From a phage: a stretch of 64,000 nucleotides of DNA. The notes beneath the pieces are model-generated. The model saw only the letters and a list, made by a program, of their open reading frames with translations. It searched no databases and was not told the origin of the DNA. Positions within the stretch are counted from its first letter, which is position 1. Each line of letters begins with the position of its first letter. Of the stretch, positions 1-64,000 are shown piece after piece. The stretch lies in the NCBI GenBank assembly GCA_025823825.1, contig GCA_025823825.1_4720.1. One strand, 5' to 3'. The position numbers and the translations under genes were made by a program.

Positions 1-598
1 TTACGTATGGTTTTTCATTGTTTGCGATGAGTTCCGTGTTCAGAAGTTCGAATGCTTTGTGTGGCATCAACACTTCACCGCGGACTTCGATTTTCTGCGG
101 CATTAATGTTCCCATCTTCGATTGCGGTAAAACACCCATTACCGTACGAATATTCGATGTGACATCTTCGCCTTGAACACCATCGCCGCGGGTTACTGCA
201 CGTTGCAACAGGCCATTCTCGTAATGAATCGCAATTGCTAATCCGTCGTATTTAGGTTCGACCAGATATTCAAGAGTGTCTTCTGCTACCCCTAAGGTTT
301 TTGCGATGGACTCCGTCCAATTCCGCAACTCTTCTTCACTGAACAGGTTATCCAAAGACATCATCGGAGACGGATGCTTCACCGTCTCAAAACCATCGAC
401 CGGTGTACCTACACGACGGGTTGGGCTGTTAGGTGAAACCAGGCAGGGATGTTTTGCTTCATATTCCCGTATCGTTTTCACCATGTTGTCGTATTCTTCG
501 TCGGTGTATTTCGGTTCCGCTTTAACATGGTAATAGTAATCAGCTTCAAGGATCGTATCGATGAGTTTAAGATAGTCTAATACGGCAGTGATTTTCAT
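1..598 (-). CDS. ligA: NAD+-dependent DNA ligase, N-terminal adenylation region (partial; gene runs off the window start)
   Basis: Minus-strand translation from ATG at 598-596 gives MKITAVLDYL...SPTRRVG...MMSLDNLF...EYLVEPKYDGLAIAIHYENG; KxDG adenylation motif. Absent from ORF track because no stop inside window. Confidence 0.75.
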   Translation of the reverse strand, partial: MKITAVLDYLKLIDTILEADYYYHVKAEPKYTDEEYDNMVKTIREYEAKHPCLVSPNSPTRRVGTPVDGFETVKHPSPMMSLDNLFSEEELRNWTESIAKTLGVAEDTLEYLVEPKYDGLAIAIHYENGLLQRAVTRGDGVQGEDVTSNIRTVMGVLPQSKMGTLMPQKIEVRGEVLMPHKAFELLNTELIANNEKPYV

Positions 599-906
599 TT
601 ACGTTTACCTTTGTTTCTCTGGCGTTCTTCTCGGCGAGCGAGTGCGTCACGACGACGTTTCTGTCGAACTTCTTCGGGCAACCGACGTTCGAACCAAAAC
701 AGCGGCCAGAAAATCGACCCGAGGGCGATAAAAGGGAATGCTCCCATCATCGCAAAGCAATGTGCTGGAAGCGTGTAGGTTGGGGATTTAATACCGTGCT
801 TATGTAACCCGATGGTCACTGTAACTATTTCAATTAGCCAGCCGGATAAATACAGGCAGCCGAGCATCTGTAGAATCATGTTGTCGTTTCCTCCATACGA
901 AACCAA
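595..906 (-). CDS. small membrane protein with basic C-terminal tail
   Basis: 103 aa ORF, hydrophobic core then R/K-rich tail; ATGA overlap with ligase start. Confidence 0.45.
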   Translation of the reverse strand: MVSYGGNDNMILQMLGCLYLSGWLIEIVTVTIGLHKHGIKSPTYTLPAHCFAMMGAFPFIALGSIFWPLFWFERRLPEEVRQKRRRDALARREERQRNKGKRK

Positions 907-986
907 AAAATTGTCAAAATGTACATCGGCATAACGCCCGTGCCCGCCCGTGATGGGAGGGACACAGGCAATACGCTTTTATTTCA

Positions 987-1619
987 TCAAGACTTCACAA
1001 CGCATTCGACTTCGTCGTTCATATAGGCTTCGTATAAAGACAGTACTTCCTTCATTTTAATTTCAGGTAACGCAACAGAACGAATCGCTTTCAGGATATT
1101 CCGTGTCTGATGATGTTTAACCTTCGCTTCACGTAGTTTACAGAATTGACGGATGCAGGTATTAACTTTACCACCTTCCGCACGTTCGAGGGCGACGTGC
1201 AGTTTCAGATCCAGTAATACTTCCGTGAGTTCCTGGGTGGCAGGATCGTTACGAATAAGTCGCACCGTCCGTTCATCCGGATTCAACATCGTGAGGAACT
1301 GAAGCTTGATCTGTTCAGGTACGGGTTTCGTGTTCATCATGATGGCGTCAAACTGTTCCTTAACATCCAACTCATTGAACACATAACGTTCGATGTGTAC
1401 GACGTGTGCTTTTCCCGACTCACCGTAAATCGCCATCGCACGATAGTCATCGAACAACACAGCATACAACAAATCCTGTTCCGGTCCGATGGTACCATCG
1501 ATGAGCTTCGGGGCGTGTTTCCTAAAGAAGCCGTAGCGAACCGCTTCATCCGGCATGAGCGTCCACGCATTAACGGGCTGTTTTACGAGTTCCATGTAAC
1601 ACCTCATCAAGATTATCAC
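987..1619 (-). CDS. hypothetical protein
   Basis: 210 aa ORF in the minus-strand gene array; true start may be an internal Met. Confidence 0.5.
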   Translation of the reverse strand: MIILMRCYMELVKQPVNAWTLMPDEAVRYGFFRKHAPKLIDGTIGPEQDLLYAVLFDDYRAMAIYGESGKAHVVHIERYVFNELDVKEQFDAIMMNTKPVPEQIKLQFLTMLNPDERTVRLIRNDPATQELTEVLLDLKLHVALERAEGGKVNTCIRQFCKLREAKVKHHQTRNILKAIRSVALPEIKMKEVLSLYEAYMNDEVECVVKS

Positions 1620-1878
1620 TTACGCCAGGCGGTACCACAATACCGGTACGAATCACAGCAGCAACTTCCTGCATGCCCTTACCCTTCAACGCATAGGTTT
1701 CATGTACCACATTACGTCGAGTCGTTAATCCAACAAATTTACATACAACCATGTTGTTTTCTGAAAGATAAGCGGTGTCGAGTTCACCGTGCAACAATTC
1801 TTTTTCTTTGGTATCAATACCTAATAACGCAATTTGATAAGCAGAAAGTTTCCAATAACGCATAATCGTCCTATTCAT
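1570..1878 (-). CDS. hypothetical protein
   Basis: 102 aa ORF; overlaps neighbour by 50 nt so boundaries uncertain. Confidence 0.3.
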   Translation of the reverse strand: MNRTIMRYWKLSAYQIALLGIDTKEKELLHGELDTAYLSENNMVVCKFVGLTTRRNVVHETYALKGKGMQEVAAVIRTGIVVPPGVSDNLDEVLHGTRKTAR

Positions 1879-2698
1879 AAACTATCAAATATTCTGAAAC
1901 CAAGTTTCTTGTTTCTACTTTTGCCGAAATCGTTCTTCGTACAGTTACAGGGTACAATTTTGTCGCCGAACTATAAATCTCTTCAGTCAACGCACAAGCA
2001 CTGTTGCTAATGATTGTAGGAATTCCCCGCGAGCGCAAGTTGTCAGCCTTTTCTGCAAGATAACGATGATCGTCTAATGTAAACCCCTCTTGAGTATAGC
2101 CCGTAAACGATGCGGTGGGGGAAATGGGAATATAAGGAGGGTCGCAATAAACGACGTCACCCGGAACCACCTTTTCAAGATGCTTCTGGAACCCACCACT
2201 TACAATTTCTACCCCCCCCCCCTCGACGAAGGCAGCCTGAAGATGGTTCGCTGCCAGACGCAATTCCTGTTTCGGGAAATAGACGGTCTTATACCGCCCA
2301 TGCGCAACATTAAATAAACCATCACGATTATAACGACATAAGCCATTGAAACCGTAACGGTTTAAATACATGAAGCAAACTGCGCGTTCCCACGGATCTT
2401 CAGCGCGGTTAAAACGTTCACGTATCTCGTAGTAGCTTCTGACGTCGGTAGGATCCGTTTGAAAAAGACGTTCCACTTCTTCGATGAAAGATTCTGGACG
2501 CGCTAGCAACGCAGACCATACTGAGAGAATATCCTCATTCGCATCACCTATCGAATACGCTGGGTACTTAAGAGCAAGCGTAACAGCGCCGGAACCAACG
2601 AATGGTTCAACAAGACGCTTTCCTTTAGGTAACACTTTTTCAATCTCAGGGATAAGCCTGGTTTTGTTCCCAAGCCATTTAAGAAATGTTCTGCTCAT
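1871..2698 (-). CDS. dam: DNA adenine methyltransferase (Dam family)
   Basis: 275 aa; N-terminal WLGNKTRL and FVGSGAV SAM-binding region, catalytic DPPY motif. Confidence 0.85.
   Translation of the reverse strand: MSRTFLKWLGNKTRLIPEIEKVLPKGKRLVEPFVGSGAVTLALKYPAYSIGDANEDILSVWSALLARPESFIEEVERLFQTDPTDVRSYYEIRERFNRAEDPWERAVCFMYLNRYGFNGLCRYNRDGLFNVAHGRYKTVYFPKQELRLAANHLQAAFVEGGGVEIVSGGFQKHLEKVVPGDVVYCDPPYIPISPTASFTGYTQEGFTLDDHRYLAEKADNLRSRGIPTIISNSACALTEEIYSSATKLYPVTVRRTISAKVETRNLVSEYLIVYE
2212..2222. repeat. C11 (G11 on coding strand) homopolymer inside dam CDS
   Basis: Eleven consecutive C on plus strand; encodes E-G-G-G-V in frame of dam. Confidence 0.9.
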
Positions 2699-3113
2699 CG
2701 ATTGGCGTTCCGATAATGTTGATGACTATTTCCGTTCGAACCGGATTGGTCAGTACGGCCTGCATGCGTTCAAGCATTGTTGGGTTATCCGTAACCACCA
2801 CATCGGCGTAACACAACGGATGACTTTCGAATGCTTCGGTGTCACTTACTAACAGAACACCCATCACATTTACGTATTGCGGTATGCGTCCACGGATGCG
2901 TTGCCACATGTCTTGAGTAAGGTCTTCGTTTTCTAATGCCACCACGATGACAGGGCTGATATTTACCGGGAAACGCGGATGCACCGTGCGGCGAAAGGTC
3001 ACCCAGCTTTCGACGTGGGATAATGCAAGTTCGAGAGAACAGCACTTTGGAGAAATCTGTATGTTTATTTGCTGAATCAATGAAAGGGGGTTTTGTACAG
3101 TCGCTTCAGCCAT
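2679..3113 (-). CDS. hypothetical protein
   Basis: 144 aa ORF contiguous with neighbours. Confidence 0.4.
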   Translation of the reverse strand: MAEATVQNPLSLIQQINIQISPKCCSLELALSHVESWVTFRRTVHPRFPVNISPVIVVALENEDLTQDMWQRIRGRIPQYVNVMGVLLVSDTEAFESHPLCYADVVVTDNPTMLERMQAVLTNPVRTEIVINIIGTPIDEQNIS

Positions 3114-4091
3114 TTACTTTTTCCTGAAAATTAATGTTGGTAAGCCGTTTCTTACAGCATAATACAACACTAAGAGGTTAATCTTACCTGCGGATACCGT
3201 AAGCATTTTACGACGACGTGGTAAACTAACCGGTACGGTAGACGCCATCGTTGCGCTGTTCTTGAACGTTTGGGAATAACGTCGCAGCGATGCTTCACCT
3301 AACAATGGAAGGAACAGATCCTCGGTAAGAATATCATCGCAGATATACGTAATCGCAAGTAACGGCGGATTCCACTCGTTCAGGAACTCGAAAATCTCGT
3401 TTGTGATACCCAACGCATTATTAGGAAGCGGAACCTCACGAACGTATTTCTGATTGCCTTTATCCAGCAGGATTCTTGACATACAGTAATCGTGGATTAT
3501 ACCCGCAACATCATCCGCTGTTTCTGCGTTCTGCATCAACGCCTGTGCTTCTTCCCAGGTCAGCTGACGTTTTGTTTCGTAGTAGGTTGGTTTCAAAACC
3601 GCGTAAAAATCGTGGATTAAGCGACCAACATCCCCACGGGTTTTTGTTGCTAACGCGATCGCGTACGCTTTCTTCTCCGCATCCGTTAAGATCTGATTAC
3701 GCCACAGTTCGTATTCGTCTAACAGCTCGGTGTATTTGGCTGTCCATTCAGAGGAAAGATAATAACCAATACTATCAATCATTGCACGTGTTAAAACACC
3801 CAGACGTTCGCGTCTTGGATCGACCGACGGCTCATAAACGAAAGGTAGCTTCGGTTTTTCAAAACCACCGGCTACGACGGTATCTGAAAAAGCGTTAGCA
3901 AAAACACCCATTGGTTTCCATGACGTAAGAAGATCCTGATATAGCATTGGATGAATGTTATTAATCGCAGTGAGTTTGTCATCGAAAAGACTAATGCTTG
4001 GATGTTCAGCATTCGCAAGCTCAAAATAAATTCTTTCGAGCAACGCCTTTACGACATCGCGTGTCTTATCAATTGGGCCAACAGAAGCCAT
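3114..4091 (-). CDS. hypothetical protein
   Basis: 325 aa ORF, no motif recognised. Confidence 0.55.
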   Translation of the reverse strand: MASVGPIDKTRDVVKALLERIYFELANAEHPSISLFDDKLTAINNIHPMLYQDLLTSWKPMGVFANAFSDTVVAGGFEKPKLPFVYEPSVDPRRERLGVLTRAMIDSIGYYLSSEWTAKYTELLDEYELWRNQILTDAEKKAYAIALATKTRGDVGRLIHDFYAVLKPTYYETKRQLTWEEAQALMQNAETADDVAGIIHDYCMSRILLDKGNQKYVREVPLPNNALGITNEIFEFLNEWNPPLLAITYICDDILTEDLFLPLLGEASLRRYSQTFKNSATMASTVPVSLPRRRKMLTVSAGKINLLVLYYAVRNGLPTLIFRKK

Positions 4092-4105
4092 GTAGATTAT
4101 CCTCG

Positions 4106-4372
4106 TTAAAAAGTACCCATGATAGATAGGGCGATATGGTCTTTGTTCGCACGCGCTTGTAACGACATATCGAGACCGCTTTTCTTAATATGCCAACGCG
4201 CCACCAGTTCTGGTTGGTCAACGGAATACAGCCCTTCTCGATGTTGATTCAACCATTTAGCAATCGGATGCAATTTATCAGGATTGACCACACCCAATTC
4301 CAAGCCGCCGGATGTTAGTGGTTTAGAATAAAAGTCAAGTGCGTTCCGTAAAAAGTCATCCTCGATACTCAT
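4106..4372 (-). CDS. hypothetical protein
   Basis: 88 aa ORF. Confidence 0.4.
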   Translation of the reverse strand: MSIEDDFLRNALDFYSKPLTSGGLELGVVNPDKLHPIAKWLNQHREGLYSVDQPELVARWHIKKSGLDMSLQARANKDHIALSIMGTF

Positions 4373-4561
4373 CGCAGCATACCAGCCATGCCAATTACGG
4401 CAAACAGTATACCAACAGCGCTATATGCGAGCAACGCCTTAGCAACCCAAGATTTTATTTCCGTATACTCTTCATTATTCACCACGTTTCACCTCGTTCG
4501 GTTGTTGTCCGATCTCATACCTTTACCTAAGCGTATCCCCGTCGTTAAGACGGGGTGCTTA

Positions 4562-4936
4562 TCACCAGAGACGATTACCTTCCTCGTCCCACCACGCAAT
4601 CGCTTGTGTCGACTCAAATGAGTTAGGACGTAATACCATGCCCTTGCGATCAACGATTAATCGCAATTCCGTACCGAACCATTCAATCGAGATAAACAAA
4701 CCCTTCCGAATGATTGCTTGATAACCTGATAGCCGCTCAAAGAGTCGTTGAAAGATCTCATCATGCGAGCATGATGTTAACGCTTCTGAATAACGCTGCA
4801 TCGATCTTGTATCAACGGGTAAACGTGTTTTACAGTTCCACCACAACACAGCGTACATCAGTGCAGCACTACGCAATCGTAACGATTGAACAGGCGTTAG
4901 TTGTCGTCCTTCAACATCATCGATAATAACATACAT
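4562..4936 (-). CDS. hypothetical protein
   Basis: 124 aa ORF. Confidence 0.4.
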   Translation of the reverse strand: MYVIIDDVEGRQLTPVQSLRLRSAALMYAVLWWNCKTRLPVDTRSMQRYSEALTSCSHDEIFQRLFERLSGYQAIIRKGLFISIEWFGTELRLIVDRKGMVLRPNSFESTQAIAWWDEEGNRLW

Positions 4937-4942
4937 TGCGTC

Positions 4943-5149
4943 TTATTCCGCGTCTGTTTTCTTAACATGGACACATTCCGCATCGATAGTCACGCCAGTA
5001 GAACGATTGGTCTCGTTGGTAGAATCAAATCCGCTGTTGAACAACATTGCGAACGTATTATTATCCATACGAGCAAAGGTCTCCGCAATACGATCGGGAT
5101 GAAAATCGGTGCGGTTGATGGTCGATTTCACAAAAACTCCTATAAACAA
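4943..5149 (-). CDS. hypothetical protein
   Basis: 68 aa ORF. Confidence 0.3.
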   Translation of the reverse strand: MFIGVFVKSTINRTDFHPDRIAETFARMDNNTFAMLFNSGFDSTNETNRSTGVTIDAECVHVKKTDAE

Positions 5150-5171
5150 AAATTAATTATTGATGTTAAAA

Positions 5172-5651
5172 TTAAAGCAGAATCTGCGGACAGCAGCACG
5201 ATTCGTATCCACCTTCGTGCGGTAGTGTATTGCTGGTGTCAGGCCAGACAAGCTGGATACCAGCGACATTACCATATCGAATAACGGCCAACGTCGCGTA
5301 TTCTTTATTAAAGGCTTCGATATCTTCGATTTCGCGCACATCGAGTCGCAAGGTTTCGCCTGTACCTTTCAGGATCATGTTACCATCGAATGCGCCCAAT
5401 GGGATGGTCTTTGTTTTCACCATGAAGTTACCCAGTTTGTTGATTGCTGAACCGAGCGCCGGACAGCAACCAGATACAAAGATTTCCGGCATTCCATGGG
5501 CGGTTAGGCCAACAGTATACATAAAGCCGGGCTCGTCGCTTCCCTCATCAGGAGCGACACTGATAATAGCCCATTGCTTTTTCTCGATATAATCTTCAAC
5601 AAAATCGTCCAGTTTTGAAAAATTGTTATTAAGTTTAACCACGTTACTCAT
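5172..5651 (-). CDS. hypothetical protein, possibly DUF4262-like
   Basis: 159 aa; ISVAPDEG...FMYTVGL...GMPEIFVSG pattern recalls DUF4262 from memory only. Confidence 0.45.
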   Translation of the reverse strand: MSNVVKLNNNFSKLDDFVEDYIEKKQWAIISVAPDEGSDEPGFMYTVGLTAHGMPEIFVSGCCPALGSAINKLGNFMVKTKTIPLGAFDGNMILKGTGETLRLDVREIEDIEAFNKEYATLAVIRYGNVAGIQLVWPDTSNTLPHEGGYESCCCPQILL

Positions 5652-5937
5652 GTTCTTTATCCTTTAATGCGTTTTCTAACCAATGGACATAACTTTCGCG
5701 ATAGACATGTATATGTCCTTTGCCGTCGCGGGAATTAGGGTCGATAAGATGAACTGCAACACACGTTGATGCTGCTGCATGTTGCAGGTGTTTCTGCGTT
5801 AGCCGTCCGAGTTTTGCCCAACGTTTGATAAAGCGCGCATCAGCCGCTAGACACGTTCTATCGTCAACAAAGGGTACCAGCACCTGAACGATACTACCGT
5901 AATACACCATCGAACTGTTGAACATCTGCGTCTCCAT
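5644..5937 (-). CDS. hypothetical protein
   Basis: 97 aa ORF. Confidence 0.4.
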   Translation of the reverse strand: METQMFNSSMVYYGSIVQVLVPFVDDRTCLAADARFIKRWAKLGRLTQKHLQHAAASTCVAVHLIDPNSRDGKGHIHVYRESYVHWLENALKDKEHE

Positions 5938-5955
5938 GCAAATGGATGGGGCGGA

Positions 5956-6264
5956 TTAGTGAAGAATTACCGTTTGCGATCCGTTCTCGTATTCGGTAAG
6001 TAACTCGTCATACCGACGATCGACTACCTTGATTGCATTATCGATCTCTGTCGTGTCTGATACAACAGATCGTTTCGCTTCCAGTCGATATACTAACGCA
6101 TCACGCATACCCTCGGCTGCAGCGAGTTCACAGGTTGCTTGATGTTTATTATCCGAAAAGACGAAGAATGGTTTGTTCTCTTCATCGGCCAGGAAGTAGT
6201 TACGAATCTCAACCAACCTTTCATCTGGAACCAGTTCACATTTGTTTTCGTTCATTTTCATCAT
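5956..6264 (-). CDS. hypothetical protein
   Basis: 102 aa ORF. Confidence 0.4.
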   Translation of the reverse strand: MMKMNENKCELVPDERLVEIRNYFLADEENKPFFVFSDNKHQATCELAAAEGMRDALVYRLEAKRSVVSDTTEIDNAIKVVDRRYDELLTEYENGSQTVILH

Positions 6265-6269
6265 CTCTC

Positions 6270-6602
6270 TTAAAGTTTTAACGTATTGACGCCGCTTATA
6301 AAGGCGTTGATTTCATTGTCAATATTACCAGTTTGCTCGATAATCTTCTCCACGGTCAATCTTGGTTTGTTGTAAGCGATACATACAGCATCGGGACCAT
6401 TTCCATACATGCTCGCGACGTAAATTCGAAGTTCTTTTAAACGATCAAGTAACAACTGTGTGATATCCAGAACTTCTTCTGTGGCGGTCTGTGTGTTGCA
6501 TTCGCGTAACTTGTGTTCTAACAGCGAAGTCGCAGCATCGAGCATGGATGTGTATTTACGGTAGTTATAAATATCAATTATAGCTGTCTGATTCATATAC
6601 AC
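6270..6602 (-). CDS. hypothetical protein
   Basis: 110 aa ORF. Confidence 0.4.
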   Translation of the reverse strand: MYMNQTAIIDIYNYRKYTSMLDAATSLLEHKLRECNTQTATEEVLDITQLLLDRLKELRIYVASMYGNGPDAVCIAYNKPRLTVEKIIEQTGNIDNEINAFISGVNTLKL

Positions 6603-6607
6603 GTTAT

Positions 6608-6976
6608 TTATTTATCGGGGTCTGGAAAATAGTAAAATCGCCAATACAACATAGAAATCGCATTTCTTATTCGATTCGCACGAACACGGCGTCCGAGAAA
6701 GGACTTGTAGCAAGAATCGCAATCCATAAACAACTCATGGCTCGATTTCATCAGAACCACGATATCTCTTATATACGAATTGCAGTACTCGATAAACGGG
6801 TCTGTATCGTACGTATATTTCCTCGCACTACCTATCCCCAACTCTCTATTTAACTCACGACAATTTATCATGAGCTTCACATAACGGATAAGCCGAACGA
6901 AGTCACGTAAATTACGATTAAACCAATATCGATACCAAAATGACTGTATACTCCGAACAGTTCTATTTAACTTCAT
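6608..6976 (-). CDS. hypothetical basic protein
   Basis: 122 aa, R/K/W-rich. Confidence 0.4.
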   Translation of the reverse strand: MKLNRTVRSIQSFWYRYWFNRNLRDFVRLIRYVKLMINCRELNRELGIGSARKYTYDTDPFIEYCNSYIRDIVVLMKSSHELFMDCDSCYKSFLGRRVRANRIRNAISMLYWRFYYFPDPDK

Positions 6977-7604
6977 TGATACCTTCTATTAGTTGTACAG
7001 CAACTTCTTTTTCGGTGCTATAAAAGAACTTGCGGTGGAACTGAACAAGAAGCTTTTCGAATTTACATTGAACGATCTTTTTGCGTTCGATATGACCCAG
7101 GGAGAGCAAAGCACCCATGCAACGTACCGCTTGTTCGAGAACTTGTTTCGCGGTATCGTGATCGTCCGGTAACGGTAAATCTTCCTCATCGTCTTTAGCG
7201 ATAAGGCGTCTGATGATGTTATCGATACGTATCTCATCACCGTTAATAAAAGCCCCCTTCTCCCAGTCATCGAATCGTTGATGGATTCGACGTTGTAAGT
7301 TGGCTCTGTCTTCCATTAACTCTTTCAACTGGCTTTCTAAGTGGGATACGGTACGGCGGTCGGTTTCAGTGAAGTTTTCCGATTCTTTGTACCACCAATC
7401 ATTACGCGATAGTAAATCGTTAACGCGCGAAATCGTCCGACGACACTCACTAACAAGCCCATCACCATTCGGTAGCTCCGTGCCGAAATAGCATTTGTAT
7501 TTATAACGCATAACACGGATTAAACGTTTCGCTAGAAAACCTTGCCTTTCCAGTTTCTTCTTCAGTTGTGTGTATTTCTCTTCTTTTGTTTCCATTAATT
7601 CCAT
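6963..7604 (-). CDS. hypothetical protein
   Basis: 213 aa ORF. Confidence 0.45.
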   Translation of the reverse strand: MELMETKEEKYTQLKKKLERQGFLAKRLIRVMRYKYKCYFGTELPNGDGLVSECRRTISRVNDLLSRNDWWYKESENFTETDRRTVSHLESQLKELMEDRANLQRRIHQRFDDWEKGAFINGDEIRIDNIIRRLIAKDDEEDLPLPDDHDTAKQVLEQAVRCMGALLSLGHIERKKIVQCKFEKLLVQFHRKFFYSTEKEVAVQLIEGINEVK

Positions 7605-7993
7605 GATGTTGTACCTCGTTCAGCAATCAGGAGAGTCGTGGTTGTGCTTTTCACTAATCTATTAAAGTCTTGATATATCCGCCTGAGGGATGGTTTCAAA
7701 TCACAATAACGGCTGAAATAAACCTTCAAGTCATCTTTTGTCACAGTCTCCGTATTTATTTTCGTAGAAACACCGAGATCGATAAACTCTTTTCTTAATT
7801 GGGATAATTCATCAAGAAGTCGATGGTGGCTTAGATAAATAACAGATTTATCGGATAACAACTCGCCGGTTATCCGGCTCTGGCGTTCATCGAAATATTG
7901 GAGCCGCCATTCAATTCGCTTACGTAATTTATCAAGTAAATCAACAAAAGCGGTATAGCTGTTAACGGCTAGGTTAACTTGACTCGTTATCAT
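7595..7993 (-). CDS. hypothetical protein
   Basis: 132 aa ORF. Confidence 0.4.
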   Translation of the reverse strand: MITSQVNLAVNSYTAFVDLLDKLRKRIEWRLQYFDERQSRITGELLSDKSVIYLSHHRLLDELSQLRKEFIDLGVSTKINTETVTKDDLKVYFSRYCDLKPSLRRIYQDFNRLVKSTTTTLLIAERGTTSWN

Positions 7994-8340
7994 TCCACTT
8001 TCTCCGTTATATGCTTTAAACTGTTACGTATACTTTTCAATCGATGGTTAAATCCGGAACGATAACATTTCCGTACATCCCGTGCTGCTCGCGCTTTATT
8101 CGCCTGATGAAGCTGCTCATTCACCTGCGACGCTATACGTAAACGCTCTAATAAAGACCTCAACCGAACGACAACCAACGGCTGTTCTTTTACCTTCTCT
8201 AGTTTGAGTAAAGAGTCAATATGAAACTTTATTTCGATAATCTGATTCCTGTTTTTGCGGTACTGATGAATATACCAACATCGACGAAAATAGGCGATGT
8301 TTAGCATCGGGTAGATCCTTTTCAACGCTACCTCCAACAA
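7990..8340 (-). CDS. hypothetical basic protein
   Basis: 116 aa ORF, ATGA-type overlap with upstream gene. Confidence 0.4.
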   Translation of the reverse strand: MLEVALKRIYPMLNIAYFRRCWYIHQYRKNRNQIIEIKFHIDSLLKLEKVKEQPLVVVRLRSLLERLRIASQVNEQLHQANKARAARDVRKCYRSGFNHRLKSIRNSLKHITEKVE

Positions 8341-8525
8341 TACATCGGATTAGGCGCTTTATGGTATTTATAGATACCTACTTTCTTCTGTCTGCCTTTA
8401 CCCGGGCCTCGTTTAATACGTTTGTTATAAACACGATCCAAATATCGAGTGGTGATACATCGGGATAAATACACCGGATCGATATATTCTAGCGTACCTG
8501 CTTCTGTCACTTCGAGGCATTGCAT
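8328..8525 (-). CDS. hypothetical small basic protein
   Basis: 65 aa ORF. Confidence 0.3.
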   Translation of the reverse strand: MQCLEVTEAGTLEYIDPVYLSRCITTRYLDRVYNKRIKRGPGKGRQKKVGIYKYHKAPNPMYCWR

Positions 8526-8551
8526 GCGTAACCTCTCTTTTCTCTAAAAAG

Positions 8552-8755
8552 TCAGTCCAACATAAGCCACGGCATCGCTTTCGCGATAGAATCCACCGCA
8601 GCATTTGCGATCCTTCGTTCAGTCGTCGGTACCACATGTGCAACGAACCGTTTCCCTTTATTGCAACCTTTCTTGTGTTTTCCTTTGACTAAACGAACAC
8701 CGATCATGTCATTGATAACATGATTTAGTATGTAGCGCTGTAGAGAATTAATCAT
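8552..8755 (-). CDS. hypothetical small basic protein
   Basis: 67 aa ORF. Confidence 0.3.
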   Translation of the reverse strand: MINSLQRYILNHVINDMIGVRLVKGKHKKGCNKGKRFVAHVVPTTERRIANAAVDSIAKAMPWLMLD

Positions 8756-8924
8756 CGCTTTTACTCCAGGCAGAGAAGATTCTCGGTTTTAGTTCTATCT
8801 GTCCGCATATCCAGGTGTATCTCCATTTACCTTTACGAGGACCTTTCTTATTTTTAACACCTATCAGAATACGATAGGGGTATGACCAAGCCATTCTAAA
8901 CTCCTAAAATAAATCTCAATGTTC

Positions 8925-9185
8925 TTAATGCAACCGCTTCTCGAAGTCGGTTTTAAGAAGCATCATTCTTTCATCGATAGTATCCAACGCTTTCAGTAAT
9001 GATTTACGTTGTTCTTTCGTAAGCATTTCAGCTCGAAGACGTTCGTTAATTCCCGCTTTAAGCTGTATAGGAAGGGCTTGTGTAAGCACGCTATCAGCTT
9101 CTATCTCGTAACTATTTTTCGGTGGGGGTAATGCTGCAATAACACCAACGAGATAACAACCGACAATAGTTATCCGTTTATCCAT
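8925..9185 (-). CDS. hypothetical protein
   Basis: ORF-track start at 9251 is a GTG inside a hairpin; first ATG at 9185-9183 (MDKRITIVG) used instead. Confidence 0.35.
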   Translation of the reverse strand: MDKRITIVGCYLVGVIAALPPPKNSYEIEADSVLTQALPIQLKAGINERLRAEMLTKEQRKSLLKALDTIDERMMLLKTDFEKRLH

Positions 9186-9265
9186 TGCTTCTAACAGTTC
9201 AGAACTTACTTCATCCACGATAGTCCTCCGTATTAGGGTGGGCGTACCCACCCTCAGTTGTTACT

Positions 9266-10285
9266 TTACACCGCCACCTTGGCCTTGATAGCGGGGTGTG
9301 ATTGATATCCGACGAACACAAAGTCTTCGTAACGGTAATCCGTAATACTTTCTGGTTTACGTACGATTGTTAGCTTCGGTAATGGATACGGCTCACGACT
9401 AAGTTGTTCTTTAACCTGTTCGAAATGGTTGTGATAGATATGACAATCTCCACCTGTCCACACGAACTCACCAACGTCCATATTCAACTGCTGGGCAAGC
9501 ATGTGTGTTAACAACGAATATGAGGCGATGTTGAATGGTGTTCCAAGCAGTACGTCCTGCGATCTTGCTAGCAGCATACACGACAAGGCACGTGTTGGTA
9601 CGTTATGCGCATTCAACCAAAGTTCCGTTTCACTGTGTCGTACATCATCCGTAACCCACTGGGTTCTTAATACGTCGTTGCGTTGAACATAATCAACACG
9701 TTCATCGATCGTGAGCTCGTGGGTATAGAACTGATAGAAACTGTGGCATGCGGGAAGCGCCATATCGTCTAAATCACCTACGTTCCATGCGCTAACGATG
9801 ATTCGTCGAGAATCAGGATCTTCTTTAAGCTGGCGCATCACGTTTGCAATCTGATCGTGATGTTTAACATACACGAGGTGTTTTAGCGTACCGTCATTAA
9901 GAATGCCGCAATACTCGTAACCACGCTGCATCAACTCACGAGTACGCTCTGTATCGTGCGGAACAACCACTTTGTAGTCTATCCATTCCCGCCACTGTCT
10001 ACCGTAAATCGGTCCTAGATTCCCTTCTTCGTCAGCCCACTCATTCCAGATACGAACACCGTTATCTTGAAGATACGCAACATTTGTGTCGCCGTTAAGA
10101 AACCAGAGCAGTTCGTGGATAACGCTCTTAAGGTGAATCTTCTTGGTGGTTACCAGAGGGAATCCTTTCTTCAGGTCAAAACGCATTTGACGTCCAAATA
10201 CGGAACGGGTACCGGTACCTGTACGATCGGCTTTATCGCGACCGTTATCCATGATGTCTTGCAAAAGGTCCAAATACTGTTTCAT
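9266..10285 (-). CDS. thyA: thymidylate synthase family enzyme (ThyA-like; dUMP-specific, possibly a hydroxymethylase)
   Basis: 339 aa; [19 protein letters not shown] (catalytic Cys), [15 protein letters not shown] (Asn, uracil-type), GGDCHIY; longer than typical ThyA. Confidence 0.8.
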
Positions 10286-10485
10286 TTTAATCCTCTAAGT
10301 GTTTCAAGTAGTTCCTGAAATTTGTAACGATATTTAGGATCGCTTAACGTGCAGCAGCAACCATGTAACACGTTATACGCGTAATCGGCTTGTAAACCAC
10401 GAACCTTAGGATCCAATGATAGATTCAATGACGCGCCATCAAAAATCCACGCTTCAATGTTCTTCTTGGATTCCTTCGTTAACAT
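10282..10485 (-). CDS. hypothetical protein
   Basis: 67 aa ORF overlapping thyA start. Confidence 0.35.
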
Positions 10486-10558
10486 CGTTTCTCACCTCGT
10501 CGTAAAAGTAAATAGAGTTTTGTCGAGACGCCCTAATTACATACAACGTCGGTTATCC

Positions 10559-11440
10559 TCAGTAACAGTTATAATGGGTTCCAAGCCGCTCCGGTTTTCT
10601 CAGAAGACTATCTTTAAGCGGTACGACGTCGATATCAACGTTTTCTGAATAATAACCATTAGAACTACCATACCAACGAATAACAACACATCCTTTTGCT
10701 GTACGAATATGGTAAAATGTCCATCGCGTACGTTTGCAAAAGTCGTCATCCTCGTCTCTTTCCTCGGTTCTTTCTTCAGCGCTAAGTATCTTCTCACCAA
10801 TAATGTCGTTAAGATCGCCATCGATGTCTTCAAGGTACACTTTTTCACAGCAATCTTGCTTATGGCAGAATTCAACAACGTTCCCATCGCCCCGATAGAA
10901 AAGAAGGGCAATGCTGTATTGTAGCTGTTCGGCCGTTAAGTCTGTCGCGCAATACAAACTTTGATCTTCGGTTATCACCAAGACATTGTTGATTACGTGT
11001 CCGGCAAGCGCTCCGATCTTATTTACCGTGATAATCGGACGAACGGGTTCAGGTTGAACGATCGGAATACGAACACAACCAATTAAGGCCATCCGTCCTT
11101 TCTTTGGTCTAACCGCAAGGTAAGGTGATTTTCTTGGGTGGTTATGCAGACGTATTTCTAATTCGTCAAATTTAATCCCGTATATACCTAAGAAACGATC
11201 GAACAACCGATGAAACTCATCTGTTGCTTCTTTCAACGTTATGGTGTCTACCGTGAGTTTATGTCCCCTGAACACCCGGGTTATATCGATAACGTCGAGT
11301 GTTTTAAAATGTATTTCCGTAAGGGGGTGATTTGTATTTTCCAGGTATGTAATGGTTCTTTGAACCGCGATTTTAGGTGACGCACCTTTAAAACGTTTCA
11401 GGTATTTAACACGATAGCGTGTATGATCTGATGTTAACAT
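10559..11440 (-). CDS. hypothetical protein
   Basis: ORF-track N-terminus reads through the upstream hairpin; start set at ATG 11440 (MLTSDHTRY) preceded by GGAGAGGAG. Confidence 0.5.
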   Translation of the reverse strand: MLTSDHTRYRVKYLKRFKGASPKIAVQRTITYLENTNHPLTEIHFKTLDVIDITRVFRGHKLTVDTITLKEATDEFHRLFDRFLGIYGIKFDELEIRLHNHPRKSPYLAVRPKKGRMALIGCVRIPIVQPEPVRPIITVNKIGALAGHVINNVLVITEDQSLYCATDLTAEQLQYSIALLFYRGDGNVVEFCHKQDCCEKVYLEDIDGDLNDIIGEKILSAEERTEERDEDDDFCKRTRWTFYHIRTAKGCVVIRWYGSSNGYYSENVDIDVVPLKDSLLRKPERLGTHYNCY

Positions 11441-11507
11441 TTTAATCTCCTCTCCCGACTTCAGAGAATTCTTAAAATCCGTTAGTTTTGATAGATGAGG
11501 TAAGACG

Positions 11508-11534
11508 GCATAAAAGCCTCCCGTAATGGGAGGC
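11508..11534 (-). terminator. hairpin GCCTCCC-GTAA-GGGAGGC followed on minus strand by TTTTATGCCG
   Basis: Inverted repeat seen directly; sits just downstream of the 11548 stop. Confidence 0.55.
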
Positions 11535-11547
11535 TTCATTAATCAGC

Positions 11548-12096
11548 TTATTTCACAAGAACAGCGAATTCGAGAACATGAATAGCTTCATCGTCCATCG
11601 GATTTGTCGTGGTATAACCAACGAAGCAATAGCCCATATCCGCGATAAACTCGCTAAGTTTATCGATGACTGATGCCCCGATACGATCGTTAACAGACAG
11701 GCGACATTTACGGGTTATGTTTTGCCCGCGAGGAACGCCAGCTAACACGGATAGGAAATGTACGATCCGGTTATTGGTTGCGAACTGCTTGAAATCATCG
11801 TAGTGCTTAAGGTCTTTCATCGCAGACTCTACCGTCATACGACGACCAGGCGACACATACTCAGAATAAGAATAAGCTGCAATCGTGCGGCGGTCTTCAG
11901 TGAGGTAAGTATTCCCTTCGGGATGATAACTCTCGACTGTTCCGTCTTCATAGGTGACGGTCACAACAGGTGCACCGTACTCGTCGCGACCGAAATCAAT
12001 TTTACATTTATCCGAAAGCGGTAGAACCGTGCAAGGTTTTGCGTTGTTCTCATCAGGGAGATCGTAACCACTCATCATTTTCAAGAACATAGACAT
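11548..12096 (-). CDS. hypothetical protein, tandem paralog family member A
   Basis: 182 aa; N-terminal ~80 aa similar to 12183-12716, C-terminal ~90 aa similar to 12793-13092. Confidence 0.55.
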   Translation of the reverse strand: MSMFLKMMSGYDLPDENNAKPCTVLPLSDKCKIDFGRDEYGAPVVTVTYEDGTVESYHPEGNTYLTEDRRTIAAYSYSEYVSPGRRMTVESAMKDLKHYDDFKQFATNNRIVHFLSVLAGVPRGQNITRKCRLSVNDRIGASVIDKLSEFIADMGYCFVGYTTTNPMDDEAIHVLEFAVLVK

Positions 12097-12182
12097 AATA
12101 GAACCTCATGATAATAGATAATAGAAATGATAGATAGTACAACAAATTGAGGGGGTATTATCCCACCCCCTCGCAGGGATTA

Positions 12183-12716
12183 CTACTTAACGACCACGAT
12201 GATTTTGCCACCCGCACCGGCGTAATATGCCGTTAATTCACCAGTAAACAACTCTTGTAAAAGACGATTTACGTTACTAACAAAGTTAGGATTGTCTGAT
12301 TTTACAAACTCGATATTGCGCGTTTGTTTTATATCACGATCGATTAAGCGTATTTCCAACAACGCACAAATAAGGCGATCGTCAAGTTTACCACTTGCAT
12401 CCAGCACTTCTCCATACTTCGTAGCACGGACGTCTGCATACATACGGTCAACATCATCCTTCCCAAAACCACAGGAATAGGCGTACGTTGCGATGGTATT
12501 ACCATTGTCCATCACATAAACGTTACCGCCTGGGTAATCGATGAATCGTTGATCCTTATCACCATGAGCGACGAACTCCAGTGTCGGTCTACCTAGTGAA
12601 TCGCGATTGAATTCGATTGTGGTCAAACGGTCAGGCACCACATGCAATGTAAACGGTTTCGCATTGTTACGATCGCTAGTATCGCAGTTAGCCATTACTT
12701 TTACAATAACACTCAT
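12183..12716 (-). CDS. hypothetical protein, tandem paralog family member B
   Basis: 177 aa; shares MS..K.M...D.NNAKP...IA.YAYS N-terminal block with member A. Confidence 0.55.
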   Translation of the reverse strand: MSVIVKVMANCDTSDRNNAKPFTLHVVPDRLTTIEFNRDSLGRPTLEFVAHGDKDQRFIDYPGGNVYVMDNGNTIATYAYSCGFGKDDVDRMYADVRATKYGEVLDASGKLDDRLICALLEIRLIDRDIKQTRNIEFVKSDNPNFVSNVNRLLQELFTGELTAYYAGAGGKIIVVVK

Positions 12717-12792
12717 GTTTATTCCTTAGTAGTCCTAGTAGTAGTAGTATTGAGGAATTTCACCTCATTAGATAATCAACTTTGGTAATGTT

Positions 12793-13092
12793 TTACTGAA
12801 ACAAGACATTAAATTCGACGAGATACCCATCGGATCTATCACCACGATATCTGTTGCAGAAAACACCGAATTTCATCAAGAACTCACATAACTCTTCGGC
12901 TTTGTATAGCGGAATACGATTTTCGTCGAGCAGGGGGCACTTATGGCTAACCCGCTCCGACGAATCAACGCAACACAAATAAAGAAGGAATCGAACAATA
13001 GCTCGGTTCTTAGTGAAGCTCTCGAATTCACCTGCAGTTCTGAACTCATCGAGGAGCTTTGTCGTTTTCTTCAATCGTTCACGATCGAGCAT
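12793..13092 (-). CDS. hypothetical protein, tandem paralog family member C (C-domain only)
   Basis: NRAIVRFLLYL...HKCPLLDENRI aligns to NNRIVHFLSVL...RKCRLSVNDRI of member A; start set at internal Met (MLDRERL). Confidence 0.45.
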   Translation of the reverse strand: MLDRERLKKTTKLLDEFRTAGEFESFTKNRAIVRFLLYLCCVDSSERVSHKCPLLDENRIPLYKAEELCEFLMKFGVFCNRYRGDRSDGYLVEFNVLFQ

Positions 13093-13155
13093 GTTAACCC
13101 CAATACGAGCATAACCCTCCTCCAACCCATCAGGGAAGGAGGAGGGAATATGCTG

Positions 13156-13470
13156 TTATTCTGTTTTCGGTGTTGAACCGTTCTTCTTGAAGTCGGATTC
13201 GTATTTCACGTTAGAATCGAGAACCTCACGAACGGTTTTATCCGTACAACCACGAGCGATGTATGCATTAAGATCATCACGTAATTTACGCATCGTTGTT
13301 TTATCCGCATCAGAAACATCTGACTTGGTAAGACGGAATGCGATTGCATCGCGAATTTTATTCAACGTTGCTGGGTTATTACGCTGTTCTGCAAATACCG
13401 CTTTGATGAATGTACCGCTATCTTTCGAAGCGACAGCTGCATCAAGAATCTCAATATGCTTTTCAGACAT
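13156..13470 (-). CDS. hypothetical protein
   Basis: 104 aa ORF. Confidence 0.4.
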   Translation of the reverse strand: MSEKHIEILDAAVASKDSGTFIKAVFAEQRNNPATLNKIRDAIAFRLTKSDVSDADKTTMRKLRDDLNAYIARGCTDKTVREVLDSNVKYESDFKKNGSTPKTE

Positions 13471-13521
13471 CTTCTTTCCTTTAATAAACGATCATCGTCA
13501 TATTCATTGCGCAGGATGCTA

Positions 13522-14751
13522 TCACTTCAGAAGCTTAGACACCGCCATGCTTCGCGCCATCGCAACGTCATACGCATCCATGATCGCGTCACCGATAGCG
13601 GTATGACGGATCAACGGAATACCCATGTCTGGATACTCTTTGGTGCCTAAGATGGATACCGGTTTGTCTTGATACGCGGCAATCATCGAACGAATATCCT
13701 GAATCTGGTTATAACGGCAGATTGGTTTGAAGCCTGCCTTACGGAACCAATGTTCTAATTGAGGCCAATCTGTTTCACCACGAGCAAGATAATAGAAGGT
13801 ATCCTTACCGTAGTATTCGGTCATCTCATCACGGATATTGTTAACAAATGCATTTACTGTAGCAATGGCTTCTTTATAGTCCATCACTCCGTCATGCTGA
13901 AAACAATAGTCACGCGCTTCCTTCGGTGCTTTGGTTTGCCACCATTCTACCGTGGACTTACTAATATCACCGCCATCAGCGATTTGACCATAAACGTCGG
14001 GGAAGATATCAATACGTGGGCCGTTAATAACAGATTCTGGATTGACTAGATCGAAGAACAAGATACCGATTTCCAGCAGTACCCCGTTCTTTTCCAGACT
14101 GAGATTCTCCACATCCAGGCAAAACGCAGGTTTCTCTACCGTTGAAAAATCAAAATATTCTTCGAGACGCGGCGTTGGTTCAGCAGCGAGAAACGTCTCA
14201 TGAATGAACTGGGCGAATGTCTTATTCATTGCTACTAAGTCAATACCCAATTTACTTAGCAGAGGTATAATTGCGGGGTCATTCTGCTGTATTACCACAC
14301 ACTCTTGGTTTTTGATACAACGACCAAGTGAGTAAAAAAGATGAACGATGTCTAACGGTTTGTACGGGGCCTCAAATGTTGTTCCCTGGAACGACTGAGC
14401 TAGCACTTTATGTGTTTCTTCACGATGATCTATCAGTTGGAAAATAGCACAGCGCAGATAATGCCGTAATGTTATCTCGTGAAGGTGTGATGTATCTTCC
14501 TGAAATAACGTCATGAAACCGTGATACGTATAATACGCACCTCTTCGAATTTCTTCGAGGAGTTCTTTGTCCCCATTTGTTTCCTCCGATGTTATCGGTT
14601 CCATTTGATCGAGGATAGTGCTGAGAAGGTCACTGCCGTGTACCTTAAACAGTTTTTCAACGTCAAGATTAGGTAATGTCGCGATTGCTGCGTACATTAA
14701 TGTTTCTGCGGGATTAAGTTCTTTATTGTCAATTGTGATGGTTAAAGCCAT
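13522..14751 (-). CDS. DEDDh-type 3'-5' exonuclease domain protein with N-terminal domain of unknown function
   Basis: FCLDVENLS (D-x-E) and HTAIGDAIMDAY (H-x-A-x-x-D-A) in C-terminal half; start at ATG 14751 with GAGG upstream. Confidence 0.6.
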   Translation of the reverse strand: MALTITIDNKELNPAETLMYAAIATLPNLDVEKLFKVHGSDLLSTILDQMEPITSEETNGDKELLEEIRRGAYYTYHGFMTLFQEDTSHLHEITLRHYLRCAIFQLIDHREETHKVLAQSFQGTTFEAPYKPLDIVHLFYSLGRCIKNQECVVIQQNDPAIIPLLSKLGIDLVAMNKTFAQFIHETFLAAEPTPRLEEYFDFSTVEKPAFCLDVENLSLEKNGVLLEIGILFFDLVNPESVINGPRIDIFPDVYGQIADGGDISKSTVEWWQTKAPKEARDYCFQHDGVMDYKEAIATVNAFVNNIRDEMTEYYGKDTFYYLARGETDWPQLEHWFRKAGFKPICRYNQIQDIRSMIAAYQDKPVSILGTKEYPDMGIPLIRHTAIGDAIMDAYDVAMARSMAVSKLLK

Positions 14752-14776
14752 TTTATTATACCTCATCGAAATCAAA

Positions 14777-15118
14777 TTAGTTCAGTTCTGGTTTATCAGC
14801 AACCAGACCAAGTCCAGTCAATATCACGTAGTCGTACCAAGCTTTTACTTTTGCTTTCGCTTCACCTAAACTATCTGCGTTGATGTGCGAAAACTCATCG
14901 TTGACTGGGAAAGGTAAATCGCAGTCATAGCTGGTATAATCCTTCCAACCTTTCCATTCGATAGTTAGAGAACCAAAAACGGTCTCAGCGACAACATGGT
15001 TATAGCGACAGTTTTCACATGGCGCGCGCTCTTCCGACCAAACAAGCTCGTGTTGCGCTAAAAGTTGTTGTACGACCGATAACGGCTGCTCTTCATTAAG
15101 TTCGATACTGTCTATCAT
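14777..15118 (-). CDS. hypothetical protein
   Basis: 113 aa ORF. Confidence 0.4.
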   Translation of the reverse strand: MIDSIELNEEQPLSVVQQLLAQHELVWSEERAPCENCRYNHVVAETVFGSLTIEWKGWKDYTSYDCDLPFPVNDEFSHINADSLGEAKAKVKAWYDYVILTGLGLVADKPELN

Positions 15119-15711
15119 CGAATACTCTCCTTTTCCTTATCGTAATCGCTGCAAATATTGACAAACGCCGTATTATCAGACAGCCTGCTGACCATCTGAC
15201 GGATTGCGTCCAACGGTTCAAGTTTAGGATTGATTGATTCACCGGTCAACGCGCTTATTGCTCGTGTGATCTCAACCAAATCAACGTTCGGGTCGTTGTC
15301 ATCAATAATGAGCAGACTCTTCGCCGGTTTCTGACGACGTTTGATAATTAACAAATACGTGATGAGGTTCTCACGCCAAGCATCAGAATCCAGATTGCGT
15401 ATCAGGGTTAACGCACGACGCTCTTCCGCCCATGATGGTTTCTCACGGATAACAGGCATGTAAGATAATTGCTCAGCAAGCCCTTTCAAGCTGACACGGT
15501 TGGTGCCGCCAGGATGCTCGCTAATCCGCAACATCTCGGTTAACAGACGGACATAGGCGGCTGTTGTAGAAACACCCCTCAGCGGCAGGAACACATTATG
15601 TCCTGGAACCCCATCGTGACTCAGCGGTGCGATATACGCCATGAATTGCCGAATATCATCGTCGCTCTGTTCTCCAGCAACGAACTTAAACGCTTCACGT
15701 AAAACGCTCAC
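15115..15711 (-). CDS. hypothetical protein
   Basis: 198 aa ORF. Confidence 0.45.
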   Translation of the reverse strand: MSVLREAFKFVAGEQSDDDIRQFMAYIAPLSHDGVPGHNVFLPLRGVSTTAAYVRLLTEMLRISEHPGGTNRVSLKGLAEQLSYMPVIREKPSWAEERRALTLIRNLDSDAWRENLITYLLIIKRRQKPAKSLLIIDDNDPNVDLVEITRAISALTGESINPKLEPLDAIRQMVSRLSDNTAFVNICSDYDKEKESIR

Positions 15712-15997
15712 TATGACGTCTCCTTAATGTTTCTTGCATACGTAGTCTCTCCGGCAGGTACAGACGTTTGTATAGATCAATTAACAGATAACGCATAACG
15801 GAAGCAACCACCAGGTATTCACCTTCAGCTTCCGAATAACGTATCATGTTAATTGGGTAGTTCAAATAAGAATAAGAAAAGAGATCATCGTTGGTAAGGT
15901 GATGATCTTCAAGATACTGACGAAACAATTTTGCTAAGGCATCGTACTCCATTCCGTAGTAACACAACGACACCTGTCTTGCAGATAGTCGTTTCAT
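15695..15997 (-). CDS. hypothetical protein
   Basis: 100 aa ORF. Confidence 0.35.
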   Translation of the reverse strand: MKRLSARQVSLCYYGMEYDALAKLFRQYLEDHHLTNDDLFSYSYLNYPINMIRYSEAEGEYLVVASVMRYLLIDLYKRLYLPERLRMQETLRRRHSERFT

Positions 15998-16836
15998 GCT
16001 GGGTTACCTTTTAGTTTTCCACGTATCATGTCGACAACGCGTGAGGGATCAGAAATAACATTGGCGATAAGATGATCGATAGGTAGGTCGAGAATGATAT
16101 TCTTCAGCTGGAAAGCCGTATCTTTACGACGCACGCCGTAGAACACGCCATCTTTAAACACAACCTCGTACGAAATGGGGAGCTGGCTAATAACCGTGTT
16201 AGCGTAATCACCCAACCACATCGACCCCGCCATCAGATGCGCACAAACCGCATGACTAATACGCACATCTTTGTTCTTCCGGCTAACGTCTTTGGTTTTC
16301 GACATGGTAACCAGAAGCTCACCGATCTTACTCAGCATATCGTCGTATACCCCAAAGAACTTAATCAGTTGTCGGGCACCTAACGATATATATGTTTCTC
16401 GTGGTAAGACACAACACACCTGCGGTAACGTTCCAACCCCATAGACACAACTGTGTGGTGATAATGGAAGCAAATCAGCAACCGCGTTCTTGATGTTGTT
16501 ATACTCAACGATATCGTTGAACGGTGAAAGACCTTTCGTAATCGGTTTATCAATCGCCACATCGAACTCCGCGAACGTCCATGCTGCTTTACGTGGTTCC
16601 CCTTTCTGGTACGGTGGAGCCAGTACCGCGACAACACGAAGTCGATGTTCATGGGTATCACGTAGCTTAAGTTGGATACCCTCACCATCACCCTCACGCA
16701 CAAGTGAGTAGCGGCTTGCGCAGTCATCACATACCACCGTTGGTTCGTGTTGACCGTATGCTGCAAGCATCGGTTTACTAAGATCTTTATCACAGTGTTT
16801 ACAGCGATGATCCTGTTCCTGATAACTGATTTTCAC
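15994..16836 (-). CDS. hypothetical protein with N-terminal Cys4 zinc-ribbon
   Basis: 280 aa; CKHCDK...CDDC near N-terminus. Confidence 0.5.
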   Translation of the reverse strand: MKISYQEQDHRCKHCDKDLSKPMLAAYGQHEPTVVCDDCASRYSLVREGDGEGIQLKLRDTHEHRLRVVAVLAPPYQKGEPRKAAWTFAEFDVAIDKPITKGLSPFNDIVEYNNIKNAVADLLPLSPHSCVYGVGTLPQVCCVLPRETYISLGARQLIKFFGVYDDMLSKIGELLVTMSKTKDVSRKNKDVRISHAVCAHLMAGSMWLGDYANTVISQLPISYEVVFKDGVFYGVRRKDTAFQLKNIILDLPIDHLIANVISDPSRVVDMIRGKLKGNPA

Positions 16837-16851
16837 ACCGAGACCCCTTTG

Positions 16852-17808
16852 TTAATGCAAGACACGATCTGCTGGAATTATCGAGGCATTGCTGTCGGAC
16901 AGATCCGTCGCTTTACGATCAGGACTGAATCGACGCGCGTTCTCTTCATGGTGGTTGACGGGATTATCCTGTTTTAGCAGTTCCATTGCCTCATCAAACG
17001 TTAGTTCCCGAAATCCTCTTGGGTAGAGGAACAAGGGTTCATCAACATCCAACCCTTTAACAAACCCGTGCGACAACCAGACGCTGCCATCAGCACTGTA
17101 AAGAACCGGCTCAACGTCATAATCCAAGACGTATTGATACCAATAATTAAACAGTTGAGCAATCCACCGATTACGTAATAAGTAATCGATCATAACCGCA
17201 CTACGCACGCTGTGGCACCAGCCGATCTTACCATCAACTTTCTGCAACAACGTACCCTCATTTGCTTGATGAATAACCGCATTAAATAACCACGCAAGAT
17301 CGGTTGCGAAAAGTGCTGCTTCTTGAATATCGCTAATGTAACGCACGGGTATCGTCAGATGCGTGCGGTAATGCGACATCGCCTCTTCGTAGTTGTCTCC
17401 TTCGATACAGAGAGTCCCGTTTGGTGACAGATGCCCCTGATTCAACGACTGACCAATATAAAGATCAGCGATCGCGTTAATATGTTCGACGGTACCCAAG
17501 GTTAACTCAGACATAAAACAATCGACATCAACAGCCATCGATGTACTGGAAACAAACGGATTGGCTGGGCGAGTTGTATTAGAGAAAATAATCGACCAAA
17601 TCGCTTCGTGTTTTTCATCCGATGGCAAAAACGAAATATGGCGTTCTGCGCTATTATCGACAACAAATACCTTTACGGTTTTCAAACAGCTAGTACAAAC
17701 ATAGCAGGTGTTCGGCAGCGGCATATCCGAAAACATATCGTAACGAATCGATGCCAGCGAAATGTCATGTCCGCAATGAGGGCATGTCGTATCAATAAGC
17801 GTTTTCAT
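16852..17808 (-). CDS. hypothetical protein with N-terminal Cys4 zinc-ribbon
   Basis: 318 aa; CPHCGH...CYVCTSC near N-terminus. Confidence 0.5.
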   Translation of the reverse strand: MKTLIDTTCPHCGHDISLASIRYDMFSDMPLPNTCYVCTSCLKTVKVFVVDNSAERHISFLPSDEKHEAIWSIIFSNTTRPANPFVSSTSMAVDVDCFMSELTLGTVEHINAIADLYIGQSLNQGHLSPNGTLCIEGDNYEEAMSHYRTHLTIPVRYISDIQEAALFATDLAWLFNAVIHQANEGTLLQKVDGKIGWCHSVRSAVMIDYLLRNRWIAQLFNYWYQYVLDYDVEPVLYSADGSVWLSHGFVKGLDVDEPLFLYPRGFRELTFDEAMELLKQDNPVNHHEENARRFSPDRKATDLSDSNASIIPADRVLH

Positions 17809-18071
17809 TATTGAATTCCTTTTGATAAGAATAACTGAATATCGGTAAACTGTTCTTCAGGAACATCGTCAGCGGCCGTTAGAACCTTAGGACCGTGTTC
17901 ATTGAGGTAAGCTTCCCGTAGACAATGATGACGTCGATTGGCTTCCTGGAACTCAGTGTCCGTCATGTAAACCAGCGTAAACTTCGAACGTTTATTCGGA
18001 TTATATCTCTTATTACGTTTCTTTGGTTTCTTCGCCATAATAGCCTCGTGAAGGTGGATGGATACACCCAT
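17808..18071 (-). CDS. hypothetical protein
   Basis: 87 aa ORF. Confidence 0.35.
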   Translation of the reverse strand: MGVSIHLHEAIMAKKPKKRNKRYNPNKRSKFTLVYMTDTEFQEANRRHHCLREAYLNEHGPKVLTAADDVPEEQFTDIQLFLSKGIQ

Positions 18072-18086
18072 CCACCTTCCTCCATG

Positions 18087-18608
18087 TTAAAGTGTGTTCA
18101 ATTCTTCAGGCGTACGTACAGTACGCGTGTTGGGATCAACCATTGCTGGCACGCCCGCTGGGCATTTACGGACATCAATCCGCATCTCCGGTTCGATCGG
18201 ACGAACGCGATACGTTTTGCCATCGTCGGTTAACACCGAAATGGTCAACGCCTGATTCAATTCACTAACGAAGTTCACCAAACGCTGTTGTCCACCCTTC
18301 GACCAGAAGTTAAGATCGGTTTCTCCATTGAAATAACTGATTCCATCAGCGGTTCCAATCGTGATTTTAACGATACCCGGATAGTCACGAAGAAGAGGTG
18401 CCTGATAACCTTCATCTTCCGTATCCAGTTTTACCCACGCGCCTCCCGTAGACAAACAGTTAACTTCCAAGGCGGTTGGTGCGCTGACTTCCGCCGATGA
18501 CCAGGTATACATCGTGCCTAGTTTAGCGTGTCCGGTTTCCAGCTCGCTGTAATCCCAAGCATGTGCTGATGCCGTAATAAATAAAGCCGCAAGAAACAAC
18601 TTTTTCAT
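18087..18608 (-). CDS. predicted secreted/periplasmic protein
   Basis: 173 aa; N-terminal MKKLFLAALFITASAHA looks like a Sec signal peptide. Confidence 0.55.
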   Translation of the reverse strand: MKKLFLAALFITASAHAWDYSELETGHAKLGTMYTWSSAEVSAPTALEVNCLSTGGAWVKLDTEDEGYQAPLLRDYPGIVKITIGTADGISYFNGETDLNFWSKGGQQRLVNFVSELNQALTISVLTDDGKTYRVRPIEPEMRIDVRKCPAGVPAMVDPNTRTVRTPEELNTL

Positions 18609-18663
18609 TCTTTTCGATTCCTATTAAAAGTGACCGATTTCTGTGGTCGAGATTGCTAATAAA

Positions 18664-19125
18664 TTAATTCCGGTTTTGTTTCCGTATTGCACGGTTACGT
18701 TTACGTTCTTGGTCTTTGACTGCACCAAGAAACTTCTTTAATTCCGACGGTTCGAGCGTACCCTCACGTACCACACCGTTTTGTTCGATATGGTACGACC
18801 AATAACCAACTTCAGCCGTTAAGGATAACGTTGTCGGTTGCTCATCAGGTAACGATCGGGGTGAGAAAATAAAGAGTAATTCAAAAGGCGTTTCTCGGCT
18901 GATGGTGGGACGGATACTCACGTCAAGCCCCTCCCATCGCTGAGGTTTAAATATTCCTCCAGCGGCGACGATTGTCTCCGAGCGCTGGTCTACAAGCTCG
19001 GCTAATTCACGATCGTCATTGAAATAAATATCGTGAAGGATATCCGTATCGATAAAAAACCCGCGATCCGAATCGTGACGAACAATGGAATTCTTCATTC
19101 TAACGCCTTTGTTGTTTGTTTTCAT
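18664..19125 (-). CDS. hypothetical protein
   Basis: 153 aa ORF. Confidence 0.4.
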   Translation of the reverse strand: MKTNNKGVRMKNSIVRHDSDRGFFIDTDILHDIYFNDDRELAELVDQRSETIVAAGGIFKPQRWEGLDVSIRPTISRETPFELLFIFSPRSLPDEQPTTLSLTAEVGYWSYHIEQNGVVREGTLEPSELKKFLGAVKDQERKRNRAIRKQNRN

Positions 19126-19174
19126 GTCCTATACGAACATGAAAAACCGTTAATTTTTACCATAGCCGCGTGCG

Positions 19175-19450
19175 TTAAAATTCCACACCGCGACCTGTCA
19201 TCGACGAAGGAACCGCGCGATAATAGAAGTAGATGTAATGGTCACGATGGCTAAAATAGTTTTTGCAAGCATAGAACTCTCCAGATCCAATGAATGATTT
19301 AATACGTGTAACTTGAGGGTGTCGTGCGATTAACGCCTGTATAACGATTTCCATTTGGTGTGCGCTCAAGCCTGGTCGAGCTGCAACATGATAATGAAGC
19401 TCCTTAAGAAATCGTTTCCAGGGGTCGTGGTGTGTCGATGATCGAGACAT
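19175..19450 (-). CDS. hypothetical protein
   Basis: 91 aa ORF with AAGGAG upstream of ATG 19450. Confidence 0.35.
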   Translation of the reverse strand: MSRSSTHHDPWKRFLKELHYHVAARPGLSAHQMEIVIQALIARHPQVTRIKSFIGSGEFYACKNYFSHRDHYIYFYYRAVPSSMTGRGVEF

Positions 19451-19482
19451 CTTTATCTCCTTAACGGGTGCTGGTAACGCAG

Positions 19483-19506
19483 CATAAACCCTCCCCGAAG
19501 GGAGGG
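19483..19506 (-). terminator. hairpin CCCTCC-CCGAAG-GGAGGG followed on minus strand by TTTATGCTG
   Basis: Inverted repeat seen directly, downstream of the 19517 stop. Confidence 0.55.
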
Positions 19507-19516
19507 CGGTTAACGT

Positions 19517-20074
19517 TCACTCCATCCATACTTCTTCGTCGTAATGATTTTCTATCGCATTACGCCAAAAACGTACGGTGTCCAAACTAATCGGTGCATA
19601 AAAATGCTGATCAACGCCTACATTAAGTCCGTTGGCTTTCGCTAACATACAGCGATGAATATGACCGAATAAATTAAAGTAGCCTGGGTTTCTTTCGCTG
19701 GGCTTATGGCATAGCCAGTAGGATTCGTCATTGCTAATCGGCAACACCAACGGATGTTCATAAACCGCAGCAAACCCCATACCGAGCAATTTATCACGCC
19801 ACGCTTCAAAGCTTAATCCTGTCGCTTTGTATGCGTCCTCGTCCCAATTCCCCAATACCAATTGAACCTGGATATCAGAACGAATGGCTTCCACGAACTC
19901 GAACTTACCCCAATCACCTAAATGCCACAACACACTGTTCTTTGGAAGCTTGTTGATGGCTTTCAGCATATGCTGGTTCATATCGGCGACGCTTGCGAAC
20001 GGACGGCGTGAATACGTCCACGTACGCTCGCTATCAAAATGGGTATCCGACATAAAGAAGATGGGTGGGGTCAT
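19517..20074 (-). CDS. calcineurin-like metallophosphoesterase (Ser/Thr phosphatase-like)
   Basis: 185 aa; FMSDTHF, GDWG, GNWD, GHIH motifs in canonical order. Confidence 0.8.
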   Translation of the reverse strand: MTPPIFFMSDTHFDSERTWTYSRRPFASVADMNQHMLKAINKLPKNSVLWHLGDWGKFEFVEAIRSDIQVQLVLGNWDEDAYKATGLSFEAWRDKLLGMGFAAVYEHPLVLPISNDESYWLCHKPSERNPGYFNLFGHIHRCMLAKANGLNVGVDQHFYAPISLDTVRFWRNAIENHYDEEVWME

Positions 20075-20553
20075 TGATTTAATTGCTCCAGAAATGCACG
20101 ACCTGATTTACTTGCTTTTAAATGCTGTTCTGCGGAAGTAAGCAGAAGATCGGTTGGTGTGAACGCAGCGCTACCTTTCCACTCTGTTTTCAGTTTACCC
20201 TCTTCGATACTGAACTGAATCAGTTGTTGGGTGCCGAAGTTAAGCGTGTTCGTCGCGGCGCTAAATACACCACCCATCATGCTGTAACCAAAGACTTTCA
20301 CGTTTTCCGTGTAGAAGTCATTGTCGATCAATTTGTTCTGGAGCTCGAGTTGGTCGGACGGTAGCAATCCCCCATCAAAGACGCTTAAAATACCAGCCAG
20401 GCGATACATACTCACCTTTCCTGAAACACCCACCACGTAATTGCCGTACAGGGTTTCTTCCAGTTTAGCAACAACGGTGCGATCGTCGGAGGTTTTCATC
20501 GAAACCTCAATACCATCACCAATTTCTGTTAACGTTAAATCAACGATGCTCAT
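20071..20553 (-). CDS. hypothetical protein
   Basis: 160 aa ORF, ATGA overlap with phosphatase. Confidence 0.45.
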   Translation of the reverse strand: MSIVDLTLTEIGDGIEVSMKTSDDRTVVAKLEETLYGNYVVGVSGKVSMYRLAGILSVFDGGLLPSDQLELQNKLIDNDFYTENVKVFGYSMMGGVFSAATNTLNFGTQQLIQFSIEEGKLKTEWKGSAAFTPTDLLLTSAEQHLKASKSGRAFLEQLNQ

Positions 20554-20575
20554 TCATTATTCTCCGCTTTCATGT

Positions 20576-21262
20576 TTAACACATGATTTCACCATGTTTC
20601 TTTTCGACATACGTATAAACATCATCCAAATAAGCAATGAGTTTATCACGATCCGCACAAAGCGATTTAATCGCCGCAATCTCTTTCATATAAAGCTGCT
20701 GACCTAACGCTGGATACGTAATCCAAGCGTAGCCGTCAGGCGCAAATTTAGAAATAAGATAATCGGCGGTTTCCTGTAATGCGAACTCTTTGCTCATCTG
20801 ACCGTAACGATGTTCGATTGCGCGGATACCAAAACGTTCGCTATCAAGACGACCCATATCCGCCAAACGAAGCACCTGAGAAGCAACCGAACTACGTGGA
20901 CCAGAGTACGAGGCACGATGTTCGGCAATAAGTACGCGTATCTCTTCGATGTCTTCCGGTGTGAAAATATGCTGCTCGTTACGAAGCAGGATAACCGACG
21001 CACGAATACCCCCGATAAGGTGGTGGTAGGTTCTGTTTTCATGGCAAGCGATATCATGCATAAAAGCAGCTGTTAATAGACGGCGGCGTTCGGTAGGTCT
21101 AATAATCCCGACCACATCAGCAAGTTCATTTGCCAGTTCAACAACAGCAAGCACATGTTCTTCTTGATGTGCAAGATCGTTCTTCCGAATATTTTCAATT
21201 ACTTCAGCGCGTGTTTCCTGAGATAAGAAATTTAAACAATCCAACGAATATAAAGATTTCAT
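20576..21262 (-). CDS. HD-domain phosphohydrolase
   Basis: 228 aa; H...HD signature (EEHVLAVVE...FMHDIACHE); AAAGAGG before ATG. Confidence 0.7.
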   Translation of the reverse strand: MKSLYSLDCLNFLSQETRAEVIENIRKNDLAHQEEHVLAVVELANELADVVGIIRPTERRRLLTAAFMHDIACHENRTYHHLIGGIRASVILLRNEQHIFTPEDIEEIRVLIAEHRASYSGPRSSVASQVLRLADMGRLDSERFGIRAIEHRYGQMSKEFALQETADYLISKFAPDGYAWITYPALGQQLYMKEIAAIKSLCADRDKLIAYLDDVYTYVEKKHGEIMC

Positions 21263-21303
21263 CGCACGTACCTCTTTGAATCTATTAATAAATTTTCTTT
21301 ACT

Positions 21304-21327
21304 CACGTAAGTAATATAGCCGTGAAA
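21304..21327 (-). promoter_or_regulatory. conserved promoter-like motif, copy 1 (minus strand TTTCACGGCTATATTACTTACGTG)
   Basis: One of 4 near-identical copies, all 50-70 nt upstream of minus-strand gene starts; core TATATTAC. Confidence 0.5.
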
Positions 21328-21399
21328 GGATTTGTGTTGGCCCGTTTCGATGCCCATCGTATTTTATGGATTGTCGAATGACGTCATTTTAAGGGACAT

Positions 21400-21440
21400 C
21401 CCCGGCCTCCTCCCCAGGAAAGGTGTGGGGAGGAGTTTTT
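21400..21440 (+). promoter_or_regulatory. hairpin CCTCCTCCCC...GGGGAGGAG plus TTTTTAT at the start of the plus-strand unit
   Basis: Same hairpin family as the terminators but here no plus-strand gene lies upstream. Confidence 0.4.
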
Positions 21441-21470
21441 ATCATACATTCTATTAAATCGAGCGCGATT

Positions 21471-23552
21471 ATGTTGGATAGAATCAATCGTCTAATGAAC
21501 CGAATAACGGTTAAAAATCAGAGTAACAATACCGTGCATATCGGGGGTATCGATGCCTGGCGTCTTTCAGATGACATTCAGCGAATATGGGGTACCTCCC
21601 GATTTATGAAACATATGTTTCGTAATTTCTCTTCTAGTGGACTCAGCCTCCACAACTTTTACCTCCCCGATTTCGTTTATATTCTCGAGACGATCATCGA
21701 AGCAAAGAATACCCGCAGTAACAAACGCATGCTGAAACACCTTATTGAGGTACTGCTACAGGAAACCTGGTTGCAAAATACCACAATCGAGCAACCTGCA
21801 ATCCTCGATAAAGCACGCATGAACAAAATGCTAACGCTCTCTTTGTTCGATTATCAAGATGAGTTTATCGACATCTATAACCGTAACGTACCTAAATACC
21901 GACTGAAAGGATACGTGTGTGCGATGGGTGCTGGTGCGGGTAAAACAATCACCGCACTGGCATTAAGCTCCGCAATGAACGTCGATGTATTTGTGGTCTG
22001 CTGTCCTAAGAACACCATGCGTTCAGCATGGCAATCCGATGTAAACAAAGCCATCGTTGACCCTGCAACAGAAACCGCGTTCTGGTCAGATACGATGCCA
22101 CCATCACAGCTGCAGAAAAGCGATAAGTACTATTTTCTGCATTATGAATCGATGGGTTTATTAAACGATGTAATGATCAAGCATAAACGCACAGCGAAGC
22201 GCGTGTTGATCGTGGTTGATGAAAGCCATAACTTCAACGACAAGAACAGTCAACGTTCCCAACGACTGGTTGATCTCGTACAGACGATGCGTCAGACCAT
22301 GAATGCGGATGTGCACGTCTTGTTTATGTCAGGTACACCTGTTAAACAAATGGGTTCTGAGATGATCCCATGTTTAGGTTGTATCGACCCGATGTTCCAA
22401 GGACAGGTGGTCGATAGCTTCAAAGCGATTTACGGTTTAACCAGCAGTCGCGCTAACGATATCCTCAGACATCGTCTTGGGTTCATGATGCATGTCGTAC
22501 CTAAAGAGGCTTACCGTAAAACCCGTCCGGAAGTTCAGGATGTTTACGTGAAGCTCCCTAACGGTAGCGATTATACCATCTCAAGTATCCGCGACGACAT
22601 GGCGATATTTGTACGCGATCGGGCGAAGTATTACAAGGATAACTGGGGACACTACAGAAAGATTTTTGATGACGCCTTGGACTACTATCGTAAGACTATT
22701 CGTACCGACGGAGAACGTAAAGAGCTATCTCGATACGAATCGATTGTTGCTCGTTTCCAGAAAGGTTACGACCCCGTCAGAGACAAAGAAGATGCGATGT
22801 TCTGCAACGCGTTTGAAAAACGTTCCATCATGCCGGTTCTTCCTTCTGATTTAAGGATTGCTTTCAAAGACGCTAAGAGTGTCATCAAGTACGTTGGGTT
22901 GAAAATTCAGGGTGAGGCGTTGGCCCGTGTTCTCGGTGCAGCCCGCATTCGGTGTCATGTCGATATGGTGGAGTACATCGACTTCGAAGGGTATATCAAC
23001 AACGCTGAAGCCAAGGTGTTGATCTTCACGTCGTACGTTCAGGTGGTTGAGCGTGTCGACAACATGCTTCGTGATGCGGGTTTCTTACCGGAACCCATTT
23101 ACGGGAAGACCAACAAAAACATCAACCAAATACTTGCTCGTTTACGCGACGATCCCGACAGCGGCCCCGCTATCGCAACATTTGATAGCTTAGCTGAAGG
23201 GGTTCCGATGTTGATGTGTAACGTGGGTCTCTTCTTGAACAACCCATGGCGTTCATCCGATGAAATCCAAGCCATCAGCCGTCTCGATCGTGTAGGGCAA
23301 ACGCAACCGGTTCGGATTTATCGTTTCATGTTAGATACGGGAAGCGAGGGTAACGTTTCTACACGTAGCCACGAAATCATGGAGTTAAGTCGGCAGCTTG
23401 TTGAAGAAATCACGGGTGTCAAATACGTGGTGAACAAGCAAGACGATGTTAACTTGCAAGAAACGTTGGCGATGGAAGGATACGATCAATACGTTACCGT
23501 AAACACCACGGAATACGATATTAAACCACGACCTGCGTTCTTGGAATGGTGA
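21471..23552 (+). CDS. SNF2/Rad54-family helicase-like ATPase
   Basis: LFDYQ, GAGAGKT (Walker A), VVDESHN (DExH), MSGTP, QAISRLDRVGQ; start at first ATG rather than GTG 21423 inside hairpin. Confidence 0.75.
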   Translation: MLDRINRLMNRITVKNQSNNTVHIGGIDAWRLSDDIQRIWGTSRFMKHMFRNFSSSGLSLHNFYLPDFVYILETIIEAKNTRSNKRMLKHLIEVLLQETWLQNTTIEQPAILDKARMNKMLTLSLFDYQDEFIDIYNRNVPKYRLKGYVCAMGAGAGKTITALALSSAMNVDVFVVCCPKNTMRSAWQSDVNKAIVDPATETAFWSDTMPPSQLQKSDKYYFLHYESMGLLNDVMIKHKRTAKRVLIVVDESHNFNDKNSQRSQRLVDLVQTMRQTMNADVHVLFMSGTPVKQMGSEMIPCLGCIDPMFQGQVVDSFKAIYGLTSSRANDILRHRLGFMMHVVPKEAYRKTRPEVQDVYVKLPNGSDYTISSIRDDMAIFVRDRAKYYKDNWGHYRKIFDDALDYYRKTIRTDGERKELSRYESIVARFQKGYDPVRDKEDAMFCNAFEKRSIMPVLPSDLRIAFKDAKSVIKYVGLKIQGEALARVLGAARIRCHVDMVEYIDFEGYINNAEAKVLIFTSYVQVVERVDNMLRDAGFLPEPIYGKTNKNINQILARLRDDPDSGPAIATFDSLAEGVPMLMCNVGLFLNNPWRSSDEIQAISRLDRVGQTQPVRIYRFMLDTGSEGNVSTRSHEIMELSRQLVEEITGVKYVVNKQDDVNLQETLAMEGYDQYVTVNTTEYDIKPRPAFLEW

Positions 23553-23559
23553 TTAAGAA

Positions 23560-23589
23560 GCCCTGCCGTCAAGCAGGGCTTTATGCTGC
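23560..23589 (+). terminator. hairpin GCCCTGC-CGTCAA-GCAGGGC followed by TTTATGCTGCG
   Basis: Inverted repeat seen directly, just after the SNF2 stop. Confidence 0.5.
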
Positions 23590-23647
23590 GTTTGTTGCAA
23601 GATCGTATGACGTATATGCGTTGTACTTATTTAAAAAGGCAGAATAA

Positions 23648-25102
23648 ATGAAACTCAAACAAAGCTGGAAAGACGAACTTCTCGCGTTAGTAAACAACAA
23701 AAACAGTTTACAGCTGACATTAGACGACGTAAAATTTGAACTAACTGAACCGGTAAGCGAAGTGCCCGGAACAGTCGTCGTTACGATCAAACCGAACGAT
23801 GATAGCCGTTACTTTAACGAGCAGTCTCTGACCTACATCCGTCGAGACATCGCTAAAAACTTCACCGGGATCCCGTTACGTGTTATCGTTAAAAATGATA
23901 CCGTCGTAAGGGATATCATCAATACGATTGCTGAACGTTACGGATTGGTATTTGACACAACCGTTGACTTCCTCGAATCAGAGCTGAATAAGCAGATTAC
24001 GTTCGAAGACACCGGTATTAAAGACATTACGGTTCCGGTTGCAAACACGTCTTATGTTTGGGCTGGTAATCTTCAGTTCAATATCGCTAACGATACGTTA
24101 AGCTTGATTACGATCATCAAGGAAACCAATCTTACGAATCTGGTTTATCTGGATGGCGTTGAAGCTGACACAACCGGATCGTTATTATTAGCAACGGCCT
24201 CGATTATCGACGATAACGGAAATACCGAAACAACTGAAGGTGTCCTTGATGCCGAGTACTTCCAGAATGTCCTGAATGTCATGGTTCGTTATGGTGATAT
24301 TACCAGCGAACAAATGCAACAAGCAATGCAGACAATTAACCAAAACGAAGACGTTCGTGAAGTGGAGGTTAAGTCATACGGCGACTCTGAGCTGTTGGTA
24401 ACCACAAAGAAAGATTGGGCTATCGGTAACCTTAAGGGCGCTATGGCAGTTGTTCGCAACGCTCAACCGAAACCAATTCAGTACATTCTCAAAACGAATG
24501 GCGGCTCCGTTACACTAGCATTGGACGGTTGGACAAATATTTCCATCGATTGGGGTGATGGGAATAAAGCAACATTACCAGGCGGACAAACTCGCGGATT
24601 CCACGAATACAGTGACGGTACAGAACGTACGATTGTAGCTACTGGTGTCCTCTCAAACCCTGAAGCACCAACACAGACACAAACCATCAGCGGCGATAAC
24701 ATCACTGAAATCGTTGACTGGAACAACGGATTACCGCAGGCTGTACAATTAACGGGATTAACCAGTTTGATTAAGGTTCCCGATTATATCCCGTCATACT
24801 GGACAACGTTGGAAAGTTTGTTCGAGAGCTGCTCATCGATAAACGACGTAAACATCACGAAATGGAATACCGGTAACGTCACATCAATGAAGAATTTGTT
24901 CTTTGGCTGTAACGTCTTCAACCAACCGATCATCGTATGGGATGTTACCCATGTAACAAATATCGACAATATGTTCTCGGGATGTTCGGCGTTCAACCAG
25001 GATCTAAGGATGTGGTCATTCCCAGCGGATACTTCCCGCAACAACTACGATAACGGTGCTACAGCCTGGCGGTCAGAGTATCGTCCAAGCTTCGATTTGT
25101 AA
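23648..25102 (+). CDS. DUF285/BspA-like repeat protein
   Basis: 484 aa; C-terminal repeats of F.GC..FNQ.I..WDV..VT...MF; family assignment from memory. Confidence 0.6.
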   Translation: MKLKQSWKDELLALVNNKNSLQLTLDDVKFELTEPVSEVPGTVVVTIKPNDDSRYFNEQSLTYIRRDIAKNFTGIPLRVIVKNDTVVRDIINTIAERYGLVFDTTVDFLESELNKQITFEDTGIKDITVPVANTSYVWAGNLQFNIANDTLSLITIIKETNLTNLVYLDGVEADTTGSLLLATASIIDDNGNTETTEGVLDAEYFQNVLNVMVRYGDITSEQMQQAMQTINQNEDVREVEVKSYGDSELLVTTKKDWAIGNLKGAMAVVRNAQPKPIQYILKTNGGSVTLALDGWTNISIDWGDGNKATLPGGQTRGFHEYSDGTERTIVATGVLSNPEAPTQTQTISGDNITEIVDWNNGLPQAVQLTGLTSLIKVPDYIPSYWTTLESLFESCSSINDVNITKWNTGNVTSMKNLFFGCNVFNQPIIVWDVTHVTNIDNMFSGCSAFNQDLRMWSFPADTSRNNYDNGATAWRSEYRPSFDL

Positions 25103-25117
25103 AAAAAAAAAAAAAAA
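25101..25117. repeat. A17 homopolymer tract overlapping the stop codon of the DUF285 gene
   Basis: Seventeen consecutive A counted on plus strand. Confidence 0.9.
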
Positions 25118-25128
25118 TAGTTAGCATA

Positions 25129-25167
25129 TCTTCCTCCCTACCCATAACGGGCGGGGAGGAAGGTTTT
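25129..25167 (+). terminator. hairpin CTTCCTCCC...GGGAGGAAGG followed by TTTTATGGCG
   Basis: Inverted repeat and T-run seen directly between convergent genes. Confidence 0.55.
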
Positions 25168-25180
25168 ATGGCGTTATAGC

Positions 25181-25519
25181 TTAGAACCAGAGTTCTTTCA
25201 TGAGGTAGGCTTCCATATCGTAGATAAGCCACGCATCGGGGATTTCTAAAGGATCGTCTTCGGTTAAGGTCAGCATGTGCAGGGCGAACGCACGCTTGAT
25301 ATCTTCCAACAGCTTATCATCACCGTAATCCTCGGGTAGTTTACGGTCAACCAGCTGGGTTTGTTTATAGACGTCGCGGAACGCTTCAGGGCTGTGTTTG
25401 TCCATCGGGAATTGTTCAGCAGCCTGAACCATCGTCAACGTCCAGCTTACAACATTGTAACGCTCACCGTTAATTTCACTGAACTGATCATCGATTAAAC
25501 AGATTTGTTGTACGTTCAT
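25181..25519 (-). CDS. hypothetical protein
   Basis: 112 aa ORF. Confidence 0.4.
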   Translation of the reverse strand: MNVQQICLIDDQFSEINGERYNVVSWTLTMVQAAEQFPMDKHSPEAFRDVYKQTQLVDRKLPEDYGDDKLLEDIKRAFALHMLTLTEDDPLEIPDAWLIYDMEAYLMKELWF

Positions 25520-26409
25520 TCATTTTCTCCATTCTTATCTTGGTCGCAATCACACTCTTCGACGTCTTTCTTACTTAAACGTAAGACACCTAGTGCAGCA
25601 TGCTTGAGTTCTTGCAAAGCGCTTTTCAGCTGACCTTCTTCATCGAAATCAAAATACTTCTCGTTGTAGCTTAATGCCGGAATCATATTTACGAGAGGTT
25701 CGATGGCGGGCATCAGCATTTCAATGACGACCTTAGGATCGACAAAACGTTCAAACCCTTCAGGAAGTTTGCTCGCTACAACCTTATCGTTCTTGATGTA
25801 GAATTTGTTCTTGAATAGATCGTCAAGAATAGCATTCTCTTCATCCGTACGTTTTGCGTGAGGACGATCGATCATCTGCACAAACACACCACTCAACGCT
25901 TCAGGCAAAGTCGGATTTTCGCGAAGATAAGTTCCGGCCGGAATTTCAATGTCGATCTTCGTCCACTCAACAACCTGATGGTCTCGCGTATAGATGACGT
26001 CAACTTCCCATGCCAGACCATCAGCGCTTTCTACGGTGTAACGTGTTTTCGCCTGGCCTTCAGGAGCCATACGTTCGATCGCATCAAACATCTCGACTGG
26101 GATTTCGACTTCGCTTTCCGTTGCATCGCCTGGACCGCGATACACCTTCGTGGTCATGATGTATTTCGGTTCTTCGTTATCGATCTGTATAGCTCGTGCT
26201 CGTACTTGACCTTTCACACCACCAACGGCCGTGTTATCAAACAACCATTGATGTTGCACCATATGTTCGATTTTTGATGCGACTTGACGAAGACGTTCAA
26301 CACCGTCTTCGGCCAGTTTACCAAAGAAGACCAGCTCACGTTCCTGCTGTGTCTCACCACTTAACATCATTAAATTGGCGATTTGTTTCACGCCTCTTAC
26401 TTTTGACAT
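25516..26409 (-). CDS. hypothetical protein
   Basis: 297 aa ORF. Confidence 0.5.
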   Translation of the reverse strand: MSKVRGVKQIANLMMLSGETQQERELVFFGKLAEDGVERLRQVASKIEHMVQHQWLFDNTAVGGVKGQVRARAIQIDNEEPKYIMTTKVYRGPGDATESEVEIPVEMFDAIERMAPEGQAKTRYTVESADGLAWEVDVIYTRDHQVVEWTKIDIEIPAGTYLRENPTLPEALSGVFVQMIDRPHAKRTDEENAILDDLFKNKFYIKNDKVVASKLPEGFERFVDPKVVIEMLMPAIEPLVNMIPALSYNEKYFDFDEEGQLKSALQELKHAALGVLRLSKKDVEECDCDQDKNGENE

Positions 26410-26477
26410 ACATGCTCCGGTTATAAGGGCCTGCTTCGAGGCCCTTCATTGATTTTTGATTCCACCAAACGCTATCG

Positions 26478-28052
26478 TTACAATTCAAAATCTTCATCGA
26501 TAACACGCTGGGTAAGCACTTTGTCGCTGAAGAACTCCACCTTGCGCTGATGGTATTTACGGTGCGCTTCGATAGAAGTACATACCAGATACCAGAACGT
26601 TGGCGTCATTCCTTCAAACTTTCCTTTCAGCTGACGCAGTCGTCCCAACACCTGAATGTTACCGGTTCGTGACCCCATCGCTAATGTCATGAACGTCATC
26701 ACCAAGTCAGGAAGGTCGATACCTGTACCTGCCGATTTCACCGTTGTAACGCTAATATCGTTATCCAGCAAGACCATGAAGTCTTCTTCAGCAGTATAAG
26801 GACCGATTTCTAACTCAGGGATACGTTCACTGAGATAATGCGACAACGACTTACACATATCGACGGTTGCACAATACACCAGCATCTTCATACCTTCCTG
26901 ATACTGGTTCATGAAACCCTTGATAATAACGGTATAGATGAAGTTAAAATACGCGAGTTTGAGTTGCTTGTTCTTCATGATAGACTGTTCGAATATCGTG
27001 TGCGAATAAGCTCCACCAAACCCTTTGTATCTGACTTTATCTGTACTGCGTAGTCGGTACGTTACCGCATTTACCGCAATGTATTTCTTGTATTCGCCTT
27101 TCGCATAACGGGCTTCTTTCGGATACATCAAATACAGCATCTGTTCGATAAACGGATCATCGGATACCGCTGTTGCCGACAGATAAATGATTTCCGGAAT
27201 ATTGGCGTAACACTTGACCTTAAACAAGAAATGCAATGCTTCGTGACACTCGTCATGAATCAGCAAACCTATGCCGGTCTTTTCCCAAAACTCAGCGGGA
27301 TGAAAGGCATATGGCGCAACGCAGTTATTCTTCTCGTAGTCCGCAATATAACGTTGGAACATGTTCAAGGAGAACAATGCGATTTTGAAGTCGAGTTCAC
27401 CTTGTTCAACCAAGGTTTGAAACTCCAACATACTGTAACGAGGAATGTCGGGATGCGGTGGATCCTCCTTAGCGTTCCCGCGTATCTCGATAACGTCCCC
27501 TGGTTCCATCCCGAAGAAGTTCAGCAGTGAGCTTCGCCAACCTGGCATGTATCTCGGCGACAGAATGATACCCGTCCGTACACCGCGTCGGAAGGTGATC
27601 TCCTGCGACATGGCCGTTTTTCCTGACCCCGTTTGAGCGGTGTTTAGGCTCATTCTGAAGGGGGTATCCTTACCCCCGTCCATGTACTCCAACCATTCTT
27701 GCTGATCTTGACGCCATGGAAACTTCCATTTCTTTACGAACTCCACTTCTTTACCTGGTACCGGATCGTGATAGACGATTTCCAACCACTCTTTTCGTAT
27801 CCCTCGGGAAAAGATAAAATCCAAAAACGATTTCAACTGTTCACGGAGTAAGTATACCTCGCTATAATCGCTTCTTGCCGCGGCATACGTGTTTATGGTA
27901 TCGGTAACCATTCTCCGTGTACGAGGGTCACGCCGTTTCCTCAGATGCAAACAACGGTCTCGAAGGTAATGGCCGATAAGATGGGCAAATCGAAGTCCGT
28001 ATCCGCTCAGCCTCATGCCGTGCGAGAAGACGTCGATACGAGCTAACTTCAT
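26478..28052 (-). CDS. superfamily 2 DExH-box helicase
   Basis: 524 aa; AQTGSGKT, HDECHEA, SAT, QVLGRLRQ motifs. Confidence 0.75.
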   Translation of the reverse strand: MKLARIDVFSHGMRLSGYGLRFAHLIGHYLRDRCLHLRKRRDPRTRRMVTDTINTYAAARSDYSEVYLLREQLKSFLDFIFSRGIRKEWLEIVYHDPVPGKEVEFVKKWKFPWRQDQQEWLEYMDGGKDTPFRMSLNTAQTGSGKTAMSQEITFRRGVRTGIILSPRYMPGWRSSLLNFFGMEPGDVIEIRGNAKEDPPHPDIPRYSMLEFQTLVEQGELDFKIALFSLNMFQRYIADYEKNNCVAPYAFHPAEFWEKTGIGLLIHDECHEALHFLFKVKCYANIPEIIYLSATAVSDDPFIEQMLYLMYPKEARYAKGEYKKYIAVNAVTYRLRSTDKVRYKGFGGAYSHTIFEQSIMKNKQLKLAYFNFIYTVIIKGFMNQYQEGMKMLVYCATVDMCKSLSHYLSERIPELEIGPYTAEEDFMVLLDNDISVTTVKSAGTGIDLPDLVMTFMTLAMGSRTGNIQVLGRLRQLKGKFEGMTPTFWYLVCTSIEAHRKYHQRKVEFFSDKVLTQRVIDEDFEL

Positions 28053-30055
28053 AACGTGATTACATCCTCCGGTTTAGGTTCTTTACGCGGTAACAGCATG
28101 TAGTCGATCGGATGATCCGGCTTCATGGTTGGGATATAACTGTTCGGGTTTTGGAACGCATCCAGCTGCTCTTGGTGAGCGAACTTCATACTCAAGGAGC
28201 GCATGTTCATGTTCTTCTTGAAGGTACTGAAGTATCGTGTTGTTCCCTGTTTCGGCATGCGATAATCTTTCGTGTGCGGTGAACGAATCATGCTGGCGTA
28301 GAGAATAACATCGAGATGCGAAAGGTTCATTCGCAGACGCTGGGCACACAGACGATGCCAATAGTACAGCACGTTTGCAACTTCTTCCGGTGTTGCTTCG
28401 TCTTCCGAAAGGAATCCGGCACTGAAAGAACCTTTCCCGAATTTGAATTCACGTTCGATTTCTTTTGCGTATTCCATCATGTTTTTGTGGATTAACGGCA
28501 TCTGGAATAACGTACGTGAATTGTCCCAATGTTTCAAGTCGAAAATCACAATCCCGTCAGACGTCACTTCCCAGCTATGGCGTTTAAGATAACGGATAAA
28601 CGCTTTACTCGGTACAACAGGACGTCCACAGAAATCGAAATTGACTTTGAGCTTACGATAGCTTTCATCTTTCCTGTCGTAAATCTCCATATCGCAAAGC
28701 GTCATGTTAAACAAGCGTTGCGGTATCAGCGAACTGATTTCTTCCGCTTCGGCTACGTCGTACAACATGTTCGCAAGACCTAACTTCATCTTAATCAGCA
28801 CGTGTTTACCTTTCAGCTCACGTGCGAGTTTGATGTCGTTCATGTTCTGGCTATAGCGAAGGATATGTTGATATTCCGGTGGGATTGGTGCTGTGGATAC
28901 CGTTGACGAACCATCGTGGTGTTTGGTAGAAAGAATGTTCTGCGTCACCTGTTGCGAACAGGTACGCGCTGCGCCATCGCCGACATTATCAGTCAATGCG
29001 AAGTTATGACTTAATTCACCGTAACACGTTGTACATACCCCAGCAGGATCGGGATGATGACAATAGTTAACGGAGCGCATGCGTACCGTCGTGCCGATCA
29101 ATTCTTTCATGTGTGGTTGTATCGCTACCAACGAACCGTCATCACGAATAATGAATCGACCATGGAAGCCACGCAGGTCGGTCTCGTCGCGGATTGGCAT
29201 CGGGATGGTCTCTTTACTACCACAATCACCAGGATGGAGTCGTTGTACAACCGCTGTCGCTATCTGAAGTTCACGACCGAAATATTCAGACTTTTTAATC
29301 TGCTCTTTGTTGAACAGCAACGATTTTGCCGCAGAACGACTTTCTTTCAAGCTGTCGGGAAGAGAGATCAAACCGGCTGCGTATGACCGCATTACTGGAT
29401 CACGGAATATCTCGGAGTTAATATCGGTCAAGAATCCACGCATCCCAATACACTGCAGCACCTGTCCAATCGAAACGTGTTCGGTTCTTACCGCACGTGC
29501 GATAGGGTTTGCATGTAACGTTTTATCGGTGCTCAGTACCTTTGTCAGTTTCTTGTATGCGCTTTCGATACCTTCACGGGTGGGTTCCGCTTCGGCGATG
29601 ATTTTCTTAACTTCGGGATGTACGGTAATCTGATAAAAATCGTCCGCGCAAATCGTTGTTACGTATTCCTCCAACGCATACGTAAAGAAGTTATATACGT
29701 TGTTGAACATATCGAACAGTGCTTTCCAGAGAACCTCACGATTCTCTTGTGGGTAAGCATACATGCATTGACGATACGCTGCGCTTTGCAACGCAACCGA
29801 CGAACCAGCAGTAAACTTGCGTTTATCGACCAGGTTCTCTTTTGTCAATGGTGTCTCAGGATACATGCGATGCACAGACCAGTGCATGTAACTAAAGAAA
29901 ATGCGTCGCGCACGCAATTCATGAACGCCATCGTCCATCTCGATATATACACGGTCATTAGGCTGTGCCCACTCGAACACCTCATCAACCGGCCAATGCA
30001 TAAGCTCGCGTGCCCTCACACGACGTTTCGTGGTGGTCGTCTGTGTTATAGTCAT
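28049..30055 (-). CDS. RNA polymerase beta'-like subunit, C-terminal portion
   Basis: 668 aa; VLQCIGMRGFL...YAAGL...GDCGS resembles bacterial beta' region F/G (QLAGMRGLM...FREGL...DDCGT); compared from memory. Confidence 0.6.
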   Translation of the reverse strand: MTITQTTTTKRRVRARELMHWPVDEVFEWAQPNDRVYIEMDDGVHELRARRIFFSYMHWSVHRMYPETPLTKENLVDKRKFTAGSSVALQSAAYRQCMYAYPQENREVLWKALFDMFNNVYNFFTYALEEYVTTICADDFYQITVHPEVKKIIAEAEPTREGIESAYKKLTKVLSTDKTLHANPIARAVRTEHVSIGQVLQCIGMRGFLTDINSEIFRDPVMRSYAAGLISLPDSLKESRSAAKSLLFNKEQIKKSEYFGRELQIATAVVQRLHPGDCGSKETIPMPIRDETDLRGFHGRFIIRDDGSLVAIQPHMKELIGTTVRMRSVNYCHHPDPAGVCTTCYGELSHNFALTDNVGDGAARTCSQQVTQNILSTKHHDGSSTVSTAPIPPEYQHILRYSQNMNDIKLARELKGKHVLIKMKLGLANMLYDVAEAEEISSLIPQRLFNMTLCDMEIYDRKDESYRKLKVNFDFCGRPVVPSKAFIRYLKRHSWEVTSDGIVIFDLKHWDNSRTLFQMPLIHKNMMEYAKEIEREFKFGKGSFSAGFLSEDEATPEEVANVLYYWHRLCAQRLRMNLSHLDVILYASMIRSPHTKDYRMPKQGTTRYFSTFKKNMNMRSLSMKFAHQEQLDAFQNPNSYIPTMKPDHPIDYMLLPRKEPKPEDVITL

Positions 30056-30200
30056 TATTGCTTTCCGATTTAAATGGTTTTATCATACGGTTTACCAAAT
30101 CCGTTGGACTTTACTATCGTTGTGATAGCATCGGGAATCCCTTCCCTTAGGTTATGTAGGTGTTAATATATCTCCACTGCTGACCTTTATGTCGGCAGCA

Positions 30201-30686
30201 TTATCCAGCTTTCTGTTGTAAAGCGTATGGATCCATAGCGTCTGACATATCCGCAAAAACGGTGAGAATAAACCCCTTTATCTGTCTCACCTCGGTTACA
30301 CGAAGCCCTTTATCATTGCGATATACGTTTTCTTCACCGACTAACTTTGGTCGAATAACATAAACTCCATCAACAAGCGGGAATGTCGGATACGGATAAA
30401 TACCAATACGAATGATGTTTGGGTGATCGCCTAGAAGGTCACGTCCAAACTTATCGACTCGACCATAAATCGCCCCATCCGCACCTTCCACTTCAATGAG
30501 ATCATTTCGAATATCCTGAAATAGTTGCTCTAACGTGTCGGCGGGATACGCATATGCGACGCCTAACGCCGGATCCTCGACGGTTTTGACACTGAATCCG
30601 TTAAGCCAAACAATCCGTTCATCCGCCCATGTTTCTTCATATACCGTTAATCCATCGCCGTATATGTTGGCGTGTGCTATCTCCAT
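30201..30686 (-). CDS. hypothetical protein
   Basis: 161 aa ORF. Confidence 0.45.
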   Translation of the reverse strand: MEIAHANIYGDGLTVYEETWADERIVWLNGFSVKTVEDPALGVAYAYPADTLEQLFQDIRNDLIEVEGADGAIYGRVDKFGRDLLGDHPNIIRIGIYPYPTFPLVDGVYVIRPKLVGEENVYRNDKGLRVTEVRQIKGFILTVFADMSDAMDPYALQQKAG

Positions 30687-30843
30687 AATCTCATTTCCTC
30701 TTATACGTTAGGATAGATGACATGTTGGATATACGTTGCCTTTGCATATATTGCTTTATTTCCGTCAGAAATAACGGAAAATAAAAACAACGACATAGTT
30801 CCCTCCCACCTCCACATGGGAGAGGGAGGGCTATTCGTGTTTA

Positions 30844-31206
30844 TTACTCTATGCTGTCTTCTTCAGCACAATCCTCTTCTGAACCGTCGAACGTTTTCTG
30901 CACTGCAGTGGTATCCCAGTTGGCAGCGTAATCAGCCATCGCTTCGCGCAGTGCTTCTTCACCAGCATCACCGGCCAGGTCAAGCACAACCAAACCTTGC
31001 GCGACGTTTTGAGCGACAGTATCAATAACGGTCGCATCTTCTTCAAAACTACGTACCGGTTCAATGGTGCCTACATCAACAGCATAGTTCGTGGTCGCTG
31101 TAAGCACGGCGACTTGTAGCGCGTCGCTATCTTCATCATGCAATGCTGCTTCAATACCGATTGGACGGGCCAGTTCTTGCAGTGTTAATTTGCGAATTAA
31201 GTTCAT
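30844..31206 (-). CDS. hypothetical acidic protein, small paralog family
   Basis: 120 aa; VAQGLVVLDLAGDAGEEALREAM resembles TARGLMLLELFGEQGRTELQSEL of 31697-32107. Confidence 0.4.
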   Translation of the reverse strand: MNLIRKLTLQELARPIGIEAALHDEDSDALQVAVLTATTNYAVDVGTIEPVRSFEEDATVIDTVAQNVAQGLVVLDLAGDAGEEALREAMADYAANWDTTAVQKTFDGSEEDCAEEDSIE

Positions 31207-31227
31207 TATATTTTCCTCAGGTGAATG

Positions 31228-31578
31228 TTAGCAATCGTTTAAAACTTTTTCGATACGATGGTTGACGAATTCATTGAACGACTCTTCGGCTTGTTCGATA
31301 ATTTCATCAACGTCGATATCTAATTGTTGGGGTTGGATAACATGCTCTTTCATGGTTTCTAGCCAGTATTCGGCTTTAACCATAACGTTAGCGACATGTT
31401 CGACCTGACTGCGTATGTCGACGATCTGGCAGTCAGGATTGTTAATATCGATGATGTGTCCGTGGTGGTTGATAAAACCTAGCTTATTTGATGCCCTTAC
31501 CGCATCGCGGGTAAGTTCTTGCAAGATTAAATTATTGACGTAGTTCACTGCTACGGAACGATTTTCGTTATCACTCAT
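31228..31578 (-). CDS. hypothetical protein
   Basis: Start set at ATG 31578 (MSDNENRS) with AAAGAGG upstream. Confidence 0.4.
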   Translation of the reverse strand: MSDNENRSVAVNYVNNLILQELTRDAVRASNKLGFINHHGHIIDINNPDCQIVDIRSQVEHVANVMVKAEYWLETMKEHVIQPQQLDIDVDEIIEQAEESFNEFVNHRIEKVLNDC

Positions 31579-31647
31579 ACCAGGGATCCTCTTTAAGTCT
31601 TCACATTCTAGTGTTAAGCAGTTAAAATAAACCGTTCCTTTAATCAG

Positions 31648-31687
31648 CATAAACATCCTCCTCCCACCACATGGGCAGGAGGAGGCG
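31648..31687 (-). terminator. hairpin CCTCCTCCC...GGAGGAGG followed on minus strand by TGTTTATGCTG
   Basis: Inverted repeat seen directly. Confidence 0.5.
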
Positions 31688-31696
31688 TAATATGCA

Positions 31697-32107
31697 TCAG
31701 AAAGGAGGACGATCTTTAAATTCTAACAACGTGTCTTCGAAGCAAGCGATGAGTTCAGACTGCAATTCGGTACGGCCTTGTTCACCGAAGAGTTCCAGCA
31801 ACATTAACCCCCGAGCGGTCTTCGTAGCAACCTCTTCGCAGATGCGGAGATCGTGAACTTCATCATCGTTGACATCTTTACGCAACTGTGCCGCAATGGG
31901 CTTAAGATTGCCGTTTTCATCGTGTTCGTCACGAAATGCATCATAAGCCGCATCGATGTTCGCGATCCGTGTCAATCCTTCAGAATCCCGCCAGTCTCGA
32001 TATAATCCAAGCAGACGGTTATGATTCTTCGTTTTGACGTTCGGTGCTGGAAGGTTGCGCAACAGATGTGGTGTAATCATTGCTATCACGCTATCCGAAT
32101 GATCCAT
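31697..32107 (-). CDS. hypothetical acidic protein, small paralog family
   Basis: 136 aa ORF. Confidence 0.4.
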   Translation of the reverse strand: MDHSDSVIAMITPHLLRNLPAPNVKTKNHNRLLGLYRDWRDSEGLTRIANIDAAYDAFRDEHDENGNLKPIAAQLRKDVNDDEVHDLRICEEVATKTARGLMLLELFGEQGRTELQSELIACFEDTLLEFKDRPPF

Positions 32108-32118
32108 CGTATACCTCG

Positions 32119-34287
32119 TTAGCTTTCGCAGTCATCTGCGTCGATGATTTGTCCGCCAGCAACGTTCAGTTGATGATACAGAATCCTCAACGCACGGTTG
32201 CCGCCAATGGGATATTTCTCGAAGTTGGTTGCAATAGGAATCGCTGACGGTTTATCGGTCGCATAGATGCTTTCGGTGATGCTATCCACCTGTTTTGGAT
32301 TGTTCGCATAATCCATAAAGACGCTTGCGAACCATCCGCCAGCAAAGGCGGTAACCTCACGATGTTCAGATTCGCCACAGTAACGAGTCGGTTGCTCTTT
32401 ACCCGGAGAACTGTATTTATCGCTATTACTGAGTTTCGACGGTAATCCGTGCGCTTGCAATTTAGGGATACCCACCGCTGACCAATCGTTCGCCGTCTTC
32501 TCCAACATCATGATGTACGTGTCACCGATCGCAATATCGTTCTTGGTTGTCCGCCATTGCCCGGAACGCCCACGGTATCGTACAGGACCTTTCTTCAACG
32601 GGAACTCACGAATCAGATTCTCCATACGTTCTGAACCTGCTGCGATACTGTCCGTCGGGATATAAACTTCCGTACCGTGGCGTTGTACGTACCGTAAATG
32701 ATCCCATTTATCCTCATCCGTGATACAGTATTTTTCAACAACCTGTTCCACGAACTCAGGACTGACGATATAGTAGTAGCGCATCAGTGTGTTCCAAGCG
32801 GTCTCCAGATCGCCTGCATCCATCACCGGTTTCAGTTCACGCATGATCTGATCACCAACGCCGTTGATGTAAGGTGCGTTAACACGACTTAAACTCATCC
32901 TTTTGATTACCGTACTATCGTCGAACATGAAGTCCGCAACGTTACCCCATTGGTCGACCGGCATTTCATCGTCTTCCATGATGTCGGTTACGACGAATTT
33001 ATCACCCGCCATACCGGTGAATTTAAACCCGATACCTGGAACAACGTCGTACGTGTACGTGATGGTCACACGCCAATCATCGAGATTCTCTTTACGGTAA
33101 TCGCGGGTTGGTAATACATGACGTAGCTGTCCGTTGGGATTGCGGATATCAATACCATGTTCAGCATCAGCCAGGTTCAACCACCACATCACCGTTTGAT
33201 GATGACGTATCGGCGTACCAACGCGTTCACGTTCGTACTTACGAACAGCATCCTGAATTCGGGTGTAAAGCAAACCAATCGCGTTCTCGTATTTCAGGAA
33301 TTGACGATACGGAGGACGCATCTTCTCTTCCATCATAATCGCACGCTCGCGGGCTTGACGTCCAGAACGACGATGTCGGTCGCTGACAACATCGATATCC
33401 GTTACACGCGCATTCGGTTCCGCGTAAGTGAGATCATCGTAAACATAATCCACACGCTGAAGGTTACACGTCATCATGTCAACAACGCTGAGGATAGGAT
33501 CGATTTCGCGTGTTGCTGCAAGTAACCCATCCTTACGAATACGCTCACCATTCTCGGGTATTGCTTGGTATACCTCGTCATCGCCGTAGAGATTGATTGG
33601 GTATCGTGATTTACCTGATGTGATCGTCCGCTTCTCAATGCCGGTACTGGTGAAATGCTTCAATACACCACGACGGGCAACACCACCATCCTCGATACAC
33701 TGATAGAAGCTACCGAAACACACCTTGCAATCGCGACCGTAACCCCACTCGCGTGTTTCTTGATTGATCGCTGGGCTTTCCATCAAACGAGAATATCGCG
33801 GTACGATCTGGCCTCGACGGAGGGAATGGAACAAGTTGGTTGGTCGAAAACGGAAACCGTACTGCTGATGCATGATGTGATGCTCAGGCACTTCAAGCAA
33901 GCGTAGTTCGTGGCGGTTACCATCCTCTTGGTTTTCGTACAGCACGTAATGCATCGTGTTTGTTTTGATGCTGTTTGCTGTATGCCCCGGTTGGAAACGT
34001 GGGATGATATCTATGATGCGAGATTCAACTGGAAACTCTACTGACCAAGTGTTCTGTCCGTACTGGTATTCGATCCCCGTCGTCAGTCGGGACGGTTTCG
34101 CATCTTTGATAACCAACGCTTGGCTAAGATGTCCGCCAAACATCGCAGCGCGCTGTGCTGAGTTATAATGCAATAGCCCGTTAAGTCCAGTCCCTACGCC
34201 AGTATACTCCTGTTTAATGGGAATGATTTTACCTTCAGCGATTGCCTGCTTCACAGATTCATAAAGAGGTTTTTCTTTATAATGCAT
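32119..34287 (-). CDS. RNA polymerase beta-like subunit, C-terminal portion
   Basis: AGDKFVV..EDDEMPVDQWGNVADFMF..RMSLSRV and GESEHREVTAFAGGW resemble bacterial beta GDKMAGRHGNKG...EDMPYDENG and GEMEVWALEAYGA; start at ATG 34287 with AGGAAG upstream. Confidence 0.65.
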   Translation of the reverse strand: MHYKEKPLYESVKQAIAEGKIIPIKQEYTGVGTGLNGLLHYNSAQRAAMFGGHLSQALVIKDAKPSRLTTGIEYQYGQNTWSVEFPVESRIIDIIPRFQPGHTANSIKTNTMHYVLYENQEDGNRHELRLLEVPEHHIMHQQYGFRFRPTNLFHSLRRGQIVPRYSRLMESPAINQETREWGYGRDCKVCFGSFYQCIEDGGVARRGVLKHFTSTGIEKRTITSGKSRYPINLYGDDEVYQAIPENGERIRKDGLLAATREIDPILSVVDMMTCNLQRVDYVYDDLTYAEPNARVTDIDVVSDRHRRSGRQARERAIMMEEKMRPPYRQFLKYENAIGLLYTRIQDAVRKYERERVGTPIRHHQTVMWWLNLADAEHGIDIRNPNGQLRHVLPTRDYRKENLDDWRVTITYTYDVVPGIGFKFTGMAGDKFVVTDIMEDDEMPVDQWGNVADFMFDDSTVIKRMSLSRVNAPYINGVGDQIMRELKPVMDAGDLETAWNTLMRYYYIVSPEFVEQVVEKYCITDEDKWDHLRYVQRHGTEVYIPTDSIAAGSERMENLIREFPLKKGPVRYRGRSGQWRTTKNDIAIGDTYIMMLEKTANDWSAVGIPKLQAHGLPSKLSNSDKYSSPGKEQPTRYCGESEHREVTAFAGGWFASVFMDYANNPKQVDSITESIYATDKPSAIPIATNFEKYPIGGNRALRILYHQLNVAGGQIIDADDCES

Positions 34288-34318
34288 AGGACTTCCTATT
34301 ATCGAATTGAGGTACGTC

Positions 34319-34672
34319 ATGTCTAACACGCCCCTGAACGACTTTCTTAAGACAAACCCCGATGACCTCATCCACGATCTTGATTTCAGGAACGTTGTTG
34401 AGATGCATCTGGAATATTTCAAAAATGCCGGACTGGTCTCTACGATAGACATACCACCCGAACGTGCCTACGAATTCGATGGTAACTTTTATGGATTGTG
34501 TCGTGTTCTGCTCGGCGAGGGTAGCGAACCAATGCACTGGATAACCATGAGACTCAATGGTTATCGTGACCCTACGGAATACACCGCCGATGTTCTAACC
34601 ATGAAGATTGTCGATACAAGCGCAATCAACACATTAAAACAACAGTACCGCACAATCCACTACAGCGCTTAA
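34319..34672 (+). CDS. hypothetical protein (isolated plus-strand gene)
   Basis: 117 aa from ATG 34319 with GAGG upstream; divergent from beta gene. Confidence 0.5.
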   Translation: MSNTPLNDFLKTNPDDLIHDLDFRNVVEMHLEYFKNAGLVSTIDIPPERAYEFDGNFYGLCRVLLGEGSEPMHWITMRLNGYRDPTEYTADVLTMKIVDTSAINTLKQQYRTIHYSA

Positions 34673-34677
34673 GATAA

Positions 34678-34712
34678 CCCTCCCACAGCGTAAAGCGTAG
34701 GGAGGGCATTTA
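34678..34712 (+). terminator. hairpin CCCTCCC...GGGAGGG followed by CATTTATGCCG
   Basis: Inverted repeat directly after the 34672 stop. Confidence 0.55.
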
Positions 34713-34737
34713 TGCCGTCGTTCGATGACTTAACACA

Positions 34738-36018
34738 TCAGAAACGATTTACAGTACGTCCTGTCCACGCGCTCAGGATGTTGTTACGTTCCATCTCAGC
34801 ACGACGACGTAAACCGTTTGGCGACTGCGGTGCTTGCGGCATCCCCCATCCAGCCGGTTGCATACCCATGCCCGGCCAAGCAGCGTTATTGAACATCGTA
34901 CCGTTACGTTCCGCAACACGGTTCATCAGCGCATCAAACGTGCTATTACCTGCCGGTTGGTTACCACCACTTTCCCATTGATTAGGTTGGACAGGTGCGG
35001 TTTTACCTAACAGGTTATCGATCACACTGCCTGTTGCAGCAGGACGCGGTTGCATACCTTCATGTGCGGCTGCCGATGGATTTGGCTTAACCGTCGGCTG
35101 TGGACGACTGTTCAGCGTTACGCCCATGTTGTATTTCGCTGGCGGAATCTGACCACGATGTTGATTAATCGGTTCAAAATCCTCAACCCAGGTAACATCA
35201 CAATAACCGTTCTCTTTACCGTCGTACTTATCACCAAACAGTTTGATGAGATTGTTCAGCGGTTCCATCAGCTTAGCGAAGCTGTGGATAAGACAATCGA
35301 AATACGGAGCATGGGGATCGCTTGACCCAGCGTTGTACGTTTCGCTTACTTCACCCGCGTGCGGGATAACGTACTCAACCAGGTTTCTCAGCATGTTAAG
35401 ATCTTTCTTGGAAATCTCAACACCACACCAATACGTTTTCTTATCTTTCGTGCTGATGTGTTCTTCTTCCATGAACGGGAAAGTAACGACCGCAACGCGG
35501 GTCATCTTCTTACCCATGTAGGTTGCACCAGTACGACGAAGATAAATTTTGGACAGCGTATACGGCGTATCACGTTTCAGCCAAACGGTGACCAGTTTGC
35601 CCAGGGTCGTTAGTGTTTTATCGCTGGCGTCCGCAAGGATGTTGAAGAACTCTTTTTGCTTCGGCCCGAAACGTTTTGCTTCTTTAGGATTGATTGCGGT
35701 TTCAACCATCCAAATCAGCATGGAGCATAGCGTGGCATTAAAACGAACAACCATCGCGCGGCGCAGGAACTGAAGGACTTCCGATTCGCCGTTCATCACG
35801 TCTTCACTTAGCGGATGGAACAGCACACGTTCAGCCAGCTGATTTCCGGTACGAACTTCAGAAACCGGCATCAGCAACGGCATGCTTTCCACGGTAGCGG
35901 CAACTGCAACAACTTTACCATCCCCATCCGTAAAACGATATTCTAATTCGTGGGCGTCATTCTCAAAATAGTTAACGCTCTGTAGTGCTTTGCGATAAGC
36001 TTCGATAAGCTTCGACAT
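34738..36018 (-). CDS. hypothetical protein with P/Q/G/M-rich C-terminal region
   Basis: 426 aa ORF. Confidence 0.5.
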   Translation of the reverse strand: MSKLIEAYRKALQSVNYFENDAHELEYRFTDGDGKVVAVAATVESMPLLMPVSEVRTGNQLAERVLFHPLSEDVMNGESEVLQFLRRAMVVRFNATLCSMLIWMVETAINPKEAKRFGPKQKEFFNILADASDKTLTTLGKLVTVWLKRDTPYTLSKIYLRRTGATYMGKKMTRVAVVTFPFMEEEHISTKDKKTYWCGVEISKKDLNMLRNLVEYVIPHAGEVSETYNAGSSDPHAPYFDCLIHSFAKLMEPLNNLIKLFGDKYDGKENGYCDVTWVEDFEPINQHRGQIPPAKYNMGVTLNSRPQPTVKPNPSAAAHEGMQPRPAATGSVIDNLLGKTAPVQPNQWESGGNQPAGNSTFDALMNRVAERNGTMFNNAAWPGMGMQPAGWGMPQAPQSPNGLRRRAEMERNNILSAWTGRTVNRF

Positions 36019-36073
36019 ATTGTATTTCCTTTTCTTTACGTCAACGGTCCCCCTACAACAGGGGACCTATGGA

Positions 36074-37660
36074 TTAGAAGTTGCCTTTGGTAGTTACCGC
36101 ATCCACCAGGTTAAACAAATCAACACTCAGCTTATACACCTCCTGCTGGCTACGGTTGAGCAGCGGGCTGTATGCGGATGGGTTGATGTTCGGCATGGTG
36201 TACGGAATCGGTGCAGAGCCGTCAACGCTGATCTTGAACTGGCTGTCCAGGAACAGGTTAATCGCGCCGCTCACCATAACCGCATTCGGGTTGTTACCCA
36301 ACATGGAGGGTAGGATATTGGTAATCATGTCAGAACGCATTTGTTCAGCAGCACGGTTACAATCGTATCCTTTAATGAAAGGTACAGCGTCGGTAACCGC
36401 AACCGCCCACTGACCAGGCATGATACCGAGTTCTGGGTGACCATGGTTGTCAGCAATAAAACGGAACGACTCCAACATGCGGTACGTCATCGCAGCAGGC
36501 ATCATTGCAGCAAGCGATGAGCAATACAGCGTTGGATAATCGATCACGTCCCAGCTCTGGCTGTCGGTCGGCATCCAACCAAACTCGGTGGTTGCTGATG
36601 TACCGCGACGAGCTTCCACATACGGGAATAACGTTAAGACGTCACGGATATGTTCACCGAACATCCGTTTCATGTCAGCCCAACTCAGGCTACCGCTGAA
36701 AGCGAATCCTTCATCACGCATAATCGCACCGAATACCGGATGCGCGACCAGCGGTTCTTCACGAACAGCTTGAGCGGCTTCTACGTAAATATCCTCGTTC
36801 TCTGCGCTACCTGGATGAGACCCGCTTTCGTACGTCTGACGAATAGCCCCAACATTATCGAAGGCTTTTCTCAGATAGATGGTTGGGATGTTCGTATCGG
36901 CACTAGCTGGTTTGATTTTCTCTGTTGCGAAACACATTGCTGCTTCCACACCACGGAAAACCGGTTCCGGTTGCGGTGGGTAGGATGTACGATGAACCAC
37001 GTCAGCGTAGGCGGGATCGAACTGCTGCATTACGTTCTGCATGGCTGGGTCCATGAACTGGTTATCAAAACCACCATTGCCCACCCAACGTGCTGTCGAT
37101 GCATAAGTCAGTGTATCCTGAACACGAGTACTGAACTGAACATCGCGATTAACAGGGTCGTATGCACCGGTCAACAGGTTCGTTGCGTCCATCGGGGTTG
37201 CACGAACAATTTGCTTACCGAACATATCTGTCGTGGTTGTTTCGGTTACCTGGATTACGTTCGTGAAGAAGAACACCAGTTCATTCGGCAGATCGATAGC
37301 ACGCGTTGTAAACGCATCGAGGCTTACAGAATGGTCGGTGTATCCAGAAATGTAATGGACACGCTTGGTTCCTGGTGCAAGGGCCAAGGATTCTTCTACA
37401 GCCATCATGAAATGGAAACGACGTGTGCCCCAACCATTCGCAATCTCCGAAACCCCCTCAGGTTCTGCAGACTGCTGCAACAAACCGGTTGCAAGCTTGT
37501 TGATTGCTGATGGTGTTGTTGCCGTACCGAACCGCGTCGTGTTAATAAAGTCTTCGATGCTACGCATGCTATCTGCGTGGAATCGTAGTGGACGACGTTG
37601 TACGTTGTTGTACGGTGCGGTTTCAACCATCAGTATTTCACGAACATTCATCGGGATCAT
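36074..37660 (-). CDS. hypothetical protein
   Basis: 528 aa ORF, 1 nt after upstream stop. Confidence 0.55.
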   Translation of the reverse strand: MIPMNVREILMVETAPYNNVQRRPLRFHADSMRSIEDFINTTRFGTATTPSAINKLATGLLQQSAEPEGVSEIANGWGTRRFHFMMAVEESLALAPGTKRVHYISGYTDHSVSLDAFTTRAIDLPNELVFFFTNVIQVTETTTTDMFGKQIVRATPMDATNLLTGAYDPVNRDVQFSTRVQDTLTYASTARWVGNGGFDNQFMDPAMQNVMQQFDPAYADVVHRTSYPPQPEPVFRGVEAAMCFATEKIKPASADTNIPTIYLRKAFDNVGAIRQTYESGSHPGSAENEDIYVEAAQAVREEPLVAHPVFGAIMRDEGFAFSGSLSWADMKRMFGEHIRDVLTLFPYVEARRGTSATTEFGWMPTDSQSWDVIDYPTLYCSSLAAMMPAAMTYRMLESFRFIADNHGHPELGIMPGQWAVAVTDAVPFIKGYDCNRAAEQMRSDMITNILPSMLGNNPNAVMVSGAINLFLDSQFKISVDGSAPIPYTMPNINPSAYSPLLNRSQQEVYKLSVDLFNLVDAVTTKGNF

Positions 37661-37661
37661 T

Positions 37662-39248
37662 TTATTTTTTTCCTCTTAAATTTACTACGTGTTCATTTAA
37701 TCGAACAACTAATTGCACAAGTTGCTGACGGATATCTGCTGGACAAAGCATCAATCCTTTACGATCAGCTGGGACTTTCTCAAGGATTTCCGGGCCTGCT
37801 GCTGAAACATCCCAGTCCCATTCACAAAACGCATCGGCCACCATGTTAATACCGACAACCGGTAAAGTTGTACGTTCATCTTCATACATGGCGTGTGGAT
37901 ACAATTTATTGACAGTAATGATCTCCTGTGGTTTTAATTGGTGGATAATCTGATAAACATCGTCGCGTTTAACCTGGATACCTACGGTCAGCGCTGCCAG
38001 TTGAGGAAAACCCCAATGGTCTAATAAGCAAGCTGCAATCGCTAACGCTTTTGCTTGATGCACGGCTTCAATCGGTGCCAGACTTCTCGCCGGAAGATGG
38101 CTATCAAGCAACCATTGTGCCAGTGCTCGGCATCCACGGTTGATTGGTTTTAACTCAACGCTGTCATCGTGCTTAGCGTACGTGTATCCGTCGTAACGTT
38201 TTGCGATACGCGCATACATGTCTTCAACTTTACCGTAAGGTGCCGTTTCGTCGACGTCGTGTAACACACGTTCCATCTGGGTAAGATACGCGATGTCAAG
38301 AATGAGTACACGCGGTGAACGTTTATCTTTCACCATCAACGCATCAATCACGCCTTGACTGTCTTCATCTTGCGCGTTCCCTCGTGGGGTTTTCTCACGA
38401 ATCGGTCCGCTGAAACGTCGTTCCGTACAAAGGTTATTCACATAGCTAAAGATCAGTGTTACCAGATGCGTACAACTCACCAACACCCCATCTTTAACGA
38501 CAGGCTGTACGGCTTGGTCCAAGTCGCGTACGGCGAGACGGCGGACGATGGCTTGTGAACGCAACCAGCCGGGCACTTTCTCCGTCGACATGTAATCCAC
38601 GGTCATCGACAGCGTGATCTTTTTATCACCCGTCTGTGCGCGGATATAGTCTTCCAGTCGGTCGTAAGCGGCGATATCATGAATGCGTGTTTTATACATC
38701 AACGACATAGCCACTTCTTCTTTACGGACTGTCCCGTACGTTTTCCCTGCGTCAATCAGAAACTCTGCCCAAATCGGCACCATCAGACGGACATAGATCG
38801 CTAACGCTGTTAACTCAACGTAATCATTTCGTAAATAGGTTTTCTCGGGTATATCGTCCTCACCTAATGTTGTTTTCATGTCCGGTGGTAATTTTACCCA
38901 ACCTGGGGTATTACACAACGCCAGAATCTCTTCATACACAACCGGTTTGTAAATCTCACCAACAGCGCGACTCAACTCCTCCATTTGTTGTTGTGGAGCA
39001 ATGTAGTTATCCATCGCTTCACGTGCTTTAACGAACCCTTCGAAGATGTCGTCAATTCGACGTGGGTTCTTTTGTTCTATCCAGGCGAGATACTTGTTAA
39101 TCTCCCGCATCTGATTGCTAGCCATATCCCCATCAATCTTGATGTAACCCTGGCCTGAAAATTCCACAGTACGTCCATCACGATGTTTGATGAGATAGTG
39201 ATCCAGCTTTTCTTTTCCTTGCGTCGTAATGACGGGCACTATGTGCAT
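37662..39248 (-). CDS. hypothetical protein
   Basis: Start set at ATG 39248 (MHIVPV) with AAGAGG upstream; ORF-track N-terminus is leader. Confidence 0.55.
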   Translation of the reverse strand: MHIVPVITTQGKEKLDHYLIKHRDGRTVEFSGQGYIKIDGDMASNQMREINKYLAWIEQKNPRRIDDIFEGFVKAREAMDNYIAPQQQMEELSRAVGEIYKPVVYEEILALCNTPGWVKLPPDMKTTLGEDDIPEKTYLRNDYVELTALAIYVRLMVPIWAEFLIDAGKTYGTVRKEEVAMSLMYKTRIHDIAAYDRLEDYIRAQTGDKKITLSMTVDYMSTEKVPGWLRSQAIVRRLAVRDLDQAVQPVVKDGVLVSCTHLVTLIFSYVNNLCTERRFSGPIREKTPRGNAQDEDSQGVIDALMVKDKRSPRVLILDIAYLTQMERVLHDVDETAPYGKVEDMYARIAKRYDGYTYAKHDDSVELKPINRGCRALAQWLLDSHLPARSLAPIEAVHQAKALAIAACLLDHWGFPQLAALTVGIQVKRDDVYQIIHQLKPQEIITVNKLYPHAMYEDERTTLPVVGINMVADAFCEWDWDVSAAGPEILEKVPADRKGLMLCPADIRQQLVQLVVRLNEHVVNLRGKK

Positions 39249-39300
39249 AACAACCTCTTTTCGCGGTTCCCTGTTAAAACGTCTTCTGTGACGTCTACCA

Positions 39301-39324
39301 CAAAGGTAATATAAGCGTGAATAA
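39301..39324 (-). promoter_or_regulatory. conserved promoter-like motif, copy 2 (minus strand TTATTCACGCTTATATTACCTTTG)
   Basis: TATATTAC core about 55 nt upstream of ATG 39248. Confidence 0.45.
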
Positions 39325-39452
39325 TTTTGGATTCCGGCTGAGTTATCGCTCAGCATGCAAGGCATCCCGCCGAAGCGAGACACCTTGCACTAACGGAAAA
39401 TATTCGCGTTACCTTCTGAATCGAAGACTCAGAATGCGATGCTAAAGCATTA

Positions 39453-40241
39453 TTAGAACGCTAAGCCATCAAAGGCTACGGACGGATCATCATCGTCATT
39501 TGCGCTTGGCGCATCCCAACGGGTATCAGGGGCCGCTGAAGCCGAACTTGATGCGTTAGAGTTACCGTTGTACTGGCCGTTACCAGCATTACGGTTACCG
39601 CCGCCGTTGTTATTGTTACGGTTATAGCTATTGTTGCCATTACTTACGCTACGGCTTTCACCGTCGAAATTGGTTGCGAGGATGCTCGGCAACACCGCAC
39701 GATGAATACGTACAAATTCCAACGCACAAAGCGGAGAAACAACCCCGATCTGTAAAGGTTGCCCAGACTCATCAACCAGAGCGTGGAAGCGCGGTGGCTT
39801 GAATACGAATTGGATGTTCGGTTTTTGGTACGCTGTTACGGCGATATATACCGAACCATCATCATTCTTACCAACCCATGTTGTACTTTCGGTAATCTGT
39901 TTCTTCTTACCTGGGTTATTGCGATCGTCAATAACCTTTTCGTTCTTCATCGCAAAGCGCTGACCTGGTTTACCCTTAGCAACCTGCTCGAGGATCGCAA
40001 GCAGGTTATAGAACGCGTATGAGCTCATGCGTGCCCAAATGCTTTCAGCGCGACCCTGCTGGTCTTTACGACCGGTGTAAACCGTGATACGCGGTTGATT
40101 CTTAGCAACGCTAATTTTCAATGAGGGGATTGAATTACCGCCCTCAACCTTTTCGTCCGCCCACAGTTTCCAGTTGTTGTCGTCATACGCTGTAGGAATA
40201 ATGTTTCCTTGTGGTTTACTGCCCGAATTCCAATTGCTCAT
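39453..40241 (-). CDS. single-stranded DNA-binding protein-like
   Basis: 262 aa; structured N-terminal part, N/G-rich linker, acidic tip ...ANDDDDPSVAFDGLAF. Confidence 0.5.
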   Translation of the reverse strand: MSNWNSGSKPQGNIIPTAYDDNNWKLWADEKVEGGNSIPSLKISVAKNQPRITVYTGRKDQQGRAESIWARMSSYAFYNLLAILEQVAKGKPGQRFAMKNEKVIDDRNNPGKKKQITESTTWVGKNDDGSVYIAVTAYQKPNIQFVFKPPRFHALVDESGQPLQIGVVSPLCALEFVRIHRAVLPSILATNFDGESRSVSNGNNSYNRNNNNGGGNRNAGNGQYNGNSNASSSASAAPDTRWDAPSANDDDDPSVAFDGLAF

Positions 40242-40314
40242 TTTCAGCCTCGTTACGTAGTGTGAATCAATTTCTGGTTCAGATGATAGTTAATATTAGT
40301 TAAAAATTACAGCC

Positions 40315-41112
40315 TCAGCGGAACATGTCCAACAGAAAACGTTTTGCGAAGGGGTCACGTAACTGGTTGACGCCAAAGCGCGTACGGTCTTCCGTTGTTA
40401 ATGGATTCCACTGACTCTGTTTCGCAAGATCTAACAGCATCCTTTTTATTTTCACCGGCCCACTGTTAAACTGTACGGCTTGGTCACCGAACGTTCCCAA
40501 TGTCATCTTTGTAAATGGAAGATTCGCAACCTCTGGACGATCCCCACCAGTAAGTTTAGTCGACCACTGATGTTTTCGTTTCAAGGTTCCGGTATGGCTC
40601 TCCACCAAAATAAGTTCACCAAAACCGGTTCTTGCCAACAAGTCAGAAACATAGTGCGTGGTGATATACGATGTCTTGGTTATCGTGGGTAATTTACAAT
40701 CCATCGATTCGATATTAGGGAGTCGATCTACAGACGCCATCAACCCACGATAAAGTGTAGCGAGTCCTTTTTGTTTTTCGGTGTGTGGCTCCTTATGTAT
40801 AGCGTGCGGATAAACACGCTTTATTGACGCATAGGTTGGCGCATATATCCGCAAACGAATATGGGGAACGAGTTCATTCACCAGCTGCCTTAGCTGCAGT
40901 AACTCGTTTTGAAAATCCCCTGTTATCATCGATAACGGTAATTTATGTTGTTCAACGTCTTCAAAGCTTTCAACGAAATTGCGTGCTAAAGTACGCAGGT
41001 TGAACAACCAATCCATCGGTGTTTCTGGCTGTTGCTGCACGGCTGATAATGTTGCTGACGTCCCTACCGATAAAGGATAATCACCTAACGTGCGGGCGTA
41101 CATATTGCTCAT
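40315..41112 (-). CDS. hypothetical protein
   Basis: Start set at ATG 41112 (MSNMYAR) with AAGGAG upstream. Confidence 0.45.
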   Translation of the reverse strand: MSNMYARTLGDYPLSVGTSATLSAVQQQPETPMDWLFNLRTLARNFVESFEDVEQHKLPLSMITGDFQNELLQLRQLVNELVPHIRLRIYAPTYASIKRVYPHAIHKEPHTEKQKGLATLYRGLMASVDRLPNIESMDCKLPTITKTSYITTHYVSDLLARTGFGELILVESHTGTLKRKHQWSTKLTGGDRPEVANLPFTKMTLGTFGDQAVQFNSGPVKIKRMLLDLAKQSQWNPLTTEDRTRFGVNQLRDPFAKRFLLDMFR

Positions 41113-41131
41113 ACCCCACAACTCCTTCTTA

Positions 41132-42274
41132 TCATGGCAACGTATCAAGCCAAGCAGAAACCTTTAAGGCATCAACGTTCGGGTATTTATTACGAATGCG
41201 TTCGACCAACAAACGCTTAACGTTGTCCTTTGTCAAGTCTCCACCTTTCTCGATAACGTTATTGACAAAACTGTTCTTTAATAGCGACTGGTTGTTCTTG
41301 GCATCCGTTTTAATTGACCAGACAAAACCTGGATACAAAGAAGGGATAGAACGAAACGTTTTCGCCGCATCGTCTTCCTTATCGCAGCGTATTCGAATAT
41401 GATCGCCCTTCTTCAATGGAGCCAATTCCCGTTCCAACACACGGACAATTTCATCTCCAACAAGACCATGCAGTTTTATCGTCTTATAGACATCTGCTTT
41501 CTTGTTCTCAACAAATTCCCACTGGTCGTTAAACGATTCTGTTAACGTATAACGGAGATACCCCTTTGGACCTTCTTCGCCGTGCGCCAAGCGACCGAAC
41601 GAACCGCCAACCATGATACGTCCTTTCTGGGATTGTAAGTGAATATGTCCGCTCACGATCCATCCCTGGGTCTTCTCCACCATTGCGTTATACGCATCGC
41701 TGCTATGAACACATGTCGCTTTTAACGCTTCTGGTGGAAGCTGATATTCGAACGCACCGTGCATCAGAATGAAGTCCGGCGATCCCTTCTCATCAATAAG
41801 TCGGTTCACGGCCGACAACGTCACATCCGGATCGTGGCTGTAGTTATCTGGAAGATAAAGCACTTTTAAACCAAAGTCTTCATCAACCATGCAGAGGTCA
41901 TCGTAATAACGAACTTTCGCTCCTATCTCCATGACCTCGTTCTGTTCAACGAACCACTGACTTTGCTTCTGGTCGTGTAAATTGGTACCCTCAAGAAAGA
42001 TCAACGTAATATCATGTTTTCTCGCATACCGTAACAACCAGGTACCCCAGGCACGAACAGCAACCACATCACTCGTCACAAATGTCGTAATGCGATCGAA
42101 GACATCGCCACTGAACGTAATCACATCAAGCAGCGCAGGATCTTCTTTTGTAATGTAATAACGCAGTTGGCTAATCAGGTTTACTGTCGGTGTTTGACGA
42201 TGGATAAAGTGAATATCCGACAAATTGATTCCACGTAATACCCCAGGCGTTTTATTTCGACTGAAGTCTCGCAT
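41132..42274 (-). CDS. Mre11/SbcD-like metallophosphoesterase nuclease
   Basis: 380 aa; LSDIHF, SGDVFD, GTNLHD, MHGAFE, SGHIH in order. Confidence 0.7.
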   Translation of the reverse strand: MRDFSRNKTPGVLRGINLSDIHFIHRQTPTVNLISQLRYYITKEDPALLDVITFSGDVFDRITTFVTSDVVAVRAWGTWLLRYARKHDITLIFLEGTNLHDQKQSQWFVEQNEVMEIGAKVRYYDDLCMVDEDFGLKVLYLPDNYSHDPDVTLSAVNRLIDEKGSPDFILMHGAFEYQLPPEALKATCVHSSDAYNAMVEKTQGWIVSGHIHLQSQKGRIMVGGSFGRLAHGEEGPKGYLRYTLTESFNDQWEFVENKKADVYKTIKLHGLVGDEIVRVLERELAPLKKGDHIRIRCDKEDDAAKTFRSIPSLYPGFVWSIKTDAKNNQSLLKNSFVNNVIEKGGDLTKDNVKRLLVERIRNKYPNVDALKVSAWLDTLP

Positions 42275-43056
42275 CAGAATTCCTCTAGGTTGCTGCTGCT
42301 AATAGTCCCCGTCGTAGACGGCATGTTTCTACTGCTCGCCGACGCTGTTGTTGAAGAAGTTCTGGCTAGATTCAATCCGTTTAATAACCCACGCTCTTTT
42401 ACCGTACGACGTGAACCATCACGAACGTCGTAAAGGGGTACGTTATAATGGTCAAAAATCCGAAGCCATTGCACGTAATCAGCAACAACATGGTCTTTGC
42501 TTTCATTCGGGGCAAAGCGATCAAGCTGATGGTCGACGTAAGCTTTAGCGCTTTCAGGATTGAAGTTATACTGTCGACGTGCTTTGTCCACCATCGCGAG
42601 GAAACATGTGTTGGGGTCACGATTGATGTATGAACGTGTCCGGATAAAGATAGCCGGTACCGTAAACAGAACCTTGTTGTTATTCCCATCAGCAACGATG
42701 TTAACCGCACGATGTGGTTGGCCTGCTATCTTGCACCAATCGTGAACAATGGTGCTATTACTCAGCATCTCCGCGTATTCAGGATCCTGCGAAAACATTC
42801 CTGCGAACGGATACAAGAAATGTTTAACAAACAGCGACTCAGGCAGGATGTTGGGACGCGTCATCTCCTGTAAACCTTTTCGTAGAAGCTCGCTGTTGTC
42901 TACCAGCTCCTGCCACATGTCCGGTCGTGTTTTCGGGATGGACGGATCCTGAGCGCGGCGAATGCGCTCTTCCTCATTTACAACCACTACCCCAGCCGGA
43001 TACCCCAATAAATCCGTTCCTTCGCTAACGTTGCTGTTAGTTTGGCGCGCCTTCAT
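42274..43056 (-). CDS. hypothetical protein
   Basis: 260 aa, no Walker A. Confidence 0.45.
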   Translation of the reverse strand: MKARQTNSNVSEGTDLLGYPAGVVVVNEEERIRRAQDPSIPKTRPDMWQELVDNSELLRKGLQEMTRPNILPESLFVKHFLYPFAGMFSQDPEYAEMLSNSTIVHDWCKIAGQPHRAVNIVADGNNNKVLFTVPAIFIRTRSYINRDPNTCFLAMVDKARRQYNFNPESAKAYVDHQLDRFAPNESKDHVVADYVQWLRIFDHYNVPLYDVRDGSRRTVKERGLLNGLNLARTSSTTASASSRNMPSTTGTISSSNLEEF

Positions 43057-43444
43057 TTACTTCCTCCTGCCACTTGATAAAATTACCACGCTCGGATCGC
43101 AGAACACCGCCCAAATCGTACGATATACCTTTCTCTGTGACAATCCCACCAATCTGGAGATCAACACGTTCCGTCGTCGGATCGATATACTTGACACGGA
43201 CTTTCAATTCCACGCGATCGTAATAACGCATTAAATAATCATACAACATCCGGTATGTCGCATCTTCCAATTTGGGTGCGCTATACTGCGATGTTGCAAT
43301 GAGGTACGGTAGTGAAACGATGGAACCTTGATAGCAATACGACTGGGAATAATTCGATATTGCAAAATTGGTCATTAACCCATCCAGCTTTTTTCCCGAC
43401 GCGGTTAAAAAGCTCGACAGTCCCGGTAACGGATTCGATGCCAT
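43037..43444 (-). CDS. hypothetical protein
   Basis: 135 aa ORF. Confidence 0.4.
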   Translation of the reverse strand: MASNPLPGLSSFLTASGKKLDGLMTNFAISNYSQSYCYQGSIVSLPYLIATSQYSAPKLEDATYRMLYDYLMRYYDRVELKVRVKYIDPTTERVDLQIGGIVTEKGISYDLGGVLRSERGNFIKWQEEVNEGAPN

Positions 43445-43457
43445 GAGGAACTCCTCT

Positions 43458-43907
43458 TTAAGCGTAATTCATTCCAACCAATCTATCGTAGTTAGGCATA
43501 TGCCCTAACTCCAGTTCGACAGGCATGGATACATTGGTGCGCGGCGCGTAAAATGTTCGCGTATGCATATCGATATACCCGCAGTCCAAATAAACAATAT
43601 CGGACAACTCCACCGGATGTTTAGGTGCGGGAATCTTTAGTCGGTTATAACACTCAAGCTGCCACCAGGCATGAAAAAAGTTATTGTAAGCGTACGATTT
43701 ACTGTTAGCAATTTTAAGACCGTAGATCACCCATAACGCCGCCATGAAGTTGGTCGCGTTAATTCGCATCGGTTGTTCATTATTGAGCATGTACGTGTAG
43801 GTAAACAACGGTGTGTTACCATCACCGAAACGTCCAACCAAGGTATTGTTTGTGCGTTCGACCTCAAAGGAAAAATGCTGGCTGCTATTGCCATCAAAAT
43901 GGATCAT
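43458..43907 (-). CDS. hypothetical protein
   Basis: Start set at ATG 43907 (MIHFDG) with GAGGAG upstream. Confidence 0.4.
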   Translation of the reverse strand: MIHFDGNSSQHFSFEVERTNNTLVGRFGDGNTPLFTYTYMLNNEQPMRINATNFMAALWVIYGLKIANSKSYAYNNFFHAWWQLECYNRLKIPAPKHPVELSDIVYLDCGYIDMHTRTFYAPRTNVSMPVELELGHMPNYDRLVGMNYA

Positions 43908-44026
43908 TCCGTTCTCCTCAAGCTTTTTCATTTCATAGAGTGGTGGAAATTCGTAGAAAGTTACAAAAATAAAAAAGAATGGGCAGCCCCTCCCCACCCG
44001 AAGGTAGGGAGAGACCGCAAATATAC

Positions 44027-44512
44027 TTAAACCAATGCTGCGATAACGTCGTTAACATTACGGCCTCGCAACTCTGCCGCTAAACGAATAACTTCATCCA
44101 GGGAACGGGTTGTACGAATCTTGGCCACTTTCCAATTTTCAGGATACTGTTCGAAGTTAAGCAACCAAGTCATTACCTTTGCTTGTTCCATACCGTTGAG
44201 TTTGATTGTCGTGCGCGGATTGGCTTTGAACCACTTCTTGCTCAGCTGCGCCATACGGCGAACAGGGTAAGCGTAAGCGCGAGTCCAGTCTTTGGACAGA
44301 TTGTCGAGTAATTCACAGTAGCTGTTGTCGTAGTCTTTGTTGATACGACGTAATAACCAGTTGGCGGTCATCTGATAAAGTTTATCATCTTCACGTAACC
44401 GCATACCCGCTACTGCTAAATAAATGATAAGACCTGCGCCCAGGATGAGAGACAGGATAAACAGGATTTGGGTTTCTTGTGCTAAAGTCATTTTACTATC
44501 CTCGGATTTCAT
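44027..44512 (-). CDS. membrane-anchored protein (single N-terminal TM helix)
   Basis: 161 aa; ILFILSLILGAGLIIYLAVAG helix then soluble domain. Confidence 0.5.
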   Translation of the reverse strand: MKSEDSKMTLAQETQILFILSLILGAGLIIYLAVAGMRLREDDKLYQMTANWLLRRINKDYDNSYCELLDNLSKDWTRAYAYPVRRMAQLSKKWFKANPRTTIKLNGMEQAKVMTWLLNFEQYPENWKVAKIRTTRSLDEVIRLAAELRGRNVNDVIAALV

Positions 44513-44577
44513 TAGGATTTAATTTCCAATATAAGGGCAATGTGATATGCCTTATACAGTCGATTGATGTTGTACAT

Positions 44578-44601
44578 CACCTAAGTAATATAGCCGTGAA
44601 A
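44578..44601 (-). promoter_or_regulatory. conserved promoter-like motif, copy 3 (minus strand TTTCACGGCTATATTACTTAGGTG)
   Basis: About 65 nt upstream of ATG 44512. Confidence 0.5.
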
Positions 44602-44610
44602 AATGTTGGA

Positions 44611-45408
44611 TTAACGTGTTCTCCTATCACGATGCGTATACGACTGAAGACCGATGTCCATATGCGGTAACGTCAGCGTCTGCCAGATCTGTCGTGCATA
44701 GCGATCGAGCGTATGATCGTCAGTAACACAATCGACGGGTTCGATGAGGTGAGTCGTATACTGGCTTTTCTCAGAGAAAGGTTCGATGTTAGCTGTATCT
44801 CCTAATCCGCTTTTCACCGTGAAGACAAGACGTGTGACTATCATCGCCTTATGTTGCTGTTCGTTATAACGAAGGCTGCGGTATACGGCATAGCTTCCTC
44901 CTTTTAGGCTTCGGGTATAACGAAGGTCGGAGGTCGTCTCGGAAATCTGATACAGCATCCAGTCCAACGTATCGCGCCAGTACGCATCATCCACATCAGG
45001 AACTGTAATACCATATCGCGTAGGCAGCAGTTCTAAAAGCAATTTATAAAGTCCGCGACGCAAGCCATGCTCTTCTGTTTCCGATAAACCGTTTCCAACA
45101 TAACGTGAAATACGCGTACGTAAATACGTACGGATGAACATATTCGCCATCAGTGTTTTCACTCTGCTACTTGTATCCTCAAAGCGATCAACGCTGAAAC
45201 TCGTTTCAATCAGCCGTCCATTAAAATACAATGCGGCAACATACATCGCATTACTGCTATCACGTTCAATGTTTAAACGACCGCAGATATTGGCTGCGTC
45301 GTTCATGGTAAATTCTAATTTATCGTGTTCGATACGATAGATAATATCCTCTTGGGTTGCTAGGCTCGCAATACGACGATAGCCCGGAGAAGTACGTTTT
45401 ACACTCAT
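44611..45408 (-). CDS. hypothetical protein
   Basis: Start likely ATG 45408 (MSVKRT, GAGGA upstream) or 45447. Confidence 0.5.
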   Translation of the reverse strand: MSVKRTSPGYRRIASLATQEDIIYRIEHDKLEFTMNDAANICGRLNIERDSSNAMYVAALYFNGRLIETSFSVDRFEDTSSRVKTLMANMFIRTYLRTRISRYVGNGLSETEEHGLRRGLYKLLLELLPTRYGITVPDVDDAYWRDTLDWMLYQISETTSDLRYTRSLKGGSYAVYRSLRYNEQQHKAMIVTRLVFTVKSGLGDTANIEPFSEKSQYTTHLIEPVDCVTDDHTLDRYARQIWQTLTLPHMDIGLQSYTHRDRRTR

Positions 45409-45444
45409 GATTGTCCTCGTTTTCAATTTTAAGATTGCATGCGG

Positions 45445-45475
45445 CATAAACCCTCCCCGCCTTGTGCAGGGAGGG
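45445..45475 (-). terminator. hairpin CCCTCCC...GGGAGGG followed on minus strand by TTTATGCCG
   Basis: Inverted repeat downstream of the 45491 stop. Confidence 0.55.
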
Positions 45476-45490
45476 TAGCCATTAAATGGA

Positions 45491-46129
45491 TTAACCTAAT
45501 TTACCACCGGCGATGTTGGTGAAGTCTTCGCCGTCAGGAACTTGCAGTAGGATACGTGCCATGTCCCAGTTAGTTAATGTGATTGCTTTATCATCGATAC
45601 TCAGTTCTGGTAGGTCGAGTTCATGATCATCAAACTCGTAGGAAATACTCCACGTTTCGTCTGTTTTAGGATCGGTTATCAACACACCGTCTGTTACACG
45701 CATGTAGTCCGGATGCAGTTCATTACTGAATGTGCTGAACGGATCGGTGTAACATTCAGCATACCCCTCGATCTGCTGACGCTGTGCCTTCGTACGTAAA
45801 TCAGGGCACGCCATGATCAGTTGTCGAGATATGCCGTTTGCAGCTCGGAAATCCTCCACGGTGTTACATGGCATAACCACATCGTCGTGGAAGATGTTCT
45901 CCGATTGTCTCAACAGCGTCTTACGGAGTTCAGCATAGTTTATCTGATTGAATGCATCAAACGTTGCTAACGATTCAGCGTAAAAATGCTTTACGTGTTC
46001 GCTTGCGCCGCCGAGACTATTCATCAACTTGTGCCCGTACTCCATGAAACTTTTATCGAGACCGGAGGACATTTCTCCGAACCTCAGTGCACGATAACTG
46101 TCTCGTCCACCTGTAAATATTTGCGCCAT
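45491..46129 (-). CDS. hypothetical protein
   Basis: 212 aa ORF. Confidence 0.5.
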   Translation of the reverse strand: MAQIFTGGRDSYRALRFGEMSSGLDKSFMEYGHKLMNSLGGASEHVKHFYAESLATFDAFNQINYAELRKTLLRQSENIFHDDVVMPCNTVEDFRAANGISRQLIMACPDLRTKAQRQQIEGYAECYTDPFSTFSNELHPDYMRVTDGVLITDPKTDETWSISYEFDDHELDLPELSIDDKAITLTNWDMARILLQVPDGEDFTNIAGGKLG

Positions 46130-46144
46130 TACAGGCGTCCTCCT

Positions 46145-46378
46145 TTAGCAATGGTTGTTAGTTGCTTCTATTTCGTCAAGATAAGGTTCTACGTCATCGC
46201 CCTCCACGAATTCGTTGAACCAGCAGTCAATGGTAGAAATAACCGGTGACTGGTGTTCACATTTCTTAGATACCTTAAAAGGTACGTTATTATCCATCAT
46301 ACCGAGTTCGGGTCGAAAACGCCCGAAATGTTTCGCAGTCCAAATGTCTGGGACGATATGGTTGTTCATCGTAGCGTT
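46145..46378 (-). CDS. RNA polymerase beta' N-terminal subunit, proposed exon 4
   Basis: NATMNNHIVPD...PELGMMDNNVPF aligns to bacterial beta' QMAVHVPL...ALMMSTNNILSP just after DFDGD. Confidence 0.55.
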   Translation of the reverse strand, partial: NATMNNHIVPDIWTAKHFGRFRPELGMMDNNVPFKVSKKCEHQSPVISTIDCWFNEFVEGDDVEPYLDEIEATNNHC

Positions 46379-46727
46379 CAGCATGAGTCGCTACCTCATG
46401 CCCGCAGCTTTACCTGCAGCTTCCGGTGTTACCGGAATGTCCAGAATACATCTTATCCATATTCCAAATGGAACGTAGGACTTCCGCGCTGGATCTCGCT
46501 TGAGACCACGTATTCGTTGAACGTTCTCCTGAACGGAGCTTCGCTGCTGATCGAACATTGTCATGTACGGTAGGCGTCCCCGAAGGGATTGTCATTGAAG
46601 CCGCGTACATCCGCTACCTTGTTTCTACCTTATCGGTTCCTCTTACGAGGCGTAGCGGCCTTAGCCCTTCCCAGCAATTCACGGAATCCAAGCTCTTCCT
46701 TTCGGAAGGCAGGGCCTATGATTAAGC
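46379..46727 (-). ncRNA. group I intron C (ORF-less), boundaries approximate
   Basis: Minus-strand P/Q/R/S-like elements AATTGCTGGGAAG, GATCAGCAGC, GTTCAACGAATA, AAGATGTATTCT; ends in G before exon 4. Confidence 0.5.
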
Positions 46728-46737
46728 ATCCCCGTCG
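46728..46737 (-). CDS. proposed 10-nt micro-exon 3 (C GAC GGG GAT, completes F and encodes DGD)
   Basis: Inferred from frame restoration, not observed. Confidence 0.4.
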
Positions 46738-47113
46738 CTGTTATCGACTATATCTTCATCCTCGTTGCGAGGAGTCTCCCGTTTTGGTCTGTGTTTAACA
46801 GAGCCTACTCTACTCGACATCGCGTCTTTCGATAGTCTGTGAGCACACATCTTAACGAACATTCGTGGATTCCTAAACAGGTGAACGTTCTTGTTGAGAT
46901 GCTTCGCTGCGGATTATTCCCGTCCTACCTCTTTTACCCTACCCAGTTCATTACGCTGGCCCTCATCTGTGTCACCACGATGAGTTGGTGTGTAGTCCGA
47001 TTACAGAAACTTCCCGTCAATTAGAGAGTTTTAACTACGTTCCTGTTACCAGAAACCAGATCCCGACGGTATCAATAAATCAACGTAAGTTATTGATTTA
47101 ATTGAAAAAACTG
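46738..47113 (-). ncRNA. group I intron B (ORF-less), boundaries approximate
   Basis: Minus-strand AATTGACGGGAAG (P), AATCCGCAGC (Q), GCTCACAGACTATCG (R), AAGATATAGTCG (S) in canonical order; GGTAGGGTAAAAG P5-like. Confidence 0.6.
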
Positions 47114-47126
47114 AAATCTGCATTAT
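47114..47126 (-). CDS. proposed 13-nt micro-exon 2 (AT AAT GCA GAT TT, completes Y and encodes NAD)
   Basis: Joining exon 1 ...AAA GGG T to this gives MILKG-YNADF; preceded by G, ends in U. Confidence 0.4.
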
Positions 47127-47492
47127 CTTAATCTTCAGTATGGTTCGCTACTCCATACCCGTACGTCATGTACTGCTTACGTCTTTCACGTAAGAAGAGA
47201 CTATATCTTTCACCCTCAGCATTATCTGGTCGGGGCTCCCATTTCGGCGGTCAGATGACCGGTGGTTTCCCACGCCGCTTGGCCCTAACGCCCGTAAGCG
47301 ATAGTCGTTGAGCGCATCTCCGTTCTGGAGACTTCGCTGCGGATTCCCCAATCCTTGCCGCTTTTACCATACCTGAATGATTAGTTCAGCCCCACGCTCT
47401 GTTCCCAGGCGTGGTTGGTGGACAAGGCTCTAAGTAGGTTCCCGCATTAGAGAGTTCTGCGTGACAACATTTCTGCGTTACTGGGCCTAACG
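47127..47492 (-). ncRNA. group I intron A (ORF-less), boundaries approximate
   Basis: Minus-strand TAATGCGGGAACC (P), AATCCGCAGC (Q), GCTCAACGACTATCG (R), AAGATATAGTC (S); GGTATGGTAAAAGCG P5-like; GCCC near 5' end can pair with exon GGGU. Confidence 0.6.
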
Positions 47493-48735
47493 ACCCTTTC
47501 AAGATCATCACGCTTAACCCGATGGTGTTATCCTGCGGATCGCGTTTAACCTTGGTGATTTCAAGACATTGGTTACTGCTTCGGTCAAGTGATGGGTTTC
47601 GAACAAAGCCACACACAATCCCATCGAACGGTGTATCAGCAATAAGCTCATCGTGCAGCTCGCTCATCATTGGATGATAATTACGGACATGTTCCGCAAC
47701 GAACGCACGTGCTGCTCTCGGTGAATAACCACGATGGAATAACTTGGATTGGATATGTTCTTTATTGGTTAAAGTAAATGGTGCGTATGGGAAATGCAGA
47801 TGATAATAACGATGGTTCGCTGTTATCGAACTGATTACGGTACGCGTGGTGAATGGATGTAATGTACCTAATATGTTTTTACGTGTGATACCTTTCTTCT
47901 TACCAATGAACTCATCGAAAATTGCTGCGTGGTATTGCAGTAGCTTCAATTGCACTTTCGCCATCCAGTTTTCTTTCTTTCTGGCGCTCAAAGGTGTTGT
48001 TGGGTGATAGATACTGTTCAACGTACCAATAGCATCGATCGCACCTTCCATTTTGCTATCTGCATAACGACCGGTTGGCGTATTCTCGATAACGAACATC
48101 ATGGCCGCAGGAAAGCTGATATACTGGCTGAAGAACTTATCACGATGGATACGGATGAATTCTCGTAGCGTGTCAACTTTCTCCGTGTTCTTCGGTCCAC
48201 GTAACGTAGGTCCTTTATACAAGATCTCCATTATGCGATCGAAGTTCTGTATAAAGCTATTTACGCCGCGACGTATCCCGAATACATCGAATTGCTGCTC
48301 CAGATAGTTCTTGAGTTCGATGGGTCGTTTTACATTTGGACGGTAACTGGCATCAATGAGCCACGTCATCGTTTCAAAGCTTTTGATATTCAACTCGCTT
48401 GCCAGCACGAGATGGACCAACGGGTTAATGAACGCATCAATTCCTTCAGGAACACGCGCCCAAACCGTCGAACGAATCTCCTGTTCTGCCGGGTAGGTCA
48501 CGACCGTTTTACAGTTTGGACACACCGTGCCGAGTAGCTCACCACGATTGTAGAAACCACAACCACATTGTGGTGTGATATCCAACGTATCGCTGGAGTA
48601 AACACGGGTGATAAAACTGTTTAATTTCTTCTTCTCTTCGACGACTTTTGTATCGTAATCATTCAACAAAATCGGCGTAAAAGGAAGTTCTGCGAGCTGT
48701 CTATCGAAACTCACGATATCGAGCATGATGGCCAT
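47493..48735 (-). CDS. RNA polymerase beta' N-terminal subunit, exon 1
   Basis: Zinc ribbon CGCG...CPNC, GRYADS, KNILGTLHPFTTRTVIS, RNPSLDRSSNQ in beta' order; ORF ends just before DFDGD would be expected; 35-aa ORF tail is intron read-through. Confidence 0.65.
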
Positions 48736-48777
48736 GGGGTATCTCCTACAAATGAAAAAGAACGTTAGGACGTATAA

Positions 48778-48802
48778 GGGAGGGAGGTTGCCCTCCCTCC
48801 CG
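48778..48802 (-). terminator. hairpin GGGAGGGAGG-TTG-CCTCCCTCCC downstream of the 631-aa gene
   Basis: Perfect 10-bp inverted repeat; arm order reversed versus the others; weak U-tract. Confidence 0.45.
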
Positions 48803-48827
48803 TCAGATTACATCGAACGTTCTTCCA

Positions 48828-50723
48828 TTAGAACAGGTTGAATGCCCCACCCATGTTGTTAACGCCAACATTCGGACGATCGCTACGTGCGTAGATGTTA
48901 CCGGAGATGTTACCCAGACCACGAGCACGTGCTGCCATGTTACCACGAACAGCGGTACCTGCCAGATGCTGGATGTTCTCAGGACGGATGGTGAAGCCAG
49001 CATCAGCAGCAGCTTCGATCAGCGCCTGCAGTGCTAACGGATCGAAGTCGTAACGCATTGCCCAGCCGGTTTGTTCCCAGCTACCAGACAGAACACGATC
49101 GATGATTTCGTGACGAGCGACAACACGCTGAGACATCGTCATATCGGTACGGTCGAAGCTGTCTTCCCAAGCTTCTACGGTATCCGGGTTAGTGATGTTC
49201 ATCATGTACAGATCGTCCATATCACGAATATCGTGACGGTGACCATCCTGGTGGTTGTAGTGACCCAGCGGGATACGGTTACCGGTAGCGTAGACCAGCG
49301 GTAAGCCGTATTGATATTTCTTGCTGAAGCAACCCAGGGTAACATCATCGAAGGCACGGTAGAGTGCTTTGTAACCTTCAGAGACTTCCCGAACATCAGC
49401 CTCAACATTACCCGTATAGATCTTCTCAGCCGCCGGGATCATACGCAGCAGCCAGCTGTATTCGCCTTCTTCCGGTACGTCGATAGAAATCAGCAGGGAC
49501 GGATACAGTACCTGTTGCAGGAACTTGTAAATCTGCTCATTGGTTTGAGTAGACAGATCCAGCGGTGCGGTAACTTCCGGATCCAGCACCATCGCCAGAG
49601 CACCCGGGTTATGCGGACCGATACCACGAGCAGCGTTGCTGATTAAAGACTGCGCCCATGCCATGCCGCTGTTCAGCGTAGCGATGGTGCCAATCAGACC
49701 CAACACGAAAGTGTTCGGTGTGAACGCATCCAGCTCCAGCGGGTAAGCGCTGGTCATCACGTAACGCGGCTGGTATTGTACAGTCGGCGGTACCGGATAA
49801 CCGTTAACCAGAACAGGGCCTTGGTTGAAGGTCGGGTTCTGCGGGCTGTAAGTCAGGTCAATGTAACCGGTGGTGGCGACCAGACGCTGTTGACTATCGT
49901 AATCGCTCATCGCTTGACGGATGCGGTTAGAGATAGTTACAGTGATGTCAGAACGCACAGGGTTACCAACAATATCGCTGTCCTGCATACCGCTGGTGTT
50001 GTACTGAACGCTGCTGATTGGCTGATCGCTTGCCATCATGCCCAGGTTGAACTGCGGCAGACCCAGTTTATCACCGAGACGGATTTCGATTGCGGTCTGG
50101 ATTGCGTTATCTGCAGCAGACAGCAGGGTGGTCGCCAGATGCGCAGATTCAGCGGTGATTTCATTGGTCACCACAGCCAGACCAGCGATACGAGCAGTAC
50201 CATTAGACTTACCGCCAATAGCTGCATACATTGCCGCCATGACTTCGTTGATGAACGTACCGTTCAGGTTATCAACCCAGGTACGCGGTACCAGAATGTT
50301 ACCATGCGGACCTTGTTCTTCACGACGCGGCAGCGGAGCCAAACCGGCAACCAGCGGAAGCACATAACCGAAGAAGTGGTTATGATCACCAACTTTTGCA
50401 CCACTCATAACGACCAGGGTCGGATACGGTACGCTGTACTGGTTCGGGTCAACCGCAACAAAGATGAAGTCGTCTTTGAACTGGGTATCTTCCAGATATT
50501 TCTCCATCAGACGACGGAGATTCAGTACCTGCTCGGAGCCGGTATTACGGCTGATACGACGGCTCAGTGTACGGTTGATCGTACGCATCGTATGAGTTAC
50601 TTTAGGACGGTCGGCAAAATCTGCAGCGGTTTCCAGCGCCTCATCAGCACGTTGTGCGGTGCGGGTTTCAGCTGCACGAATTTCTACATTATCGTTACCG
50701 TTATTACGTACGTCTAAGCCCAT
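48828..50723 (-). CDS. abundant early protein, candidate phage-nucleus shell protein (chimallin-like); alternative structural protein not excluded
   Basis: 631 aa, strong AGAGGA RBS, promoter motif copy 4 upstream, hairpin downstream; product is inference from context and length. Confidence 0.4.
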   Translation of the reverse strand: MGLDVRNNGNDNVEIRAAETRTAQRADEALETAADFADRPKVTHTMRTINRTLSRRISRNTGSEQVLNLRRLMEKYLEDTQFKDDFIFVAVDPNQYSVPYPTLVVMSGAKVGDHNHFFGYVLPLVAGLAPLPRREEQGPHGNILVPRTWVDNLNGTFINEVMAAMYAAIGGKSNGTARIAGLAVVTNEITAESAHLATTLLSAADNAIQTAIEIRLGDKLGLPQFNLGMMASDQPISSVQYNTSGMQDSDIVGNPVRSDITVTISNRIRQAMSDYDSQQRLVATTGYIDLTYSPQNPTFNQGPVLVNGYPVPPTVQYQPRYVMTSAYPLELDAFTPNTFVLGLIGTIATLNSGMAWAQSLISNAARGIGPHNPGALAMVLDPEVTAPLDLSTQTNEQIYKFLQQVLYPSLLISIDVPEEGEYSWLLRMIPAAEKIYTGNVEADVREVSEGYKALYRAFDDVTLGCFSKKYQYGLPLVYATGNRIPLGHYNHQDGHRHDIRDMDDLYMMNITNPDTVEAWEDSFDRTDMTMSQRVVARHEIIDRVLSGSWEQTGWAMRYDFDPLALQALIEAAADAGFTIRPENIQHLAGTAVRGNMAARARGLGNISGNIYARSDRPNVGVNNMGGAFNLF

Positions 50724-50788
50724 TTGGGATTCCTCTTTTCTTAAACTTTATTAAATGACGTCATTGAATCAGCTTCTACTCGCTCATT

Positions 50789-50812
50789 CACCTAGGTAAT
50801 ATAACCCTGAAA
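50789..50812 (-). promoter_or_regulatory. conserved promoter-like motif, copy 4 (minus strand TTTCAGGGTTATATTACCTAGGTG)
   Basis: About 70 nt upstream of ATG 50723. Confidence 0.5.
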
Positions 50813-50977
50813 TTTTTTTCAATATTGGTGTAACCACATTGAACGATATAAACCCCTAGGCGAACGCTGCCGAGAAGCAACATTCTTTCTACATATAATC
50901 AGGATATGTCTGTAAACTTTTACTTCTCTTATTGAGAGTAATGTCATATCCGTTTACTACCTTCTTACGGAGTTCGT

Positions 50978-52072
50978 ATGTTTCGTGTTTTAAATAACCT
51001 CCCGCGAACATCATCGGGTGTGCAACCCGTCCCTCAGAAAGACTATCTAATACGCGAAGTTCAAAGAAACCTACAGACAATCCAGAACCACTATCAAGGT
51101 TTTACCTTCGCGGTTCAGAGCGATCACATCCTTGCGTTGCTGCTCGCACAGCTCCCTATGAGATACGACATCTCAGTACAAACTTACTACGACATGATTC
51201 TCGATCTTACGCCAGAATTGGGTAATCGTGTTAAGTTGACAACATCAAGATACGCGGGTAAGTTATTCGACGGTGCTTTCTATCCGGGATTGCACGAAGC
51301 TATTATCGCAACCGGTGAAAGTCGTCTTATTTCACGTGACGTTCTTGACAACTGGCGTAATTGGTCGCCGGTTAGAATCGTGACGCACCCATACGCAAAT
51401 CTTCGTTACATTCCTCTTCACCAAAAGCAGGTTGAAGAAGGACGAGGTTTTGCGGTCATTATGGTTGATGTACCTTTATTAGCATTACAGTATCGAATGT
51501 GGTCTTTGGTCATGGGTCATAACGTCGACGGTAAATGGGTGGTTAAAGAACCGGTTACAAGCTTCCTTGCGAGTTTTCCGTTGGTTAACGCATTATACTC
51601 ACACAACGATGTTGTTATACGCAATCGTTGTTTGTGGGTATCTCCGGCTAAGAATCCACTCAAATCACCCATTTACGTTAACGACCTTGATAACGTATTC
51701 AGCCAAGTCGTTCTGTCCGTACAGCATCATTTATTACGAAGAAGACGAAGCTACACCGACATGCTTAAACAGATACCGAGTTTATACGGAGATCAGTACC
51801 AAGCAACCCGAATGGGTTACACCGTCGATCTTCGACAAACCCGATGGGCAAGGGATCTGGGCTGTCTGTCGTTATGGCAACAACTCGTCACACTACAAAA
51901 CGTATCTGAAAGCGTCGGGTTCAGCAGCCAAATCGATAACGACCTGTATCGTGCCGCCGACCGTAGTCTAAAAGAAGGTAACTGGGAGTCCTCTCCATTA
52001 CCTGGCGATTTAAGACGTGAAGTTATTGCACAGGTTGCCGACCTCTTAAAAATTCTTCCCGCCGGTGCATAA
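50978..52072 (+). CDS. hypothetical protein (plus-strand gene)
   Basis: 364 aa from ATG 50978 with GGAG upstream; TATAAT-like hexamer at 50893-50898. Confidence 0.6.
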   Translation: MFRVLNNLPRTSSGVQPVPQKDYLIREVQRNLQTIQNHYQGFTFAVQSDHILALLLAQLPMRYDISVQTYYDMILDLTPELGNRVKLTTSRYAGKLFDGAFYPGLHEAIIATGESRLISRDVLDNWRNWSPVRIVTHPYANLRYIPLHQKQVEEGRGFAVIMVDVPLLALQYRMWSLVMGHNVDGKWVVKEPVTSFLASFPLVNALYSHNDVVIRNRCLWVSPAKNPLKSPIYVNDLDNVFSQVVLSVQHHLLRRRRSYTDMLKQIPSLYGDQYQATRMGYTVDLRQTRWARDLGCLSLWQQLVTLQNVSESVGFSSQIDNDLYRAADRSLKEGNWESSPLPGDLRREVIAQVADLLKILPAGA

Positions 52073-52073
52073 T

Positions 52074-52130
52074 CACCTCCCTCTTCCCTTGCATCCTCCC
52101 AACCCGTAAGGGAAGGGAGGATGGGGTGGC
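52074..52130. terminator. compound C-rich/G-rich hairpin between convergent genes (likely bidirectional)
   Basis: CCTCCCTCTTCCCTT ... AAGGGAAGGGAGG imperfect inverted repeat followed by GGTTATGTT. Confidence 0.45.
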
Positions 52131-52138
52131 GGGTTATG

Positions 52139-54292
52139 TTATTCTGCGGTTTCTTGCTTCGGTAAATAACTTGCTGCAATGTCTTGGGCTAACAATGTAT
52201 TGTTTTTATTCGAGATGAAAATACCGTAACTTTCCATTAACGCGTAATACGAACGAACGAGCGTAGAGATCAATCGACGAATATCCATACCTTGAATAAA
52301 GATATCAGGAAGCCCGGAGGCTTCGATCACCGGTAATGGTATCGTTAAGTTGCTTATCGTTTTCTTATCGTTACGTACAATCCAATCACGGAAACGTTGT
52401 TGTAACCCTTTATCCTCCCATGAATCAATCCAATCGTTAAGAAGCGTTTTGTTCTTCGTCGCCAACGGCACACGCACCCCAACATAGGGCGGTTCGGGGC
52501 AATGACCGTACGATTGAGCAAACACCTCTTCCCACATATCGTAAGACTGTTTCGTTACTGCAACATGCGGCTTCACTTTAACACGCGTTAAGAAATCGGG
52601 ATCACCACGTTTCATTGACTCAACGATTTCGTTTTCTAACGAGATAATATCATCAAGAACCAATCGAATGCTGATCTTCTCATTACGTAACAGCTTATCC
52701 ATGATACCACACATCATGCGTTCAACACGTTTGACGATCATTTTTGGTGCTGACGCGTCACGCATAACCGGACCTTTCAATTCCAGCTTCGGTGGATTGA
52801 TAGGAACCCCTTCACGCATGGTCATGTACCCGTAATAGTTTTTACCCATCGAGGTTAACGACAGAATCAAGAACATATATTCGTTCTTCATTTCCATTAC
52901 GTACATATGCTCTTTCGCTACACCGATATTACCAGAACACATCGCCATCAGATGAACCGTAATCTGCGTAACCAGATAGATAAGCGTATTTGCTAAGCGC
53001 GTCGAAATTGGATTGATCTCCATATTTCCAAATCGCCACTGAACCCACTCCTGGCAGGTAAACACCGTCGAGTCGGTATCAGACAACACACCCACTTCAC
53101 GGATTGCTGATGGGAAAGCATAAACGCCAGCCGGTTGGTTCTCGGTACGCCAGAACGCCATAATCAAATCTGCGTAGCTTTGAATACGCTGTAACATCAA
53201 TTTTGTCGTTGCTGCAGTAAGACGATAACCAAGTTCATTTCCTTTTTCTAGCGCTACGTAAATCGCTTCCCCGTTCAAGAACTCCGTGCATTGTGCTGTA
53301 ATCCAAGCGACCGTGTTGTTATCCATGGAAGCAATAATGGCTTTAGCCTCTTCCATCGTTTCAACAGGTTCGGCTGCCAGTTCACATAACGAGTCAAGAA
53401 AATCTCGAACAAATTCAGGATTAAGCTCACGTAACGAGTACAGGTTATTGCTGTACATGTAGCAGGCGCGTTCCAGTGGGGTTAAACCGGTAATTAACTC
53501 CCGGATAGTCAGTTCTTTCTCCGGGTCGAAAGTATATCGATGCAAACATTTCGATACGTTAGCCCAAACCTCTTCCGGCGTAGGGTAATGCAGTTTGTAT
53601 TTTACCATTACCTGTTCAATGGCGTTACGATCGCTGTTGCGGACAATACTTACGATGTTTTCAATTGCAATATCACAATCGTAATAATGGAAATTGCCCG
53701 CAAGGAAACGTTCGTTGTTCGCATTGGCTGAACCTGAGGCACAGCGACACGTTGTCGTTAAACTTGGATGCGCGATCGGATTATAAAAAGGGTTAAACTT
53801 GGACGCCTGGGTTCCTGACAAACTGTTATTATCTAACTTGGTGTTGGTCTGTCGTTTATCGTGTAACTCAGCTTCATCTTTACGTCCGTGTGCTTGTGCT
53901 ATCGACATTTGTTTCTTTTGTTTCTTACGCAACTTACCGTTTTCAACCGCAAAGTCGCTTAGCACACTGGAACGTGTTTCACGTGGATAACAGTTAGCCC
54001 ATACCGGCGTGATAATTAAATTATTTTCTTTAATATCATTGAAGTATTGGCTGAACTTGATGACTTCTTTTTCTCGATTTCCTTCGGTACGCTGTGTTAA
54101 TACAAGACAGTCGGGATCAACCATCCCGTATTTTCCACCGGGACGAACCGTATCAAGGACAAACTGCAACGCTTCCTGCTGTGATATCCCACGCATGCGC
54201 ATTAAGAACAGGGTATAATCCTGTACCGCTTCTTTGGTCATATCCAACGTACGACCATATCCGTTTTCATCGTAAAAGAACGGATTTTCCAT
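52139..54292 (-). CDS. large hypothetical protein with SDTDS and KNYYGY motifs
   Basis: 717 aa; GGAGG before ATG; motifs loosely recall polymerase motif C / KxY but no convincing motif A. Confidence 0.55.
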   Translation of the reverse strand: MENPFFYDENGYGRTLDMTKEAVQDYTLFLMRMRGISQQEALQFVLDTVRPGGKYGMVDPDCLVLTQRTEGNREKEVIKFSQYFNDIKENNLIITPVWANCYPRETRSSVLSDFAVENGKLRKKQKKQMSIAQAHGRKDEAELHDKRQTNTKLDNNSLSGTQASKFNPFYNPIAHPSLTTTCRCASGSANANNERFLAGNFHYYDCDIAIENIVSIVRNSDRNAIEQVMVKYKLHYPTPEEVWANVSKCLHRYTFDPEKELTIRELITGLTPLERACYMYSNNLYSLRELNPEFVRDFLDSLCELAAEPVETMEEAKAIIASMDNNTVAWITAQCTEFLNGEAIYVALEKGNELGYRLTAATTKLMLQRIQSYADLIMAFWRTENQPAGVYAFPSAIREVGVLSDTDSTVFTCQEWVQWRFGNMEINPISTRLANTLIYLVTQITVHLMAMCSGNIGVAKEHMYVMEMKNEYMFLILSLTSMGKNYYGYMTMREGVPINPPKLELKGPVMRDASAPKMIVKRVERMMCGIMDKLLRNEKISIRLVLDDIISLENEIVESMKRGDPDFLTRVKVKPHVAVTKQSYDMWEEVFAQSYGHCPEPPYVGVRVPLATKNKTLLNDWIDSWEDKGLQQRFRDWIVRNDKKTISNLTIPLPVIEASGLPDIFIQGMDIRRLISTLVRSYYALMESYGIFISNKNNTLLAQDIAASYLPKQETAE

Positions 54293-54354
54293 AAATCCTC
54301 CAAAAGTTATTTAGTCTGTCTACATCATCTCGTATATCTGTTAAAAAAGAAGGA

Positions 54355-54395
54355 CGGCATAAAAAAGAACCGATCCAGCCGAAGCCAGATCGGTT
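54355..54395 (-). terminator. hairpin AACCGATC...GATCGGTT followed on minus strand by CTTTTTTATGCCG
   Basis: 8-bp stem and T-run seen directly. Confidence 0.55.
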
Positions 54396-54590
54396 AAAAA
54401 GGATAATAACTGACAGAAAGATATCGATGATGTTCGTGAAACAAGATCTTCTCTCGTGTACAATGATGCTAGATCAGAGGGAGGTTGTAACACGAGAGGT
54501 GGTCCGCCAAAGAAGGAATAAAAACACGAACCTATCTTATTTCACTGATGGCACTAACCACTCAAAATATATAGTACTGTATGTAAAAGT

Positions 54591-55004
54591 TTACTGATTA
54601 ATCAAGTCGTTAGCAACAATCTTGGTGTAGCCTGCCTGATTAAGAATTTGATTAATTTTCGTCACGTCGGTCGCATCCTCAATAACGATGCTGGGTTTAT
54701 AGATCAGCGTCTTGGTAACGACGATTGTACTCTCCTTAATCCAAGGAATCCCTAGAATCACATACTCACCATCGGCTGTAATGACCTCGACGTAATTGTA
54801 TTTCGTCGGATCGTTCGGTACACTAGACGGGAGCCGGGAATAAATCTGTTGGTGAATGGCGTCTACATCACGACCGTTACGTACAGCTGTGCGATAATTG
54901 TACACAGCGCTAATTTCTACTCCGTTGAAGTTAACCCCAAGTTCTGGGGCGTACACATCAAAACTCACAACAGAGCCAATCTTTTCTAAATCAGAAGCTG
55001 GCAT
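54591..55004 (-). CDS. hypothetical protein
   Basis: 137 aa ORF. Confidence 0.45.
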   Translation of the reverse strand: MPASDLEKIGSVVSFDVYAPELGVNFNGVEISAVYNYRTAVRNGRDVDAIHQQIYSRLPSSVPNDPTKYNYVEVITADGEYVILGIPWIKESTIVVTKTLIYKPSIVIEDATDVTKINQILNQAGYTKIVANDLINQ

Positions 55005-55015
55005 AATAGCATCCT

Positions 55016-55414
55016 TTATTTAAAAATGTATTCATATCCGAAAGTCGTCGCTGACCAGACCCGGATAGATGATAGTGTTCCGCCACGATAAAACGTTTTT
55101 GTAAACTCCATATCCTGGACAACACGATAATAAACACGTCCGATAATACGCACGATAAGGTTTCGTGATAACGATCTCTCCTCGCAGTATTCATCGATAA
55201 AGTCATCGTCGATATCCGATAAGACAACATCCGCAATTTCTTGCAGTAGATTCCTCATCAGCATCTGCCTTCCTTCGGTACCCCACCCAGACAAACAGTA
55301 ATCGTCTTCTGCCTGACTATAGATGTCGTTAACCGCCTGTTCGAGCAGTTGCTCAAGATAGTAGTCATCGCGTTTTATAACGTGGCGACGGCGCTCAGTG
55401 GCGTATTTTTCCAT
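55016..55414 (-). CDS. hypothetical protein
   Basis: Start moved to internal Met (MEKYATERR) to reduce overlap. Confidence 0.4.
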   Translation of the reverse strand: MEKYATERRRHVIKRDDYYLEQLLEQAVNDIYSQAEDDYCLSGWGTEGRQMLMRNLLQEIADVVLSDIDDDFIDEYCEERSLSRNLIVRIIGRVYYRVVQDMEFTKTFYRGGTLSSIRVWSATTFGYEYIFK

Positions 55415-55863
55415 CCTGTGTTTCTCTTGTTCGGCGTATGTATTAACGACGCCACAGTCTTTTCTGGATCGTCCCACAATGCGCGACGAAAACTGGATAC
55501 TACCATAACGGTAGGATAGATTTGTACAACCTCCCATCCGTAACGATGTGCGTTAGTCGTACGTCCGACATTGAACAGACATAACTGATTTAAGAAACAG
55601 AGCTGCATCTTCGTAAACAACACCATGTCTTCACGTTTAACGTATCCGAGGATATACGCATTCTCGAACGCCTCGCGTGACAAGACGGGACGATTAAGAT
55701 ACCGCAACGACAGTACCAACAACGTTGTTATGCGCAACGGATCTTCTGGGTCATTCATGGTGCTCAGCTCTGCTTGTAACCAGTCAGGGATAGTAACCGT
55801 CAGACGATAGGTATCTGTTCCACGATCAACCACATTCAATGTTGAAAAAGGCAACATATCCAT
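55375..55863 (-). CDS. hypothetical protein
   Basis: 162 aa ORF. Confidence 0.4.
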   Translation of the reverse strand: MDMLPFSTLNVVDRGTDTYRLTVTIPDWLQAELSTMNDPEDPLRITTLLVLSLRYLNRPVLSREAFENAYILGYVKREDMVLFTKMQLCFLNQLCLFNVGRTTNAHRYGWEVVQIYPTVMVVSSFRRALWDDPEKTVASLIHTPNKRNTGWKNTPLSAVATL

Positions 55864-56320
55864 GAATTCCTTCTAGCTCGAGGTTGTTCTCGCCGGTCTT
55901 CGGTAATAACCCACTGGCCGTTAACATCTGTGTCATCGAGTAGTCAAAGCACGGAAATATCAGGTTAACGGTTTCCTGGATCGCGTCAACATAACTATAA
56001 ATGGCTTCATAATACTCACCGTCATGATCCACGCTAACCAGTTCCTGACACAGTTCTTCGCTTATCATTTCATATACCGGCGGATACCACGATTGAAATG
56101 GTCGCTGCATACGTAACGACCAGTACTCGTACGTCGTATACTGAAGCACGTCATAAGCCGATACATTAATGCGGTCGAAGAAAGCATACTTGTCCATATG
56201 CTGATACAACATCGCCAGTACGGTTTCCAAGCACACCGATATCCGCACGCCATCATCTTTCCCGTTAAGAAAATTAGGTTTCTGCCGATAACGCACAAAT
56301 GCCGACGGCTTTGATTGCAT
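55826..56320 (-). CDS. hypothetical protein
   Basis: Start set at ATG 56320 (MQSKPSAF), TAATG overlap with upstream stop. Confidence 0.4.
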   Translation of the reverse strand: MQSKPSAFVRYRQKPNFLNGKDDGVRISVCLETVLAMLYQHMDKYAFFDRINVSAYDVLQYTTYEYWSLRMQRPFQSWYPPVYEMISEELCQELVSVDHDGEYYEAIYSYVDAIQETVNLIFPCFDYSMTQMLTASGLLPKTGENNLELEGIHGYVAFFNIECG

Positions 56321-57003
56321 TATTCCACCACCAACCATAACGTCATACTCGTATCTAACGTAAAATTGAAATGCCACCAATCTTCTACACGTGGAATCCA
56401 CGTACGAAGGATTTGGTTAACTTCGCTTCGCATCACCGATAAACGACAACGAAAGTCGAACTTCTCATCATGGCCATAGTCTTCATGCATGAAAACTTCA
56501 TCCAAAACGAACTCAAGTTGCATGTCGACATCACGGCCAGAGATATTCCGTTTGTACAAATACAACTCAATCGTGTCGTAAAGCAACGTGTGAATATCAT
56601 AATTTCCGTTCGGTGAGAAATAAGGTAATCGCTCATCGAGCATCGTAAACAGATATTCGCTGTAGTTTAATAACGGGATGATGTACCGACGCCCTGTCTG
56701 TGGTGTGCGAATATGTATCGAAACCTGACTTGGGCGCGGAATAACCGACGGCTTAGAATCGTCTCTCTGAAATTGCTCTAAAGATCGCAACAAAGGTGGC
56801 CGCATTGTAACTCTCCAACGCCCAATTGTAAGGCCCTTCCAACATGTGTTCCCATACGTGAATAAACTCACTACCGAAGACAGGCTCCAGCGCCATGGTG
56901 AGATTCGTAAGTTCTGACGCAGCCGCATGGTAAGCATCAACATGTCTTTCCATTGACGGATCGTCTTCATTGAAAATACGTTCTGTGTCGCCAGCCCGTT
57001 CAA
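56320..57003 (-). CDS. hypothetical protein
   Basis: 227 aa ORF, ATGA overlap with 57000-57977. Confidence 0.45.
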   Translation of the reverse strand: MNGLATQNVFSMKTIRQWKDMLMLTMRLRQNLRISPWRWSLSSVVSLFTYGNTCWKGLTIGRWRVTMRPPLLRSLEQFQRDDSKPSVIPRPSQVSIHIRTPQTGRRYIIPLLNYSEYLFTMLDERLPYFSPNGNYDIHTLLYDTIELYLYKRNISGRDVDMQLEFVLDEVFMHEDYGHDEKFDFRCRLSVMRSEVNQILRTWIPRVEDWWHFNFTLDTSMTLWLVVE

Positions 57004-57977
57004 TAAGTTCGGTAATGAGATCTGTCCATGTCTCGTGACACGTCATCATTTCCTGTTCTCGACTTAGTATGCCGATGTCTGCGTGGACGCTGGACTCGAA
57101 CCGGTCTAAAAGGACCCGAAGAACGTGCACCTTGTCGATGTATTTCACCGTTATCCAAGAAAGCGGTTGCCATCGACTCAGCATCCATCCGGTACTCGGG
57201 AACCCCAAACTCATATAGTACGGGTTGCACGGGACCGAAGACGGAGCGGCGTTGTTTAAATCGTTCCTTAAGGGCAAGGCCTTGTTTAATGTAAATGGGT
57301 TCATTGGCGAGTTGTTTCGCTTTTCGTTTCGCGTGAGCCAATCGAAGTTCTTCCAATTGCCCAAGCCATTCAAATTGTTCATCTGTTAGCTCCTGGGGAC
57401 GTTCAACAATCGCGCCAGATGGGCAGACATTGATCGTGATGTTAATTGATGGCATCGCCATCACTTGAGGGTTACTATTACGTACGCGGACAACATGTTC
57501 GGTTGCTGACTTACGATCAACGCAATACTCTGTTTCTTGGAACTCAAATGCTTTTAACGGCGTTGGTTTTGTTTGACGTTTAGGAACGCGGCCAAGATCA
57601 ACAATATAGGCATAATCGCACACACGTTCTATTCCGTAAATACGGTTATCCGACCAGTTCTTACCAAACAGCTTGTTGTGATGATAAGACAGATATTCGG
57701 TTACCATACCCTGGACAACATCGAAGTCTTCTCGAAATTCAGGTTGGTACCAAATCGGGCCGAGAATATCTGCGAACGATTCATGGCGATATCGAGGATC
57801 ATGTCGAGTCCATGTCATTCTCTGATTAAGATCGAAATCCACCAACAACTCGGTTAATTGCAATTTTTCCTTCGGAGAAAGCTGGCGTTGATGATGCAAA
57901 CTCAGACAATCGATAAGCGGTAATGAAACCCACGATGCTAATGTGTACAAATCGATCCTGGCTAATCTCTTGGTCAT
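57000..57977 (-). CDS. hypothetical protein
   Basis: 325 aa ORF. Confidence 0.5.
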   Translation of the reverse strand: MTKRLARIDLYTLASWVSLPLIDCLSLHHQRQLSPKEKLQLTELLVDFDLNQRMTWTRHDPRYRHESFADILGPIWYQPEFREDFDVVQGMVTEYLSYHHNKLFGKNWSDNRIYGIERVCDYAYIVDLGRVPKRQTKPTPLKAFEFQETEYCVDRKSATEHVVRVRNSNPQVMAMPSINITINVCPSGAIVERPQELTDEQFEWLGQLEELRLAHAKRKAKQLANEPIYIKQGLALKERFKQRRSVFGPVQPVLYEFGVPEYRMDAESMATAFLDNGEIHRQGARSSGPFRPVRVQRPRRHRHTKSRTGNDDVSRDMDRSHYRTY

Positions 57978-58068
57978 ACTCTTTTCCTAAGTCCCCATTG
58001 TTTATACACACGATATCTGGGAATAGTTAAAATATACGGCGTAAAACGAAGCAGGAGAGTTTCTGACG

Positions 58069-58389
58069 TCATTTTCTCCCTCTTCGAATACCACCGATAC
58101 CTCTTTCGTCTAAGACGTCCCAAGCACGCTTTATTTCATCCTCCGTTGCTCTGGTATCTGAAGGGACAACCATAACACAGTCGTGGAATGGCCAATGTGT
58201 AGGTCTGGGGTCAGCGAACAAATCATCCCATTCAAATGTCCATTCTTTCTTTGAGCGGTTGTAGTAGAGCGTAAGATACGTATTGGTGTATGCTGGATAA
58301 CCGTGCATAACCTCAATATTCTTACGATCCAGCCGTTCCTGATTCCAATCGTTAAACCGCTTTCTTATTTTCTCCCACCATTTTCCCAT
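58069..58389 (-). CDS. hypothetical protein
   Basis: 106 aa; AGGAGAAAGC before ATG. Confidence 0.45.
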   Translation of the reverse strand: MGKWWEKIRKRFNDWNQERLDRKNIEVMHGYPAYTNTYLTLYYNRSKKEWTFEWDDLFADPRPTHWPFHDCVMVVPSDTRATEDEIKRAWDVLDERGIGGIRRGRK

Positions 58390-58405
58390 GCTTTCTCCTA
58401 CGCGG

Positions 58406-58433
58406 CATAAAAGCCTGCCCCGAAGGACAGGCT
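58406..58433 (-). terminator. hairpin AGCCTG...CAGGCT followed on minus strand by TTTTATGCCG
   Basis: Inverted repeat seen directly. Confidence 0.5.
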
Positions 58434-58442
58434 CGATAGAAC

Positions 58443-58643
58443 TTAATAACCATCCAATTTCAATGAAGGATGGTTGACGATATGTGCGTGTTTTGCTGGG
58501 TCATATAGCTGATATGGAAAATAGCCATGCCATTGACGACCTTGGCATTTCGTACACAAGAACTGACCAACACCTTGTCGATTCTCGTAAGCGAGTTCGG
58601 TACTATCAACATGACCGCAACGTTCGCAAATAAACAGCGACAT
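58443..58643 (-). CDS. small zinc-ribbon protein
   Basis: 66 aa; CERCGH...CTKCQG. Confidence 0.4.
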   Translation of the reverse strand: MSLFICERCGHVDSTELAYENRQGVGQFLCTKCQGRQWHGYFPYQLYDPAKHAHIVNHPSLKLDGY

Positions 58644-58681
58644 AGCGCATCCCCATTCACTTGAACTTTTTTGGTTCGGTG

Positions 58682-59662
58682 TTAGAAAAGCAAGAAACCG
58701 CTGTTCTTCGCTTCTGCTACAGTTTCATCACCAACTTTCGGTGCTTGTTGACGTGCGTTACGATGTTCGATGTAACGTTTCGCTTCGTCAGCGATTTGTT
58801 TGATAATACCCCCTAAACGATCGGTACTTAAAACAAACGACGTCGCTTCACGAATCGGACTGCTTTCAGGCACAAAACCATCACAGCTGTAAATAGCGCT
58901 AACACCCATGACTTTTGTCGCGTCTTTCGGATAAAGCGTACAGAAAGCAATCGGGCTATCGTTCTCTTTCGTCCAATCGTATCCCATGAACGTATTCAGT
59001 TCGGTAATCGTTGGTTCCAAACCGGTAACACGTGGATGGTTTAAGAAGTTTTCCAGGTCGGCGCTGTCAAGACGGCGGTTCTCGCCAGAAAACAGAACAC
59101 AAAGCTGGCTAATAACAACCTGGACGTCCAGGTTGACATCCTGCTCCGATTTCCCATTTTCGCCATTCATGTGATAGCTAACAATCACCGGACGTTTCAA
59201 TCCTTCTGCAGCTGCCATCAGTCCTTTAAAGGTACGATCGGCGTTGATCGTTTGACGCTCATCATCGAACGAGGCAACGATGCAACATACCACACGTTCA
59301 CCACGTTCCAGCAGGTTAGCAACCAACGCAGGACCGGCAACAGAACCTGAACCACCGCTCAAACTAAAGACCACGATATTAAATTTACCTGGCGTATGCT
59401 TATTGAGAATACCTGGGATTTGCGAGCAGATCAGTTCAGCGTTCTCGTCGCGCTTCTTACCAGAACCGTCTAACTCACGACCGGCCGCATCTTTAAAGAT
59501 GTAAATATGATCGTCGTCCAGTGTGCTATCGCGTAGGTTAGCGCGGCTGGTATCAACATACGTCATGCTGTGTAATCCTTTCGCGACTTCGCCTTCAAAT
59601 GCTGAGCCGATTTCGCCACCACAACCACCGACAGCCCAAATATGTACTTGGTTCTCTTGCAT
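58682..59662 (-). CDS. phuZ: tubulin/FtsZ-like GTPase (PhuZ-like phage tubulin)
   Basis: 326 aa; VGGCGGEIG and SLSGGSGSVAGPA glycine-rich GTP-binding loops. Confidence 0.7.
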   Translation of the reverse strand: MQENQVHIWAVGGCGGEIGSAFEGEVAKGLHSMTYVDTSRANLRDSTLDDDHIYIFKDAAGRELDGSGKKRDENAELICSQIPGILNKHTPGKFNIVVFSLSGGSGSVAGPALVANLLERGERVVCCIVASFDDERQTINADRTFKGLMAAAEGLKRPVIVSYHMNGENGKSEQDVNLDVQVVISQLCVLFSGENRRLDSADLENFLNHPRVTGLEPTITELNTFMGYDWTKENDSPIAFCTLYPKDATKVMGVSAIYSCDGFVPESSPIREATSFVLSTDRLGGIIKQIADEAKRYIEHRNARQQAPKVGDETVAEAKNSGFLLF

Positions 59663-59726
59663 GTGAACTCCTAACTTAATATGTATTTAACGCACAATGA
59701 ATCTTTCTTTGCTAAAGGGGTGACCC

Positions 59727-60569
59727 ATGGGTGCTATTGACTACAGTGTAGATCGTATCTGTCGTACAATACCGGCAGATATCCTACAGTATTGCTATAT
59801 CGATCGTTACGACTGGCGTAATCGCTATCCTCGTTCCGTAGAAGACATCATTACCGATTGGGTAATCCGTAAACGGGTTATCGGTGACATCGATATCTAC
59901 GGGGGACTACAAACCGTTATTCCCCTTGACGATGCAGGTGTCACTATCGAAGAAGTCACCATTAACTGTTATGTTTTCCATATTCCGTTGGAAGCCACGC
60001 AGGGACGTTACATCACGTCCGCATTATCCATTATCTCAGGAAGCGTGAACAACTACGGAATAAACTATAACGGTCAATGGGGCGCTTTCAACCAAACCCA
60101 GTTTCAACGTCAGCTTTGTGGGTGGAACCCTGCAAGCAACACGTTACAGCAAGGGATGAACGCGTTCGGTCCCATGAACGTTCTTAGTACAGCCAACGTC
60201 GACATCATCGCCCCTAACACCATCATGGTGAACAACGTCACGCCTGTACAATTTCCCCTGAGCCTACGCTGTTTCCTTGCCCACGATCCAGAACTCACCA
60301 ACCTCAGCATGGAGGTTTGGAACGACTTCTACAAACTCTGTTTATACGCCACACAAAGTGACATCTACAACAGAACCGTTATCCGTCTCGATAGAGGTGT
60401 TACAGCACAAGGACAAGAAGTCGGTGCATTCAAGGAATACATCGATCGCTTTGCTGATGCTGAAAACACGTACCAAGAATTCCTGAACGAAACGTGGGCG
60501 GGCGTTGCTGCCTGGAACGATCCACAAACTAAACGTCGTGCTATTCGACTACAAACCGGTTACTTCTGA
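59727..60569 (+). CDS. hypothetical protein (plus-strand gene)
   Basis: 280 aa from ATG 59727. Confidence 0.55.
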   Translation: MGAIDYSVDRICRTIPADILQYCYIDRYDWRNRYPRSVEDIITDWVIRKRVIGDIDIYGGLQTVIPLDDAGVTIEEVTINCYVFHIPLEATQGRYITSALSIISGSVNNYGINYNGQWGAFNQTQFQRQLCGWNPASNTLQQGMNAFGPMNVLSTANVDIIAPNTIMVNNVTPVQFPLSLRCFLAHDPELTNLSMEVWNDFYKLCLYATQSDIYNRTVIRLDRGVTAQGQEVGAFKEYIDRFADAENTYQEFLNETWAGVAAWNDPQTKRRAIRLQTGYF

Positions 60570-61096
60570 TTAACGACAGCTTCCTCCCTCGGTGTTTTCG
60601 AGGGAGGTATTTGCCGTTTGAAGACTTTCAGTACGTTCGCAAATTCAGCAGCAATAATACAGGCCGAGGTTGATAGCTTATTACTGAAAATGAGATCGTC
60701 CGGTAAACAATCGAACTGAATACCGTATTGCGTCTTTGTCTCATCAACGATCAATGACGGTGTCGATCTTGTCTTCGCGATGTCGGTGATATACAAACGT
60801 AAAAATAATTCACCGTCTTCGCTATCCATAAAACGATAGGCGTTACCAGAAAACGCAACACATGGCGTAACGATAAATTGAACACGATCGTCGGTCGGAT
60901 GGATATTTAACCAACGTTCGATATCACTGCTACTCACATTTTGCATATTTACTACGGTAAAAGCAAATAGCGTATCATGATGTTTGGAATAATGCAGCAC
61001 ATACGCCGCACCTTTCTTTTTGTGAATCCCTTCAATGTATTCTATTGTCGTATAGCCGGATTTATATAGCTTTGCTTTCGGTTTCTCACTCATCAT
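60560..61096 (-). CDS. hypothetical protein
   Basis: Start moved to ATG 61096 (ATGA overlap); C-terminal residues encoded through the hairpin. Confidence 0.45.
   Translation of the reverse strand: MMSEKPKAKLYKSGYTTIEYIEGIHKKKGAAYVLHYSKHHDTLFAFTVVNMQNVSSSDIERWLNIHPTDDRVQFIVTPCVAFSGNAYRFMDSEDGELFLRLYITDIAKTRSTPSLIVDETKTQYGIQFDCLPDDLIFSNKLSTSACIIAAEFANVLKVFKRQIPPSKTPREEAVVNQK
60583..60613 (+). terminator. hairpin CCTCCCTCG...GAGGGAGG followed by TATTTGCCG
   Basis: Inverted repeat after the plus-gene stop; overlaps the 3' end of the convergent minus gene. Confidence 0.5.
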
Positions 61097-61392
61097 AACA
61101 ACCCTTCCCGTTTCATCGCAGCACGCATACTTGCGTAAAGCGCATTCTTCATTGCACCTGGACGCAACGGATAACAAATCTCATATCGACGTCCTTGTTT
61201 TACAGCAATTTTCCTTCCGTTCAGAAACAACGTGCCATTATCTAGCAACAACTCACCTTGTAGTACCATGAGTCCTGCTTTAACATGACGTCCTTCTTCT
61301 TTCGTTAAGACCTTATAGCCGTGTTTATCCAATAACCACAATTCGTAGATACCACGCGCAGCCTTCGGCATTACTTTCTTCTTCGTCGTCAT
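61093..61392 (-). CDS. hypothetical basic protein
   Basis: 99 aa ORF. Confidence 0.4.
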   Translation of the reverse strand: MTTKKKVMPKAARGIYELWLLDKHGYKVLTKEEGRHVKAGLMVLQGELLLDNGTLFLNGRKIAVKQGRRYEICYPLRPGAMKNALYASMRAAMKREGLL

Positions 61393-61404
61393 GGAAGATC
61401 CTCC

Positions 61405-61779
61405 TTAAACTCCTTGTCGGATCATCACCAACCGGAGCATGTTGTATTCCAATGTAGCGCTTTCTAATTCGAATTCATATCGATACCAGAAATTCGGCTC
61501 TAATTGACCTACAACACATTTACGAACATCTGTCTGCACCTTCCTCGACAGCACCTGTAACAGTTGTGTTATCTCCGGCTTGAAGTAATGCGCCAAACCT
61601 AACTGATCAGAATAAAACAGGCCACAATCAAAGATGGCCTGTAAAATAACATATTCAACCATCAGGTGACGCGCATCGGGGTCAGGGAATGGCGAACGTA
61701 AAGCGAGGTCTAACACATCGACAATTGGGCCGACATAAATGGCGGCACGGTACTCACGAATAACGCTGATGTTATCCAT
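61405..61779 (-). CDS. hypothetical protein
   Basis: 124 aa ORF. Confidence 0.4.
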   Translation of the reverse strand: MDNISVIREYRAAIYVGPIVDVLDLALRSPFPDPDARHLMVEYVILQAIFDCGLFYSDQLGLAHYFKPEITQLLQVLSRKVQTDVRKCVVGQLEPNFWYRYEFELESATLEYNMLRLVMIRQGV

Positions 61780-61792
61780 GATAACCTATTCG

Positions 61793-62617
61793 TTAACTAT
61801 CGCTTTCTGATGTATCGACGTAGTTGAAAATACGATCCCGTAAGCACTCGTAACGAGGCAATGCGCTAAGAATGATCATCTTCAACTGCATCGCGATCGA
61901 TACGCGTTCTTCATCCGATGCATCGTCTCCCCATTTACCAGGCTTAACCTGAATGGGTTCGTGCGGATCCTGCGGGAATATAAAACTTAACAACAGATAA
62001 TCCGTACGGAACTCCCATACTTCTCGACCGTCGTTATCGGTTTCTTTACGCAACGTGAAGAGTTGACGTTCGGTGGTTGGATCCAGCATCAGCGGTCGAC
62101 CACGAACAATCTCCAGTTTACGTGGACTGACGAACGTCGTACGTTCAGGAAGGTATTTTTCAACATCATCCGTATCCAACAAGAACAAAATGATGTCGTC
62201 GAAATACTTCGGTGCGTACGTGTGTATCGGTTCACCGTCGCTATACGAAGAGATCTCTTGAAGTATTGGTGTCTTACACGAAAAGTTCTGGCACGAACCA
62301 CGGGTGATCGGTAAGGTGGTCCATTGATGTTCTGTAGACAATTCAACAGGCACCAACGGATAATCATCGATGAAGACCACACACGTTGTACTAATGGGTA
62401 TTCTTCCATCATTACCTGGCTCAAAAACCAAACGTATCTTACCAGTAATCAACGCCATCTCATCTGGCATTAAATGGCTTGCTGAACGAGCAAGTCTGAA
62501 ACCGCTCGCCTGTTTATAAGGTTCGGGTTTATAGCCACGGACAATAAGAGAGACATCCGCAAGTTCAACGCTCACAAATACATCTTTGGTGTCTTCATTG
62601 TTCGTCGTTAACGTCAT
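61793..62617 (-). CDS. hypothetical protein
   Basis: 274 aa ORF. Confidence 0.5.
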   Translation of the reverse strand: MTLTTNNEDTKDVFVSVELADVSLIVRGYKPEPYKQASGFRLARSASHLMPDEMALITGKIRLVFEPGNDGRIPISTTCVVFIDDYPLVPVELSTEHQWTTLPITRGSCQNFSCKTPILQEISSYSDGEPIHTYAPKYFDDIILFLLDTDDVEKYLPERTTFVSPRKLEIVRGRPLMLDPTTERQLFTLRKETDNDGREVWEFRTDYLLLSFIFPQDPHEPIQVKPGKWGDDASDEERVSIAMQLKMIILSALPRYECLRDRIFNYVDTSESDS

Positions 62618-63632
62618 TGTTCATTTTCTCCATTGCAACAAATCGTTCAAGCTCGCGTAATAAACGCTCTTTTAACGCAGGATCAACTTCCGGAGCATGT
62701 TTATCACGATACCACTCTGTCCCGTTGTATTGCAGGCTAACGTGCCATGTTCCTAAAGGGCTTTCCTCTGCAGCAGCAATGAAATTCTTAACGCCGGTTT
62801 TGGTAGGATACTCCATGATAGGAACAGCCTGCTTCAGATCCATCACGGTAAGATCCTGGAAGTTATAATCCAGGAGCGTTAACGCACGTTTGTCACGTAG
62901 CAGTAACCCGCAATCCAAAATGGTGAAATCGATACCCCAAAATTGTAGCTTACCGCCCGTACTGATAGGAATATGACCGCGATAGACCGCGAGATAGATC
63001 TCCCCCTTATCGGTTTCTTTATTGTATCCTGCGATGAATGCTGCGGTAATTAACGGCTGATCACCTTTCGCAAAGAAAACAGGATGCGTACGATAAAGCC
63101 AATCATTACGGATTAAATCTGATACCTGGCCTAAACGTGCCGTGGGCACCATTGTCGAGCCTAAGTCACTATTACTAACTTCGAATTGGTAATATTCAAA
63201 CAGAACACCGTCGACTTCTTCTTTAGCGTATGGCTCACGAGCCGGATTAGCGAGTAGGTAACGTAACTTGTTATCGATTTCGGCTACGCGTTCCTCATGG
63301 GTATCCATACGACTAGCGATGACGAAAGCAGCCAGATTACGTACGCTAAGGAACACGTCATCTTTCTCTTGGTCACTTAGTCCTTCTTCATCTGCTAGCG
63401 TTGTCCAATGCAGTGGCCCCTCCACCATCTTTAACCATTTGTCTTCACGCTCTGGGTAAACAAAGGGTTTATGCACAGGAACATTGGTATGCTGAACGCG
63501 CAATAGTAACGAACAAGGGGATTGCATTATCGACTCCCATGGCACTATACCACTCGTGACAGCGATGACGTGACGATTAAGAACAAGAGAAGCTGAATAG
63601 GTGATGTTATCTAATCCTGGTAATTGATCCAT
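62595..63632 (-). CDS. hypothetical protein
   Basis: 345 aa ORF followed upstream by AT-rich region. Confidence 0.5.
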   Translation of the reverse strand: MDQLPGLDNITYSASLVLNRHVIAVTSGIVPWESIMQSPCSLLLRVQHTNVPVHKPFVYPEREDKWLKMVEGPLHWTTLADEEGLSDQEKDDVFLSVRNLAAFVIASRMDTHEERVAEIDNKLRYLLANPAREPYAKEEVDGVLFEYYQFEVSNSDLGSTMVPTARLGQVSDLIRNDWLYRTHPVFFAKGDQPLITAAFIAGYNKETDKGEIYLAVYRGHIPISTGGKLQFWGIDFTILDCGLLLRDKRALTLLDYNFQDLTVMDLKQAVPIMEYPTKTGVKNFIAAAEESPLGTWHVSLQYNGTEWYRDKHAPEVDPALKERLLRELERFVAMEKMNNDVNDEQ

Positions 63633-64000
63633 GATAGGAATCCTTAGTATGTTTGATATGTTGTTTAATTGACATATTAAGTTTAAAAGAGGTTATGTTT
63701 TACGTAATGTTAATAACGTATTCTTATCTCTATTAAGTTATGTTCTATCTAAAGATAGTAAACAGATATAATGCTCCCCACCTCCCCATTCTCCCAAGTA
63801 ATACTGGCCTACCGGCCCTCTCCTTTTTAAGGGAGAGAGTAAGCATTCAGTATTGCTCAAATGAATAAGCAAAACAGTATAAACTTACCGTCTCGAGACA
63901 ACTCGAGACGGCGTAGTAGTATCTGTTTATCTCTTTTATGTTAACAGCCTATTTCTGCATGAACCTTTAACGATTCGAATACATCTTCCTTCTTTATCAT

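Follow-up and report, generated by a model that had tools for sequence, protein, structure and literature searches.

Four copies of a conserved AT-rich motif, all on the minus strand of a 64,000-nucleotide stretch of phage DNA (the window), very probably represent early promoters that are read by the virion RNA polymerase of a Goslar-like phage of the Chimalliviridae, as judged from sequence comparison. This promoter class is already well characterized in phiKZ and its relatives, and the window sites are not a new kind of element. By analogy with these relatives, we infer the use of the virion polymerase, the promoter function in this phage and the exact start positions. The preliminary description of the window had proposed a phage RNA polymerase, and not host sigma-70, as the factor that recognizes the motif; the match to phiKZ-type promoters and the lack of a sigma-70 match support this proposal, with homology pointing to the virion enzyme.

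Whole-window alignment revealed 96% identity to Escherichia phage vB_EcoM_Goslar over 61.5 kb, collinear with positions 123.6 to 186.2 kb of the Goslar genome, and each of the aligned blocks was 92 to 98% identical. In a megablast search with positions 20000 to 28000 against a phage collection, Goslar was the sole match (92% identity). By these alignments, the source of the window is a Goslar-like, nucleus-forming jumbo phage of Escherichia coli, a member of the Chimalliviridae. Several RNA polymerase subunit genes and the gene for ChmC (Goslar gp176) are located near the promoters in the window. Proteins of the Goslar lineage and phiKZ are only ~23 to 25% identical, and a tblastn search for chimallins of intermediate divergence found none, the next chimallins being ~23% identical. 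Scanning IMG/VR with chimallin yielded three contigs only, with 97 to 99% amino acid identity and identical upstream regions. Since the four promoter-bearing intergenic regions of the window were 99 to 100% identical over their full length, motif included, to those of Goslar and two IMG/VR relatives, this comparison cannot show selective conservation of the motif.

The alignments also revealed several local features of the window. The 140 nt upstream of chimallin (50724-50863), which contain promoter and 5' leader, showed no difference (100% identity) when the window was compared with Goslar and two IMG/VR contigs, and the 4.9-kb loci around this leader differed from the window by 3 to 6%; as judged from these sequences, the leader as a whole may be under stronger constraint than the neighboring genes. 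Three blocks of 0.4 to 0.9 kb (1864-2713, 7594-7989 and 10559-11450) could not be aligned to Goslar, with surroundings that were 92 to 96% identical, and presumably represent gene replacements or indels among small hypothetical genes. Rfam at gathering thresholds and a tRNA scan of the window gave no matches. On the minus strand, the region of the gene for the non-virion RNA polymerase (nvRNAP) beta' subunit (window 46400-47600) contained two stretches that matched group I introns (RF00028) with scores under the gathering cutoff of 50, one at 46738-47104 (46.9 bits, E 2e-10) and another at 47177-47513 (32 bits, E 5e-6). The second match lies within a 368-nt block (47127-47494) that is absent from Goslar, and the HNH endonuclease gene gp186 of Goslar (168217-169281) is absent from the window. 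Therefore, intron and homing endonuclease content differs between these two 96%-identical phages.

The exact 8-mer TATATTAC occurred four times in the window, in all cases on the minus strand, inside the motif and in an intergenic region. A degenerate 18-mer covering all copies (TTCASGSYTATATTACYT) gave 4 matches versus 0.68 expected, a count reached by none of 100 shuffles, and searching with the 24-mer at up to 3 mismatches recovered three copies (21304-21327, 44578-44601 and 50789-50812), with 0 expected. All four minus-strand copies of the preliminary description are thus present in the 64 kb, and the four genes named there as lying downstream (HD protein, 528-aa protein, membrane protein and 631-aa protein) were confirmed. 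Some details needed revision. Copy 2, which had been placed at 39301-39324, is offset by 2 nt and spans 39299-39322, with its core at 39306-39313. The term near-identical was too strong for this copy, which agrees with the quoted 24-mer at 18 of 24 positions (ATTCACGCTTATATTACCTTTGTG); copy 4 has 3 mismatches. The distance to the gene starts, given as 50 to 70 nt, was measured as 42 to 66 nt from the last base of the motif to the ATG (42, 51, 66 and 66 nt for copies 1 to 4), or as 49 to 73 nt from the end of the core. AGAGG-type ribosome-binding sites precede three of the four downstream ATG codons.

The copies had further been said to share no -35 element. This holds for a -35 element of the sigma-70 type, but the upstream sequence does contain conserved elements: TTTCA is present around -23 to -19, and farther out, around -37 to -27, there is either AATCCAAC or an A-tract. 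The full motif of the window reads (TTAATCCAACATT)TTTCACGGCTATATTACTTAGGTG. Similarity among the copies was confined to ~45 nt, ending within ~40 nt on either side, and flanking sequences and genes were unrelated; the copies are therefore not remnants of a duplication. The coordinates of the predicted promoters and associated features are listed in Table 1.

Table 1. Predicted early promoters, their first downstream genes and adjacent hairpins in the window.
Feature	Position	Strand	Details
Predicted early promoter upstream of HD-domain gene	21304..21342	-	Core 21311-21318; predicted start G 21304; divergent intergenic region
Predicted early promoter between ChmC and PHIKZ068 homologues	39299..39337	-	Core 39306-39313; predicted start G 39299
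Predicted early promoter upstream of Goslar gp182 homologue	44578..44616	-	Core 44585-44592; predicted start G 44578
Predicted early promoter upstream of chimallin	50789..50827 (~-38 to +1)	-	Core 50796-50803; A-tract; predicted start G 50789
HD-domain phosphohydrolase, 228 aa	20576..21262	-	Pfam HD, E 5.6e-8; Goslar gp159 homologue; first gene after promoter 21304
PHIKZ068 homologue, 528 aa	37662..39248	-	Identified with phmmer; first gene after promoter 39299
Small protein, 161 aa, one N-terminal hydrophobic helix	44027..44512	-	Goslar gp182 homologue (translation, annotation)
Chimallin (nuclear shell protein ChmA), 631 aa	48828..50723	-	PF25677, E 2e-25; Goslar gp246 homologue
Hairpin, 16 bp, UUCG loop, without T-tract	39355..39390	-	Between ChmC stop codon and promoter 39299
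Intrinsic-terminator-like hairpin, 16 bp, UUCG loop, T-rich tail	43983..44018	-	Directly 3' of gp182 homologue; z -5.8

The preliminary description had likened the motif to phiKZ-type early promoters on account of a similar AT-rich core, and the published phiKZ core is indeed exactly TATATTAC. This core was tabulated by Lewis et al. (PMC7058600), and 28 to 32 early promoters are reported in the literature for phiKZ. Scanning the phiKZ genome, we found the context TTT.A...TATATTAC...TG in 25 of 42 TATATTAC occurrences, all of them on the plus strand and upstream of genes, a number not far from the published one. A matrix derived from only 10 phiKZ sites placed the four window sites at ranks 1 to 4 of 127,916 positions, with promoter 50789 at rank 1 and promoter 44578 at rank 2. 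When the core was masked, the chimallin site (50789) still ranked first on its flanks alone, followed by the sites with cores at 44592 (rank 5), 39313 (rank 556) and 21318 (rank 2529). With the sites aligned on the core, T at -1 was present at 12 of 12 Goslar and 25 of 25 phiKZ sites, and G at +1 at 12 of 12 and 22 of 25, respectively; TTT.A at -23 to -19 was common to both phages.

The sites also occupy corresponding places in the two genomes. In phiKZ, a copy of the motif precedes gp54 (chimallin) by 73 nt, and Wicke et al. (PMC8244752) state that the early motif is present at the primary PHIKZ054 start site; in the window, a motif is likewise located upstream of chimallin. Another phiKZ TATATTAC copy, at 57984, lies between gp67 (ChmC) and gp68, the same junction at which promoter 39299 is found in the window. 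Upstream of chimallin, the motif was also detected in PhiPA3 (TATATCAC), Erwinia phage RAY and Klebsiella phage Eowyn, and an A-tract precedes the chimallin motif in PhiPA3, RAY, phiKZ and the window. Likeness to phiKZ thus comprises an identical 8-nt core, TTT.A, T at -1, G at +1, intergenic co-oriented sites and the same gene junctions. In contrast, the bases between TTT.A and the core are CACGGC or CAGGGT in the window phage and AAACAG or GAGATC in phiKZ, and the spacer at -6 to -3 differs as well. Unlike phiKZ, Goslar has the core TACATTAC at 4 of its 12 sites, and its 12 sites compare with ~25 to 32 in phiKZ. The window phage also differs from phiKZ in its host, E. coli.

The 237-kb Goslar genome, assembled from six pieces, was scanned with a position matrix. 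The 8-mer TATATTAC occurred 10 times in Goslar, exclusively on the minus strand, and 8 of these occurrences had the motif context. The matrix added four sites with the core variant TACATTAC, resulting in 12 sites, all on the minus strand. These sites scored 46 to 57 (promoter 44578, at 57.0, being the best of the window), while the next best match scored 12.9, which is chance level. According to the RefSeq annotation, 11 of the 12 sites are intergenic and the twelfth lies inside a 62-aa hypothetical open reading frame (ORF), although only ~8% of the genome is noncoding. All are co-oriented with a downstream start codon, at ~25 to 205 nt from the predicted start. An equal occurrence inside coding regions, which the preliminary description had named as an argument against promoters, was thus not seen, with 4 of 4 window sites and 11 of 12 Goslar sites being intergenic. 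The number of Goslar sites is smaller than the 28 to 32 reported for phiKZ, which suggests that some early promoters are perhaps too degenerate for detection or that early transcription is organized differently.

Two additional degenerate copies that had been suspected in the window did not hold up against the 12-site matrix. Near 30160, the score was 12.9, compared to 46 to 57 for the true sites and 13.5 for the best match in shuffled windows, and near 19160 nothing was found (best score -25). The weak site at 30151-30158 (minus strand) consists of TACATAAC followed by CTAAGGG, is the same in Goslar and lies upstream of the gene for the nvRNAP beta subunit (28049-30055). A comparable weak site with the core TACATTAC and a score of 12.0 is present at Goslar 187639. 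Each of these two may be a promoter in degenerate form or a meaningless match.

Upstream of TTT.A, the sites fall into two groups. A run of 6 to 8 A at about -37 to -27 was present at 4 of 12 Goslar sites (43266, 172978, 201944 and 226695) and 8 of 25 phiKZ sites, and the second subclass has a AATCCAAC-like element in Goslar and a TTCAAAC-like element in phiKZ. Both in the Goslar-like phage and in phiKZ, chimallin is preceded by a promoter with the A-tract; gp68 has an A-tract promoter in phiKZ but not in the window. That the same two subclasses are common to Goslar-like phages and phiKZ, despite protein identities of ~23 to 25%, is suggested by these sequences but seems rather doubtful to us. 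If functional, the division could determine how strong the promoters are or when they act (immediate-early versus delayed-early); alternatively, it could stem from two modes in which the virion RNA polymerase recognizes promoters.

Early promoters of other phages with a virion polymerase, whether predicted or mapped, are built in a similar way. Injected virion RNA polymerase uses an AT-rich early element (PMC7598289; PMC10914365; PMC11512511; PMC8244752), and in phiKZ-like phages such a motif is located ~10 bp upstream of mapped early start sites (PMC11512511; PMC7598289). The early consensus of 201phi2-1, TTAWTAVAA_HYWTTTRARR_BTATATTACDWHDGTG (PMC7058600), matches the window motif TTAATCCAACATTTTTCACGGCTATATTACTTAGGTG nearly element for element. 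Early promoters of OBP and N1M2 (TTTYARRYAKATATTATYWWADTG; PMC7058600) share TTTYARR...ATATTAT...GTG, with the core ending in T instead of the C found in the window, and the EL early promoter TACATTAT resembles the Goslar variant TACATTAC (PMC7058600; PMC11512511). All four phages infect other hosts and belong to other genera, and individual degenerate positions differ. A full-text literature search for TATATTAC alone returned unrelated primer sequences only.

Bacillus phage AR9 was informative with respect to the start position. Its 41 mapped early start sites follow the pattern AAATATATATTAT-(6N)-G (PMC5312081), and it thus resembles the window motif in having a TATATTA core, 6 bases and an initiating G, used by an injected virion RNA polymerase with no new protein synthesis (PMC5312081). 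It differs in having a genome that contains uracil and a core with a final T, before which AAATA takes the place of TTTCA...GGC. If the 6-base spacing of AR9 applies, +1 would therefore fall on the last G of the window 24-mer. This assignment combines the AR9 rule (6 bases, then G) with the location of the motif ~10 bp upstream of the start site in the literature.

Downstream of promoter 50789, chimallin is the first gene and is followed by the gene for the nvRNAP beta' subunit. The first gene after promoter 39299 encodes a full-length homologue of PHIKZ068, which is the sigma-like subunit that gives the phiKZ nvRNAP its promoter specificity; in phmmer comparisons with PDB chains 7ogp_B and 9rjs_B, it matched with E 7e-28 to 9e-28, query residues 23 to 518 aligning to chain residues 20 to 517. 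For this gene, the 528-aa ATG start is preferred because of its AAGAGG ribosome-binding site and because residue 23 aligns to PHIKZ068 residue 20. A mechanical longest-ORF call had yielded a 573-aa GTG-initiated ORF that would enclose copy 2 of the motif; this start was rejected since the extension would cross a very stable hairpin. Two further nvRNAP subunit genes in the window, the gp165 and gp171 homologues, have no motif site directly upstream. The same puzzle of nvRNAP subunit genes without the motif has been reported for 201phi2-1 (PMC11512511).

Long GC-rich hairpins were found at the ends of genes. A 76-nt stretch containing the 39355-39390 hairpin and a second small hairpin had a predicted folding energy of -39.3 kcal/mol (z -5.8), and 0 of 200 shuffles were as stable; the hairpin is a probable transcript boundary or terminator ahead of promoter 39299. 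The gp182 homologue is probably a single-gene early unit, because the terminator-like hairpin adjoins the end of the gene. As further observations, the 39355-39390 hairpin is unannotated in Goslar, and a third long GC-rich hairpin is present at a gene end on the minus strand (31657-31685).

The same sites might in principle be host sigma-70 promoters, with TATATT as the -10 hexamer and early transcription carried out by E. coli RNA polymerase. Like a sigma-70 -10 element, the motif has an AT-rich hexamer centered near -10, and TATATT shares 5 of 6 bases with TATAAT, among them A at position 2 and T at position 6; an intergenic position upstream of genes would also suit such promoters. However, no two-hexamer match (with a -35 element at 16 to 18 nt) overlapped any of the four sites in our scan, and the bases before the hexamer (GGC, GCT, GGC and GGT) do not form a TGn extended -10. 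Other conserved positions, i.e., the C after TATATTA, TTTCA just 3 nt upstream of the hexamer and T-G 6 to 7 nt downstream, do not fit a sigma-70 promoter and instead match the virion polymerase promoters of phiKZ, 201phi2-1 and AR9. We therefore consider transcription from these sites by the host enzyme to be most improbable. It is also very unlikely that the motifs are middle or late promoters of the nvRNAP. Autoregulation would be conceivable, given that nvRNAP genes lie downstream of two sites, and a secondary start site of PHIKZ054 belongs to the middle class (PMC8244752). Yet the late consensus of phiKZ is T(-3)ATG(+1) (PMC7598289), compared to CGTG, TGTG, GGTG and GGTG at the window sites, and the weak AT-rich or TACT motif near -22 to -24 that characterizes the phiKZ middle class (PMC7598289; PMC8244752) is absent from them. 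The window sites carry the early-class core instead, and phiKZ sites bearing the motif are classified as early.

A role other than that of a promoter, either as a repeated binding site of a phage DNA- or RNA-binding protein or as an RNA processing signal, would be compatible with the location of sites 39299 and 44578 between co-directional genes, where they could be transcribed through, and the evidence for the window phage itself consists of sequence only. We nevertheless attach very little probability to it: the motif is strictly orientation specific, nonpalindromic and located 42 to 66 nt before start codons. Two of its copies occupy divergent intergenic regions, in which transcription has to be initiated, and in phiKZ, 201phi2-1 and AR9, relatives or analogues of the window phage, the same motif precedes mapped primary 5' ends by ~10 nt. 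Chance matches or remnants of recent segmental duplications, for which only the small copy number speaks, can practically be dismissed, as no shuffle reached the observed count, the flanking genes are unrelated, and the motif recurs 12 times in Goslar and ~25 times in phiKZ.

Independently of the motif sites, sigma-70-like two-hexamer matches were rarer in the window than in dinucleotide-preserving shuffles, with 18 matches versus 24.5 (standard deviation [SD], 4.8) at 18000-32000 and 12 versus 24.2 (SD, 5.2) at 36000-52000. A possible reason for this deficit is that a phage equipped with polymerases of its own avoids promoters of the host type.

If the four motifs are early promoters of the virion polymerase, the following sequence of events would be expected. 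A multisubunit virion RNA polymerase would be packaged in the capsid and injected together with the DNA. In Goslar, the virion RNA polymerase subunits gp78, gp196, gp205, gp207 and gp210 were all found in virions by mass spectrometry (bioRxiv 10.64898/2026.04.21.720040); gp78, gp196, gp205 and gp207 are annotated as subunits of an RNA polymerase, and the window contains none of the virion polymerase genes. Once injected, the enzyme would bind a bipartite, orientation-specific element extending from about -38 to +1, in which TTT.A (about -23 to -19) is followed by the core TATATTAC (-14 to -7), with a AATCCAAC-like element or an A-tract farther upstream. For virion polymerases of this phage family, no sigma homologue is known (PMC13282480). 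The predicted start is the invariant G in T(-1)G(+1)A, 7 nt past the core, so that transcription would begin at 21304, 39299, 44578 and 50789. From promoter 50789, chimallin and the nvRNAP beta' subunit would be expressed, the same arrangement as gp54-gp55 in phiKZ. Promoter 39299 would serve the gp68-like, sigma-like nvRNAP subunit and perhaps two genes after it, and promoter 44578 would serve one small membrane protein, followed by the strong terminator hairpin. Promoter 21304 would drive the HD hydrolase gene, which heads a long minus-strand gene run that is perhaps included in the same unit.

Our literature searches for transcriptome, 5'-end or timing data of Goslar-like phages returned nothing relevant, and no published promoter map of the Goslar lineage was found. 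The result is a sequence-level map of likely early transcription units in this lineage, which serves as an E. coli model for nucleus-forming phages. The map predicts that chimallin, the beta' and sigma-like subunits of the nvRNAP, a small membrane protein and an HD hydrolase are transcribed directly by the virion polymerase. It may be used for annotation, for engineering of early-expressed cassettes and as a source of templates for studying promoter recognition without a known sigma factor. The layout of TTT.A, TATATTAC, 6 bases and G has been kept between phages whose proteins are down to ~23% identical.

Follow-up and report, generated by a model that had tools for sequence, protein, structure and literature searches.

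The non-virion RNA polymerase (nvRNAP) of phage phiKZ (gp55-56.1, gp68, gp71-73, gp74 and gp123; PDB 7OGP, 7OGR, 8QUE and 9RJS) consists of five subunits, a composition established together with the role of gp68 by biochemistry and cryo-EM (PMC4666361, PMC8287921). Its gp123 has been described as a highly diverged homologue of the beta N-terminal (beta N) part, in which few motifs can be detected (PMC4666361), and is encoded far from the nvRNAP cluster. In the phiKZ beta' N-terminal (beta' N) gene, a single intron that carries an HNH ORF breaks up the NADFDGD motif between the N and ADFDGD, and gp55 and gp56.1 form a spliced fusion (2026 preprint); an intron is also found in the beta C-terminal (beta C) gene gp71-73. 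Erwinia phage RAY encodes its beta N (gp2) remote from the gp223-249 cluster, which holds the other nvRNAP genes (gp223, gp248 and gp249), and its beta' N gene (gp223, 495 aa) is intron-free. A split beta/beta' nvRNAP is also present in Bacillus phage AR9 (PDB 7S00/7S01), which is not known to form a nucleus.

The stretch of 64,000 nts analyzed here (the window) is collinear with Escherichia phage vB_EcoM_Goslar (NC_048170.1), its closest relative, with 92-98% identity overall and 96-98% across the RNAP region; the Goslar counterparts are gp165, gp171, gp175 and gp247/gp185, to which gp039 has to be added as the remote beta N gene. The same four nvRNAP genes occur in identical order in both phages, whereas Goslar lacks inserts found upstream in the window, including those for a Dam-type methyltransferase and a DUF7448 protein. 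Gene-by-gene synteny extends to phiKZ gp54-gp75 and RAY gp222-gp249. With a probability of about 0.93, the region is the conserved block of early genes from chimallin to helicase in a Goslar-like chimallivirus, a nucleus-forming jumbo phage of the phiKZ type; the block carries four of the five nvRNAP subunits, and beta N is encoded elsewhere.

The original prediction recognized three RNAP fragments, all on the minus strand, and their assignments as beta' C-terminal (beta' C), beta C and beta' N are borne out by matches to PHROG profiles and to the chains of 7OGP. The beta' C subunit (28049-30055, minus strand; 668 aa, uninterrupted), homologous to phiKZ gp74 and Goslar gp165, matches PHIKZ074 (7ogp_D, residues 11-654, E 1.3e-86) and additionally AR9 nvRNAP (7s00_D) and bacterial beta' in a phmmer search of the PDB, and belongs to phrog_3015 (E 4.7e-170). 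The beta C subunit (32119-34287, minus strand) is the homologue of phiKZ gp71-73 and Goslar gp171 and, unlike the former, has no intron. Its longest ORF extends over 32119-34452, but the start is probably at 34287, the position corresponding to the start of the Goslar CDS. This longest ORF matches 7ogp_C (gp71-73; E 1e-85) and aligns with residues 1063-1241 of E. coli beta (phmmer, PDB), in addition to phrog_3295 (E 2e-180) and, weakly, Pfam RNA_pol_Rpb2_6. Five small ORFs lie between the beta C and beta' C genes. Finally, the beta' N ORF at 47386-48735 (minus strand) matches 7ogp_A (gp55; E 1.4e-59) and phrog_2987 (E 2e-113).

A partial RNAP set is thus present as had been proposed, but the number of subunits is four and not three. 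Indeed, the ORF at 37662-39248 (minus strand; 528 aa), homologous to Goslar gp175, is a gp68-type, sigma-like fifth subunit: it matches PHIKZ068 (7ogp_B/9rjs_B, E 6.7e-28; query 68-563 versus 20-517 of the 521 residues of the chain) and, in local phmmer searches, phiKZ gp68 (8.8e-31) and RAY gp243 (8e-22). The function of gp68 as an nvRNAP subunit is taken from PMC8287921. The suggestion that one of the other large ORFs could be an additional RNAP subunit therefore proved right, although this protein is no substitute for beta N. The four subunits match the phiKZ chains nearly end to end, with a protein identity of only about 30-35%. AR9 is far more distant: it matches beta' N, beta' C and beta C at E 1e-7 to 3e-17, and its promoter-specificity subunit differs from that of the window.

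As for beta' N, its identity was correctly recognized, while its extent was not, since the ORF at 47386-48735 comprises exon 1 and continues into an intron that had been missed along with two others. Beyond residue 414 (nt 47494) there is no further homology, and the ORF as read (~449 aa) closes with 35 unrelated residues and lacks DFDGD. The gene, a homologue of phiKZ gp55, is predicted to run from 48735 to 46145 on the minus strand in four exons. Exon 1 (47493-48735) ends with ...VMILKG and the first base of a Tyr codon, and its protein is 100% identical to that of Goslar over 413 aa. Exons 2 and 3 are micro-exons of 13 nts. The former (47114-47126; AT AAT GCA GAT TT) encodes (Y)NAD(F) and differs from Goslar by synonymous changes, for which the internal guide sequence (IGS) of intron 2 carries compensating ones; the latter (46725-46737; C GAC GGG GAT GCT) encodes (F)DGDA and carries two differences from Goslar (GGT GAC), both at synonymous third positions. 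Exon 4 (46145-46381) encodes the C-terminal 78 aa, corresponds to the hypothetical gp185 of Goslar without its ATG, and is matched by phiKZ gp56.1 (exon 2 of gp55; E 5.7e-5). Judging from the sequence, three group I introns in tandem, separated by the two micro-exons, cut through the NADFDGD catalytic motif, and the predicted spliced product would contain GYNADFDGDALNATM across the junctions. RAY gp223, being intron-free, serves as reference for this product: the spliced beta' N of 501 aa (residues 11-478) aligns with it (26-491 of 495; E 1e-86) over all three junctions, and its NADFDGD aligns with that of phiKZ gp55.

The three introns fall within 27 nts of coding sequence, the same 27 nts in which the phiKZ intron lies at another position, none of them contains an ORF, and all three boundaries obey the rule of a U preceding the intron and a G terminating it. 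Intron 1 (47127-47492, minus strand; 366 nts) gives a full-model match to Rfam Intron_gpI (32 bits, E 4.9e-6) and has a candidate 4-bp P1 (GGGU/GCCC). It is missing in Goslar, which displays a precise empty site, but is carried by an IMG/VR relative (L013), and intron regions from DNA polymerase genes of Av-05 and SPO1-like phages show 69-86% similarity to its core. Intron 2 (46738-47113, minus strand; 376 nts) is common to Goslar, although the window lacks the 1065-nt HNH endonuclease (gp186) cassette found there; its full-model match (46.9 bits, E 1.7e-10) ends on the terminal G at 46738. Its 7-bp P1 covaries between the two phages, pairing exon CAGAUUU with IGS GGAUCUG in the window and exon CCGACUU with IGS GAGUCGG in Goslar: five of the seven differences over 386 nts lie in this duplex, and pairing is kept in all five. 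Intron 3 (46382-46724, minus strand; 343 nts) yields a partial match to the Intron_gpI core (model 50-157; 16.7 bits, E 0.054-0.19) and is 99% identical in Goslar, where it is unannotated. We failed to identify a P1 for intron 3, but its removal is required for joining DGDA to LNATM. The MFE z-scores of the three introns are modest (-1.3, -1.9 and -2.6, the last being -2.55 before rounding).

Alternatively, beta' N could be truncated or decaying, with non-coding debris downstream, or its parts could be made as separate polypeptides without any splicing. The unrelated residues at the end of the ORF would fit this explanation, as would the Goslar annotation, which keeps gp247 and gp185 as separate genes, and the Rfam scan of the window, which was empty at the gathering threshold (50 bits, above the scores of all three introns). 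We nevertheless regard it as improbable: three Intron_gpI matches occur in tandem, the empty site of Goslar is exact, and removal of the introns restores both the frame and NADFDGD, without gaps relative to RAY gp223 and phiKZ gp55. Furthermore, the changes in exon 2 and the IGS are compensatory, the gp55 and gp56.1 fusion of phiKZ is proven to be spliced, and the nvRNAP is essential, so that the catalytic motif must be expressed. Splicing of three introns, all ORF-less and at positions other than that of phiKZ, therefore remains the preferred explanation. Staphylococcus phage Twort is comparable in having several group I introns at conserved sites of one protein-coding gene; Landthaler and Shub reportedly described three of them in its orf142 in 1999. 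What sets the beta' N gene apart is that its introns are packed into 27 nts, leave two 13-nt micro-exons and all disrupt one catalytic motif.

In agreement with the original prediction, we fail to detect beta N in the window, either by tblastn with Goslar gp039 (best E 0.12) or with HMMs built from six beta N sequences (--max; best E 1.5) or from five, leaving out Goslar (best E 0.38). On the other hand, the five-sequence HMM recovers Goslar gp039, used as positive control, with E 2.4e-118. This gene (39828-41624, annotated as "polymerase") matches phiKZ gp123 (E 1.2e-40), is the sole beta N-family match across Goslar 1-234.6 kb, and adjoins the capsid gene ~80 kb before the position equivalent to the window start; at such a distance from the nearest window end, beta N cannot appear in the window. 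Similarly, beta N lies at 111.6 kb versus 41.9 kb for the cluster in Noxifer, and at ~115 kb versus ~5 kb in IMG/VR UViG_3300045988_173921, while two IMG/VR contigs carry gp039 with 99-100% identity. The proposal that beta N lies outside the window is thus supported by Goslar and other relatives, which point to the presence in this phage of a beta N of the phiKZ gp123 family, likely encoded near the major capsid gene.

The other proposal, that beta N has diverged beyond recognition, is not supported; beta N would then be one of the large ORFs at 34738-36018, 36074-37660 or 37662-39248. This is conceivable given the divergence of phiKZ gp123 (PMC4666361), and neither the PDB nor Pfam yields a match for two of the three. 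However, every window ORF scores E > 0.3 with the beta N profile, and each candidate has its own phiKZ orthologue other than gp123 (gp68, gp69 and gp70), the last two of which are absent from purified phiKZ nvRNAP, whereas gp123 is present (PMC4666361). For instance, 36074-37660 (minus strand) encodes the nuclear protein importer PicA/Imp1 (phiKZ gp69, 3.2e-18; RAY gp244, 3.3e-19; phmmer), for which a PDB search gave no match; PicA, gp174 in Goslar (PMC11087766), is an import factor defined by experiment, also in Goslar. The ORF at 34738-36018 (minus strand), likewise without match in the PDB, is a nuclear-shell-associated homologue of phiKZ gp70 and PhiPA3 gp64 (phiKZ gp70, 5.3e-23; RAY gp245, 1.2e-32; phmmer). 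Profile searches place it in phrog_3520, a PHROG of unknown function, and identify a further flagged ORF, 52139-54292 (minus strand), as a divergent family B DNA polymerase (PF20286, E 4.2e-204); neither is an RNAP, and the additional subunit was recovered by phmmer. These specific orthologues, together with the location of the true beta N gene elsewhere in all relatives, effectively refute a diverged beta N among these ORFs.

It is just as implausible that the three fragments are parts of the RNAP packaged in the virion (vRNAP), since, although chimalliviruses have two paralogous split RNAP sets and the Goslar annotation labels all as "RNA polymerase beta subunit", the top matches of the fragments are the nvRNAP chains of 7OGP (E 1e-60 to 1e-86), the other RNAP-annotated Goslar genes (gp078, gp196, gp205 and gp207) map outside the window and match it weakly, as paralogues (1e-5 for gp078, E > 0.4 for the others), and the syntenic neighbours chimallin, gp68 and PicA mark the context of the nvRNAP.

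By homology with phiKZ, we infer the following order of expression for the nvRNAP of this phage. The injected virion RNAP would transcribe the early genes of the window, and the beta' N pre-mRNA would self-splice its three group I introns, yielding ...ILKG-YNADFDGDA-LNATM... with the Mg-binding DFDGD loop. The subunits would be made in the cytoplasm and then imported into the phage nucleus via PicA/Imp1, whose gene sits within the nvRNAP cluster itself. There they may assemble as beta'N-beta'C-betaN-betaC-gp68, with promoter binding provided by the gp68-like subunit, and the assembled enzyme would transcribe middle and late genes without the host RNAP.

A split nvRNAP set with a remote beta N is already known, and the RNAP genes of the window are ordinary in being a standard nvRNAP cluster whose beta N is normally encoded ~80 kb away. 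The exception is the intron arrangement in beta' N, which represents a modest new variant.

Matches to the PDB (phmmer) and to PHROG profiles bear out three ORFs recognised in the original prediction as subunits of a split multisubunit RNA polymerase, and their assignment as beta′ C-terminal (beta′ C), beta C-terminal (beta C) and beta′ N-terminal (beta′ N). The ORF at 28049-30055 matches gp74 of the phiKZ non-virion RNA polymerase (nvRNAP; chain D of structure 7OGP, 7ogp_D, E = 1.3e-86; PHROG E = 4.7e-170) and aligns with bacterial beta′ residues about 733-975; this gp74-like product corresponds to the bridge helix and trigger loop region. The ORF at 32119-34452 matches phiKZ gp71-73 (7ogp_C, E = 1e-85; PHROG E = 2e-180) and also E. 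coli beta residues 1063-1241, and its gp71-73-like product corresponds to the part with the second DPBB. The ORF at 47386-48735 matches phiKZ gp55 (7ogp_A, E = 1.4e-59; PHROG E = 2e-113). The window holds not three but four subunits. The suspicion that one of four other large ORFs could be an additional subunit was right: 37662-39248 matches phiKZ gp68 over nearly its full length (7ogp_B, E = 8.4e-28; 9rjs_B, E = 6.7e-28; local phmmer against gp68, 8.8e-31). gp68 is the fifth nvRNAP subunit, integral to the enzyme, required for activity and promoter binding, and located in the place of sigma (PMC8287921).

The profile and homology searches place the other three flagged ORFs outside the polymerase. 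The ORF at 36074-37660 is a homologue of gp69, the nuclear import factor PicA/Imp1, and is collinear with Goslar gp174, which is PicA of Escherichia phage vB_EcoM_Goslar (Goslar; PMC11087766). The ORF at 34738-36018 is a homologue of gp70 and of PhiPA3 gp64, a shell-associated protein which is not among the components of the purified nvRNAP; because the phiKZ nvRNAP biochemistry excludes gp70, this ORF was ruled out as a subunit. Neither of these two ORFs gave a meaningful match in the PDB searches. Finally, 52139-54292 is no RNA polymerase at all, as Pfam and PHROGs identify it as a divergent family B DNA polymerase.

Nearly all long ORFs of the window lie on the minus strand, and the order chimallin, beta′ N, ..., gp65-gp70 homologues, beta C, beta′ C, helicase is that of an nvRNAP locus. 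Gene-by-gene phmmer comparison with phiKZ and Erwinia phage RAY revealed strict synteny with phiKZ gp54-gp75, with one-to-one, ordered matches to phiKZ gp54, 55, 56.1, 65, 66, 67, 68, 69, 70, 71/73, 74 and 75; synteny and phmmer thereby also locate gp67 (ChmC/Imp6) at 39453-40241 and the SbcD-like nuclease gp65 at 41132-42274. Whereas phiKZ and RAY have beta C and beta′ C next to each other, the window has small minus-strand ORFs (30056-32118), counterparts of Goslar gp166-170, between the two genes. The closest homology of the polymerase genes is not to the virion RNA polymerase, either of phiKZ (gp80, gp149, gp178, gp180) or of Goslar (gp078, gp196, gp205, gp207). The Goslar virion-type gp078 matches the beta′ C of the window at only E = 1e-5, gp196, gp205 and gp207 hit only as distant paralogues or are unmatched, and all four sit beyond the region equivalent to the window. 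Judged by homology, the RNA polymerase genes of the window are nvRNAP subunits. Every sequence feature sought for a chimallivirus nvRNAP was found except beta N within the window, which would be unexpected for the family. The five phiKZ polypeptides co-purify as a rifampicin-resistant enzyme transcribing late genes, a property known for phiKZ only (PMC4666361).

The absence of the beta N-terminal (beta N) gene from the window was upheld, the best tblastn match with Goslar gp039 having E = 0.12 and the best profile matches E = 0.38-1.5. Two explanations had been offered, divergence beyond recognition or a location outside the window. The phiKZ counterpart gp123, the beta N-terminal half of the nvRNAP, is indeed strongly divergent and has few motifs that can be detected (PMC4666361). 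Yet a beta N HMM built from the RAY, Noxifer, PA7, RSF1 and VP4B genes, without the Goslar sequence, retrieved Goslar gp039 at 2.4e-118 as the sole hit in Goslar 1-234.6 kb, while with filters off it scored no window ORF better than E = 0.38. In Goslar, the match to phiKZ gp123 (7ogp_E, E = 1.2e-40) is gp039, annotated "polymerase" and located at 39828-41624, two genes away from the major head protein gene. The start of the window corresponds to about 123.6 kb in Goslar, which puts gp039 some 80 kb ahead of the window and supports the second explanation. The family keeps its beta N gene at such a remote site: in RAY, beta N (gp2) is apart from gp223/248/249; in Noxifer, it is at 111.6 kb as compared to 41.9 kb for the cluster; in the IMG/VR contig IMGVR_UViG_3300045988_173921, it is at about 115 kb as compared to about 5 kb for beta′ N. 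A gp039 homologue is found at 99-100% identity in two Goslar-like IMG/VR contigs.

Goslar is the sole megablast match of the region 28049-48735 (coverage 98%, identity 98.2%), and by local blastn the whole window is collinear with the 237-kb Goslar genome between about 123.6 kb and about 186.2 kb, with an identity of 92-93% in the first 10 kb and of 96-98% in the remainder. Considering this identity together with chimallin (48828-50723, Pfam and PHROGs), the DNA polymerase, two helicases recognised by Pfam and PHROGs, and the PhuZ tubulin, whose position was taken from the Goslar annotation and collinearity, the source is a Goslar-like nucleus-forming jumbo phage (Chimalliviridae). Positions 1-14127 are 92-95.5% identical to Goslar and 14054-64000 are 96-98% identical, a step which suggests mosaic divergence or recombination among Goslar-like phages. 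Three segments of the left part have no Goslar counterpart. An 850-bp segment (1864-2713), in place of 33 bp in Goslar, carries a D12-class N6-adenine DNA methyltransferase (ORF 1871-2698, minus strand; PF02086, E = 2e-60); 10559-11450 belongs to a minus-strand ORF of 326 aa (10559-11539) with a DUF7448 domain (E = 2e-24); and 7594-7989, roughly 400 bp, contains a 142-aa ORF with no family match. The 484-aa plus-strand ORF at 23648-25102, whose Goslar annotation reads BspA-family leucine-rich-repeat surface protein, is an odd presence within a phage replication block. Short intergenic sequences of 30-60 nt (13107-13171, 44573-44615, 52092-52123, 58405-58436) are repeated elsewhere in Goslar at 84-100% identity; some overlap annotated putative terminators, and together they probably represent a repeated terminator/promoter module.

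The beta′ N gene itself is split. The match of its ORF to phiKZ gp55 and RAY gp223 ends at residue 414 (...VMILKG, nt 47494), ahead of the catalytic NADFDGD, and DFDGD does not occur in the unspliced ORF. The gp55 chain in the PDB, in which PHIKZ055 and PHIKZ056.1 are fused, is a spliced product. Our model, entirely on the minus strand, consists of exon 1 (48735-47493, ending ...VMILKG plus T, and containing the Cys4 zinc motif CGCG...CPNC), intron 1 (47492-47127, 366 nt), exon 2 (47126-47114, a 13-nt micro-exon), intron 2 (47113-46738, 376 nt), exon 3 (46737-46725, again a 13-nt micro-exon), intron 3 (46724-46382, 343 nt) and exon 4 (46381-46145, 237 nt). The three introns, all ORF-less, thus fall within 27 nt of coding sequence, inside the NADFDGD codons. 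In the predicted spliced mRNA, from which 1085 nt are removed, ...AAAGGGT would be followed by ATAATGCAGATTT, CGACGGGGATGCT and CTGAACGCT in turn. The joined exons are in frame and encode 501 aa (...ILKG YNADFDGDA LNATMNNHIVPDIWTAKHFG...), and the junction peptide of this predicted beta′ N would span GYNADFDGDALNATM. Removal of the introns restores the uninterrupted frame conserved in RAY gp223 and phiKZ gp55: residues 11-478 align with residues 26-491 of the 495 of the uninterrupted RAY gp223 (E = 1e-86), without gaps at the junctions, the NADFDGD aligns with that of phiKZ gp55, and the match to 7ogp_A reaches E = 6.7e-65. Furthermore, exon 4 is matched by phiKZ gp56.1 (E = 5.7e-5).

Other ways of joining this gene were weighed. 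An alternative 3′ site of intron 3 is in frame but was rejected, since its product (DGDARLMLN) would contain three additional residues that RAY, phiKZ and E. coli do not have. An alternative 3′ site of intron 2, giving DFDNSDGD, was also rejected, as it would disrupt the universal motif and does not agree with where the Rfam model ends. The ORF at 46410-46610 (MYAASM...), considered as the last exon, did not extend the phiKZ alignment in phmmer and is covered by the third intron match. A further protein split or a translational bypass over a 114-nt spacer was dropped, the true last exon being 46145-46381.

The introns are assigned to group I. A whole-window Rfam scan at the gathering threshold (50 bits for RF00028, Intron_gpI) returned nothing, and the introns were exposed only by scanning the 1.3-kb region 46300-47600 in E-value mode, which gave three tandem minus-strand matches: 47513-47177 for intron 1 (32.0 bits, E = 4.9e-6, full model), 47104-46738 for intron 2 (46.9 bits, E = 1.7e-10, full model, with its end at the predicted terminal G), and 46686-46482 for intron 3 (16.7 bits, E = 0.05-0.19, limited to core positions 50-157). 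None of the three reaches the gathering score; by E-value the matches of introns 2 and 1 are significant, that of intron 3 marginal and on a partial model. At all three proposed boundaries the 5′ exon ends in U, as expected for the G.U pair of P1, and the intron ends in G. The boundaries of intron 1 are fixed independently by the empty site in Goslar, relative to which it is a G-terminated insertion of 366 nt after the T of a Tyr codon; its core is similar to intron regions within DNA polymerase genes of SPO1-like Bacillus phages and of E. coli phage Av-05.

Intron 2 offers comparative evidence for its P1. In the window, the exon sequence CAGAUUU and the internal guide GGAUCUG (47063-47057) form 7 bp, while Goslar has CCGACUU and GAGUCGG. 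Over 386 nt the two phages differ at seven positions, five of which fall in this 7-bp duplex and change A-U to C-G, U-A to C-G and G.U to A-U, with two fully compensatory pairs; the two differences in exon 3 are both synonymous third-position changes. For intron 1 a P1 of only 4 bp is a candidate. No P1 was found for intron 3, where a possible guide near the 3′ end, GGCAU, was rejected because its differences from Goslar are not compensatory. The z-scores of minimum free energy folding are modest to weak for these introns. The comparison with Goslar was done by pairwise alignment; a three-way MAFFT alignment, which wrongly set the Goslar HNH cassette against intron 1 of the window, was kept only for the columns comparing the window with IMG/VR and otherwise discarded.

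The locus is polymorphic among relatives. Goslar does not have intron 1 and carries in intron 2 the HNH endonuclease gp186, on a 1065-nt cassette (168217-169281 of NC_048170.1) flanked by the inverted repeat ttacgtgcaccgac / gtcggtgcacgtaa, whereas in the window this cassette is cleanly missing at 46738-46745, with only "ca" in its place. phiKZ, on the other hand, has a single intron at N|ADFDGD, which makes a fourth insertion site, at a distance of 5 nt. At least two further Goslar-like genomes are present in IMG/VR (IMGVR_UViG_3300045988_173921 and IMGVR_UViG_3300011560_000001), and the first of them (3817-13427), at 97% identity to the window, shares its allele with three introns and no HNH endonuclease. 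An exact 29-mer of intron 1 found no match in IMG/VR, and a second 30-mer found one contig. The public Goslar annotation of the beta′ N region (167622-170910) also looks wrong: by our exon model, gp247 is a truncated beta′ N reading into the intron, the "hypothetical protein" gp185 is the last exon (exon 4), and intron 3 (167859-168201) is unannotated.

By homology with phiKZ, the injected virion RNA polymerase would transcribe the early block, the beta′ N transcript would undergo self-splicing, and the subunits, made in the cytoplasm, would be imported via PicA/Imp1; together with the sigma-like gp68 homologue and beta N, whose gene is remote, they would form the enzyme for later genes. We infer each of these steps; homology, synteny, a window devoid of beta N and the anatomy of the introns are the direct results. 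The finding is real yet ordinary: the phage is closely related to one that is published and experimentally studied, and its gene arrangement is known. The split five-subunit phiKZ-like nvRNAP, with its gene layout and its beta N gene at a distance, is already established, and Goslar carries annotations of the same genes. Modest novelty resides only in the three group I introns that, with two 13-nt micro-exons between them, interrupt the active-site motif, and in the variation of this arrangement between Goslar-like phages; we found no description of it in the searchable literature. The useful corrections are the count of four subunits, the identification of the gp68-type subunit and of PicA/Imp1, and a beta′ N gene model that was wrong both here and in Goslar.

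We consider it quite probable (about 0.8) that three ORF-less introns and two micro-exons interrupt the NADFDGD codons of the essential beta′ N gene, a site which would be a multi-site homing hotspot and may act in competition between phages. With the strain-to-strain presence and absence of introns and the compensatory P1 changes at an active-site motif, the beta′ N locus lends itself well, as a natural system, to the study of homing and co-conversion of introns in nucleus-forming phages. If this reading is true, the DFDGD codons would be a multi-site intron-homing hotspot in chimalliviruses, with co-evolution of exon and guide sequences visible between strains, and the role in competition would be analogous to that of the PhiPA3 intron endonuclease gp210, for which it has been shown.

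Follow-up and report, generated by a model that had tools for sequence, protein, structure and literature searches.

Ocr of phage T7 (gp0.3), ArdA, Arn and Ugi are DNA mimics: small, polyanionic, early and abundant accessory proteins of lineage-specific distribution, and the properties of Ocr used here for comparison are general knowledge. Inner-body and ejected head proteins of the PhiKZ type (PF12699; gp53-gp58 in Goslar) and the internal proteins of T4 are carried in the virion. The PF12699 head proteins are encoded by late genes and their injection has been validated. The phage-specific fifth subunit of the PhiKZ nvRNAP, gp68, is neither beta nor beta' but is linked to the nvRNAP genes; it is a large protein, with conservation throughout the family. 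Between the transcription units of PhiKZ and 201phi2-1, ONT-cappable-seq has revealed terminators with conserved motifs, which form genome-wide families of sequence-conserved hairpins (PMC11512511). Among nucleus-forming jumbo phages, Goslar serves as the E. coli model; the majority of its early genes are ORFans.

The DNA analysed here (64,000 nucleotides, referred to as the window) comes from a relative of the E. coli jumbo phage Goslar with 97.7% identity. An original prediction made from the window had placed three small ORFs between two RNA polymerase genes. All three are found on the minus strand at exactly the predicted coordinates: gene A (30844-31206, 120 aa, pI 4.05, net charge -21), gene B (31228-31578, 116 aa, pI 4.67, net charge -12) and gene C (31697-32107, 136 aa, pI 4.96). 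They are the orthologs of Goslar gp168, gp169 and gp170, respectively, with protein identities of 100%, 94.8% and 99.3% and the same order and spacing, and are called by these names below. The Goslar proteins (YP_009820853-55) are annotated as hypothetical. The Goslar literature gives no function for them and is silent on the paralogy of gp168 and gp170, on the insert within the nvRNAP operon and on gp170 as an allelic cassette.

The locus resembles each of the described systems in part. gp168 is likewise small, polyanionic, early, abundant and lineage-specific, as are Ocr, ArdA, Arn and Ugi. It shows no sequence similarity to any such family, and searches for Ocr and ArdA homology among the cassette proteins returned nothing. 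The DNA of the phage is also already shielded by the vesicle and the nucleus. Detection at ~100-200 copies per virion in purified particles likens gp168 and gp169 to the PhiKZ-type head proteins and T4 internal proteins, but the two genes are early and lack PF12699. The analogy with gp68 underlies the original prediction, yet gp168, gp169 and gp170 are small, occur only in the Goslar lineage and are missing where beta and beta' adjoin. The putative terminator hairpins of the locus recall those of PhiKZ and 201phi2-1 in belonging to a genome-wide, sequence-conserved family.

Genes of the locus and their flanks

The flanking genes encode nvRNAP subunits, in line with the predicted neighbourhood. 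On one side lies the beta-subunit gene (gp171 ortholog, 722 aa; 32119-34287, minus strand), identified by a match to phrog_3295 (2e-180) and by the Goslar annotation, and on the other side the beta'-subunit gene (gp165 ortholog, 668 aa; 28049-30055, minus strand; phrog_3015, 4.7e-170). The orthologs in phage RAY are annotated as 'nvRNAP beta subunit 2' and 'nvRNAP beta' subunit 2', and both Goslar proteins are labelled 'nvRNAP' in Table S4 of the Goslar preprint (bioRxiv 10.64898/2026.04.21.720040). In the window, the beta gene can be extended in frame upstream to 34452, an extension that the Goslar annotation does not include. The last gene of the cassette is the gp166 ortholog (161 aa, pI 4.51; 30201-30686, minus strand), which, like gp168, gp169 and gp170, is supported by the ORF and the Goslar annotation.

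The cassette genes evolve under dN/dS ratios of 0.08-0.11 (gp168 0.08, gp169 0.09, gp166 0.08), compared with 0.005 for beta. Since dN/dS is ~0.1 and Goslar peptides have been published for gp168, gp169 and gp170 (virion mass spectrometry), the three are genuine, expressed genes. The annotated 31-aa ORF gp167 (30701-30796, minus strand) is probably not a gene. Its frame is not conserved in four relatives (L002, L008, L009 and L010), it is missing from the virion mass spectrometry table, and its RNA read density is the lowest in the region. A longer version of gp169 (142 or 140 aa, with ATG at 31656 or 31650) was considered and rejected, as the extension is frameshifted or missing in 6 of 10 relatives. 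Frameshifts in Goslar, L008, L010 and L011 reduce the extension to a 28-aa uORF, and L005 and L007 lack it. The stretch 5' of gp169 (31579-31656, minus strand) is a non-coding leader, nearly invariant in nucleotide sequence across 10 genomes.

Distribution of the cassette

Four other chimalliviruses (Erwinia phage RAY, Klebsiella phage Eowyn, Proteus phage 10 and Xanthomonas phage Xoo-sp14) have beta and beta' genes that adjoin or overlap, with gaps of <=22 nt. In every one of the ten Goslar-like genomes compared, this gap measures 1987-2081 nt. gp170, gp169, gp168 and gp166 form a 2.06-kb accessory cassette restricted to the Goslar lineage. It is inserted into an operon of nvRNAP beta, beta' and helicase genes that the four other chimalliviruses keep contiguous. 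No homologs of gp168, gp169 or gp170 were detected outside Goslar-like phages among 50,697 phage records, 5.8 billion clustered proteins and 1.84 billion representatives. The searches comprised tblastn against phages, large protein searches, a HMMER scan of the 1.84 billion representatives, IMG/VR scans with both sequences and profiles, and metagenome contigs. All of them recovered only Goslar-like genomes and a single contig of a sister lineage (L015), from which gp169 is missing. gp166 was found by tblastn in Goslar only. The three proteins have no significant match in Pfam, PHROG, NCBIfam or PDB, and for gp168 no Pfam match was obtained even at E<=10 and no sequence relative in PDB. The original prediction had named a lack of conservation in relatives as evidence against its proposal, and the synteny comparison with the four chimalliviruses found the cluster unconserved beyond the Goslar lineage.

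Hairpins and promoters

A terminator-type hairpin follows gp170 (31657-31685, minus strand), with a 12-bp stem, a CAUGU loop, a folding energy of -30 kcal/mol (z -5.5) and a terminator-like result in a scan. A second terminator-type hairpin with the same CAUGU loop follows gp168 (30801-30830, minus strand; -26 kcal/mol, z -4.45). Both are GC-rich and lie 15 nt past a stop codon, and CCCATGTGG occurs at only two places in the 64 kb, namely in these hairpins. The TTTATGC tail typical of the hairpin class is located at 31647-31653 after the gp170 hairpin. Across 10 genomes the stem of the gp170 hairpin is invariant, with all substitutions falling in the loop. Substitutions in relatives are likewise confined to the loop of the gp168 hairpin, and the canonical TTTATGC tail is present there in L008 and L009. 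Hairpins of the form CCTCC...GGAGG are found 11 times in the window against 0.24 expected and 30 times in Goslar, many of them with a TTTATGC tail, a motif that accompanies hairpins genome-wide. The hairpins after gp170 and gp168 belong to this genome-wide class of putative terminators and are not specific to the cluster.

gp169 and gp168 form a pair bounded by hairpins, and the 21-nt spacer between the two genes contains none. The predicted separation of each gene by a hairpin is thereby retained after gp170 and after gp168 but not within the gp169-gp168 pair. A k-mer comparison for a dedicated promoter of this pair produced only a weak TATTTTAAC likeness to a few other upstream regions. The early-promoter-like motif TATATTAC does not occur in the cluster, and a sigma-70 promoter scan gave a site count not above that of shuffled sequences. 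Rfam yielded no match in the cluster at E<=1 and none in the window at the gathering score.

Relationships among the proteins

gp168 and gp170 share a module of ~38 residues. The copy in gp170 covers residues 85-122 (31742-31855, minus strand; ...ICEEVATKTARGLMLLELFGEQGRTELQSELIAC), and the copy in gp168 covers residues 56-93 (30928-31041, minus strand; EDATVIDTVAQNVAQGLVVLDLAGDAGEEALREAMADY). A BLASTP comparison of the two proteins showed no similarity. Smith-Waterman alignment of gp168 with gp170 scored 57, and alignment with the divergent gp170 allele scored 64; each score was matched by 1 of 2000 shuffles. Profile comparison of the two families by hhalign gave P=1.1e-3, which improved to P=8e-5 (61% probability) with distant homologs added. 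In searches with an HMM of the gp170 family, gp168 was the best non-self match both in the window (E=3.6e-5, 725 six-frame segments) and in the whole Goslar genome (E=1.4e-4, 2629 segments), and the two proteins are reciprocal best non-self HMM matches at both scales. The similarity is confined to 35-38 aligned columns and does not extend over the full length. In gp170, the module is among the most conserved segments across the alleles and the L015 homolog.

The genomic arrangement is consistent with a tandem duplication. In L015, a sister lineage with 66% identity in beta, the gp170-like gene adjoins the gp168-like gene with no gp169 between them. In the window, gp170 and gp168 are each followed by a hairpin with the CAUGU loop. 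gp170 and gp168 are diverged tandem duplicates that have retained a single ~38-residue module. gp169, by comparison, is a separate gene unrelated to either. Comparison with gp168 gave P=0.04 by hhalign over 14 columns and comparison with gp170 gave P=0.63, and in both cases the Smith-Waterman score fell inside the range of shuffles. gp166 showed no Smith-Waterman similarity to any of the three. The proposed paralog cluster with a common motif is borne out beyond chance for gp168 and gp170 but does not include gp169.

Acidity and sequence variation

gp168 is the most acidic of the 79 ORFs in the window, with 27 D+E against 6 K+R. gp169 is moderately acidic, and the acidity of gp170 is ordinary (net charge -9), given that 27% of the ORFs in the window have a pI <5. 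The strong acidity ascribed to both gp168 and gp170 describes the former, an extreme outlier, and not the latter. A net charge of -21 is also found in P0040, a gp168 ortholog at 48% identity. Residues 1-98 of gp168 are almost invariant among relatives. The C-terminal tail (residues 99-120, net charge -7; 30847-30912, minus strand) varies in sequence and is constant in acidity, with nucleotide identity down to 57-65% in L002, L009 and L010. The combination of small size and very high net negative charge, a trait of DNA mimics, is found only in gp168 among the three proteins. DNA mimicry by gp168 would be compatible with its size, charge density and early expression. The AF2 models are of low confidence and unusable, with pLDDT values of 40.3 for gp168 and 48.7 for gp170 on shallow alignments.

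Two deeply diverged alleles of gp170 occur. Their proteins share 53% identity, and the beta subunits of the genomes that carry them share at least 99%. Nucleotide identity is 52-73% exactly across the gene and 92-100% in the flanks. These boundaries suggest that the gp170 alleles are swapped as a sharply bounded cassette, and this cassette may mark host-phage conflict. The divergence between alleles could also stem from recombination with an unsampled relative rather than from selection.

Expression and virion proteome

In published RNA-seq data with ChmA knockdown, gp168-170 show log2FC values of about +0.6 to +1.1, similar to chimallin, with gp170 at +0.76 to +1.12. Structural and packaged proteins (gp58, gp60, gp61, gp208/209, gp22, gp23 and MCP) range from -3 to -7. 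Because their response is like that of chimallin as opposed to the strong decrease of structural and packaged proteins, gp168, gp169 and gp170 belong to the early class, the vRNAP-driven programme that is independent of the phage nucleus.

Label-free mass spectrometry (LFQ) of purified Goslar virions gave estimates of ~219 copies of gp168 (8 peptides, 50% coverage) and ~92 copies of gp169. The authors counted gp168 as one of ten virion-associated proteins with high copy number and unknown function (bioRxiv 10.64898/2026.04.21.720040). The neighbours gp170, gp166, gp165 and gp171 were at 0-3 copies in the same sample, at RNA read densities similar to those of gp168 and gp169. gp168 and gp169 exceed the nvRNAP subunits more than 100-fold in this virion sample, which is the only proteomic sample. 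The sample also contained chimallin (~126 copies), PhuZ (~171) and ChmC (~78), plus host proteins. The early-class entries described as virion-associated (gp158, gp162, gp168, gp169 and gp214) behave like carry-over of chimallin and PhuZ.

Possible functions of the cassette

We propose that the products of the cassette are early accessory proteins, directed at the host or against its defences, rather than subunits of a polymerase, a reading to which we assign a probability of roughly 0.4. gp168 would act through its conserved polyanionic surface and its acidic tail: towards a basic target that binds nucleic acids, it would be an electrostatic decoy or a mimic of nucleic acid. gp170 would be the rapidly diversifying member, whose two alleles recombine between genomes, with pressure from host factors as the probable cause. 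Host defence systems can sense early jumbo-phage proteins (PMC12931631). Acidity by itself is no proof of mimicry, and an anti-restriction mimic would serve a less obvious need in chimalliviruses, which shield their DNA.

Alternatively, gp168 and gp169 could be packaged internal virion or ejection proteins that are co-injected and act in or at the early infection vesicle. Their copy numbers, the presence of gp168 in the published high-copy list, the near absence of neighbours with similar RNA density and the arrangement of gp169 and gp168 as a hairpin-bounded pair would all fit this role. We nevertheless consider it unlikely. The non-virion proteins chimallin, PhuZ and ChmC reach 78-171 copies alongside host proteins in the very same sample, and the gp168 and gp169 transcripts fall into the early class together with the chimallin and PhuZ contaminants. 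All packaged proteins that have been validated (gp58, gp60, gp61 and gp208/209) belong to the late class, as do the structural genes, and Pfam searches found neither PF12699, DUF7941 nor any other head-protein domain. A short N-terminal motif of gp168 and gp169 (N.[IV]..L.LQEL.R) was considered as a capsid-targeting signal and rejected, since it aligned only at P=0.04 in hhalign and occurs in no other Goslar protein.

An association of at least one of the proteins with nvRNAP or vRNAP, for instance to inhibit the enzyme through DNA mimicry or to set its specificity, corresponds to the proposal of the original prediction and seems rather more doubtful still. Acidic proteins can fill the DNA-binding channels of polymerases, and the cassette genes sit between nvRNAP beta and beta' and share their early-class expression. 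A gap of 11 nt separates the stop codon of beta from the start of gp170, and mass spectrometry shows gp170 and the nvRNAP subunits to be equally scarce; a polymerase-linked role would be possible for this protein. The case for RNAP association comes entirely from position, though, and this position is not conserved. As beta and beta' abut or overlap in four other chimalliviruses, the cluster is an insertion specific to one lineage and shows no co-occurrence with nvRNAP. The proteins are known from the Goslar lineage only, in contrast to the universal presence of nvRNAP in the family, and the excess of gp168 and gp169 over nvRNAP subunits in the virion sample also speaks against an association. 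No similarity of any of them to an RNAP subunit or known transcription factor was found in Pfam, PHROG, NCBIfam or PDB. Location between the RNAP genes hence does not support the predicted function. A further candidate, gp168 as a diverged RraA-like regulator of RNase E or the degradosome, is highly improbable. Residues 21-98 gave weak in-register matches to TIGR01935 (E=0.025), PRK09372 (0.044) and PDB 1nxj (E~1), but the score of 14.4 bits compares with a family cutoff of 123.8, and the unrelated N-acetylornithine carbamoyltransferase family scores higher. The matches failed in profile-profile tests. hhalign against E. coli RraA gave P=0.098, and P against a 71-sequence RraA alignment worsened to 0.21 with the distant gp168 homolog added. 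P0040 reached only 1.4 bits against the RraA HMM, and the Pfam search was empty, as described above. RraA homology of gp168 is effectively refuted at the level of sequence.

A more specific version of the host-directed accessory reading can be formulated. gp168 could be a new kind of early, very abundant and partly virion-carried polyanionic decoy. By imitating nucleic acid it would neutralise a host nucleic-acid-binding defence or nucleoid protein while the infection is vulnerable at the vesicle stage, and gp170 would be a swappable specificity cassette in an arms race against host sensors. We regard this combination as a long shot. If true, it would represent the first anti-defence module at this locus in nucleus-forming phages of E. 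coli.

The overall importance of the cassette is modest, because a cassette of ORFans has no bearing on a long-standing open question. Entries of the early class in the Goslar virion proteome resemble carry-over of chimallin and PhuZ, and the proteome should be read with corresponding caution. Although gp168 appears in the published list of high-copy virion proteins, it is early-class, found only in the Goslar lineage, extremely acidic and accompanied by a diversifying paralog. This profile shifts the sensible experiments on gp168 in the E. coli model of nucleus-forming jumbo phages towards localisation, injection and searches for partners, and away from head structure.

Gene content between the nvRNAP subunit genes

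The locus matches Escherichia phage vB_EcoM_Goslar (Chimalliviridae) at 97.7% identity over positions 30000-34500, and the entire window is collinear with Goslar ~123.6-186.2 kb. Three minus-strand ORFs are present exactly where the original prediction placed them: A (30844-31206; 120 aa; Goslar gp168), B (31228-31578; 116 aa; gp169) and C (31697-32107; 136 aa; gp170). Their placement between the RNAP beta' (gp165; phrog_3015, 4.7e-170) and beta (gp171; phrog_3295, 2e-180) genes is also correct, and orthologs of both flanking genes are labeled nvRNAP in the annotation of Erwinia phage RAY and in the Goslar preprint. All three ORFs were previously annotated as hypothetical proteins, with gp168 flagged in the literature before. 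Ten Goslar-like genomes were compared, namely eight public contigs plus Goslar and the window. Their dN/dS values are 0.08 both for A and for gp166 (the last gene of the inserted cassette), 0.09 for B, 0.11 for C within allele classes and 0.005 for beta. Reported Goslar peptides number eight for gp168 (50% coverage), three for gp169 and one for gp170.

The true start of B is MSD(N/K)EN. In the window B appears to extend further upstream, but in Goslar and the contigs L008, L010 and L011 a frameshift turns this stretch into a 28-aa uORF, and L005 and L007 lack it. The C-B intergenic leader (31579-31656) is almost invariant in nucleotide sequence among the ten genomes, and a 1-nt indel decides between the in-frame extension and the uORF (MFMLIKGTVYFNCLTLECEHLKEDPWYE), which overlaps the B start. 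This segment could be a regulatory leader. The annotated 31-aa ORF gp167 (30701-30796, minus strand) was rejected as a gene, its frame not being kept across relatives and no peptides being reported.

A lineage-specific insertion in the nvRNAP operon

Beta and beta' overlap or abut (gap ≤22 nt), with a helicase gene next, in the chimalliviruses RAY, Eowyn (Klebsiella), Proteus phage 10 and Xoo-sp14 (Xanthomonas), and the cluster is absent from all four. In 10/10 Goslar-like genomes the two genes lie 1987-2081 nt apart. Beyond Goslar-like genomes and the sister-lineage contig L015, no homologs of A, B, C or gp166 were found among 50,697 phage records or 5.8 billion clustered proteins, none were detectable in IMG/VR, and none of A were found among 1.84 billion representatives. 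The intact beta-beta' arrangement in those four phages and the lack of wider homologs identify the cluster as a lineage-specific insertion into the nvRNAP operon, which is newly described here.

Other differences surround the locus. Downstream of beta', the SF2 helicase gene (26478-28052) encodes 524 aa in the window and Goslar. Its product is longer in L002, a Goslar-like contig (753 aa; 14016-16277), and in Proteus phage 10 (861 aa), which suggests domain gain or loss, or insertion. Upstream of beta, the gp174 and gp175 orthologs (36074-37660 and 37662-39248) are tandem 528-aa genes, and RAY, Eowyn, Proteus phage 10 and Xoo-sp14 carry three similar-sized genes (462-515 aa) at this place. Judged by size and place, these may form a conserved paralog array beside the polymerase genes. 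Segments 1864-2713, 7594-7989 and 10559-11450 have no Goslar megablast match within collinear surroundings of 92-96% identity and represent additional variable accessory islands. The window lacks gp186, the HNH endonuclease gene that occupies 1065 bp in Goslar (168217-169281 there). It does contain the segment annotated in Goslar as a group I intron (window 46741-47126), followed by 368 nt without Goslar counterpart. Rfam detected no Intron_gpI in the window at gathering score. Positions 46739-47494 hold an intron and homing-endonuclease polymorphism relative to Goslar.

A shared module and an unusually acidic protein

The cluster had been described as acidic paralogs sharing a motif. BLASTP finds no similarity between A and C. 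Their Smith-Waterman score was matched in 1/2000 shuffles, likewise against the divergent C allele, and hhalign of the two families pairs A 57-91 with C 86-120 (P=1.1e-3). A full HMMER scan of the 1.84 billion representatives yielded a single distant A ortholog, P0040 (48% identity). It comes from contig L015, on which there is likewise a distant homolog of C (29% identity). Adding both raised the hhalign result to P=8e-5 (61% probability, 38 columns), and such a gain in significance with added diversity is the behavior that homology predicts. The C-family HMM recovers A as best non-self match, with E=3.6e-5 when the window is cut into 725 six-frame segments (next 0.17) and E=1.4e-4 when the complete Goslar genome is searched as 2629 segments, and the A-family HMM reciprocally returns C. 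Family HMMs found no third member in the Goslar genome, and B showed no relationship to A or C by hhalign, Smith-Waterman or HMM. The shared motif is thus real for A and C, while the intervening B is unrelated. Because the similarity spans only ~38 residues, the alignments restrict paralogy to a common module rather than whole proteins. This module-level paralogy is new here. The L015 gene order of beta (66% identical to the window beta), C-like and A-like, with B absent, fits a tandem duplication, with B then inserted later or else lost.

The predicted strong acidity holds for A and fails for C. Among the window's 79 putative genes, A ranks first in acidity (pI 4.05; 27 D+E vs 6 K+R), with a net charge per residue of -0.175 vs a window 5th percentile of -0.079. 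B is moderately acidic (net -12), and the acidity of C is unremarkable, with 27% of window ORFs below pI 5. P0040 likewise has exactly 27 acidic residues and 6 basic ones despite its divergence, and the C-terminal 22 residues of A vary in sequence at constant acidity, so the polyanionic character of A appears to be under selection. The second most acidic window ORF is the gp162 ortholog (25181-25519; 112 aa, pI 4.27).

Allelic exchange at gp170

Gene C occurs as two alleles with 53% protein identity (dN ~0.40, dS saturated), yet beta proteins are at least 99% identical between genomes with different C alleles. In sliding-window comparisons with L005, L007 and L002, nucleotide identity drops from 92-100% to 52-73% exactly over the C ORF and is back at 97% where the terminator hairpin begins to follow it. 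The allele distribution does not track flanking-sequence divergence, which indicates swapping of alleles by recombinational exchange. Between alleles, the N-terminus and the module shared with A are conserved, and two segments between them are replaced. This allelic cassette, first reported here, shows a pattern typical of genes in host conflict, short of proof. Host immunity can sense early jumbo-phage proteins (PMC12931631).

Terminator-like hairpins and a promoter-like motif

A hairpin had been proposed between each pair of genes. Strong hairpins do occur 3' of C (31657-31685; -30 kcal/mol, z -5.5) and 3' of A (30801-30830; -26 kcal/mol, z -4.5), but the 21-nt B-A spacer has no structure. 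Both share a CCCATGTGG core found nowhere else in the 64 kb, and all substitutions within them among ten genomes fall in the 5-nt loop. Hairpins of the form CCTCC...GGAGG number 11 in the window vs 0.24 expected (11517-11533, 13116-13145, 19490-19505, 21406-21433, 25133-25159, 30802-30829, 31657-31685, 34679-34705, 45452-45474, 52095-52120 and 60583-60607) and 30 in Goslar. They sit 12-38 nt 3' of stop codons, usually precede a TTTATGC[C/T]G tail, and are probably a general terminator class of the phage, not special to the cluster. PhiKZ and 201phi2-1 also have conserved terminator motifs (PMC11512511). Several copies are identical (CCTCCTCCAACCCGTAAGGGAAGGAGG), and the 3' arm (GGGAGG) is often also the Shine-Dalgarno-like sequence of the next ORF.

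Seven Goslar genes, chimallin among them, are preceded by the motif TTTCACGGCTATATTAC, which looks like the early (vRNAP) promoter. Window copies, all on the minus strand, are exact at 21311-21324 and 44585-44598 and carry two mismatches at 39306-39319 and 50796-50809. The copy at 39306-39319 reads CACGCTTATATTAC. With ~58 nt between it and the gp175 ortholog downstream, it may drive the whole early block containing the cluster.

Early expression and virion abundance

Chimallin knockdown arrests infection at the vesicle stage and limits expression to vRNAP-dependent early genes (Armbruster et al., bioRxiv 10.1101/2023.09.20.558163). In the Goslar 30 min RNA data of that study (Supplementary Table 2, control vs knockdown), log2 fold changes in knockdown are +0.84 to +1.12 for gp168, +0.60 to +0.94 for gp169, +0.76 to +1.12 for gp170, +0.74 to +1.12 for gp171 and +0.36 to +0.59 for gp165. 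Chimallin (+0.71 to +1.12) and PhuZ (+0.35 to +0.54) behave alike, and the log2 fold changes of structural proteins and of proteins validated as packaged (MCP, gp22, gp23, gp58, gp60, gp61, gp208/209) are -3 to -7. The gp168-gp170 cluster is therefore of the early class. RNA read density calculated from the published counts is alike over gp165-gp172, at ~1-1.6 reads per nt.

Copy estimates per virion (bioRxiv 10.64898/2026.04.21.720040) are ~219 for gp168, ~92 for gp169, ~2.8 for gp170, ~1 for gp166, 0.25 for gp165 and 0 for gp171. The excess of gp168 and gp169 over their neighbors in the virion sample, despite similar RNA levels, is solid. In the same preprint, gp168 is one of ten proteins of unknown function reported as virion-associated at high copy number. 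Other early-class proteins in that mass spectrometry are gp162 (~127 copies) and the published high-copy proteins gp158 and gp214, a subset that, as with chimallin and PhuZ, may represent carry-over.

Functional interpretation

The cluster has no significant match in Pfam, PHROG, NCBIfam, PDB or Rfam, and AF2 models of A and C are unusable (pLDDT 40.3 and 48.7). A weak resemblance of A to RraA was rejected after profile-profile testing, and an RraA-like regulator is very improbable. Association with RNAP had been predicted from location between the subunit genes, but this is not supported, as beta and beta' are contiguous in the four other chimalliviruses and the cluster is a lineage-specific insertion whose position says little about function. 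We regard RNAP-associated factors as improbable. DNA mimicry, the other role proposed for the cluster, may apply to A, with whose size, charge density and early expression it is compatible. Packaged or ejected proteins would account for the high gp168 and gp169 copy numbers. However, the same virion table contains chimallin (~126), PhuZ (~171), ChmC (~78) and E. coli proteins, so abundant non-virion proteins carry over into the preparation. Both gp168 and gp169 share the early class of these carry-over proteins, unlike validated packaged proteins. Setting expression class against the virion claim is new here, and it leaves packaging unproven and, in our judgment, rather unlikely.

We suggest instead, with a probability of about 40%, that the cluster is an early host-directed or anti-defense accessory cassette. 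From an early, abundant, acidic and lineage-specific protein we infer that gp168 might present a conserved polyanionic surface and serve as a decoy aimed at a target that binds nucleic acid. Within the same cassette, gp170 would be a diversifying paralog.

Follow-up and report, generated by a model that had tools for sequence, protein, structure and literature searches.

The Goslar-like phage analysed here encodes, at positions 41132–42274 on the minus strand of a 64,000 nucleotide stretch of DNA (the window), a protein that family profiles and a structural model identify as an SbcD/Mre11-type DNA-end nuclease. This protein is probably the nuclease subunit of a phage Mre11-Rad50 (SbcCD-type) complex, the ATPase of which is encoded in a different conserved block of the genome, outside the window; we put the probability of this reading at about 80%. 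The genes for the two subunits form a co-occurring, but unlinked, pair throughout the phiKZ-like phages.

As a discovery, this main finding carries little weight. The first-pass annotation implied that a nuclease of this type without an adjacent ATPase gene was novel, but phiKZ-like phages are already known to carry an SbcD-like gene that is separated from a distant SbcC partner. Thomas et al. 2016 (PMC5105663) described the SbcC and SbcD genes of these phages as "drastically separated", found the SbcC of SPN3US (gp186, the homolog of phiKZ ORF165) to be essential, and inferred the same for its SbcD (gp27). In jumbo phages, SbcC and SbcD are near-universal (PMC7824862). Both are recognised core genes of the Chimalliviridae. 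In Table 3 of Prichard et al. 2023 (PMC10299810), the core gene cg8 of block 2, a 'putative nuclease', comprises Goslar gp178, phiKZ gp065 and RAY gp238, and cg44, a 'putative SbcC-like protein' listed elsewhere in the same table, comprises Goslar gp012, phiKZ gp165 and RAY gp023. The importance of the two proteins for phage growth is likewise known from the literature (PMC5105663, PMC12571901, PMC12676376). Antisense (ASO) knock-down in phiKZ impaired plaquing, with a score of ++ for 065 ('Nuclease') and + for 165 ('SbcC-like nuclease') (PMC12571901), and phiKZ orf165 tolerates no transposon insertions (PMC12676376). That the two scores differ could be due to the efficiency of the knock-downs, or to roles that the two proteins only partly share.

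The SbcD/Mre11-like nuclease

By sequence, the source of the DNA is a Goslar-like nucleus-forming jumbo phage of the Chimalliviridae. Positions 39000–45000 of the window are 98.5% identical at the DNA level to Escherichia phage vB_EcoM_Goslar (NC_048170.1, 237,307 bp), and a wider comparison gives 98.3% DNA identity over 15.7 kb. The window corresponds approximately to Goslar 121.5–185.5 kb, and its gene content includes chimallin, PhuZ, several split RNA polymerase subunits and a DNA polymerase. Six contigs that encode an identical SbcD protein share 96.8–98.3% nucleotide identity with the window. Public assemblies contain this exact SbcD sequence in 171 indexed blocks, and 41 of these blocks include contigs of more than 200 kb (near-complete genomes of about 236–239 kb); a cluster of the neighbouring protein gp177 at 99% identity carries a name from 'Salmonella enterica' records. 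Goslar-like phages are thus apparently common in sequenced samples, and they may turn up inside bacterial assemblies.

The open reading frame at 41132–42274 begins with ATG and encodes 380 amino acids. Goslar gp178, still labelled 'hypothetical protein' in the Goslar record, has exactly the same protein sequence (100% identity). (The phiKZ protein numbered gp178 is a subunit of the virion RNA polymerase, and is unrelated to Goslar gp178 despite the shared number.) A match to PHROG 100, the 'SbcD-like subunit of palindrome specific endonuclease' (E=1.8e-40), was obtained directly. Pfam Metallophos scored 14.8 bits, under the cut-off, NCBIfam gave no match, and a phmmer search of the PDB with the single sequence returned nothing. 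For the proposed ATPase partner, Goslar gp012, the equivalent phmmer search of the PDB returned chance-level matches only. Single-sequence searches being uninformative for both proteins, profiles were needed.

An alignment of 78 homologs, of about 30–35% identity to the window protein, provided such a profile. It matched 16 PDB sequences, all of them Mre11 or SbcD, with T. maritima Mre11 (2q8u) as the best match (1.2e-9), and with P. furiosus Mre11, E. coli SbcD and human MRE11 among the others. An AlphaFold2 model built from the alignment (mean pLDDT 92.5, pTM 0.83) led to the same family. In a Foldseek search of the PDB, the top 35 matches were all Mre11 or SbcD, the best at 1.5e-14, with about 330–360 aligned columns. 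Target-normalised TM scores against Mre11/SbcD structures that comprise core and cap ranged from 0.63 to 0.75.

The next class in the Foldseek ranking, about eight orders of magnitude weaker, is LpxH. This bears on the reading that gp178 is some other metallophosphoesterase, such as an LpxH-like pyrophosphatase or a protein or nucleotide phosphatase, which has been mistaken for SbcD. The name 'UDP-2,3-diacylglucosamine pyrophosphatase LpxH', which JGI attached to one homolog cluster, would also be in line with it. The LpxH structures, however, match at an E-value of about 4e-6 and a TM score of about 0.35, the PDB profile matches contain no LpxH, and both the second, capping-like domain and the C-terminal helix pair are as expected for Mre11 but not for LpxH. 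We regard the probability of a mis-called phosphatase as negligible.

In the model, a metallophosphoesterase core (residues ~1–245) is followed by a capping-like beta domain (~250–325), a disordered linker (332–344), and two C-terminal helices (352–363 and 369–376). This helix pair appears to be placed where the Rad50-binding helix-loop-helix of Mre11 lies, and full-length Mre11 chains taken from Mre11-Rad50 complexes align with the gp178 model over about 400 columns in Foldseek. The layout of the model would thus fit an Mre11 with a putative Rad50-binding element. The assignment brings a small gain in annotation, as it is safe to replace the label 'hypothetical' of Goslar gp178 by SbcD/Mre11-like nuclease.

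The probable Rad50/SbcC partner and its separation from SbcD

The first-pass annotation stated that neither gene flanking the nuclease encodes a Walker A motif. A motif scan agrees, and even the GK[ST] tripeptide is absent from the products of 42274–43056 and 40315–41112. Among the window ORFs of at least 100 amino acids, counted from the first ATG, a strict Walker A motif occurs only in an SF2 helicase (26478–28052). A nuclease acting alone, a distant partner and a novel partner had been left as options; it is the distant partner that is supported, by Goslar gp012 and by the same unlinked pair across phiKZ-like phages. The search beyond the window that had been proposed to settle the matter finds an SbcC/Rad50-like gene in Goslar and in two further Goslar-like contigs.

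Goslar gp012 (Goslar 7499–9955, outside the window; phiKZ gp165 family, core gene cg44) is a protein of 818 amino acids, annotated as 'putative SbcC-like protein, COG0419'. It matches PHROG 77 ('SbcC-like subunit') at 1.9e-74, and Pfam SMC_N with 39.8 bits at a cut-off of 40. Its sequence contains a Walker A motif (GSNGSGKS), a central CPKC motif (402–405), a signature-like SKGQKE, a Walker B motif (LMLDE) and an H-loop (ISH). When gp012 is aligned with six SbcC-like proteins of other jumbo phages, to which it is 21–25% identical, residues G35, N37, G38, G40, K41 and S42 of Walker A, C402 and C405 of the hook, S720, D749, E750 and H784 are invariant in all seven phages. The top 11 PDB matches of the profile are Rad50 ATPase heads (best 3qku, 1.1e-8), profile positions ~370–460 weakly match the Rad50 zinc hooks 5gox, 1l8d and 6zff (E 0.01–0.04), and the coiled-coil arms match designed coiled coils. 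Judged by these motifs and profiles, gp012 is a Rad50/SbcC-type protein with a split ABC head and a long coiled coil that carries a CxxC zinc hook. ABC head, coiled coil and hook are the features that it has in common with Rad50.

In Goslar, gp012 and gp178 are about 153 kb apart on the linear map, or about 81 kb round the permuted genome. The two further Goslar-like contigs, both from IMG/VR, encode gp012 at 99–100% identity; in IMGVR_UViG_3300011560_000001, where both genes were located, SbcC and SbcD are about 79 kb apart. On the basis of these contigs and of Goslar (98.3–98.5% nucleotide identity), the genome of the window phage would be expected to carry SbcC beyond the 64 kb of the window. 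In Goslar 6054–9955, gp012 is followed by gp011, of unassigned function, and by the RuvC-like resolvase gp010; in PhiPA3, 201phi2-1, PhiEaH1 and Moabite, small hypothetical genes lie downstream of SbcC. In seven phages (Goslar, PhiPA3, 201phi2-1, Noxifer, PhiEaH1, RSL2 and Moabite), SbcC is divergent from a baseplate gene of the gp164 family, and this divergently transcribed gene is the sole constant SbcC neighbour in the phages compared.

A tblastn search of 50,697 phage records identified an SbcD-like protein in 315 and an SbcC-like protein in 287 of them. Counts by genus, given as SbcD/SbcC, are close to parity: Pseudomonas 81/81, Erwinia 62/62, Salmonella 24/24, Vibrio 23/22, Serratia 21/21, Aeromonas 19/19, Klebsiella 16/16 and Ralstonia 13/13. 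In the genomes listed for both genes, SbcD and SbcC are always tens to hundreds of kb apart, as in PhiPA3 (gp059 at 45.8 kb, gp190 at 176.1 kb) and 201phi2-1 (gp121 at 63.8 kb, gp250 at 180.7 kb). Linkage was also assessed independently of annotation. For this, 80 SbcD loci were taken from uncultivated viral contigs, together with flanks of at most 10 kb per side (1.62 Mb in total). Neither tblastn (seven queries, E<=1e-3) nor a profile search with hmmsearch (E<=1e-2) detected an SbcC-like sequence within 10 kb of SbcD in any of the 80 loci. This flank search was used instead of a direct scan of IMG/VR with the SbcC alignment, which was swamped by the generic Walker A pattern (15 loci).

Compared with the pairs of other phiKZ-like phages, the pair described here shows no difference of substance. 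The proteins of phiKZ (gp065/gp165), SPN3US (gp27/gp186), PhiPA3 (gp059/gp190) and 201phi2-1 (gp121/gp250) are orthologs, with SbcD identities of 31–35% to the window protein, and in these phages SbcD is flanked by the same core genes and is likewise unlinked from SbcC. E. coli, in contrast, encodes sbcDC in one operon (PMC5105663), which the phage genes do not form. T4 gp47 and gp46, the Mre11 and Rad50 homologs, are a phage-encoded, essential end-processing complex for recombination-dependent replication and serve as the functional model here. The T4 genes are clustered, with two small ORFs between them, whereas the phiKZ-type pair is unlinked; there is no BLASTP-level similarity between the T4 and the phiKZ-type proteins, and the coiled coil of the phiKZ-type SbcC is much longer (PMC5105663).

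If the phage proteins work like E. coli SbcCD and T4 gp46/gp47, the C-terminal helix pair would attach each of two SbcD subunits to the coiled-coil base of two SbcC subunits. With ATP, such a complex would clamp DNA ends and cut or resect them. The end processing could supply 3' tails to a phage recombinase, and would feed recombination-dependent replication and the repair of breaks in the phage genome, presumably in the phage nucleus. The family membership of the two proteins, their co-occurrence and the separation of their genes are results of the present analysis, whereas the physical complex, its DNA substrates and its localisation are inferred. In the literature searched, we found no report on a physical complex, substrate specificity or localisation of the SbcD-SbcC pair for phiKZ-like phages, nor on Mn2+-dependent nuclease activity or an M2R2 complex for the clade. 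The first-pass annotation had named a Rad50-like gene elsewhere in the genome, in a demonstrated complex with the nuclease, as the finding that would count against a nuclease lacking its usual ATPase. The gene is present in Goslar, as gp012; for the complex, we found no report on this clade in the literature searched.

A variant motif III

The first-pass annotation counted all five phosphoesterase motifs as present. This stands for motifs I, II, IV and V, which are canonical and, at the positions given here, invariant in the 78 homologs: D20 and H22 (motif I), G56, D57 and D60 (motif II), H172 (motif IV), and G209, H210 and H212 (motif V). The residues of these four motifs align with the corresponding residues of T. 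maritima Mre11. It does not quite stand for motif III, which reads G96-T97-N98-L99-H100-D101 in gp178 (window 41972–41989) and not GNHD as in the canonical motif, although its histidine and aspartate are retained. The family consensus is GTPSHD, and G96, T97, H100 and D101 are invariant in the 78 homologs. Relative to canonical GNHD, the motif of the phiKZ-type SbcD family has a two-residue insertion. The column of the canonical asparagine is occupied by L99 in gp178 and by serine in most homologs, with N98 of gp178 one residue earlier. N-L (N98-L99) in place of the P-S of most homologs is confined to the Goslar lineage, and is also what sets the window lineage apart from the other phiKZ-like phages. 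In the canonical motif, the asparagine is a metal ligand and the histidine a catalytic residue; in the absence of this asparagine, the metal site may differ from that of the characterised Mre11 enzymes. The family-wide non-canonical motif III may be new.

The same combination of conservation and departure is seen when gp178 is compared with E. coli SbcCD and with the Mre11-Rad50 complexes of T. maritima and P. furiosus. The fold is the same (Foldseek 1.5e-14, TM up to 0.75), and so are the metal residues of motifs I, II, IV and V and the histidine of motif III, whereas sequence identity is 13–19% and motif III has the two-residue insertion and lacks the asparagine.

A motif III that departs from GNHD throughout the family might suggest a catalytically dead scaffold with a metallophosphoesterase fold, like the B subunits of eukaryotic DNA polymerases. 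The Pfam Metallophos score below threshold, and the presence of Pol delta and zeta B-subunit chains among the weaker Foldseek matches, would agree with such a role. We nevertheless consider it very improbable. The metal-site residues D20, H22, D57, D60, H100, D101, H172, H210 and H212 are invariant in 78 sequences at about 30–35% identity, as expected from purifying selection on the metal site. Moreover, Mre11/SbcD matches in Foldseek are at least ten orders of magnitude better than those to the polymerase B subunits, and the phiKZ homolog matters for plaquing (PMC12571901).

Neighbouring genes and other features of the window

SbcD is anchored in a conserved block that corresponds to phiKZ gp65-66-67-68-69. 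Immediately downstream lies the gene for gp177 (40315–41112, minus strand; Goslar gp177, phiKZ gp066, core gene cg9), which is annotated as hypothetical. It starts 20 nt after the SbcD stop codon, behind an AAGGAG site. A gp177-family gene is found downstream of SbcD on the same strand in all 80 uncultivated loci, and is directly adjacent to it in 76. The model of gp177 combines a PIN-like core with the helical DNA-binding fold of FEN nucleases; the Foldseek match is weak (E=0.015). Five acidic positions (23, 70, 157, 171 and 210) and six basic ones are conserved in the family, with serine at position 23 in the window phage. Canonical FENs have 7–8 catalytic carboxylates. Pfam 5'-3' exonuclease or XPG matches were absent from 58 family members, even at E-values up to 10, and the family profile had no match in the PDB. 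In view of the lack of sequence-profile matches to 5'-nuclease families, we describe gp177 by its fold, as a FEN-fold protein, and not as a member of the FEN superfamily. It is a possible accessory nuclease, with a hypothetical functional link to SbcD. The term 'flap endonuclease' was not found together with Chimalliviridae in the literature searched, and both the FEN-fold assignment of cg9 and its strict pairing with SbcD may be new.

The pairing raises the question of whether SbcD works mainly with gp177, in a two-nuclease end-processing module that operates independently of, or in addition to, the distant SbcC. Such a module would resemble Mre11 with Exo1 in eukaryotes, or Mre11 with NurA in archaea, and the conserved synteny is what speaks for it. 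However, core block 2 also holds the unrelated ChmC, an nvRNAP subunit and PicA. Conserved adjacency need not mean shared function, and is weak evidence when taken alone. The five conserved carboxylates of gp177, compared with the larger number in canonical FENs, the serine at position 23 in the Goslar-like phage, and the lack of a Pfam 5'-nuclease signal together with the weak Foldseek match also speak against this arrangement, and the conservation of SbcC speaks against a Rad50-independent role of SbcD. A partnership mainly with gp177 is therefore unlikely. A related speculation, which we would call possible but rather doubtful, keeps the distant SbcC: SbcD (cg8) and the FEN-fold protein (cg9) would together form a conserved two-nuclease module for DNA-end resection, and the variant motif III would reflect a metal site altered to suit this role. 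If so, the Mre11-type nuclease would open the end, and the Exo1/FEN-like 5'-nuclease would extend the resection. The FEN-type fold of cg9 and its invariable SbcD company suggest a testable function for one of the 'unknown' core genes, which could serve work on DNA replication and repair inside the phage nucleus.

On the upstream side, the gene for gp179 (42274–43056, minus strand; Goslar gp179) has a stop codon that overlaps the SbcD start codon by one base (TGATG, 42274), preceded by a GAGGAA ribosome-binding site; this arrangement suggests that the translation of SbcD is coupled to that of gp179. As a partner of SbcD, gp179 was set aside: it is without Walker A, it belongs to a PHROG of unassigned function (PHROG 5171, 7.1e-10), and it has no BLASTP counterpart in the PhiPA3 block. 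Further downstream, the core block continues on the minus strand with gp176 (39453–40241; phiKZ gp067/ChmC family), gp175 (37662–39248 as annotated in Goslar; phiKZ gp068 family) and gp174 (36074–37660; phiKZ gp069/PicA family, by position). BLASTP of the block proteins encoded at 36074–40241 against PhiPA3 identified 061 (1.6e-14) and 062 (1.7e-33). Names for phiKZ 067–069 follow Table 1 of PMC12571901 and PMC12676376, and the definition of the block also draws on the annotation notes of PhiPA3 and 201phi2-1. None of gp174, gp175 and gp176 is the ATPase partner of SbcD.

Two features of the window lie outside the SbcD block. An Rfam search of the whole window gave no match at the gathering threshold. 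Below the gathering score, two tandem group-I-intron-like matches to RF00028 were seen on the minus strand in the region 46385–47513, at the 3' end of the nvRNAP beta' gene (ORF 47386–48735): 46738–47104 (46.9 bits, E=1.9e-10) and 47177–47513 (32 bits, E=5.3e-6). Relative to Goslar, the window lacks about 1.07 kb holding the HNH endonuclease gp186 in this region, and has an extra 368 bp (47127–47494). The nvRNAP beta' ORF reads into this insert, and is thus 449 amino acids long, compared with 423 in Goslar. In six other Goslar-like contigs, the locus has both intron-like elements, one, none (with an ORF of 434 amino acids), or one together with an HNH-like ORF. The pattern looks like a presence/absence polymorphism of mobile introns. 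Finally, the ORF at 19517–20074 (minus strand) corresponds by position to Goslar gp157, annotated as 'metallophosphoesterase family protein' (COG4186). The phage would then have another, small phosphoesterase besides SbcD, to which it is unrelated in size.
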